DNA of 64,000 nucleotides from Styela clava (lineage: Eukaryota), in assembly GCF_964204865.1 (NCBI RefSeq), contig NC_135261.1, forward strand, positions 11,346,001-11,410,000. Reading direction: 5' to 3'. The first letter of the stretch is position 1, and each line of letters opens with the position of its first letter. The notes under the pieces are model-generated. The model did not search any database, had not been told where the DNA came from, and saw only the letters and a program-made list of their open reading frames with translations. Below, in pieces: positions 1-64,000 of this stretch. A program made the translations under genes and the position numbers.

Positions 1-535
1 TTCTTGCAATAACATCATTGCATTATATGCATAAAGAATCTCCAGCGCAAATACATAATGGGAGGATAAGTACTAAGTAGTTAGTCTCACTTAAATTATA
101 GTATAGTAAAACTAATTACCAAATTTTCAACAAATTATAAGCGCATTGTCAATAAATAGATCGATCCATTTTTGAGTAAAAAAGGATATAAAGTGCATCT
201 TATGGTCTGTAAAATTTGGTAGTAACAAAAACATTTCATGTAGACTTAGCTTAAATCGCGTCATGATAATGAAATTTGATTCTGTAAAAGTTTAATGTAT
301 TTATCATGAAATTGTTCGTTATAAAAGTCCTTTTTATTTCAATCCAAGTATTTAGTTTCATCAATATTAAATTCACTTATGAATGATGTTCAATGATTTT
401 CGAATATATGAATTGCTGCTTTTCTTTGTAAGATGCGGTATCTATAACATATATGGCAGGCAAAAGTAACTAGGAACTACACAGAACTACACTAGACAGA
501 AGAAAATAACAATATCCATTTTTTTAATTCTCAAG

Positions 536-3500
536 AACTACAACAACATAACCACACTTTGAGGCAAAGATGTGAGTCCGTTGAAGTCGAGCTTGCCGAA
601 CAGAGACTACTGCATGCAACGGACCATGACCGATTATCTGACAGCGACGATGATGCAGATGGTAAGTTAATAAATTCTGTTTATAAAGATTCAGATCCAG
701 ATATTTATTTTTCGACGGGCAAAAACATTGTACATTCAAACAAATAGTAAAAACTAAATATATTCATTGAAAGAAAATCGTACAATATTTGAACTGCAAT
801 AGACGAGGGATCGCGGAAAGACTATCAAAAGTCATCATGTCAGCGACACCATTATAGAAGAAGATTAAGTCAAACAGTACAGAAGTAAATCAGCAAGTAA
901 ATTAGACCCAAATGTGTCTGAATCACAGTCGCAGTTTACACATCTCTATTTCAAAGTTCATGACTCCATCTCACCCAGAGTGTAATAAAATGAGTAGGCA
1001 ATGCCGAACCAAAAACAGCTTAGACTCCGTTATCATAATGAATGTCAACTCTGTCTCAAACTCGAGAGTCGTACTAACCAATGTGTATTATTTTATTTTT
1101 TCTTAGTGGCAGAATACAAGATGAGATTTGATAGATTGCGGAGGGAAGCGGAATTCAAGCATAAAAAAGAAGTCCAGGAATATGAAGAAAAAGTGGAACA
1201 AGCTGAAGCTGACAAGAAACATGCAGAAAAGAAGGTGAATTGACTTCAACTCAATTTTTTTGTTATGTTAAAAAAAAGATAATTGACAAAGTGAATTTGT
1301 GGGTCGTTTTGTTAATTGTTGTTAAGAAGAAACTGCCGCTCTCTGTAACTAATGAACAAATGAATTTGAAATTTCCAGTACTTTGAAGTAGAAGACGTCT
1401 CTAGAAGACTTTATTTTTCCCTTTTTTCCTGATATTTCACCCCAGATTTTTCTGTTTTTTAAAATTCATGGGCACATGTTCATGTGACATTTAGTACAAT
1501 TCTTTTCGCATTGACTTATTTGGACAGGAAAAGATAAGACGGCTCAATCATATGGCGAACCACCGCCTTTTGTCCTGTTACCAGTCCATGTTAGGCATGG
1601 GATCAGTTAGCCAGTTATTTATTTCTGATGCATGGACTTGATGGTGGAGGATGCCGTAACCGATCAACGTTTGAGTAAACCACCCCTGCGGCAGTGATGA
1701 GTCCAGCAATCCTATCCCATATAATTTTATCTTACGATATTCAGACCTGCGAACACACGCAGGATAATCAGGGTGTGATGACGAGCGTATTCCTAACGCT
1801 GACACTTATGAAGCCTTCTTTGTATTGAAGTTGCCAGACGCCTCATAGCTTAAACTTAACCCATTACATTATTCCTATAGCTTCATCAAATCCAAGAAGA
1901 CTTGGAAGAGCAAGAGAGACTCGTAAATCAACATAAACGTAAAGCACAGAGAACATTGGCTGAACTTAATGATGCAAGGATGCATCTTGAAGAAACTAAC
2001 ACTAAACATCACGAATTGGAAAAAAAGCAACGAAAGTATGTGAAACGTTGTGACACTTTTCTCTAGACAATTTAGTATTCAATCATGCGTCGGTGAAAAT
2101 CTATACACTGCTCTGACCAGAAATTTTGTCTTTGACTCGGCTCCTAATTTTAGATTGAAGAAATTTTGAATAATACAACACTTCCCAAGTCTGTGGAAAT
2201 CAAATTTTGACCACAGAAACTTTGAGTTATGCTAGCTTTTTTGAATCATCAGTTAAGATTGTATAGTCAAATACGTGCTTTTTTAACTTTGTTATATGTT
2301 TTTTAGATTCGACAGCGAATTATACGCAGTTCAAGCTGAATTAACAGAAATGAAAACAGCAAAAGATAGATTGCAACGGGAAAAAGATCAACTTTCAGTC
2401 GAAGTTTATACAAAGAAAAATATGCTAGATGTAATAATTTTATATCCTTCCTTATACGGGCCAACGATGCTCCTCAATTATTTTACCACCTATTTCCAAG
2501 AAGAAATTTTGTCAATAACATTTTATTTTAGATTGTTTACAAATATCACTTTCTATGTTGATAACTCGAGACAGTTTTTTCTGAAACTTCTTATTGAAAA
2601 ACATTTTGATTTTTATATGCAGTCAATTATGGGGCATACATGGAGCAGGATTGCTACCTGTACATGATCATGTATGCACCATACTAGGAGCAAATTCTGA
2701 ATTAGTTCCACTTCTTTGAAGCTGACCGCTTTTTGTGTAGCAAAATTTTCCGATATTCTCAAATTCTTTCATCTTGTCTTCATTCATTACAGATCAATAA
2801 TTTAGAGCTCAAAAGTATTTTGGTTGTGAACAGTCCTCTTTGTTTTCAGGAAAACACTGGCGATATTGAAGTATTGCAACACAAAATTGAAAGACTTGAA
2901 CAAGAGTTGGAAGAAACAACAGCTAAGGATTCAGAAGATGGTCAAATGGTGCGTTCAACTTTTAGTAAAATACAATTTGGGACATTTTTCATACAAAATT
3001 GTAATTGGATTGTGTCATATTTGCGAAGGATAAAAGCGAATAAAGTACTTTTCGAAATACATTATATGAAGGTTATTCATGCCTTTGCTCAGAATAAGGC
3101 ACTCCATAAGCAGTCAATATTAAGCATATGTAAGGTGCTGCTTTTTCAAAGGACTGGAATCTCTTTGGTTTCAAAAATTTAATATAGGCCATTTTGGTCA
3201 TACCTAAAGTGGACTAAAGGACTATTCTAAATTATATCCTGAATTTGAAAATTCAATTATCACATAATTAAATAAATAATTTTTATTTGATTTGAATATT
3301 TAAAATTGTGTTGTTCTTGTGGTACAATACTTGGTTTAGTTTTTCATAATGTTTCTAAGTGCAAAACTGGCAATCAGATATTTAGTTGGGTATTTGGTCA
3401 GAATCGAAATTATAATTTTATTTATCCATGCAAGACTTATTTATAATTCAACTATTCAACCATGCGTGATATTTTATTTCACAGTTGAACAGCTTGAAAA

Positions 3501-6500
3501 AGCAGAGAAGAGAATTAGAAGCAAAATTGAAGGATCAAGAAGAGGAATTAGATGAACAAGCAGGTCTGTATTTAAACGAAAAATTCACTCCACTGTACCC
3601 CCACACTAATTTTAGGTGTAAATTATTAATCCCTCGCAATCCGTTTTGCATAGTGCCATGTCTCTCTGTATTGGATTACCCAAGCATTAGGGCTGTCCAG
3701 ACGAATATTTGAAATCGAATCGAATCCCAAATTATTCGAATCGTTTTTCGGCTAATTTTCGAATCACTAAAATTGGGTACATAAAGCAGAGAAGGCTAAA
3801 AACCACCTTTGCAGGACGTTTTTCATGGACAAGCGGCGGCGCTTCGAGCTTCGACCACTCTTGCTCCTGGCTTAATTGGTTTCCCGATATTTCTCTCGCC
3901 TTCATTTTGCGATAAACATGTCATCCCTAATTTCATGCATGGTCAGCATAACTTAAAAAGTTATAATCGGTAATGACGTTTTTAAGAGAGAACAGGGAGA
4001 AAAGGGCAATTTAGAAAACGATAGTTCTATAAATAGAATCGATTTGAAGCTATTGAGTTAGTTATCATAGGAACATGGTACAGGCAAATTGAGACTGAAA
4101 CAGGTATTGTGGGATCCTTATGATGGTAATACTGTATTATTCATCTATTTACCAAGACGTATAATTGCACTCTTGCATTTTAATGGCTGTTGTACACTAA
4201 CAATATTATAGTCATCAAATAATATTGTCATCAAAATAGCTTCGAATTTGTTAAATGTAATTTTGAATTTGAGCAACAGTTTTATCTATATTAATGGCTG
4301 TTATCTAGTTTGCTGAAAATTACACAAAAAACAGAGTAGTAATAATTAAAATAGCATCTACAGGCTTTACATTATGCTCTATTAAGACTGAATCCATTAG
4401 AATTGCAAGAGAGTTAGAGTGCAATTTTTGAATTGTGCAATCTTCACTCTCAACACTCAGCAGTTTTCAAAACCCTGATTTTGGAGTCCTCCAATTTTTT
4501 TGACCAGTTCATATAAGAGTGCGATCTCCTTTCATAAATCTGAAAACATTGTATTCCAAAATACCATCATTAAGTCAGATGTAACTGCACATACGTTACC
4601 ACAACATCGAAGGACAGGCGTTTATTGTATGATAGAGACAGATTTAGGATTACACAATAATATTCAGTTATTCGGTTCGATTCGGCGAAAATATTCGATT
4701 CGAATAAAAAAATTATTCAATTTTAGACAGCCCTACCAAGCATGAAATATTTTCGACAATTGCCAATATTTTTATTTGTATATTATTTATTTAAGCAAGG
4801 ACGTGGATTCCAAAATGACGTCATCCTATTATACAAAGGAAGTGGGGGTGTGTGTTCTTAATACTAATTAGATGGTGATCATATAGATTGCTCTGTAGTA
4901 GTGCAATGGTTAAGCAATTTATTTGTAGTTTGTTTGTGGATTCTGCTCTGTGTTACTTAGATCGTTTGATATGCAGGTCAAATACAAATGTTACAACAAG
5001 CTAAAGAAAGATTGGAAATGACCACTGAACGAACTCGTCAACAACATTCTCGAGAAATGGATGGAAAAGAAGAGGAATTAGAAGAAATGAGAGTTTCATA
5101 CCAGAAAAAGGTGAATAATTTTTTGGTGTTTTTTTTTAGATTTTTGGGGCTAACGCACTATTTAAAAAAAAAAGATGTGAGCATATTAGGGGTGTGCTGA
5201 AACTGTTTGTTTTGGCCTTTTAGTTTGACAAGCAAGAATATAATAAAACTTCATCCTGGTAAAGAGAGAAATACTATAAAAACATATTTATAAGCCTAAT
5301 TTGATTAGTTTGTAATGAAAAGCTTGCTTACCAGTATGATGGAAGTAATAAACTATCTGTCTGTGACAATGCTAGTATGTACAAATCATTCTCCTTTGGT
5401 TTCTGACCGAGAACCTCAACAGCATAGTGTACGCAACTGACTATCTCCCGCAGCTGTAAGAGTTTTTACATTGTCATCCACCACTGGTTTTGAACCTGTA
5501 ATTTCTGAGTAACGATCATGGTTTTAATGCAGTGGTTCTCAAACTTTTTGTTCATGTGGTGTCGAATCATCAGGGAAAAACTCACGCTGCACCTACACAA
5601 AAAAAATTGCTGCCTTCAAATAAAACTAAATTTTGTGATCTCAATGTCTACTTTTCTTCTTCATCTCTGCTCGATTTTGGGAGCCGCTGTTCTGATGGTT
5701 CAATTGCGTTAACCAGTTATTTGACTAACCTTTATGAACCTCACGGAACCCGGTAACGAAAAATGTGTGCAATGAAGCATAGAAAGGAGATTATTAAGTT
5801 CTAATTAATTTTCTAGATCAAGCATCTAGAAAACCAATTAGAAGAGGAAGAAGAAGAAAGATCTGCTGCTATGAAAGGCAGAAGAGAATTGGAACAACAA
5901 CTCGCTGAGTTTAAAAACAAACAACCTTTTGCAAAACGAGATGCAGAAGCTGAGAAAAGGTTTAATCAACTCAAGATTTTCACAATCCTAAATATTACCT
6001 CATAATAATATGTCTCATCTGAGCTGTCCCCAATAATCCAAGAGTAGTGTTTAACTGTGTTACGATGTAATAATTTGTTGTTTCATTTTCAAATTTTTCT
6101 TCCTGAAGGTTGAGAAAAGATTTGAAACGATACAAAGCATTGCTGGACGATGCACAAACAATGATCGATCATTTGAAGACAGATGCCGTCAATAAACAAC
6201 AATTAAAACAAATGAGAGCTCAGGTATGTAGTTTGACAAAACTGACATAGTCTTTATAGTCCCTGTGTAGTTATTTTGGGGATAATTAGACTGAAACCAT
6301 ATTATGATTTTACGTTTTGTTACACTGCACACAGAACTGTACCAATTGCTAGGAAATTTTCAGTGGTTAAAGATCGTATTTTTCTCCAAAAGGCTATTAC
6401 TTTTATTTATTCGAAATTTTTCTGTTTTTCCTTCTGTTTAGTTGGAAGAGTCGCAATATACTTGTTCAAATGCAGTCAAAGCAAGAAAAGCAATTGAACT

Positions 6501-9500
6501 TGAGCTTGAAGATGTGCAGGCACAATTGGAAGAAATATCAAAAGCAAAACAAGAGGTAAAAACTACTCTCTTTTATATTTATAACATAGGATTCTTTTGC
6601 TTTTCATTCACCTACAATTCAAGCTACAATCCATGAAATACCTGTTTGTTCCACAAGCACTGTAGATAGTATCGTGATTAGAAATGTCCAAGAGAAGTTT
6701 TAATTTAATATGAAAATAGTGTGTCCGAGATCTAAAAAGTTCCAAAACTTGGCATATGACATCATTAGTCAGCTAAATATAATTAGGAATCAATGTTAAT
6801 AGCAAACTAGAATTCTAAGATACCGTACCACTTACAATTGACTCCCTTCATAAGAATGTTCTTCTATTATCTGTGGTCGCCTTCATTTATCTTTTTTCTT
6901 AGATGTATAGTTCAAAGTTTTTCTTTTATCGATTTAATAACTTCTGTTAGAATATTCTGCGTGTCATCGCTCCCTAACCATTACTGGAATTTTTGTATCT
7001 CCTTTTTCCTGAGGTGCTGTTTTTTAGTTCATTTCTGAACTCTGTATGAACGTTTTGCATTTTTCATGTGGCGGAGTTTTTTTTTTGCATCTCACTACAA
7101 ACTGAAATACCATTTCTGCTTCATTTTTTATATTTCTTTGTGTACATCATATATTTTCAGTATGATGAAACAAATAAAATAATATTTACTCATTCTCAAA
7201 TTTTATTCAGGCCGAAGCAAAGATCAGCGTTTTGCAACGAGAAAAGAACGAACTTAATTCTCGAATAGAGGAAGATGACGATGATGCAAAAGAACTTGCA
7301 AGAAAATATAAAAATCTTGTCAACCAACAATGTGAAGATAGGAAAGAAATTGTTGAACTTAATTCACAAATGGATGATCATAAAAGAGAAAAAGAAATGC
7401 TCAATGAAAAGGTATATTATAATCTTTTTCAATGAAATATGGAAAACAGAAGTCTACCTTTTTTTCTGGTATTTTAGGATTTATCACTGTAAAAATAAAT
7501 TTATTTTGACTTCATAATCAGCATAAAAGACGTTAAAATAATTGATAAAAACAAAATAAATAAAACTGAGTACAGAATCACGAAAGCAAACAAAACCTTA
7601 AGTAAGATTTGAAACATACAGCATTTAGATTGAAAGGTGACGTTAAAAGTATTGGCACTTGTTCGCTCACCCAAAAGTATTAAGTTAATTAGAACATGCA
7701 CACACACATACATTCAATCAATCACGAAGACAAAATAAAATTAGACATGATATATTACGGTACTTAAAAAAAATATACAAACAAAATAAAAAACAGAAAA
7801 TAAAATTTTGCCACAGCATATTGATAATTTTACAAGGATTGCCAAATTGGATACCGATTAGTTAACAGGAGTGAAATGAATATTTTTAATACACTTCTAA
7901 AAGGGTCTTACAGTTCCAGCAAATCATATTCTACGAAGTAAATTTTTATATTTTTTTTCTTAGATTTTAACTCTTCAAAGTCAGCTGGAATACTTGCAAG
8001 ATAATACGACAGATAAATCGAATGTTATGAGACTCGAATCTAAAGTACGAGATTTGGACACAAAATTAGATTTTGAGAAAACGTCATCAAGAAGATTAGA
8101 GGTAGGTTAAAGTTTTTCCCAAAATATTCTCAGTTCTACACTTTTAATGTAGGAGTAATTATTGTTAGATTTTGATGAAGTGTATATTTTAGTGTATATT
8201 ATTTGAAGATTTATCGAATGAAATGTGTAAAATTTGTTGTCAGATTATAATTTGGATGTTTTTGAGATCTAAAAATATGACATTTTTGATCTGTCTTATT
8301 GGCTTTGCTCTCACCATAATAAATATGCGACTCCTATTCTACCCTTTTTTCTCTTGACGGACTTTGATAATAATCTTTTTTGATTAAGTATGATCAGCAA
8401 ATTTCGTATTAGTGTTGACTGGAAGCAACTCTTAATTATTCAGAAAAATGGCCTAATGCATTTTTATCATCATTCTTATCCTTCTCTAAGGTGCAACTTG
8501 AAAGATCTAAAGATCAAGTAGACAAACTACAGAGTGAGAGGGATTCACAGGCTGCAAGTGAACATAGAGAGAAAGAACAATGTAAAAGACTTCAGAAACA
8601 ATTACGAGATGCTAAAGATGAACAATCTGATATTCTGAAACGGGAGCAAGAGGCTTTGCAGAAACAACATGAATTGGTGAGTGGGGTCAAAATCGTTTTT
8701 TTGTCATTTTTGAATCTTAGAATCAGAGACTGTAACCTCTGCTCTTTTTTTCTTTTACTTGCAACAAACTGTTTAAATTTTTCGACAATTTTTATTCACG
8801 AAAATTTAAAACAGACACAAACAGATTGGCAATCAATACCGCTAAATATGTTACTGCGTCTTTATGATTTCAATTGTATTTTGTAGGTAATATGCAAAAC
8901 TTTCATTATGATTTAGAAAAGTTAGGCTCAAACGATTAGGGCAAATTTTCAGTGATTCTAGTTAAAACATAACTTTTCTATATCTCTCCGTTTTACGCTC
9001 TCTTGATTACTTGATCACTTTTGGCGGGCTAAAAAAATCGTTGTACAACATAAGATTTACGCATTATGCTAAGAGTTAGGAGTACGCATGTCAACACATC
9101 CTCTGGTTACCCTGCGTGGGACATAGACTCGAGGCCGTGGTTTGCCATATGATTGAGCCATCTTATCTATTTCCTCTCCACTGGGATAAAATTGTTAATC
9201 CAATTCTATCCTAAGTAAACTCTAATTAATTAAAATATATTATTGTAATTCTGAATTCATCAATCTGATTCATCTTAATCAAGAAAATTTATTTAAAATT
9301 TTGTTGATAATTTTAGTTTTATTTCAATTTTAGGAACTTGAAGTCATGGAATACGTGAATCAAAATGAAAGTTTACAAGCTGATTTGAAACTTGCATTCA
9401 AGAGGATATCAGATTTACAGGTACAGGATATCATTATTTGTGAGAAAAGAGTATAGAGTATTGTTATACTATTGATTTTACTTTAATACAGTAATGTAAA

Positions 9501-12500
9501 AATTCAAAGATACGTATCCTATATCCGACATGGACTGGTAACCGGACAATAGGCAGTGGTTCGCCATTTGATTGAGCCTTCTTATCCTTTTTTCACTTTT
9601 CCGAGATAATTATGTAAATCCTAGTACTGGCAGTACTCAGTACGAATGTTTGAAATGACTGCAATCTTTCTGATTCAATATGTTCTACCTGATTGGGTGG
9701 GTGGGGTAACCACTTTGGATAAACTTGGAACTTGATACCTTTAACTTGCAAACATAGTAAACACCTGTAACTTGCCACACATGACAACACATATTCTACA
9801 ACTTTGCAGATTGCGTTCGAAGACTTAGAAGATTCTGACATGGAGGGATTCTCGGGATCTGACAATTCAGACTCTGATTCAGATGATGGTGGGGGAAGTA
9901 GAATATCCTCTTCCTGGAAAAAAAATAGAGTACCAAGATCCAGAGTCGCGGGAGGATCAGTGTCAACATCATCCGTATTATCCAGTAAACATAGCATCGC
10001 TTCAGAGGATGATTTTGCATACAGGTAAATATCCTATAACTTCAACATATTCTTAGCTATATGGATTATTGCCTCTTGCAAGGGTATGCAAGCAAGATTT
10101 ACAACAGTTAGGTAGAATTTTTTCTTGGCAATGCCTTTCTTTCTCATATTCGCACAATTTTATCCATGGCTGTTTTGACATTTTTAAAATATTTGCACTG
10201 AGTGCTCATATGCTCTAATTTGAGAGTATATGACCTTGTTCAGAAGTGGCATTGTTGTAAATTACTGCTTAAAGAAAAAAGCTTTTTATGAAAAGATGGA
10301 ACATCTACTTATGCTTCAACTTGGTGTTTAATTTAAAATGAGATATCATACAAAGTATTTAGATACTCGTCTCCCTAATTCCAAGATAACGATATACTAA
10401 GTGGAATAAAATAGAATTGCTGTATGCAGGTAGCTGCCTTTGGTTGAAGTAGGGATCTTCTTCTTTTTTATATCTGTATAATATTTGCTTCTTTGCACTA
10501 ATCTTCCTGAAACCATTTTCCTTCTCTTTCATGTCTTTCTTTTTCCACCTCTTCGACTCTCTCCTTTCTCCATCTGGATTTCACCTTCAACTAGAAGAAG
10601 AAAACGAGCTCCTTCACCAGATGAAAGTAAGTTTTCTGACAGCAGCACGTCCACCGTTCGAAGTTTCGAAAAAGAAACAGAAAAGGAGAGAAAAGAAAGA
10701 GCTAGAAAGACAAGGAAAAAGCTTTTGAAGGAGTTGAAATACGTTAAAACGAATGGTGAATCGCCCAAAGATTTTTCAGACATTTTATCACACCGAACAG
10801 CTTCTGTAGTTGGCGGAGCTGTCAGTATTGCAGAAGACTTCGCAAAAGAGTCAGATATGAGCGGGCGTTCCACTGTCATGAGCAAAATGAGTTTCGGCTT
10901 CACTGCTGGTGTAAAAGACACCATGTCACTCTGTGGGGATTTAGCTAATGACGACATAGACTTTGATTCTGTCAGCATGCCTGATATGTCTGCAAGACCA
11001 AGTTCTGCAATGGGAACTGGAGGAAAATATGAATCAGGAACGAAAAGCAGAATATTGTCCAGAGTTGGTAAAGCCGGAGGCAGGAATGCAATTAAATTAG
11101 AGTTGGATAGAATGAGTAAAACATTAGCTGATGAAGATCCATCTGTCTTATTGTATTCAAGCCCCGCAGATATTTCAGGCAAATTGGGCCTTGGAAAAAC
11201 AAGATCATTTCGAGCTCTGAATGAAAATATAATGGCGGTGAAATCAAGACAAAATCTTCCAGAAAAACAGAAAAAGAAATTAGCGATTGTTGATAAAGTC
11301 AACAGTGACATCTCAACAATGAAAGAAGATCTCACATTAGAAAAAATATCTGGCCGAAGAAGCATTGATTTCGCTAAACGCCGTGAATCGAGGGAGTCAT
11401 TTGGAAGCAGCGGCGAGCAAGATGACGCTTGTTCATTATTCAGCACTTCAAGCGGATCGTCTAAAATTTCTGCAGAATCCTTATCAACCCGAAATCGGAA
11501 TTTCAGTGTGCAGTCAGAAGCAGCTATGGGCAGAGTTTCAATGGGCAATTCATATATGGATTATGCTGGCGATAATCAACTCGATGATTATAATAGCGTT
11601 GACACACTTACAAGAGGTCGTCCATCCTCTAGAAACTTCTCAAGAACTGATGCCGATTTGTCTGAAATTCAGGTTCCTCGGAGAAGCAGATTTTTGAAAG
11701 ATTTTAATTTTGGCACAAGCAGTCAAGTAGATATGAGATCTGCAAATTCAAAAATAAGACAGAAGTCGAGGAATTTTAATAATGATGAAGATTCTTACTA
11801 TACGGATGGGGAATATACCATCCCTACTCGCATTGATCGACGAAGAACAACCTCGGCATCACATGGATTCGATCAAAACGATTTCTCTGGATCAATTTCA
11901 AATTTAAGGCTGTCTCGAAAAACAGGAAACTTCGATTTTGATTCATGGTCTGATTTAGACGAAGATTATAGCAAAAGTTCTCCGATTCGGACCTCTTCAA
12001 GAATGTCTGGTAGAAATCCACAATCTGCGAAACGAATCTCTCCACGTGATGTGTCAAAATACCTTGGGTCTGTCATAGGTAGCCGCTCATCAGGATCTTG
12101 GGAAAGCGACAATCGCTCAAATAATAGTTTCGATGACGACGATGTTAGTTTGTCACAATATGGTATTGACGATAACAATTTTGATCATTCAGATATCCAG
12201 CCTACACGACAAACTAGCAGACGATCATTTAGTCAACAGAAGATAGTTGGTACCAGAAGCAACCATGGCATGAATATGATGCCACGCATGCTAAATGTCA
12301 GACCAAACAGTAAATCTGGTCAACGATTTGATTATGAAGATGTTGGATCCCCTCACGAACGAGGTCGCTCAGTTTCTCGCACAGGCAGAGATAATTTTCG
12401 GTCCGCATCAGCTGCTTCATTTCAACAACGTGGCATGTCAGTAGATGCTCGCTCACAACAATCAGCTGCTGTTAGAACAAGAAGTTCGTCAAGGTCTGGA

Positions 12501-13174
12501 ACTCGAACTCGCATGCAAGAGCGCACGGCACCTGACACTACAACTCTTGATGATAGTGACATCAGTATTGATAGCATCATCAGCAAATATCTATATAAAA
12601 CATGATGGCACTTTACATGGATGTGCATTTCTTTTTAGCAAAATCTCTATCTGTTGTACATATTACTTTCTTTCTTTCTTTGTCTTTCTGCAGCCTTTGT
12701 ATGTAAATTTCCAGTTTACTATCATGATCTTCTATCTCCTAACTTCTTATTTAACAAAAGGTGAATAGAATTTATTTTTTTATTTTAGTATCTAGATACG
12801 CATTGAGTATTTTTTCACCGTTAAGACTTTAGATAGAACTCTTGACTTTTAGTTGGCTATGCCAAGGACCTAGTAGAGGTCCATTGTTGTTAAATATTCT
12901 TGTTGAGTGTTTCATACCTTTGCTTTAGGACCCTGTTTTACAAAAGCGCATTTCAAGTAATAGAAGTATACAACCCAGCCCTTTTAATGTTTAGTTAATT
13001 GACTTAAGGAATAACATCTCTTTGCATAAAATAGCAAGTGTATTCATTTCAATTTGAATTTTATCTCATTTTTACAGATCAAGAAAATATTCTGACAGCT
13101 CGGATAAATCGTCAGAGCATTCCGCTGTTGTCGCACCTACTTTCACTAAGCATGATTCAGATGAAGATATTTAA
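536..13174 (+). CDS. MYO18: Unconventional myosin XVIII (MYO18A/B-like), 3' coiled-coil tail exons, short-terminal-exon isoform; 5' part lies outside the window
   Basis: GT-AG exons joined in frame: 536-661, 1107-1234, 1881-2035, 2307-2430, 2850-2948, 3485-3563, 4977-5110, 5817-5959, 6109-6223, 6442-6555, 7211-7411, 7964-8101, 8491-8676, 9334-9420, 9810-10024, 13078-13174 (TAA 13172-13174). Translation has MYO18-tail signature peptides: [98 protein letters not shown]. The acceptor of the first exon is least certain. Confidence 0.93.
1525..1860 (-). mobile_element. Degenerate copy of the tRNA-derived SINE family (MYO18 intron)
   Basis: Shares GATAAGACGGCT..CATATGGCGAACCAC, GCATGGACTTG.TGGTGGAGG and ACCTGCGAAC...GAGCGTATT.CTAACGCT blocks with the SINE at 28172-28510. 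Boundaries approximate. Confidence 0.7.
3688..4735. mobile_element. Non-autonomous hAT DNA transposon (MITE-like, 1048 bp)
   Basis: TIRs TAGGGCTGTC / GACAGCCCTA; perfect 8-bp TSD CCAAGCAT (3680-3687 and 4736-4743); clustered subterminal CGAAT/ATTCG motifs at both ends; no transposase ORF. Confidence 0.9.
5530..5600 (+). mobile_element. hAT-Charlie-like terminus fragment
   Basis: CAGTGGTTCTCAAACTTTT is a typical Charlie-type end. No partner TIR or TSD found. Confidence 0.4.
9050..9212 (+). mobile_element. Internally deleted SINE copy
   Basis: GAGGCCGTGGTTTGCCATATGATTGAGCCATCTTATC...GGGATAAA...CTATCC matches the 3' end of the 28172-28510 SINE in the opposite orientation. Confidence 0.65.
9520..9625 (+). 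mobile_element. SINE 3' fragment
   Basis: GGTAACCGGAC..AGGCAGTGGTTCGCCATTTGATTGAGCC.TCTTATC...GTAAATCCTA matches the SINE 3' region. Confidence 0.6.
10595..12605 (+). CDS. MYO18: MYO18 alternative terminal exon, ~670 aa Ser/Arg/Asp-rich low-complexity tail
   Basis: 2-kb stop-free ORF in AT-rich DNA. A long pyrimidine tract (~10457-10590) precedes acceptor ctAG (10593-10594). Phase 2 matches the donor of exon 9810-10024 (AG|A = Arg). Ends [20 protein letters not shown]. Confidence 0.8.
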
Positions 13175-14065
13175 CCATGAAAAACTATGAGCTTTTCAAT
13201 TATATTCCTTCTGTCAAGCATGAGTTTAGGGTATTTGATTGCGTAACCATGCTCAGCTGTGTATGTTCAAACGTATCAACCTGAATTTTCTTTTTTGCTC
13301 ATCTAAATATAAGCGTAACATCTTATTTTATCAAAAATCTTTCTAAAAATTTAATTGAAATTTATTCATATTATTATTACTTTCTAACGTCACCATTAGA
13401 TGATTTTAACATGATTTTCTCATGAATCTATTGTTTGTGTTTGCTAGAATTTTATACCAAAATATTTTGATTTTACTTTTTTGTCAGTGATATTATTTTT
13501 GTGCTTTGGCAATGAGTTTCTCGAAATTCGTATAACTGTTATTAAATAATTTTTCATAGTATAGATACGTGACTAAAATACAGCATCAATTTGGCTGGTA
13601 AAATGAATGCTTCTGCCTTAAAAACGTATTATCAGCTTCATGAAACAGTATCAACTATTCATAAATTAACTGTTTTTTGTTTAAACAAATCATTTGTGTA
13701 TATGCACGTACCGTAAATTTATTTTTTCATAGTTCGGGGTGAAAAAGTTCTCTGATTTTGGGCACACCGGCTTAGAAGACGCACAATCGATTTTAGATAA
13801 AATTGAATTTTGAAGCACACCTTATTTATGGTCCTTAAAATACGGTGCTTTGATGACATTGTGTCCAATGCATTATACAATCACATAAACTTCATAGTGA
13901 TTTTATTTTAATAGGTTATTCTTGCCTTATTCTTTAAAATTTAGTGATGTGTGATCAGTCTACTTTGAATTTAGATGAAAATATTAAAATTGTGGTTTGG
14001 ATTGATTAGTAGTTTTTAAATTTTACAACATAATCATAATTTTTTGAACTTTGTCAAGATTTTTC

Positions 14066-14071
14066 AATAAA
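14066..14071 (+). terminator. Candidate polyadenylation signal of MYO18
   Basis: AATAAA ~890 nt after the short-isoform stop, in an AT-rich 3' UTR-like stretch. No transcript evidence. Confidence 0.35.
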
Positions 14072-14589
14072 TCTACTCTATTGTATCATTGCATCTTGAT
14101 ATTGTTGCAGAACTTGTAATATCACTCCATGGTGACTATTGGTTTTTATTTGCTTCAATGAATTAAAACTTTACGTTAGCCCACTTGCCCAAGTATGTGA
14201 TGAGTGACAAAACTCTCTCCAGGTTGACTGCAATTCACAAAATATTGAGTTATCTAAAGCAGTGGGTATGGTGGTAGGCTGGTTGGCTCATTGTGAAGTG
14301 AGTTTCTCAAGGTGGTTTTACATTGTATGTCAGAATTTTTGGTTTCCTGCAAAGGATTTAAACAGGGTTCAATCATATTACCTGGTTCATACCGTAGATC
14401 ATGGAAAGGAAATGCTAGAATGACCCACAAGCAATACTTTAAGTTTAAAGCACTTTTGCACTGTGTAAGTAACACTACGTACGTAAATACATCTGTTTCC
14501 TATGACAGTGTTTACTTCGGGTAGATGTCATGTGTTTTAACTTCTGCCATGCAACATCTCTTTGACAAACTTTTTATGTGCGAGTACTC

Positions 14590-15345
14590 TTCTTGCTTTT
14601 AGATTCTAAACAATGACATGTTTTGTTTGATTGACGTTGTCAAGCAATATTTGACGCAATTCAAAAGTCGAGCTGCACATTAGCATGTTGAACTTTTCCA
14701 GAAATAGAAATATATATTTGGGCATGAGGAGAATCCGGAAAATATTGATGATATATAGAAATTTGTTCCGAATTACAAAAAAATATCTTAAAGTCCATAT
14801 TTTTAAAGGCGCCTAGTATGAAACTGTCCGCTAGATGCTGGATAAGTAGCTGAAATAATCTTTTGGGATTCAGTATTCTCGCAGAATGACAACGTCAATA
14901 AATCAATCTATTGGAAACATTAACGTTTTGCTTCCAAAGTTTGCATACGTGTATGAAAAATAAACTGTTTGTTCTAACACGAGGATATAAGTACTTCATA
15001 CAAAACAATGAATTATAGAATATCTGAATTTTGTAACTTTATCACGAAAAATCAATTTTTAAGACTTACGATGGTCATGCATCTGAAGCGCACTTTCAAT
15101 AGATTCGAAATCTTTTATTTGTGATATCATTTATACGGATATGACAGCTCTTGATTAAAAATATAATAATCTTTAAAATTGGTATTTAACTCAACATTTC
15201 GTGTTTTTGCCTTGAATGTGATGGAAATACACTCAAAATATTTAGTATTTTTAAATTTTACCATACTGAAGTAGGATTCAAATGTTTTGAGAATTCCAAA
15301 TTCGGAAATAAAATTTTCGACTCTGAGACCTATGACGAAACGTGA
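14590..15345 (+). repeat. Diverged copy of the unit-internal dispersed repeat, at the left edge of the array
   Basis: Aligns by eye with 28890-29530 and 27130-27545 (e.g. GATTGACGTTGTCAA, AAGGCGCC.A.TATGAAACT.TCCGCTAG, GAAGTAGGATTCAAATGTTTTGAGAATTCCAAATTC). Confidence 0.8.
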
Positions 15346-15786
15346 TGATTATTAATACCCTAATTAGTCTTCTCTTCAACGATAAACTCAAATTTTTAGG
15401 TAAGGTTCGAAATAATTGATTATCTTATAAATGAATGCAAACTTCACCAAATTCCCAATATTCGACCAACAGAAAACTCGGAATATCGATGGATGTTACT
15501 ACAATTTTTATATTGCGATAAATGTTCCGTCCTCTAAATTCAAATTTAACGCGAATTCAAATTTTTACACTCGGAATTGGAAAAAAATCGATATAATGCG
15601 AACATATGTTGAATATATTTAATTTTTGCAAAGCTGACAACAATCAAATTTCAAAAAAATGGCTGGATATCACAAATATATTTTTTACCATAATACCTTC
15701 TGACATTGGTCCTCTCTCTATTTAACGCGAAATTCAGGGTCTTGAACTTGGAACCGGAATTCTTTAAATGATGCAATTATCTGATA

Positions 15787-16530
15787 AACATGAGGGCCAT
15801 ACACAAATATATGGACACGAGAACCGAAACGAAACAATTCACCATCAATTCCCAGAAAACCATGCAATGTGCTTAACGAAGCTGTATTTTAAAACAGCTA
15901 ATGTACGATAACTTACCAGTATGTTTAAAATGTTCGTTCCAATTTGAAAATTTTGTCCGAAATCAGGCAATCCAATACACTGCGCTTTTTAGCCTAAATA
16001 TGTAGACTCTTTGACTAGTTTGAAGACAGGCAATGATATGCCAATTCATAAATTTTGTCCTAAGTTAGGCAATGTCATGCTGATTTAAAATTTTTGTCCG
16101 GAGTTTTGCAATTCCATTTTTTTGGTTAACGAAATTTATTCCACTACCAGACATTTGATATGCTCGACACTTACGTTATTAGAACTGAAATCTTCAATAT
16201 GTTTTCTGTTTATATTACAGTAATAGTTTGTAACGAAACTTTCCTTATGAAAAAGCCTGCGACTTGTTCTTCGCGACTTACCGTACCTCGATGAGCAACA
16301 CATCGCTTAAAAGGCGCGCTATTCCTAATTTTGATCAGGTCATCGTACACGGAAAAAAAATTCCATGAATCCCACAAAAACTTTGGAAAGGAATAAAAGT
16401 TATAGCCTTCTAGCGAACAATACAATCTTTGACAACTGGAAATTTCAAAGCAATTGTTCCAGTATTTAGAAAAAAAAATAAAAGATCAGAAGAAAATAAC
16501 AAGTACAACATAATAACAAAACAACATATC
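15787..16530 (-). mobile_element. Old degenerate copy of the Helentron-type element family (present in every unit)
   Basis: CAAATATATGGACACG near the left end and TAGCCTTCTAGCG...AAATTTCAAAGCAATTG.TCCAGTATT...AACAACAT near the right end match the young element at 38772-40021. Equivalent copies start near 34760, 46420 and 56740. Confidence 0.6.
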
Positions 16531-17134
16531 ATCACCCTGATAAAACATTAGGTTCAATTTTTTCAAAATTCGGCAGGAATTTCGCTTGAATAGCGATGTT
16601 CTGGAAACATCAATGCACTTTCTTCACCAAAAAATTGTACGACATCTTAACGTCAAAAAACGACAACATAAGGAAAATCCATTTTCTAATCAATGTACAT
16701 GTATTGTTAATATATAAAATAAAACCAATGAGCAACGGTGAATAATCGAATCACAGTTGAAAATAAGTGAATAGAGAATTTCTGTTCACCAAATGGCGTA
16801 ATTCACAGACTCCGTGTTCTTTTCAGTTTTTTATAAAAAATGGCATTCTTGCATATTGTACTTTCTTGTTGTACCTTAATGGTTCATTATAGAGATGGAT
16901 ATTGGCATTAGATGTTAATTCCTTATATATGTACCAGGTACAAAGTGTATCCTTAATTGTTATAAAATGAAGATTTTTTATGAAACGAGAGTTATACCAT
17001 AAATTTCCTTTCAGTAAACAATGTATTTCTATATCACGTAAATAATAAAGTTCAATGGTTTTCCAAATACTCTCTTTTGACTCATCTATGAGGTGATACA
17101 ACCATTTCAGTTTTTAAAAAATAAAGGTACTTTC

Positions 17135-18255
17135 TGTTAGCGAGAATCATAACGTGTTTCTAATTTGATGACGTTTTACGTTGTTACGCAGACGTTGCAA
17201 ACGTATCGACGCAGCATTATTGCGACAGAGTCCTGTTTCTCGATTAATCCCGGGAATTCTAAATTATCGCCACGCTGCTTCGATGAGTTGGCACCTTCTG
17301 TCCTTGTATACAGTGTAATCTATTGCGCTAGGAGTTGTTTATCGTGTTTAATATTGGGTTTACTATTCGCGGTTAGGATAAACGATTCGAATTGAAGTTA
17401 ATAATTGGGTTTAAAATCAACGGTTCATACTGGAGTTGTAATGTAATGTAGGGATACAGTTTAGGGTTGTAATATAGTCCAAATAGAATGATAAATACTC
17501 TTTCTTGTATTTAGTCACATAAGTTAAGTTGTATTTACTTTGGATTATAAATTGTTGAATTGAGTTGCCTGGAGATCCTAAACATTCGGTATGTAAATAT
17601 TGTTTTATCTTGTATGATTTATTCTGTAATTTAGTATTGTGAATACTATTTTATCCTATGTGATTTAATCCGTACATAATTGTGACATATGGTTATCTGC
17701 TAATTGGTGTGAATTGTTATTGCTTGTAAAAATGGTAATGCTGTTATATTTGATTAATTGTGCCATATAAGCTATTTAGTTTTATCTATTATTTTGGCAG
17801 AAAACCGTTCCATTAACAACGTTCCTTTACGTTCCTCATACCCGGTATCAAGATTTACGTTACGTTCCATTAACAACGTTCCTTTACGTTCCTCATACCC
17901 GGTATCAAGATTTACGTTACGTTCCATTAACAACGTTCCGTTTCCGGTACCCAGCAAGTTCTATTTTCCTGATTCATGTTCGAGATTTGATTTGAAGTGT
18001 CTGTTGATTGTTATTAAAGATATTCACCGATTTCAAGTTGAATTATATTGGGGCAGCATTTGAAATGCACAGAAGAATCTGGCGGCACTTTAACCGCTGT
18101 TTACAGACTTTAATTGCTTGAAAGCACGGACTAGTTGTAACAATTAACCGATATAGGTTTGGGGTCAGGACTGGGGTATTGGGACGCGTTTTTGAAGTCT
18201 CCAATCTCTTAATGTGCGTGAGAAGTAACCAGGCTACATAGAATCGAGCGCAACA
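17135..18255 (+). repeat. 5' LTR (1121 bp)
   Basis: Direct repeat of 24350-25413; contains two full 57-bp internal units (17806-17919). Confidence 0.96.
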
Positions 18256-18390
18256 TTAAAGTTTTCGAATGCAGGAAAACTGAAGTTTTCTATTTCGAAA
18301 TCAAACCAGAGTATTGTAAGCAGCAATTGAAAGATATCAAACTTTTCAATTGATCCTAGATTGAGTGAAGAAAGTTACTTAAAAGTCGAA

Positions 18391-21300
18391 ATGGCTGCAA
18401 AACCAGTTTCACAAGAAGAACTGGAACGTTTATTGGCTGATCTGAATGGTCAGTATAGATCAGCAGAAGAATTGATGTTGAATCCAAGAAATAAGGAGAT
18501 TCTACACTCCCAAGTAAAAGAAATAGATGCAATGTTTGTGGAGTATTCTAAAGCTTATGAAATACATGTTGCAGAACTGCCAGTAGATGAAGAGGCTCAA
18601 AGAGTAGCTAAAGAATCTTTCCAGAGAGAAAGTTATGGATATGAAGAGTTCAAAGCACATGTTGAAGAGTGGCTTTCCAGACAAGAAAGCACACAAATCG
18701 TTGAGAATCCTCCATGAAAACCACAATCTATAGCTAGTAGAAAATCATCTAATATGTCAAGACCTCGATCTGCAAGGACAGCATCGAGTTACAAAAGTAC
18801 AAGTTCCAGTTACAAGAGAACTGAGGCAATAGCTGTCAGAGAACTTGCAAAATTGAAAATGAAGCAACTGTCAGAGTTGGAACAGGCGGAACGAAATACT
18901 CAAGAAATAAAATCAGCATCAGAAAGAGAAATAGGGCGATTACAAGCTATACACGAATATCAAGCCGCATGTGTAGAGGCTGAAATGTGGGAAAGAAGCT
19001 CTAATCGCAATGAAAGGGTCCAGTTTCAAGAAATGGACCACCGATAGCACAATTGGTAGAATGTGAAGCAGCACAGGCTGAAGTAAACACACCTCAAGTG
19101 GGTCAAACCAATTGTATTGTGCCTCCTAGAGAGCCACAAGTTAGATTATCCCTGGATCCGGTCCAGGAAGTGGTTGCGGAAGTGATGCATCCCGTTAATC
19201 AAGAATTTCGAACTAGACAAGGTGGAATGAGACAGGCTAATTTGGTGAGTCCTGTAGAAGTACCTAATATGCCATCACAAGATGTTGGCTCAATTCTTGC
19301 TACTATGACATCTACAATGCGTGACATGGTAGATTTACCTAAACCCGAATTACTTTCGTTTCATGGTTCACATGAAGAATATACAAGGTTCATGAATAGT
19401 TTCAAGATAAATATTGAGAACAAGATTTCAGATGACAATCTGAGATTGACTTACTTGCAACAGTTTTGCAAAGGTAAAGCAAGAGAATTGATTCGTCAAT
19501 GTTCTGTATATCCTCCTACAGAAGGATTGACTTTAGCAAAGAGACTTCTAAGAGAAGCTTACGGAAGACCATTGTTGATTGCCAGAACTTATATGAAAGA
19601 GTTAATACATGGTCCAATGTTGAAACCAGATGATCGAGATAGTCTTCTGGATCTTTCTCATAAAATGGAAGAATGTTACCTAACGCTGTCGCATTGGAAG
19701 CAATATTCAGATCTAAATAATTTTGACAATATTGCTCAACTTTCATGTAGATTACCCTTGAAGTACCATAATAAATGGGAAGAGGAGGCAGCAGATTATG
19801 AGAATAGAAACATTGAACTAAAATTTGAACATCTTTTAAAGTTTGTCAAGAAAGCAGCAATTACGGCACAATCATCGATGGGCAAAGCTATGAGAGCTCA
19901 TAAAGAGAGGGAAAAGGCTAAACACCCTCAAAAGAAGAGAATTTATGCAAATTCCACTTCAACAAGTGGTGATGGCAAACCTGAACAATCTACCGAGAGA
20001 AAAGGTACACTTGTGAGAAATAGATACAGATGTGTTATCTGTTCAAAAGATCATTTTCTTATTCATTGTCCAGAGTTTGAAAGAAAATCTGCAAGTGAAC
20101 GCGAGGCTACAATTCGTGAATTTCATATTTGCAGAAACTGTTTATACATTGGTCATATGGCACGGCAATGTCGTAAGAATCCTGCATGTACTGAGAGAGG
20201 AGGTGGTGGCAGACATCATAGAATGCTTCATCGAAATGTTGCAGATACTAAGCGAAAAGAGCAAAGTACAAGTTCCGCTACTCAAACTGCTACATCGGGA
20301 TCAACCTTAACGAACTATACCAGAAATTCAGCTGGAGTATACTTGAATATAGTTCCAGTGAAAGTATCCTCACCTCAAGGTAGAGAAATTGAAGTATACT
20401 GTTTCCTAGACGAGGGAAGCACCTCTTGTCTATGTGATAAAAGATTGATGGAACTTTTAGAGATGGATGGTGAACCAATGAGTTATTGCATTACTACTGT
20501 AAACACACCGAATCCACAGAAACAAGATGGATTCGCTCTTGACTTAACTGTTAAACCACTGAAAGGGGAAGGTTGTGTGACATTACATCGTGTGCTCACT
20601 GTGGATGAAATTCCGACAGTACCGAATAAATTACCTAAAAGGATTGAATTACAAAGACATGAATATCTCGAGGGTATTGAATTTCCAAAATTACCAGATG
20701 AAAGAGTGATGCTCATGATTGGCGTGAATGTACCTGAAGTATTCTGGGTAAAAGATGAAAGGCGTGGTACTACAACTGAACCAGTTGCAAAAAGAAGTAT
20801 TCTTGGTTGGTCACTGGTTGGGCCTGCTTTTAATAAAGCTTCTCGGAATGAAAGTTTTCATGTACAAGTAAATCTTGCTGAAGTGAAAAGTGAAGATCTT
20901 CAACGACAAATTAGAGAGATGTGGGAAACAGATTTCAAAGATATATCATTGACTCCCACACCAACATTGTCAAGAGAAGATAAGTATGCATTACAACTGA
21001 TGGAAGATAATATAAAGATGGTGGATGGACATTACCAATCTCCGTTACCATGGAAACCAGGATGTCCTGAATTTCCTAATAATCGTGATGCAGTTATGAG
21101 AAGAACCAACAATTTGGGAAAACGCTTGTTGAAGAATGATGTTTTAAGGGACAAATATTGCAGTACCATGGCTGAATTTATAAGGAAAAGACGGGCAAGG
21201 AAAATTCCTGCTGCTGAATTTGAAGCACCCATTCGTAAAGCGTGGTATCTTCCTCATCAACCCGTTACATCAGAACAGAAACCTGGTAAAGTACGCCTGG

Positions 21301-24252
21301 TATTTGATGCAGGTGCAAGATATTTGAACACATCACTGAATGATCAATTACTGCAAGGTCCAGATATGGCAAATGGATTGTTATCTGTTTTGCTACGTTT
21401 CAGAATGTACAAATATGGTATAACTGCAGATATAGAAGCTATGTTCTTACAAGCTCGTGTAACTCCTAGGGATGTTGATGCATTGAGATTCCTATTTTGG
21501 CCTGATGGAGATTTGACAAAAACTCCTGTCGATCATCAGATGTTAGTGCATTGTTTTGGAAATACATCAAGTCCATTTTGTGCAAATTACTGTTTAAGGA
21601 GAACTGCAGAGGATTTTGGAAAAGACTTTCCATCAGATATAAGTGACAATATCAAAGATAATTCATATATAGATAACTTCCTACTTGGAGCAGATAGTAT
21701 ATCTTACTTACTTACTGAACTTACTGAGCTTACTGAACTTACTTACTGAGGTTTTCATTTAAACAAATGGAGGAGTAATTCAGAAGAAATTATTTCTTGT
21801 GTTCCAGAAAAGGATAGAGCACAAATTCAAACAAACGTAAATTTAGACTCAAATCGTTTTGAACGAGTTTTGGGAGTTGTGTGGTTCGTGATAGAAGATT
21901 GCTTTGGATTTAATACAAAGCTGAAGACAAAACCTGCTACGAAAAGAGGAGTTCTAGCAATTCTTAGTTCCGTATTTGATCCCATGGGTATTGTATCACC
22001 TGTGATATTGCAAGCAAGACCTATATTCCAAGAGTTATGTCGTCAACAATTGGGATGGAATGAAACTATTGGAGCAAATGAACAAATAGCATGGGAAAGC
22101 TGGACTAAAGCAATTCCAGAATTATCAGAAGTCAAATTACCAAGATACATTAAACCGAATTCATTTGGGGTTATTGTTTCACAAGAATTACATCATTTTG
22201 GCGATGCATCACAAGTTGCCTATGGAACAGTTTCATATTTGAGGTTATCCGATGAAAACGGTCAAATTCACTGTTCATTTTTACTTGGAAAATCAAGATT
22301 GTGTCCTATCAAGACAATATGTTCACTTCCACGGCTGGAAATTACAGCTGCTGCGCTTTGTGTGCGAGTGGATATGTTTTTAAGACGTCAATTAAAATTT
22401 GAGAAGAATGTTAAGTCTATATTCTGGAGTGATAGTACAGCTACTATCCAATCAATTTACAATTCGTCGAAAAGATTTCCTACTTTCATAGCTAACCGAT
22501 TAGCAAAAATTGAAGAAGGTTCAGAACCACATCAATGGCATTATGTTCCAAGTGAATTGAACCCAGCGGATTATGCATCCCGTGGAATGACAGCAAAGAA
22601 ATTGATTGCAAAGAAATCATGGTTACAAGGACCAGAATTTCTCTACCAGAATGAAGAGAACTGGCCACAAATGCCAGTTAAATTACCAGATTTACCATTG
22701 GAATTTATTCTGAAGAAGCCAATTAACGTTCTAGTGAATCTAGTGACAGAGAATAAACCTTTGGACAAGTTTATCAACTAATATTCTTCATGGTATAAGT
22801 TGAAGAAAGCTACCGCATGGATTATCAGATTCAAAATTTATTTACAAGCTAAACCAACAGTTCAAAAAGGTAAATTGCAAACAGAAGAGTTGAGAAGATC
22901 CGAAAATGAGCTGATAAAGTATTTACAAAATTGTGAGTTGAATAAAGTTATTGCAAAGTTACAAAATTCTGATGTACAAGGGAAAAGTGTGCTTAGAAAT
23001 TTGAAAATTGCACCTTCAATGCAAAAGTTGAATCCTGTTTTAATTGAAGGAATATTGAGAGTGGGTGGAAGATTGCAGAACGCACCCATAGAATTTGATT
23101 TGAAACATCCAATAATACTGCCAAGTAACCATCATATCACACAGTTGATTGTCAGAGAATACCATAAAAGTTCACATCATTGTGGAGCAAGTCATACATG
23201 GAATTTGCTGAGACAGAAGTTCTGGATTATCAATGGAGCTGTTGTTGTAAAGCGAAATATTCGTAACTGCATATTCTGCAAAAAGAGAAATGCAAAAAGA
23301 GAAAAGCAATTTATGGCTGACCTACCTAAAGAGCGTGTGACACCAGATCAACCACCATTCACATGTGTTGGAGTTGACAACTTCGGACCGTTGTTGGTGA
23401 AGCAAGGAAGAAGTTCTGTAAAGAGATGGGGCTTGATAATAACCTGTGCAACAACTAGAGCAGTGCATTTGGAAATTGTGCATAGTATGGATGTCAATTC
23501 ATTTATTAATGGGTTAAGAAGATTCATAGCCAGAAGAGGCAAGATTTCAACCATTATTTGTGATAATGGGAGCAATTTTACAGCTGGAAATAAAGTATTG
23601 AAGAAAGAAATTCAAATTTGGAATTCCAGTAAAATGGGAGAATTTTGCAGACAAAGTGATATCATATTCAAGTTCAATCCTCCCACAGCTTCACACTGGA
23701 GGTTTCTATGAAAGACTCATCAGATCAGCAAGAAAGATACTGACTGCTTTATTGCATGATCAATTGGTTACTGATGAAGCGTTGTCTACTATATTTTGTG
23801 AAGTTGAAAGTCAATTGAATTCAAGACCACTTACACCTATTAGTATGGATCCTTTGGATGAAGAACCACTTTCACCAAATCATTTATTGTTGCTGAAGCA
23901 TAAAGCAAATTTACCACCAGGAATATTTGACAAGAAAGATTGTTATGCGAGAAGAAGATGGCGTCAAATACAATATTTGGCTGACCAATTCTGGATAAGA
24001 TGGTCCAGAGAAGTACTCGTCAATCTACAAGCTCGACATAAATGGTTGAAGAAGGAAGACAATTTCAAAGTCGATGATCTTGTGTTACTGGTTGACAACA
24101 CAATACCAAGAGGGAAGTGGTTGACTGGCAGAATTATGGAAGTTATACCAGACAAATTTGGAGCTGTCAGACAAGTGACTGTCATAACTTCTCATGGGTT
24201 TTTAAGAAGACCAATAGCAAAACTTTGTATGATTCAGAGAGCTGATGAGTAA
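18391..24252 (+). pseudogene. BEL/Pao gag-pol polyprotein pseudogene
   Basis: CVICSKDHFLIHC / CRNCLYIGHMARQC / C...HHRMLH knuckles; protease FLDEGS; RT WYLPH, VFDA, LNDQLLQGP, DIEAMFLQ, FGNTSSPF, YIDN; RNase H HFGDAS, PRLE, WSDS, NPAD; integrase H..H/CIFC, GVDNFGP, DNGSNF, YERLI. In-frame stops at 18715, 21747, 22779; frameshifts near 19050 and 23695. Confidence 0.93.
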
Positions 24253-24338
24253 TTCATTGTTAGTTGTATTACTTATTTGTGATGATTCTCACTTTTTCTT
24301 TTTGAATTGTAAGATGTATTCTCTTCGTTCCTACATCT

Positions 24339-24349
24339 GGGGCGGGGAA
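24339..24349 (+). promoter_or_regulatory. Polypurine tract of the BEL element
   Basis: GGGGCGGGGAA immediately 5' of the 3' LTR. Confidence 0.8.
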
Positions 24350-25413
24350 TGTTAGCGAGAATCATAACGTGTTTCTAATTTGATGACGTTTTACGTTGTT
24401 ACGCAGACGTTGCAAACGTATCGACGCAGCATTATTGCGACAGAGTCCTGTTTCTCGATTAATCCCGGGAATTCTAAATTATCGCCACGCTGCTTCGATG
24501 AGTTGGCACCTTCTGTCCTTGTATACAGTGTAATCTATTGCGCTAGGAGTTGTTTATCGTGTTTAATATTGGGTTTACTATTCGCGGTTAGGATAAACGA
24601 TTCGAATTGAAGTTATTAATTGGGTTTAAAATCAACGGTTCATACTGGAGTTGTAATGTAATGTAGGGATACAGGTTAGGGTTGTAATATAGTCCAAATA
24701 GAATGATAAATACTATTTCTTGTATTTAGTCACATAAGTTAAGTTGTATTTACTTTGGATTATAAATTGTTGAATTGAGTTGCCTGGAGATCCTAAACAT
24801 TCGGTATGTAAATATTGTTTTATCTTTTATGATTTATTCTGTAATTTAGTATTGTGAATACTATTTTATCCTATGTGATTTAATCCGTACATAATTGTGA
24901 CATATGGTTATCTGCTAATTGATGTGAATTGTTATTGCTTGTAAAAATGGTAATGCTGTTATATTTGATTAATTGTGCCATATAAGCTATTTAGTTTTAT
25001 CTATTATTTTGGCAGAAAACCGTTCCATTAACAACGTTCCTTTACGTTCCTCATACCCGGTATCAAGATTTACGTTACGTTCCATTAACAACGTTCCGTT
25101 TCCGGTACCCAGCAAGTTCTATTTTCCTGATTCATGTTCGAGATTTGATTTGAAGTGTCTGTTGATTGTTATTAAAGATATTCACCGATTTCAAGTTGAA
25201 TTATATTGGGGCAGCATTTGAAATGCACAGAAGAATCTGGCGGCACTTTAACCGCTGTTTACAGACTTTAATTGCTTGAAAGCACGGACTAGTTGTAACA
25301 ATTAACCGATATAGGTTTGGGGTCAGGACTGGGGTATTGGGACGCGTTTTTGAAGTCTCCAATCTCTTAATGTGCGTGAGAAGTAACCAGGCTACATAGA
25401 ATCGAGCGCAACA
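24350..25413 (+). repeat. 3' LTR (1064 bp)
   Basis: Direct repeat of the 5' LTR with one 57-bp unit fewer and at least 5 substitutions. Confidence 0.96.
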
Positions 25414-27588
25414 CTTTCAACGTCTACCATTTCAATTCCACCTTTCATTTTTGGGTCAATCAATGTTTTACGTTTGATTCTTCCCCAATTTGAATTCCAT
25501 AAACGAAATATTAAAGAATTCAGTGATTTAACAAATTTTTTGGGAATAGTAACAGGTAAAAATGTAAATTGATATGTAAAGAGCGATAGAATTCATGATT
25601 TGATTACACATACTTTTCCTAGAATTGTTAAATTTCTCCTACGCCAAATTTGGATAATGTTTTGTACTTGCTGCAACATAAACGGTAAGTTAAGTTCATA
25701 TAGTTGTTTCAAATCAGCCGTAATTGTAATTCTCAATAATTTAAACTCATAAGTCCAGTTGAGATTGTGATGAATATTTTGTTCAATTATGCCACATTCA
25801 GTTTCAATATTCATTGCTTGTGATTTTCAGCATTTGTTTTGCATCCTGATATAGTTCAGCTGTTCGAAATAAGGTTTCAATGCTTTTAGATGAATCATCA
25901 GTGAAGACTATTGTATCATCTGCAGCTAGGGCTATTTTAATTTCGTTTTCTGCAATTTTATATCCAGTGATATCTTTATTATTACGAACCATCGTTGCGA
26001 AAATTTCTATTACTACAAGGAATAAATACGATGAGATTGGGTCGCCCTGATTAAGCCCGAATGCTATTAGCGACTGGAACAGGAAACGCCATACGACACT
26101 ATCAAATATCCAATCCAATAATTGTACCAGGTATTTCATTGTATGTTGTATGGTTTATTATATCGCAAAGTAATCGTATGTTTTCTCCCATTTGTCTGTT
26201 TTGAATAAAACCTCTTTGATCTTTGTGAATTATATTGTTCATTACTGTTTGGATTTGTGTCGTGAGAACTTTACTTAAAATTTTGTAATCCGTATTCAAT
26301 AGAGTAATGGGTAGATAGTTTTTTAAATTATCGGCGTCTTTTCCTTTCTTCAATATGAGGGTTATTATTCCATCACATTGAGTTTGGCTCATGTGACCAG
26401 TGATACACGCCTGGTTATAACATTTCAGCAGAGAGTCTTTCAAATCTTCGCAAAAGATTTTAGGTTAATAACGACCAACTCGACTTAATAGCGCAGACAT
26501 GCGGAGATAATATCATAACAACACAATTACACTTGGATATATAAAACAAGCCCATATTTGTCTGTGATGATAGATCGTCCGGAAAAAGAGCGTTGACAAT
26601 GTAGTCATTTTTTCCTAACTCAGGCTTTTTTGTCGTTGTTTAATTGACCCCCGTGTCCATAAAATTAGACATTGTCTTCCTTAATATATATACGAATCAT
26701 GGCAGAGCCCACAAACACTAAGACAGACACCTGGAAATTATACATTGTGAATAAAATAGTGTTTGCGTCCCAACGCCGCATCATCTCTTCTCCTTGTTTC
26801 GATGCAAGTTTCAATGACTTGCGCCATAAAATACATGCGTATAATGAAAAGAATTGTTCTATTCACAAAAGTCTAGTAATACTTTTTGGCGTTAGGATAT
26901 TATACTTGTTGAAGGAGCAACTGGAACGCGTATTTAATTGAAACATTCTACGCAAATTGTTGAAATTAACTTTGGTTTGAAGATGAATGGGGTGATTTCC
27001 GAGTGCAATTATGCCTGAACACAAGTTTTAACAAATTTTGATGATGGCTGATCTTCGGTTTTCAATTATCCACTTCTTACAGGATGTAATCACAAACATT
27101 GTTTTGCTTACAATTTTTGAGCATCTATTATCTAAACAATGACATGTTTGGTTTGATTGACGTTGTCAAACGATATTTGACGCGAGTCAAAAGTCGAGTT
27201 GCACATTGGCATATAAAACTTTTCCAGAAATAGAAATATTTATGCATGAGAAGAATCCGGGAAATATTGATGATATATAGAAATTTGTTTCGAATTACAA
27301 AAATATATCTCAAAATCCATATTTTTAAAGGCGCCCAATATGAAACTGTCCGCTAGTTGCAGGGGATGTAGTTGAATTATTTTTTGGAGATTCAGTATTC
27401 TCGGAGAATGACAACGTCAATCAATCAATCAATCAATCTATCGAAACATCAACATTTTGCTTCTAAAGTCTGCATACGTGTATGCAAAATAAACTGTTTG
27501 CTCTACAATAAAGATATAAGTGTTTCATCGAAAAACAAATGTTTTACTTGTGTTTAATATGCATGTGTGATGTTCACACTCTTTGAGG

Positions 27589-27711
27589 CAGGGGTAGGCA
27601 ACCTAAGGCCTGCGGGGCGAGAATCCTGCCCGCGACGTTTCACTGAAATATAGTAACAAAACACCCGTTTCGACGATTATATTCTATACGTAACAGAATT
27701 TATTGTGAGAC
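27589..27711 (+). mobile_element. hAT-Charlie-like element, left-end remnant (units 1-3)
   Basis: CAGGGGTAGGCAACC TIR followed by GGCC.GCGGG; the matching right TIR is seen only in unit 4 (60373-60387). Confidence 0.7.
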
Positions 27712-28171
27712 GAGCAAATAAAGCAAATCATAACTATAGCGATTAAAAAAAAAACGTTACAAACTTGGCGCAAGACTCATTGCTGCTAAAAGGTCGCAAG
27801 TATGCAAGTATGCAATTATTTCGCTCACGACCAACTCGACCTAAAAGCGGGGACAAGCGAAAATGATATTATGACAACACAATTACACTTTGATATATGA
27901 ATCAAATCCATATTTGCTTGTGATAATAGATCGTCCGTAAAAATGGCGTTGAAAATGTAGTTATTTCTTCTTAACTTGAACTTTTTTTCGTTGTGAATTG
28001 ACCCTCGTGTCCATAAAATTGGACATTGCTCTCTTATATATATACGAATCATTGAAAGGTCTACAATTATTAGAAAGACAACAGTAATTACACATAGTAA
28101 ATAAAATAACTGATGAAAACCCTTTTTCTTTGAAGGAGATCACAGGTCATGGAAGTTTAAGGACCGCTGTT

Positions 28172-28510
28172 AGGATAGGATAGGATTCACATATTTATCC
28201 CGGGGGAGAAGAAAGCCGATAAGACGGCTTATCCATATGGCGAACCACGGCCTCTCGTCCGGTTACCATTCCAAGTCCGGTATGTGATTAGTTATATTGT
28301 TTGTTTTTGAAAGCATGGACTTGGTGGTGGAGGAAGCTGTAACCGACCAGCCGTTACGTGAACCACCCAGCGACGGCGAGGAGTCCAGCAAGCCGCTCGC
28401 ACATAACCATCCCTGCATGGGATTCGAACCTGCGAACCTACGCAGAGTAATTAGAGGTGCGGTGGCGAGCGTATTTCTAACGCTTCACCCGTTGAGCCAC
28501 ACCGCCGCGC
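28172..28510 (-). mobile_element. tRNA-derived SINE, unit 1
   Basis: Minus strand: GGCGGTGTGGCTCAACGGG (A-box-like), GGTTCGAATCC (B box, 28420-28430), (ATCCT)n tail; possible CTGTT TSD (28167-28171, 28511-28515); related copies in MYO18 introns. Confidence 0.85.
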
Positions 28511-30384
28511 CTGTTCTAGTTGCTGACGCGCCAACGTCGCATCATCTCTTCTCCTTGCTTGGATGCAAGTTTCAATGACTTGCGTCAAGACATACGTGTG
28601 CATAATGACGAGAATTGTTTTATTCAAGAAAGTCTACAAATAGATTTCGACGATGAGATTTTATACTTGTAGATAGAGCAACTGCACCGCGTTTTTTATT
28701 AAACATTCTTCGCAAATTGTTGAAACTGACTTCGGTTTGAAGATGAATGAAGTGATGTTCGAGTGCAATTATGCCTGAACACGAGTTCTAACAAATTTTG
28801 ATGATGGCTGATTCTCGGTTTTCGATTATCCACTTCTTAAAGGGTGTAATCACAAACATTGTTTTGCTTACAATTTGTGAGCATCTATTATCTAAACAAA
28901 GACATGTTTGGTTTGATTGACGTTGTTAAACAATATTTGAAGCAATTCAAAAGTCGACACACATTAGCATGTTGAACTTCTCCAGAAATAGAAATATTTA
29001 TGCATGAGCAGAATCCGGAAAATATTGATGAAGTATGGAAATTTCGTTCGAATTACAAAAAAAATATCTCAAAGTCCATATTTTTGAAGGCGCCTAATAT
29101 GAAACTATCCGCTAGATGTTAGGTAAGCAGTTGAAATATTCTTTTCGGATTCAGTATTCTCGGAGAATGACAACGTCAATCAATCAATCAATCTATCGAA
29201 ATATCAACGTTTTGCTTCCAAAGTTTGCATACATGTATGCAAAATAAATTGTTTGTTCTAACATACGGATATAAGTGCTTCATCGAAAACAAACGTTTTA
29301 AATGTGATATCATTTATACGGATATGACAGCTCTTCATCAAAAATATAATAATCTTCAAAATTGGTATTTAACTCGACATTTTGTGTTTTTGCCTTGAAT
29401 GCGATGGAAATTCACTTAAATTATTTAGTACTTTTCAACTTTACCATGTTGAAGTAGGATTCAAATGTTTTGAGAATTCCAAATTCCAAAATAAAATTTT
29501 CGACTCCGAGACCTGTGACGAAACGTTATGAAACTGGATATTTCAACTTTATTGGTGTTGTCTCGACATTAATTCAATCGGTATCTTTTCATTTGGGGGT
29601 TGTGGTTGGCGTTAGATATATATAATATATGTTTAAATGCCAGCAATTGAACAGAACATAAAATTCGTTTTGAAATTAATTGGACTATTCTACACTAATT
29701 TCTGCTTTATCATTTTGAAGGTGAAAAAATAGTTCCAACTCCAATACCACTGACAACGAGTGAAATATTCTTCGTGTGCAAAATTCATGTTCAAATAACT
29801 CATATTACAGTGTTCAATCATTATGGCTATTTCAGATACAATGTTGATGCTCATATAATCAGGGAAAATTTTTGATTGATTGACGCTGTCAAGCATGAGA
29901 ACGTCAATCAATCTATGATTCAAAAGTCGTACATTTTGATTGTTAAAATAATTGTATGCGTATGCCAATAAGTAAATAATAAAAATAAAGTGTCGTTGAA
30001 AAACTGCTATGTTTTTAGTAATGCTCTTCAATTGGATGTAATACCTGTTGACTAACTATCTTCAATCCTGAAGTTATATTTATATAAACAATGCGCACTG
30101 ATGAAGTGAATAGCTATGCCGAGGTGGTATCCTATTAGTTGAAAAATAATGTACTTCACAATATAAAGATTAATTAACAATTACCATTTTACTAAATGCA
30201 CAATGATGGAAGATTTAAATGAAATAAACTGAACTTTCTGTTATAACTACGGCATAGCGATTCGAGGCAAACATTTGTTGCGCTTATGACAATTTCAATC
30301 ATTGTGGTCGAGACAAGAGATCACTAATGTAACATTAAAACCCAAATGAGCTGATACTTGAATTTGGAGGGAGGGGAGAAATCC

Positions 30385-30392
30385 TATATATA
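30385..30392 (+). promoter_or_regulatory. TATA box of the amplified secreted-protein gene (same in all 4 copies)
   Basis: CCTATATATACAAG 65 nt upstream of the ATG, after GGAGGGAGGGGAG. Confidence 0.65.
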
Positions 30393-30449
30393 CAAGCGCA
30401 CAACAGGGCTTTGACAAGTCGTTGTTCAACAACCTGAATAAAGACGATC

Positions 30450-33105
30450 ATGAAGATTCTATTGTTACTTCTAGGCTGTTTGGCCGTAAGTATTTGATAA
30501 ATAGTGCCCTTCATGTCTTTTTATCAATTTTGCCAAAATTATAATGTTTACAGGTTGCCAATGCCGCTTTATACCAACCAAGTCATTGCGGATATGTTAC
30601 TTACAATGTTGGGCAATTTTACCGAATCAATTACGGATGTTACAGTTTCCGAAGCTACTACTGTCCTGCTTGGTTCACAACGAAATATTACTCTAATGTT
30701 CTGAAGAGCTATCCAGGAGAGAAATGCACAGAGGATGGATTCGTAGGTAATTCAGAATTGTATCTTGATATGTTTTCCTGAATAATTTGAGAAACACACA
30801 TTTTGAGGGCATGAATTTTTGTATTATAGAGATGACGGTCGACGTTTTTGAAGCTGAAGTTAAAAAACAATTGAAAGAAGTGGCCGATAAAATATATCTT
30901 GATATGCAACAAAAATATGAAGATTGGGATGAAACTGCAACAAATCAAAATACCGAGGCAAAGAAAAAGCACGAAGACGCTATCGAGGAATATGCAAAGC
31001 AGTATTTGAGGTTTGTATTTCTTCTTACAATTTTTTCTTACGTATTCTTTTTTTACTCAAATTACTAACATCGTGAATTTTTAGAATTACGGGATTGCAG
31101 GAAGAGTCAGAAGAAATGAAGGAGACCAACAAGAAGGCTATTGAAAATTATAATACAAAACTAGATTCATTGTTGGAAGAGGCAAAAAAAAATTATAACG
31201 ATGACATGCAGAAAAGATACGCTTGTGTGCTGGAATATCACGAAAAACTTGTCGAGAGGTGGGTTACTGTAAGTTTAAATGTCCGTTTACAAGAGAACGA
31301 AAATTCGAACCTTTCTTATTTCAGGTCTGTTACATGCTTCACCAATCGTTTAGCTAAAATAGCAGAATACAAAGAAGCTCTCGAAAAGCGCGTGACAGAG
31401 TACGAGACAAAGTATAAATGTGTCATGGAAGCCATCGTGAAACAGAGATCTGAAGTGTTCCAAAAACTCATATACAGAGCCCATTGTAAGTTTTTTCTAT
31501 TCTTTCGAATTTTGCACATACTTTTATTCATAATGGAACTTTACATCTAGGTTCTGAGGATTGGAACGAAGCAGAGGTTAATGCAGTTTTGGAGGCTTTC
31601 AAAACTAAAGAAACTCAATCATATCAAACACAGTTGGATGAATACACTACGAAGCTAACTGCAGCTATCGCAGAACTTGTGAAAAGCTACGCATGCGCTT
31701 ATCAGTGCGCTTACGGCGGAACTCTCTGTTTTGGCAGAAGTCAATTTTACACCAATTGGTAATTATAAATAAATGGAAGGTACATAGTATATATCAATAT
31801 AATTCTACTCCTGGTTTTTTCTTTATAGTCGAAGTATCGGGAAATGGTGGACGTACAGAATTACCACCCAAAGAAGTTGCTTCCGTTTCTTGACCTACAA
31901 ATTCCAATACAGGACAATCCAATACAAGCAACTGAAAAAATGTGAAACCGGTTAGTGCAATTCCTAAAAATTTTCCACAATTGTCTTTATGTTTCACTGA
32001 ATTTAATATTTTTATTACACTTAAGATGAAGTTAATATCACCGAACAAAAATTCAAAGAAGACCTTGATACCAAAGCTAAGACAATAATTGAATCTATGA
32101 AGAAAACATATGCTGAATGGTTTGCACAAGCAGAAATAACTAATCAGAAGGCATTGGAGTCTTTCAAAAAGATTGTTGATGAGAGACACAAATGTTTAAT
32201 AACGTATTATAAAGCAAATTGCTTAGTAAAGTAAGTGTCACAGTGAATAAGTATATCATAAGATGACATTTGGCACAATTGCTCTTTATATTTCCAGAAA
32301 CAATTGCATCACAGCAGACAACTTGACTTCCCTAGAAGAATATCAGAAATCATTAGACGAACAAAAGAAAGAAGCGATTGCAGAGTATGAAAAAAAGCTT
32401 GAGGAGCGCCTTTCTCGCGCTTCCAAGGCATACACTGACATGATTGATTGCCACGAGCAAAGGATCAATGAGCGAATTGCCAAATATGTTGCACAATATG
32501 CATCATGCCTATCTACCAGAAAGACAAAGATCGAAAACTACGAAAAGTGCTTATCGGAACGGTTTGAAAGAAGACTGAAATGCATTACAGAAAGATTGGA
32601 AAAGGTTGGCAGTGTGAAATTTTGTTCAAAAAATATGTATATATATTTATATAATTCTTGCAAAAATGTTTAGATTTCCCAACTCAGAATGGAACAGTAT
32701 TTGAAACTGCTTGAATTTTATATGGGCAAACCACTCGGCAACGAAGCTCAAGCATTGTACGACGCCTACCAAGCAAAAACGGAGACGGAACTCGCCGATA
32801 TAGTGACCAAGATTAAAGGAGACTGGGAGAAACATCTAAGTGATCTGAAGGAGCATTACGCTTGTGGATTCAAATGCACATACTGTGTGCAACTTCGAGA
32901 ACTCAGGATCCATTATAATTATCGCTGCGTGTTACCCACGTCTTCATCTTATTGCTTTGCTTACAAGCAATTCTGGTAAGTCATAGATACGTAATTGAAT
33001 TGAATCAAATTTTTCCCTGTTTAACAAATTCCTATTTTTAGCACGTACAAATCCTACCGCATTGTCAAGTATGGCGGATGCTTCAGATATGTCAGATGTG
33101 TATAA
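30450..33105 (+). CDS. Secreted 650-aa helical/Tyr-Cys-rich protein, copy 1 (11 exons, intact)
   Basis: Exons 30450-30485, 30554-30746, 30830-31010, 31085-31258, 31325-31485, 31551-31758, 31829-31950, 32026-32230, 32298-32604, 32674-32975, 33042-33105. All introns GT-AG and phase-consistent; total 1953 nt = 650 aa + TAA. Signal peptide MKILLLLLGCLAVANA; TATA upstream, AATAAA downstream. Confidence 0.92.
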
Positions 33106-33217
33106 ACGCCGGCAACATCAACCGAACGACAAGCGATCATGAAAATATTATTCATTTTAGTTTTAGATTAGGCTGATGAATTTATGCCAATTGCATTTAC
33201 CATCTGATGATATTGAC

Positions 33218-33223
33218 AATAAA
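33218..33223 (+). terminator. Polyadenylation signal of the secreted-protein gene
   Basis: AATAAA ~112 nt after TAA; conserved in copies 2 and 3. Confidence 0.7.
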
Positions 33224-33266
33224 TTCTAAGCAAATGCAAATAGAAGTGTTAAAATGTGGTTAGAGG

Positions 33267-33542
33267 CAATGTTCCCTCTAATTTCTTGTAGTATGTGTGC
33301 GCAGAAATTTTGGTATGTGCGCACTTTTTTGGAAATGGCTAATATTTGTGCAAAAACCAATGAAGAAATTTTGGCGTTCTAACCGGGTAATGGGTGGGCC
33401 AACAACAAACTTTCTCAACCTACCAACCGAGAAAATTGTTACATTACATCGAAATACGTCTGTGCGCAGTAAATCTATGCGTGTGCGCAGCCTCTGAAAG
33501 CTGTGTGCGCGCGCACACGCGCACACCTTAGAGGGAACACTG
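33267..33542. mobile_element. hAT MITE (276 bp), unit 1 only
   Basis: TIRs CAATGTTCCCTCTAA / TTAGAGGGAACACTG; 8-bp TSD GTTAGAGG (33259-33266, 33543-33550); single GTTAGAGG at the same place in units 2 and 3; subterminal TGTGCGC repeats. Confidence 0.95.
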
Positions 33543-35759
33543 GTTAGAGGCATCTGTAGTGACCGGGATTTGAAAGTACGTGTGGATTGAACACTATTTC
33601 TATACCTTTACATGTAAAATTGTATTATGTAATAACATCAGTTACATACTTCGCAAAGCACAAAGCGCATTATTTTTCGACATGCATGCTTCATACTCCG
33701 TGTAACCCCCTTTATTTGCGACCCGGTAACGCCAGGGTGCAAATAGTAGAAAAAGCTGTTGTGTGGAAAATGCATTTCCCAAATCCTTGTTCAAGCACAA
33801 CCGATTTTTTCAAACTTATCATGAAAATTGTACTTCTAAAAATTGATAACGCGAGATGAAACCTTGAGCGATGCACAAGAAAACATCAAAATGGGAAATA
33901 CAGGTCAACTTGTTACGTTCAGGAATGACAAATGTTGGATGAGAAATGGAATTATAATGAAAATAATGTCTCTGAACAATCATATTATTGCAAATTCCGC
34001 AATTACGAAATATTAATACCATAACGGTAATATTTATGCTCCGGAAAAGAAAGTTTAAGAATCCTCACGTAAACTTCACAATCTGGTAATAATGACAACA
34101 TTAAATACAAAAACACCAGTAAAATTCAAATCATGCAAATCTCAGTATTTTCCGGTAACCGGGGCTTAAATTTGAAATATTCGTTTAAATTCACATATTT
34201 GTCCAGATAGTTTTGCAATAATTCAAGCATCTTCCAGATAAATTCAATTTTTACAGACTTGACGACATTTTTTGTAGAGTTCAAAATTCTACAAATTTTC
34301 TTCGAAATATTCGAAAATTTGAGATGTCATCAAAATTATACAATTGCGATATATTAGTCTTCTCTTCAACGATACACTCAAATTTTTAGGTAAGGTTCGA
34401 AATAATTGATTATTTTATAAATGAATGCAAATTTCACAAAATTGCCAATATTCGACCAACAGAAAATTCGGAACATCGATGGATGTTACTACAATTTTCA
34501 TAGTGCGATGTTTTGTCTTCTATAAACCGCGAATTCTAATTTTTACACTCGGGATTGGAAAAAATCGATATAATGCGAATATCTTTTGAATATATTTAAT
34601 TTTTACAAAGTTGACAACACTCAAATCTCAAAAATTGCTGGATATCACAAATATATTTTTTACCATAATACCTTCTGACATTGGTCCTCTCTCTATTTAA
34701 CGCAAAATTCAGGGTCTTGAACTTGGAACCGGAATTCTTTAAATGATGCAATTATCTGATAAACATGAGGGCCTTACACAAATATATGGACACGAGAACC
34801 GAAACGAAACAATTCACCATCAATTCCCAGAAAACCATGCAATGTGCTTAACGAAGCTGTATTTTAAAACAGCTAATGTACGATAACTTACCAGTATGTT
34901 TAAAATGTTCGTTCCAATTTGAAAATTTTGTCCGAAATCAGGCAATCCAATACACTGCGCTTTTTAGCCTAAATATGTGGACTCTTTGACTAGTTTGAAG
35001 ACAGGCAATGATATGCCAATTCATAAATTTTGTCCCAAGTTAGGCAATGTCATGCAAATTTAAAATTTTTGTCCGGAATTTTGCAATTCCATTTTTTTGG
35101 TTAATGAAATTTATTCCACTACCAGACATTTGATATGCTCGACACTTACGCTATTAGAACTGAAATCTTCAATATGTTTTCTGTTTATAATACAGTAATA
35201 GTTTGTAACGAAACTTTCTTTATGAAAAAGCCTGCGACTTGTTCTTCGCGACTTACCGTACCTCGATGAGCAACACATCGCTTAAAAGGCGTGCTATTCC
35301 TAATTTTGATCAGGTCATCGTACACGGAAAAAAAATTCCATGAATCCCACAAAAACTTTGGAAAGGAATAAAAGTTCTAGTCTTCTAGCGAACAATACAA
35401 TCTTTGACCACTGGAAATTTCAAAGCAATTGTTCCAGTATTTAGAAAGAAAAATAAAAGATCAGAAGAAAATAACAAGTACAACATAATAACAAAACAAC
35501 ATATTATCACCCTGATAAAACATTAGGTTCAATTTTTTCGAAATTTGGCAGGAATTTCACTTGAATAGCGATGGTTCTGGAAACATCAATGCACTTTCAT
35601 CACCAAAAAATTGTACGACATCTTAACGTCAAAAAACGACAACATAAGGAAAATCCAGTTTCTAATCAATGTACATGTATTGTTAATATAAAAAATAAAA
35701 CCAATGCGCAACGGTGAACAATCGAATCACAGTTGAAAATAAGTGAATAGAGAATTCCT

Positions 35760-50774: not shown

Positions 50775-52713
50775 CTGTTCTAGTTGCTGACGCGCCAACG
50801 TCGCATCATCTCTTCTCCTTGCTTGGATGCAAGTTTCAATGACTTGCGTCAAGACATACGTGTGCATAATGACGAGAATTGTTTTATTCAAGAAAGTCTA
50901 CAAATAGATTTCGACGATGAGATTTTATACTTGTAGATAGAGCAACTGCACCGCGTTTTTTATTAAACATTCTTCGCAAATTGTTGAAACTGACTTCGGT
51001 TTGAAGATGAATGAAGTGATGTTCGAGTGCAATTATGCCTGAACACGAGTTCTAACAAATTTTGATGATGGCTGATTCTCGGTTTTCGATTATCCACTTC
51101 TTAAAGGGTGTAATCACAAACATTGTTTTGCTTACAATTTGTGAGCATCTATTATCTAAACAAAGACATGTTTGGTTTGATTGACGTTGTTAAACAATAT
51201 TTGAAGCAATTCAAAAGTCGACACACATTAGCATGTTGAACTTCTCCAGAAATAGAAATATTTATGCATGAGCAGAATCCGGAAAATATTGATGAAGTAT
51301 GGAAATTTCGTTCGAATTACAAAAAAAATATCTCAAAGTCCATATTTTTGAAGGCGCCTAATATGAAACTATCCGCTAGATGTTAGGTAAGCAGTTGAAA
51401 TATTCTTTTCGGATTCAGTATTCTCGGAGAATGACAACGTCAATCAATCAATCAATCTATCGAAATATCAACGTTTTGCTTCCAAAGTTTGCATACGTGT
51501 ATGCAAAATAAATTGTTTGTTCTAACATACGGATATAAGTGCTTCATCGAAAACAAACGTTTTAAATGTGATATCATTTATACGGATATGACAGCTCTTC
51601 ATCAAAAATATAATAATCTTCAAAATTGGTATTTAACTCGACATTTTGTGTTTTTGCCTTGAATGCGATGGAAATTCACTTAAATTATTTAGTACTTTTC
51701 AACTTTACCATGTTGAAGTAGGATTCAAATGTTTTGAGAATTCCAAATTCCAAAATAAAATTTTCGACTCCGAGACCTGTGACGAAACGTTATGAAACTG
51801 GATATTTCAACTTTATTGGTGTTGTCTCGACATTAATTCAATCGTTATCTTTTCATTTGGGGGTTGTGGTTGGCGTTAGATATATATAATATATGTTTAA
51901 ATGCCAGCAATTGAACAGAACATAAAATTCGTTTTGAAATTAATTGGACTATTCTACACTAATTTCTGCTTTATCATTTTGAAGGTGAAAAAATAGTTCC
52001 AACTCCAATACCACTGACAACGAGTGAAATATTCTTCGTGTGCAAAATTCATGTTCAAATAACTCATATTACAGTGTTCAATCATTATGGCTATTTCAGA
52101 TACAATGTTGATGCTCATATAATCAGGGAAAATTTTTGATTGATTGACGCTGTCAAGCATGAGAACGTCAATCAATCTATGATTCAAAAGTCGTACATTT
52201 TGATTGTTAAAATAATTGTATGCGTATGCCAATAAGTAAATAATAAAAATAAAGTGTCGTTGAAAAACTGCTATGTTTTTAGTAATGCTCTTCAATTGGA
52301 TGTAATACCTGTTGACTAACTATCTTCAATCCTGAAGTTATATTTATATAAACAATGCGCACTGATGAAGTGAATAGCTATGCCGAGGTGGTATCCTATT
52401 AGTTGAAAAATAATGTACTTCACAATATAAAGATTAATTAACAATTACCATTTTACTAAATGCACAATGATGGAAGATTTAAATGAAATAAACTGAACTT
52501 TCTGTTATAACTACGGCATAGCGATTCGAGGCAAACATTTGTTGCGCTTATGACAATTTCAATCATTGTGGTCGAGACAAGAGATCACTAATGTAACATT
52601 AAAACCCAAATGAGCTGATACTTGAATTTGGAGGGAGGGGAGAAATCCTATATATACAAGCGCACAACAGGGCTTTGACAAGTCGTTGTTCAACAACCTG
52701 AATAAAGACGATC

Positions 52714-55369
52714 ATGAAGATTCTATTGTTACTTCTAGGCTGTTTGGCCGTAAGTATTTGATAAATAGTGCCCTTCATGTCTTTTTATCAATTTTGCCAA
52801 AATTGTAATGTTTACAGGTTGCCAATGCCGCTTTATACCAACCAAGTCATTGCGGATATGTTACTTACAATGTTGGGCAATTTTACCGAATCAATTACGG
52901 ATGTTACAGTTTCCGAAGCTACTACTGTCCTGCTTGGTTCACAACGAAATATTACTCTAATGTTCTGAAGAGCTATCCAGGAGAGAAATGCACAGAGGAT
53001 GGATTCGTAGGTAATTCAGAATTGTATCTTGATATGTTTTCCTGAATAATTTGAGAAACACACATTTTGAGGGCATGAATTTTTGTATTATAGAGATGAC
53101 GGTCGACGTTTTTGAAGCTGAAGTTAAAAAACAATTGAAAGAAGTGGCCGATAAAATATATCTTGATATGCAACAAAAATATGAAGATTGGGATGAAACT
53201 GCAACAAATCAAAATACCGAGGCAAAGAAAAAGCACGAAGACGCTATCGAGGAATATGCAAAGCAGTATTTGAGGTTTGTATTTCTTCTTACAATTTTTT
53301 CTTACGTATTCTTTTTTTACTCAAATTACTAACATCGTGAATTTTTAGAATTACGGGATTGCAGGAAGAGTCAGAAGAAATGAAGGAGACCAACAAGAAG
53401 GCTATTGAAAATTATAATACAAAACTAGATTCATTGTTGGAAGAGGCAAAAAAAAATTATAACGATGACATGCAGAAAAGATACGCTTGTGTGCTGGAAT
53501 ATCACGAAAAACTTGTCGAGAGGTGGGTTACTGTAAGTTTAAATGTCCGTTTACAAGAGAACGAAAATTCGAACCTTTCTTATTTCAGGTCTGTTACATG
53601 CTTCACCACTCGTTTAGCTAAAATAGCAGAATACAAAGAAGCTCTCGAAAAGCGCGTGACAGAGTACGAGACAAAGTATAAATGTGTCATGGAAGCCATC
53701 GTGAAACAGAGATCTGAAGTGTTCCAAAAACTCATATACAGAGCCCATTGTAAGTTTTTTCTATTCTTTCGAATTTTGCACATACTTTTATTCATAATGG
53801 AACTTTACATCTAGGTTCTGAGGATTGGAACGAAGCAGAGGTTAATGCAGTTTTGGAGGCTTTCAAAACTAAAGAAACTCAATCATATCAAACACAGTTG
53901 GATGAATACACTACGAAGCTAACTGCAGCTATCGCAGAACTTGTGAAAAGCTACGCATGCGCTTATCAGTGCGCTTACGGCGGAACTCTCTGTTTTGGCA
54001 GAAGTCAATTTTACACCAATTGGTAATTATAAATAAATGGAAGGTACATAGTATATATCAATATAATTCTACTCCTGGTTTTTTCTTTATAGTCGAAGTA
54101 TCGGGAAATGGTGGACGTACAGAATTACCACCCAAAGAAGTTGCTTCCGTTTCTTGACCTACAAATTCCAATACAGGACAATCCAATACAAGCAACTGAA
54201 AAAATGTGAAACCGGTTAGTGCAATTCCTAAAAATTTTCCACAATTGTCTTTATGTTTCACTGAATTTAATATTTTTATTACACTTAAGATGAAGTTAAT
54301 ATCACCGAACAAAAATTCAAAGAAGACCTTGATACCAAAGCTAAGACAATAATTGAATCTATGAAGAAAACATATGCTGAATGGTTTGCACAAGCAGAAA
54401 TAACTAATCAGAAGGCATTGGAGTCTTTCAAAAAGATTGTTGATGAGAGACACGAATGTTTAATAACGTATTATAAAGCAAATTGCTTAGTAAAGTAAGT
54501 GTCACAGTGAATAAGTATATCATAAGATGACATTTGGCACAATTGCTCTTTATATTTCCAGAAACAATTGCATCACAGCAGATAACTTGACTTCCCTAGA
54601 AGAATATCAGAAATCATTAGACGAACAAAAGAAAGAAGCGATTGCAGAGTATGAAAAAAAGCTTGAGGAGCGCCTTTCTCGCGCTTCCAAGGCATACACT
54701 GACATGATTGATTGCCACGAGCAAAGGATCAATGAGCGAATTGCCAAATATGTTGCACAATATGCATCATGCCTATCTACCAGAGAGACAAAGATCGAAA
54801 ACTACGAAAAGTGCTTATCGGAACGGTTTGAAAGAAGACTGAAATGCATTACAGAAAGATTGGAAAAGGTTGGCAGTGTGAAATTTTGTTCAAAAAATAT
54901 GTATATATATTTATATAATTCTTGCAAAAATGTTTAGATTTCCCAACTCAGAATGGAACAGTATTTGAAACTGCTTGAATTTTATATGGGCAAACCACTC
55001 GGCAACGAAGCTCAAGCATTGTACGACGCCTACCAAGCAAAAACGGAGACGGAACTCGCCGATATAGTGACCAAGATTAAAGGAGACTGGGAGAAACATC
55101 TAAGTGATCTGAAGGAGCATTACGCTTGTGGATTCAAATGCACATACTGTGTGCAACTTCGAGAACTCAGGATCCATTATAATTATCGCTGCGTGTTACC
55201 CACGTCTTCATCTTATTGCTTTGCTTACAAGCAATTCTGGTAAGTCATAGATACGTAATTGAATTGAATCAAATTTTTTCCTGTTTAACATATTCCTATT
55301 TTTAGCACGTACAAATCCTACCGCATTGTCAAGTATGGCGGATGCTTCAGATATGTCAGATGTGTATAA
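52714..55369 (+). CDS. Secreted 650-aa helical/Tyr-Cys-rich protein, copy 3 (intact)
   Basis: Same 11 exons at offset +22264; ATG 52714, TAA 55367-55369. Confidence 0.92.
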
Positions 55370-57739
55370 ACGCCGGCAACATCAACCGAACGACAAGCGA
55401 CTATGAAAATATTATTCATTTTAGTTTTAGATTAGGCTGATGAATTTATGCCAATTGCATTTACCATCTGATGATATTGACAATAAATTCTAAGCAAATG
55501 CAAATAGAAGTGTTACAATGTGGTTAGAGGCATCTGTAGTGACCGTGATTTGAAAGTACGTGTGGATTGAACACTATTTCTATACCTTTACATGTAAAAT
55601 TGTATCATGCAATAACATCAGTTACAAACTTCGCAAAGCACAAAGCGCTTTATTTTTAGACATGCATGCTTCATACTCCTTGTAACCCCCTTTATTTGCG
55701 ACCCGGTAACGCCAGGGTGCAAATAGTAGAAAAAGCTGTTGTGTGGAAAATGCATTTCCCAAATCCTTGTTCAAGCACAACCGATTTTTTCAAACTTATC
55801 ATGAAAATTGTACTTCTAAAAATTGATAACGCGAGATGAAACCTTGAACGATGCACAAGAAAACATCAAAATGGGAAATACAGGTCAACTTGTTACGTTC
55901 AGGAATGACAAATGTTGGATGAGAAATGGAATTATAATGAAAATAATGTCTCTGAACAATCATATTATTGCAAATTCCGCAATTACGAAATATTAATACC
56001 ATAACGGTAATATTTATGCTCCGGAAAAGAAAGTTTAAGAATCCTCACGTAAACTTCACAATCTGTTAATAATGACAATATTAAATACAAAAACACCAGT
56101 AAAATTCAAATCATGCAAATCTCAGTATTTTCCGGTAACCGGGGCTTAAATTTGAAATATTCGTTTAAATTCACATATTTGTCCAGAAAGTTTTGCAATA
56201 ATTCAAGCATCTTCCAGATAAATTCAATTTTTACAGACTTGACGACATTTTTTGTAGAGTTCAAAATTCTACAAATTTTCTTCGAAATATTCGAAAATTT
56301 GAGATGTCATCAAAATTATACAATTGCGATATATTAGTCTTCTCTTCAACGATAAACTCAAATTTTTAGGTAAGGTTCGAAATAATTGATTATTTTATAA
56401 ATGAATGCAAATTTCACAAAATTGCCAATATTCGACCAACAGAAAATTCGGAACATCGATGGATGTTACTACAATTTTCATAGTGCGATGTTTTGTCTTC
56501 TATAAACCGCGAATTCTAATTTTTACACTCGGGATTGGAAAAACTCGATATAATGCGAATATCTTTTGAATATATTTAATTTTTACAAAGTTGACAACAC
56601 TCAAATCTCAAAAATTGCTGGATATCACAAATATATTTTTTACCATAATACCTTCTGACATTGGTCCTCTCTCTATTTAACGCAAAATTCAGGGTCTTGA
56701 ACTTGGAACCGGAATTCTTTAAATGATGCAATTATCTGATAAACATGAGGGCCATACACAAATATATGGACACGAGAACCGAAACGAAACAATTCACCAT
56801 CAATTCCCAGAAAACCATGCAATGTGCTTAACGAAGCTGTATTTTAAAACAGCTAATGTACGATAACTTACCAGTATGTTTAAAATGTTCGTTCCAATTT
56901 GAAAATTTTGTCCGAAATCAGGCAATCCAATACACTGCGCTTTTTAGCCTAAATATGTGGACTCTTTGACTAGTTTGAAGACAGGCAATGATATGCCAAT
57001 TCATAAATTTTGTTCTAAGTTAGGCAATGTCATGCAAATTTAAAATTTTTGTCCGGAATTTTGCAATTCCATTTTTTTGGTTAATGAAATTTATTCCACT
57101 ACCAGACATTTGATATGCTCGACACTTACGCTATTAGAACTGAAATCTTCAATATGTTTTCTGTTTATAATACAGTAATAGTTTGTAACGAAACTTTCTT
57201 TATGAAAAAGCCTGCGACTTGTTCTTCGCGACTTACTGTACCTCGATGAGCAACACATCGCTTAAAAGGCGCGCTATTCCTAATTTTGATCAGGTCATCG
57301 TACACGGAAAAAAAATTCCATGAATCCCACAAAAACTTTGGAAAGGAATAAAAGTTATAGCCTTCTAGCGAACAATACAATCTTTGACCACTGGAAATTT
57401 CAAAGCAATTGTTCCAGTATTTAGAAAGAAAAATAAAAGATCAGAAGAAAATAACAAGTACAACATAGTAACAAAACAACATATTATCACCCTGATAAAA
57501 CATTAGGTTCAATTTTTTCGAAATTTGGCAGGAATTTCGCTTGAATAGCGATGGTTCTGGAAACATCAATGCACTTTCTTCACCAAAAAATTGTACGACA
57601 TCTTAACGTCAAAAAACGACAACATAAGGAAAATCCAGTTTCTAATCAATGTACATGTATTGTTAATATAAAAAATAAAACCAATGAGCAACGGTGAATA
57701 ATCGAATCACAGTTGAAAATAAGTGAATAGAGAATACCT

Positions 57740-59045
57740 ATTCACCAAATGGCGTAATTCACAGACTCCGTGTTCTTTTCAGTTTTTTTAAAAAATGGCA
57801 TTCTTGCATATTGTACTTTCTTGTTGTACCATAATGGTTCATTATAGAGATGGATATTGGCATTGGATGTTAATTCCTTATATATGTACCAGGTACAAAG
57901 TGTATCCTTAATTGTTATAAAATGAAGATTTTTTATGAAACGAGAGTTATACCATAAATTTCCTTTCAGTAAACAATGTATTTCTATATCACGTAAATAA
58001 TAAAGTTCAATGGTTTTCCAAATAATCTCTTTTGACTCATCTATGAGGTGATACAACCATTTCAGTTTTTGAAAAATAAAGGTACTTTCAACGTCTACCA
58101 TTTCAATTCCACCTTTCATTTTTGGGCCAATCAATGTTTTACGTTTGATTCTTTCCCAATTTGAATTCCATAAAAAACGAAATATAAAAGAATTCAGTGA
58201 TTTAACAAATTTTTTGGGAATAGTAACAGGTAAAAATGTAAATTGATATGTAAATAGCGATAGAATTCATGATTTGATTACACATACTTTTCCTAGAATT
58301 GTTAAATTTCTCCTACGCCAAATTTGAATAATGTTTGGTACTTGCTGCAACATAAACGGTAAGTTAAGTTCATATAGTTGTTTCAAATCAGCCGTAATTG
58401 TAATTCTCAATACTTTAAACTCATAAGTCCAGTTGAGATTGTGATGAATATTTTGTTCAATTATGCCACATTCAGTTCCAATATTCATTGCTTGTGATTT
58501 TCAGCATTTGTTTTGCATCCTGACATAGTTCAGCTGTTCGAAATAAGGTTTCAATGCTTTCAGATGACTCATCAGTGAAGACTATTGTATCATCTGCAGC
58601 TAGGGCTATTTTAATTTGAGATTGAATCGCCGTGATTAAGCCCGAATGCTTTTAGTGACTGGAACAGGAAACACCATTCGACACTATCAAATATCCAATC
58701 CAATAATTGTACCAGGTATTTTATTGTATGTTGTATGGTTTATTATATCGCAAAGTAATCGTATGTTTTCTCCCATTTGTCTGTTTTGAATAAAACCTCT
58801 TTGATCTTTGTGAATTATATTGTTCATTACTGTTTGGATTTGTGTCGTGAGAACTTTACTTAAAATTTTGTAATCCGTATTCAATAGCGTAATGGGTCGA
58901 TAGTTTTTTAAATTATCGGCGTCTTTTCCTTTCTTCAATATGAGGGTTATTATTCCATCACATTGAGTTTGGCTCGTGTGACCAGTGATACACGCCTGGT
59001 TATAACATTTCAGCAGAGAGTCTTTCAAATCTTCCCAAAAGATTT
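57740..59045 (-). pseudogene. Tx1/L1-like LINE relic, unit 4 (shares the 89-bp deletion)
   Basis: Same fragments and same deletion junction (TTTAATTT|GAGATT) as unit 3. Confidence 0.85.
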
Positions 59046-59967
59046 TATGTTAATAACGACCAACTCGACTTAATAGCGCAGACATGCGGAGATAATATCA
59101 TAACAACACAATTACACTTAGATATATAAAACAAGCCCATATTTGTCTGTGATGATAGATCGTCCGGAAAAAGAGCGTTCACAATGTAGTCATTTTTTCC
59201 TAACTCAGGCTTTTTTGTCGTTGTTTAATTGACCCTTGTGTCCATAAAATTAGACATTGTCTTCCCTAATATATATACGAATCCTGGCAGAGCCCACAAA
59301 CACTAAGACAGACACCTGGAAATTATACATTGTGAATAAAATAGTGTTTGCGTCCCAACGCCGCATCATCTCTTCTCCTTGTTTCGATGCAAGTTTCAAT
59401 GACTTGCGCCATAAAATACATGCGTATAATGAAAAGAATTGTTCTATTCACAAAAGCCTAGTAATACTTTTTGACGTTAAGATATTATACTTGTTGAAGG
59501 AGCAACTGGAACGCGTATTTAATTGAAACATTCTACGCAAATTGTTGAAATTAACTTTGGTTTGAAGATGAATGGGGTGATTTCCGAGTGCAATTATGCC
59601 TGAACACGAGTTTTAACAAATTTTGATGATGGCTGATCTTCGGTTTTCAATTATCCACTTCTTACAGGATGTAATCACAAACATTGTTTTGCTTACAATT
59701 TTTGAGCATCCATTATCTAAACAATGACATGTTTGGTTTGATTGACGTTGTCAAACGATATTTGACGCGAGTCAAAAGTCAAGTTGCACATTGGCATATA
59801 AAACTTTTCCAGAAATAGAAATATTTATGCATGAGAAGAATCCAGGAAATATTGATGATATATAGAAATTTGTTTCGAATTGCAAAAATATATCTCAAAA
59901 TCCATATTTTTAAAGGCGCCCAATATGAAACTGTCCGCTAGTTGCAGGGGATGTAGTTGAATGTAGT

Positions 59968-60387
59968 AGAATCCCACCCGCGACGTTTCACTGAAATATA
60001 GTAACAAAACACCCGTTTCGACGATTATATTCTATACGTAACAAAATTTATTGTGAGACACGTGTAGACTAAATCATATTATAATCTAACAAGTAGAAAA
60101 TTAATGAGCCTATAATTTCATTATAATTAGACAAATGTCAACAAAACGCAGAAACGTTGATGCTAGGTGCAAAGGGTTCAATGGCGCCAAAAATCTTCAA
60201 ATGAAATTTTTTGATGCAATGTAATGAGGAAAGAAATCTATAGTCTATTCGAGAAATGTACCACTGCTTGATTTTTATTATAAAAAGTATCATCCGTTTG
60301 ATTTCAAACTTTCTAGAATTATGTGCGCCCGCCATTATTGCCACCCTTGATTTTGGCCCGCGAGCGACAAAAGGTTGCCGACCCTTG
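59968..60387 (+). mobile_element. hAT-Charlie-like element, body and right end (unit 4)
   Basis: GGTTGCCGACCCTTG (60373-60387) is the reverse complement of the left TIR of units 1-3 at 13/15 positions; followed by CTTTAGAG (left flank in units 1-3: CTTTGAGG). Confidence 0.7.
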
Positions 60388-61121
60388 CTTTAGAGATCGG
60401 GTGTGTAAGATCACTGTCTGTCAACAAATTATATGAAAAATTAAGACAAGATTTTCTAATTCAGATCTATTCATAACAGACACGCATTCATAAAACCTTC
60501 GGTACAAGTCTATTAAAATTTGACTAGAATTTCCCTTGCATTGCGATGGCTCTGGAAACACCAGTGCACGTCACAGAAACAAATGTACGGCATCTTAACT
60601 CCAAAAAATGACAATATAAGAAAAATCCAGTTTCTAATTAATGTTCATGTCTGGCTAATACAAAAAAAAAAACGAATGGACAACGGTAATAAAGCAAATC
60701 ATAACTATAGCGATTAAAAAAAAAACGTTACAAACTTGGCGCAAGACTCATTGCTGCTAAAAGGTCGCAAGTATGCAATTATTTCGCTCACGACCAACTC
60801 GACCTAAAAGCGGGGACAAGCGGAAATGATATTATGACAACACAATTACACTTTGATATATGAATCAAATCCATATTTGCTTGTAATAATAGATCGTCCG
60901 TAAAAATGTAGGTATTTCTTCTTAACTTAAACTTTTTTTCGTTGTTAATTGACCCTCGTGTCCATAAAATTTGACATTGCTCTCTTATATATATACGAAT
61001 CATTGAAAGGTCTACAATTATTAGAAAGACAACAGTAATCACACATGGTTAATAAAATAACTGATGAAAACCCTTTTCTTTGAAGGAGATCACAGGTCAT
61101 GGAAGTTTGAGGACCGCTGTC

Positions 61122-61460
61122 AGGATAGGATGGGATTCACATATTTATCCCGGGGGAGAAGAAAGCCGATAAGACGGCTTATCCATATGGCGAACCACGG
61201 CCTCTCGTCCGGTTACCATTCCAAGTCCGGTATGTGATTAGTTATATTGTTTGTTTTTGAAAGCATGGACTTGGTGGTGGAGGAAGCTGTAACCGACCAG
61301 CCGTTACGTGAACCACCCAGCGACGGCGAGGAGTCCAGCAATCCGCTCGCACATAACCATCCCTGCATGGGATTCGAACCTGCGAACCTACGCAGAGTAA
61401 TTAGAGGTGCGGTGGCGAGCGTATTTCTAACGCTTCACCCGTTGAGCCACACCGCCGCGC
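61122..61460 (-). mobile_element. tRNA-derived SINE, unit 4
   Basis: Near-identical to 28172-28510, with a few substitutions in the tail. Confidence 0.85.
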
Positions 61461-63399
61461 CTGTTCTAGTTGCTGACGCGCCAACGTCGCATCATCTCTT
61501 CTCCTTGCTTGGATGCAAGTTTCAATGACTTGCGTCAAGACATACGTGTGCATAATGACGAGAATTGTTTTATTCAAGAAAGTCTACAAATAGATTTCGA
61601 CGATGAGATTTTATACTTGTAGATAGAGCAACTGCACCGCGTTTTTTATTAAACATTCTTCGCAAATTGTTGAAACTGACTTCGGTTTGAAGATGAATGA
61701 AGTGATGTTCGAGTGCAATTATGCCTGAACACGAGTTCTAACAAATTTTGATGATGGCTGATTCTCGGTTTTCGATTATCCACTTCTTAAAGGGTGTAAT
61801 CACAAACATTGTTTTGCTTACAATTTGTGAGCATCTATTATCTAAACAAAGACATGTTTGGTTTGATTGACGTTGTTAAACAATATTTGAAGCAATTCAA
61901 AAGTCGACACACATTAGCATGTTGAACTTCTCCAGAAATAGAAATATTTATGCATGAGCAGAATCCGGAAAATATTGATGAAGTATGGAAATTTCGTTCG
62001 AATTACAAAAAAAATATCTCAAAGTCCATATTTTTGAAGGCGCCTAATATGAAACTATCCGCTAGATGTTAGGTAAGCAGTTGAAATATTCTTTTCGGAT
62101 TCAGTATTCTCGGAGAATGACAACGTCAATCAATCAATCAATCTATCGAAATATCAACGTTTTGCTTCCAAAGTTTGCATACGTGTATGCAAAATAAATT
62201 GTTTGTTCTAACATACGGATATAAGTGCTTCATCGAAAACAAACGTTTTAAATGTGATATCATTTATACGGATATGACAGCTCTTCATCAAAAATATAAT
62301 AATCTTCAAAATTGGTATTTAACTCGACATTTTGTGTTTTTGCCTTGAATGCGATGGAAATTCACTTAAATTATTTAGTACTTTTCAACTTTACCATGTT
62401 GAAGTAGGATTCAAATGTTTTGAGAATTCCAAATTCCAAAATAAAATTTTCGACTCCGAGACCTGTGACGAAACGTTATGAAACTGGATATTTCAACTTT
62501 ATTGGTGTTGTCTCGACATTAATTCAATCGTTATCTTTTCATTTGGGGGTTGTGGTTGGCGTTAGATATATATAATATATGTTTAAATGCCAGCAATTGA
62601 ACAGAACATAAAATTCGTTTTGAAATTAATTGGACTATTCTACACTAATTTCTGCTTTATCATTTTGAAGGTGAAAAAATAGTTCCAACTCCAATACCAC
62701 TGACAACGAGTGAAATATTCTTCGTGTGCAAAATTCATGTTCAAATAACTCATATTACAGTGTTCAATCATTATGGCTATTTCAGATACAATGTTGATGC
62801 TCATATAATCAGGGAAAATTTTTGATTGATTGACGCTGTCAAGCATGAGAACGTCAATCAATCTATGATTCAAAAGTCGTACATTTTGATTGTTAAAATA
62901 ATTGTATGCGTATGCCAATAAGTAAATAATAAAAATAAAGTGTCGTTGAAAAACTGCTATGTTTTTAGTAATGCTCTTCAATTGGATGTAATACCTGTTG
63001 ACTAACTATCTTCAATCCTGAAGTTATATTTATATAAACAATGCGCACTGATGAAGTGAATAGCTATGCCGAGGTGGTATCCCATTAGTTGAAAAATAAT
63101 GTACTTCACAATATAAAGATTAATTAACAATTACCATTTTACTAAATGCACAATGATGGAAGATTTAAATGAAATAAACTGAACTTTCTGTTATAACTAC
63201 GGCATAGCGATTCGAGGCAAACATTTGTTGCGCTTATGACAATTTCAATCATTGTGGTCGAGACAAGAGATCACTAATGTAACATTAAAACCCAAATGAG
63301 CTGGTACTTGAATTTGGAGGGAGGGGAGAAATCCTATATATACAAGCGCACAACAGGGATTTGACAAGTCGTTGTTCAACAACCTGAATAAAGACGATC

Positions 63400-63960
63400 A
63401 TGAAGATTCTATTGTTACTTCTAGGCTGTTTGGCCGTAAGTATTTGATAAATAGTGCCCTTCATGTCTTTTTATCAATTTTGCCAAAATTATAATGTTTA
63501 CAGGTTGCCAATGCCGCTTTATACCAACCAAGTCATTGCGGATATGTTACTTACAATGTCGGGCAATTTTACCGAATCAATTACGGATGTTACAGTTTCC
63601 GAAGCTACTACTGTCCTGCTTGGTTCACAACGAAATATTACTCTAATGTTCTGAAGAGCTATCCAGGAGAGAAATGCACAGAGGATGGATTCGTAGGTAA
63701 TTCAGAATTGTATCTTGATATGTTTTCCTGAATAATTTGAGAAACACACATTTTGAGGGCATGAATTTTTGTATTATAGAGATGACGGTCGACGTTTTTG
63801 AAGCTGAAGTTAAAAAACAATTGAAAGAAGTGGCCGATAAAATATATCTTGATATGCAACAAAAATATGAAGATTGGGATGAAACTGCAACAAATCAAAA
63901 TACCGAGGCAAAGAAAAAGCACGAAGACGCTATCGAGGAATATGCAAAGCAGTATTTGAG
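63400..63960 (+). CDS. Secreted helical/Tyr-Cys-rich protein, copy 4 (exons 1-3; continues beyond the window)
   Basis: ATG 63400; exons 63400-63435, 63504-63696, 63780-63960, same structure as copy 1. Confidence 0.88.
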
Positions 63961-64000
63961 GTTTGTATTTCTTCTTACAATTTTTTCTTACGTATTCTTT

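What the first reader, a model, noticed from the sequence alone, without database searches (positions are those of the whole stretch)
15363..64000. Recent tandem amplification (at least 4 copies) of the secreted-protein gene with all complete ORFs intact
Seen: among the three complete copies I find only about 6 coding substitutions in 1953 nt (A>T exon 3 of copy 2; N/T exon 5; K/E exon 8; K>E exon 9 of copy 3; two synonymous). Introns and promoter are nearly identical and no copy has a lesion. Inference: dosage-driven amplification or concerted evolution of a bulk-secreted product, probably copy-number variable between individuals. There are too few substitutions to infer selection.
Basis: partly seen in the sequence, partly recalled or inferred. 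Interest (0 to 1): 0.75.

Follow-up and report, generated by a model that had tools for sequence, protein, structure and literature searches.

The report
Amplified sea-squirt feeding-gland protein genes
This is an 11-copy tandem array of a spliced sea-squirt gene related to the feeding-gland (endostyle) gene Ends1, one of four arrays of this family in the genome, and it was likely multiplied to mass-produce a predicted rod-shaped secreted protein for the mucous feeding net.

Summary
Confirmed and extended. The array runs on to 11 copies; copies 10 and 11 carry nonsense codons. All 11 units differ, show recombination, and two share one BEL/Pao insertion, which argues for real unequal crossing-over rather than an assembly artefact. 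A second, inverted array of 14 copies (94% identical) lies 650 kb away, with dN/dS about 0.4 between the two. Distant paralogues form arrays on C17 (about 11 copies) and C3 (7 copies, almost purely cationic). The protein is a homologue of Ciona Ends1: both published Ci-Ends1 primer peptides sit at the exact spacing in a hit. By gene order it is the unannotated top marker of endostyle zone 6A in a published S. clava atlas. It is a twice-repeated unit of long 11-residue-period helices with Tyr/Cys-rich basic ends. Dosage selection and a role in the feeding net are inferred, not shown; one proteomic preprint found little protein in ascidian mucus. Copy-number variation is untested. New member of a known family; moderate interest.

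The parts
15363..17134 (.). Left edge of the array: partial spacer unit with no gene body, about 96% identical to the internal spacers
17135..25413 (+). BEL/Pao LTR retrotransposon inserted in the first spacer. LTRs 17135-18255 and 24350-25413 (5 mismatches in 1064 nt), 5-bp target duplication, coding region interrupted by stops. The same insertion sits in spacer 8 (C16:11458099-11466280).
   Evidence: Pfam DUF1759, Peptidase_A17, Integrase_H2C2
25414..30449 (.). Spacer and 5' flank of copy 1, 99.5% identical to other units; holds a decayed LINE-like RT fragment (minus strand, about 25593-26464)
   Evidence: RVT_1
30385..30390 (+). TATA-like box 65 nt before the ATG of copy 1 (function not tested)
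30450..33105 (+). Copy 1 (A01) of the Ends1-family gene; exons 30450-30485, 30554-30746, 30830-31010, 31085-31258, 31325-31485, 31551-31758, 31829-31950, 32026-32230, 32298-32604, 32674-32975, 33042-33105; intact, 650 aa
33218..33240 (+). AATAAA at 33218-33223; RNA-like contigs of two runs end at 33240
33106..42393 (.). Spacer 1 (9288 nt) with a private 1.25-kb insertion at 38776-40021
42394..45049 (+). Copy 2 (A02), intact; gene identical to copy 5
45050..52713 (.). Spacer 2 (7664 nt), deletion type
52714..55369 (+). Copy 3 (A03), intact
55370..63399 (.). Spacer 3 (8030 nt)
63400..64000 (+). Exons 1-3 of copy 4 (A04); the gene continues intact to C16:11412054

Best explanation
The window is the left end of an 11-copy tandem array of a spliced Ends1-family gene, likely spread by unequal crossing-over and likely kept because zone 6 of the endostyle must secrete the protein in bulk into the continuously made mucous feeding net. 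Shown: the array, the gene structure, splicing, recombination among units, purifying selection against the second array, homology to Ci-Ends1, and three further arrays of the family. Inferred from gene order: that this gene is the top zone-6A marker of the S. clava endostyle atlas. Predicted: a signal peptide, then two copies of a roughly 300-aa unit of three long amphipathic helices with 11-residue periodicity, with invariant cysteines that would staple it, bounded by short Tyr/Cys-rich basic segments. Inferred: such rods would associate with one another, with the far more cationic paralogues (C17, C3) and with anionic mucus to give the net fibre or its sticky coat. Central copies are homogenised; end copies escape exchange and decay.
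For: Array: 11 copies at 10.3-11.9 kb spacing (one 19.9-kb interval holds the second BEL), no N runs; 11 of 11 cores distinct, neighbours share alleles, Rm = 6; identical BEL insertion site in 2 of 12 spacers, its 5' LTRs differing at 2 sites against 5 between 5' and 3' LTR; 3 of 25 C16 copies have nonsense codons, all at or next to array ends. Selection: dN/dS 0.39-0.49 between arrays A and B, p = 4e-5. Family: 26 hits at E <= 0.001 among 1.84 billion representatives; of 20 looked up, all 7 with a species name are ascidian. P0026 (C. intestinalis, E 4e-15) carries both Ci-Ends1 primer peptides exactly at the 210-bp spacing; 0 of 100 shuffles reach the score. Expression: spliced contigs in 4 of 4 runs, summed depth about 1e5-1e6 in one and 4-23 in two. 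Model 000055F.63, next in order after PTRH2 (.62), is in 100% of cluster-4 spots, log2FC 2.9, and 83% of other spots; cluster 4 = Zone_6A. The C17 paralogue is listed as endostyle-specific. Recurrent amplification: C17 copies 99.5-99.9% alike with no DNA match to the A unit; C3 7 copies, 97 K+R against 4 D+E in 261 residues. Protein: internal repeat E 8e-25; helices from AlphaFold, mean pLDDT 81.6; period peaks at 3.65-3.77 in 6 of 6 helices of the family profile, above shuffles in 4 of 6.
Against: No protein-level evidence that it is in the net. A preprint found minuscule protein and no mucus-specific peptides in ascidian mucus and argues against self-assembling proteins. The sequence of model .63 was not seen; the link rests on gene order and its lack of annotation. 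The atlas authors call zone 6 an antimicrobial epithelium. Within array A the changes do not differ from neutral (p = 0.52), so the latest copies may be drift. In run X1 the gene was barely deeper than the flank (about 3 against 2). Full-length pTM is only 0.43. None of the 67 fixed A/B exon differences appears at 5% or more in the 4 RNA-like runs, so array B may add little dosage there.
Confidence: 0.6

Rival explanations
1. The array is real and the gene is an endostyle gene, but the protein is a defence or particle-binding additive of the mucus rather than its scaffold: amphipathic, partly very cationic helices bind microbial surfaces or lipid.
For: Zone 6 is described as antimicrobial epithelium. 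Paralogues have net charge about +70 (C17) or are almost free of acidic residues (C3). The helices have apolipoprotein-like 11-mer periodicity, and 10 of 23 family members hit PF01442 below its cut-off.
Against: The window's own protein is near neutral (net +8), 650 aa with about 29 cysteines, unlike short antimicrobial peptides. Copies are homogenised and under purifying selection, not diversified.
Confidence: 0.22
2. Copy number is mostly neutral: repeats in the unit promote unequal crossing-over, and the copies are passengers under birth-and-death evolution.
For: Units carry LINE and LTR pieces that were copied along. 3 of 25 C16 copies are already broken. Within-array changes look neutral.
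Against: The same family is amplified at four loci on three contigs; the C17 unit shares no DNA with the A unit. 22 of 25 C16 copies are intact. Array B keeps dN/dS 0.31-0.35 among intact copies.
Confidence: 0.13
3. Copy number is inflated by assembly: two haplotypes or noisy reads were stacked in tandem.
For: The BEL element occurs twice in the array, as two alleles of an array start might. Copies 8-11 share promoter alleles absent from copies 1-7. Run X1 shows little extra depth.
Against: 11 distinct cores cannot come from two alleles of one gene. The second BEL lies in an internal-type unit with different flanks on both sides. The allele break falls one unit before that BEL. In run X11 gene bins are 12-30 deep and flank bins 0-2. 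An older assembly also joins the array's LINE piece to PTRH2.
Confidence: 0.05

Closest known systems
Ci-Ends1 (Ciona endostyle-specific gene 1, AB010895.1; C. intestinalis LOC104265754 = P0026) and Ci-Ends-sp1 (AB010896.1)
   Same: Homologous: E 4e-15, 32% identity over residues 1-249; primer peptides place Ci-Ends1 in P0026 exactly and Ends-sp1 in the same family. Signal peptide and Y/C pattern are shared. That CiEnds1 is a zone-6, secreted, roughly 650-aa protein is recalled; the two original papers were not held.
   Different: In a quick tree the Styela C16 and C17 genes group together (SH-aLRT 99), apart from the Ciona and Clavelina genes, so they are co-orthologues, not one-to-one (C3 not included). 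Styela has about 39 copies in four near-identical arrays. The window's protein is near neutral, while Ciona and Clavelina members are +38 to +59.
Dosage-type tandem arrays under concerted evolution (rDNA, histone clusters, amylase AMY1; recalled)
   Same: Head-to-tail near-identical units, recombination among copies, shared passenger insertions, diverged or broken end copies.
   Different: An intron-rich gene for a secreted protein of unknown biochemistry; four paralogue arrays that differ strongly in charge; the link between copy number and output is untested.
Exchangeable apolipoproteins (apoA-I, apoA-IV; Pfam PF01442)
   Same: Secreted, long amphipathic helices of 11-residue period; weak profile hits to apoA-I and apoA-IV (E 1e-6 to 4e-3).
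   Different: Scores of the members shown (22-41 bits) are far below the 90-bit cut-off. Only 0 and 1 prolines in the two helical regions, so no proline-punctuated 22-mers. Conserved cysteines and Tyr/Cys caps are not an apolipoprotein trait (recalled). The window's protein has no Pfam hit.

Membership tests
Ascidian Ends (Ci-Ends1) family | Sequence homology to the Ci-Ends1 product | tested here: met
   P0026 hit at E 4e-15 and carries both Ci-Ends1 primer peptides at exact spacing, 0 of 100 shuffles as high
Ascidian Ends (Ci-Ends1) family | N-terminal signal peptide, about 600-670 aa, two internal repeats with conserved Cys/Tyr | tested here: met
   Hydrophobic N-terminus read from the alignment, no signal-peptide program run; internal repeat E 8e-25; C70, C199, C297, C301, C497, C593, C597 in 15 of 15 full-length rows
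Ascidian Ends (Ci-Ends1) family | Endostyle-specific expression (zone 6) | tested here: inconclusive
   Supported by gene order only: model 000055F.63 is top marker of Zone_6A, its sequence was not seen; tissues of the RNA-like runs are not on record
Ascidian Ends (Ci-Ends1) family | Protein secreted into the pharyngeal mucus | not testable with these tools
   Needs MS or antibody; one preprint found no mucus-specific peptides
Tandem array under concerted evolution | Head-to-tail copies more alike within than between arrays | tested here: met
   0-20 differences within A, 0-85 within B, 125-159 between, per about 2650 nt
Tandem array under concerted evolution | Exchange among copies | tested here: met
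   50 of 351 pairs four-gamete incompatible, Rm = 6; shared insertions in non-adjacent units of A and B
Tandem array under concerted evolution | Copy number varies between individuals | tested here: inconclusive
   Contig depth high over the gene in X11, not in X1; the tool warns that depth is no copy number
Apolipoprotein A1/A4/E (PF01442) | Score above the Pfam gathering cut-off (90 bits) | tested here: not met
   No hit for the window's protein; 22.3, 28.8 and 40.8 bits for the three relatives whose scores were shown
Apolipoprotein A1/A4/E (PF01442) | 11/22-mer amphipathic repeats punctuated by proline | tested here: not met
   11-mer period present, but 0 and 1 prolines in the two helical regions
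Apolipoprotein A1/A4/E (PF01442) | Shared fold | tested here: inconclusive
   No Foldseek match at E <= 0.001; VIA best Z 8.6 to generic helical bundles, an apoE fragment at Z 6.9

The most novel reading that the evidence does not exclude
The Ends family is the missing protein fibre of the tunicate feeding net: a two-component system in which near-neutral 11-mer helical rods (this array) co-assemble with almost purely cationic paralogues (C3, C17) into filaments that bind anionic mucus and trap negatively charged microbes, with the mixing ratio set by the copy numbers of four separately amplified arrays.
Probability: 0.25. Interest if true: 0.8.

Novelty: new member of a known kind. Interest (0 to 1): 0.5.

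Why it matters
What the chordate feeding net is made of is still argued about. This array ties an unannotated, apparently very abundant zone-6 transcript to the Ends1 family, gives it a predicted rod structure, and shows about 39 copies in four arrays with very different charge. That makes specific tests possible: named peptides for MS, antibody localisation, knock-down and copy-number assays. It also warns that older S. clava gene models and expression values for this gene probably pool many copies. The array mechanism itself is ordinary.

Tried and rejected
Pfam scans of 8 exons and of the full protein: no family above cut-off. Word-index homologue searches found only S. clava itself, 1 and 2 hits; the full HMMER search was needed. 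ESM Atlas: no usable feature hit, structure TM by query 0.27 or less. Foldseek on both models: 0 matches at E <= 0.001. VIA-align on the half model (first sequence P0032, a natural fragment): best Z 8.6, not above generic bundles; the full model was not searched this way. Two-copy complex of residues 44-360: no verdict, score 0.00, alignment not used; no evidence either way. Run search: no holder on record as RNA; the four runs laid were RNA by guess and proved spliced. Depth test on the last copy plus flank: X11 fits many copies, X1 does not, X3 is uninterpretable, X12 is spliced; inconclusive. The gene's own peptide motifs were not found in the held part of PMC9953650 Table S3, hence the gene-order route. 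No tRNA genes in the window. Only two of the four Ends primer pairs of PMC7347631 were tested. Careful tree not finished; quick tree used, 18 rows, shorter fragments and C3 left out. Apolipoprotein membership rejected. Nine literature searches listed no paper on these arrays; the library lacks most subscription journals. Earlier-finding look-ups by place and by sequence were blank.
Full report
Observation. A self-comparison of the window shows repeats of 98-99.6% identity from 25413 onward and a 96% piece at 15363-17134. I built an 11-exon gene with a 1953-nt CDS and ten GT-AG introns. Complete copies lie at 30450-33105, 42394-45049 and 52714-55369, and a fourth starts at 63400. Spliced contigs join all ten introns in 3 of 4 runs laid and nine in the fourth. 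The protein is annotated in Styela clava as uncharacterized LOC120330333 and relatives.

Extent. The window is G000:C16:11346001-11410000. Array A has 11 copies on the plus strand up to 11497495. Array B has 14 copies on the minus strand at 10609869-10726270, 93.7-94.8% identical to copy 1. Neither region has N runs. 22 of 25 copies are intact; A10, A11 and B01 have premature stops, and the end copies A11 and B01 are the most diverged. A 34%-identical paralogue forms an array of about 11 copies at C17:7.27-7.40 Mb (counted from search hits, intactness not checked). In the 40 kb fetched these are 99.5-99.9% alike at a 12.1-kb period, with no DNA match to the A unit. In three exons it has 97 K+R and 4 D+E, where the window's gene has 38 and 41. 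Net charges are +8 (A), +21 (B) and about +70 (C17).

Real or artefact. All 11 A cores (5.2 kb) are distinct. Of 27 informative sites, 50 of 351 pairs fail the four-gamete test, Rm = 6, and neighbouring units share alleles. Spacers differ by private and shared indels. One BEL/Pao insertion, with the same target duplication, sits in 2 of 12 spacers; the two 5' LTRs differ at 2 sites, against 5 between the LTRs of one element. A 3-kb insertion sits at the same place in 3 of 13 internal B spacers. Stacking of two haplotypes of a shorter array is not formally excluded, since the BEL occurs twice and copies 8-11 form an allele group. But the second BEL has internal-type flanks and the allele break falls one unit earlier. 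A gene model of an older assembly fuses PTRH2 to the array's LINE piece, so the right junction exists there too. Contig depth was mixed: 12-30 over the gene against 0-2 in the flank in X11, about 3 against 2 in X1. Copy-number variation is therefore untested.

Selection. Within A, 10 non-synonymous and 4 synonymous changes among 9 intact copies do not differ from neutrality (p = 0.52). Between A and B, dN/dS is 0.39-0.49 in four pairs (p = 4e-5 for A02-B05), and 0.31-0.35 among intact B copies in three pairs. None of the 67 fixed A/B exon differences is listed at 5% or more in the four RNA-like runs, so A-type transcripts dominate there.

Identity. A full HMMER search gave 26 hits. Of the 20 looked up, 7 carry a species name (Styela, Clavelina, Ciona savignyi, C. 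intestinalis); the other 13 are environmental sequences without one. The C. intestinalis hit P0026 contains the peptides of both Ci-Ends1 qPCR primers of PMC7347631 (Table 5, passage seen) exactly, at the spacing of the 210-bp amplicon; 0 of 100 shuffles reach the score. The Ends-sp1 pair fits the same family. A quick tree groups the Styela C16 and C17 genes together, apart from the Ciona and Clavelina genes. That CiEnds1 is a secreted zone-6 protein is recalled; the original papers are not held.

Expression. In Table S1 of PMC9953650 the C17 paralogue is an endostyle-specific gene, paired with Ciona KY.Chr12.60. Its high Ciona value stands in a column headed 'heart'; the vWFL gene KY.Chr1.1785 peaks in the same column and is endostyle-specific by PMC8462739, so the heading looks shifted. 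For the window's gene, the older scaffold runs .60 (SLC22-like transporter).62 (PTRH2).63, towards the array. Model .63 is unannotated and the top marker of Stereo-seq cluster 4 in PMC10980280: 100% of spots, log2FC 2.9, and 83% of other spots. Cluster 4 is labelled Zone_6A. I did not see the sequence of .63, nor models .64-.67. Summed contig depth ranged from about 1e5-1e6 (X2) to 4-23 (X13, X15); tissues are not on record and the tool calls depth a poor measure.

Protein. After a hydrophobic N-terminus the chain is a two-fold repeat (24% identity, E 8e-25). Short segments rich in Tyr, Cys and basic residues bound two helical regions of 220 and 235 aa. AlphaFold gives three long helices per repeat (80-139, 146-248, 255-298; 365-423, 433-546, 551-594), mean pLDDT 81.6, pTM 0.43; a half-length relative gives pTM 0.63. 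Hydrophobic periodicity peaks at 3.65-3.77 in the family profile, not at the heptad value of 3.5, and exceeds shuffles in 4 of 6 helices; seven cysteines are invariant in 15 full-length rows. This periodicity probably explains the weak apolipoprotein hits, which miss the Pfam cut-off and lack proline punctuation. Fold searches gave nothing specific.

Mechanism. Shown: array, splicing, exchange, constraint, family. Inferred: the endostyle secretes a net without pause (PMC6109156 and bioRxiv 2025.01.21.634085, passages), so a bulk component would gain from extra gene copies, and four amplifications of one family fit that better than drift. The rods would serve as fibre or sticky coat, with cationic paralogues binding anionic mucus and particles. 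Against: the preprint found minuscule protein and no mucus-specific peptides, and the atlas calls zone 6 antimicrobial. I put about 0.95 on a real array, 0.97 on the family, 0.85 on zone 6, and 0.6 on the whole account.

Sources seen. Passages only: PMC7347631, PMC6109156, PMC12992692, PMC12205476, PMC13635237, PMC8462739, PMC12212465, bioRxiv 2025.01.21.634085. Passages plus searched or partly read supplements: PMC9953650, PMC10980280 (also section 10). Both supplement archives were cut at 4 million characters and the Science Advances figure supplement was too large to read, so a sequence or map for model .63 may lie in unseen parts. Nine searches listed no paper describing the arrays.

Verdict. 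It is a new, heavily amplified member of the known Ends family in an ordinary kind of array. The interest lies in the handle it gives on the make-up of the tunicate feeding net. Interest 0.5.

Noticed in passing
window 17135-25413 and G000:C16:11458099-11466280: Young BEL/Pao element (LTRs 0.5% apart) present at the same base in two array units; both coding regions are interrupted; a 57-nt duplication is in three of the four LTRs.
   Followed up: yes
G000:C3:18750738-18817939: Seven-copy array of an Ends paralogue almost free of acidic residues (97 K+R, 4 D+E in 261 aa). Gene model and intactness not worked out.
   Followed up: partly
G000:C17:7273191-7397849: About 11 copies of a 34%-identical, net +70 paralogue at 12.1-kb period; its older model 000008F.106 marks a different Stereo-seq cluster (8) from the window's gene.
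   Followed up: partly
L011-L012 region and L034-L035 (C16:11506723-11511191): PTRH2 and an intronless-looking 767-codon vasa-like open frame lie just right of array A; SLC22-like transporter copies follow (names from sequence resemblance, not tested).
   Followed up: no
L015-L016 and L029-L031 (C16:10591874-10608731, 10731653-10751706): Array B sits inside a cluster of carboxylesterase-like genes on both sides (name from resemblance, not tested).
   Followed up: no
L018-L020, L026-L027 (spacers SB03, SB04, SB12): A 3-kb insertion at the same position in three B spacers; not identified.
   Followed up: no
P0027, P0029 (environmental homologues): Two distant family members carry long N-terminal Met-Gly-Gly-Lys-Ser repeat extensions; the unnamed environmental members form their own clade, possibly pelagic tunicates (guess).
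   Followed up: no
   Followed up: no
PMC9953650 Table S1: The Ciona organ columns appear mislabelled: known endostyle genes peak under 'heart'.
   Followed up: partly
run X12 on L034: A run labelled sediment metagenome holds spliced, poly(A)-ended contigs of this gene.
   Followed up: no
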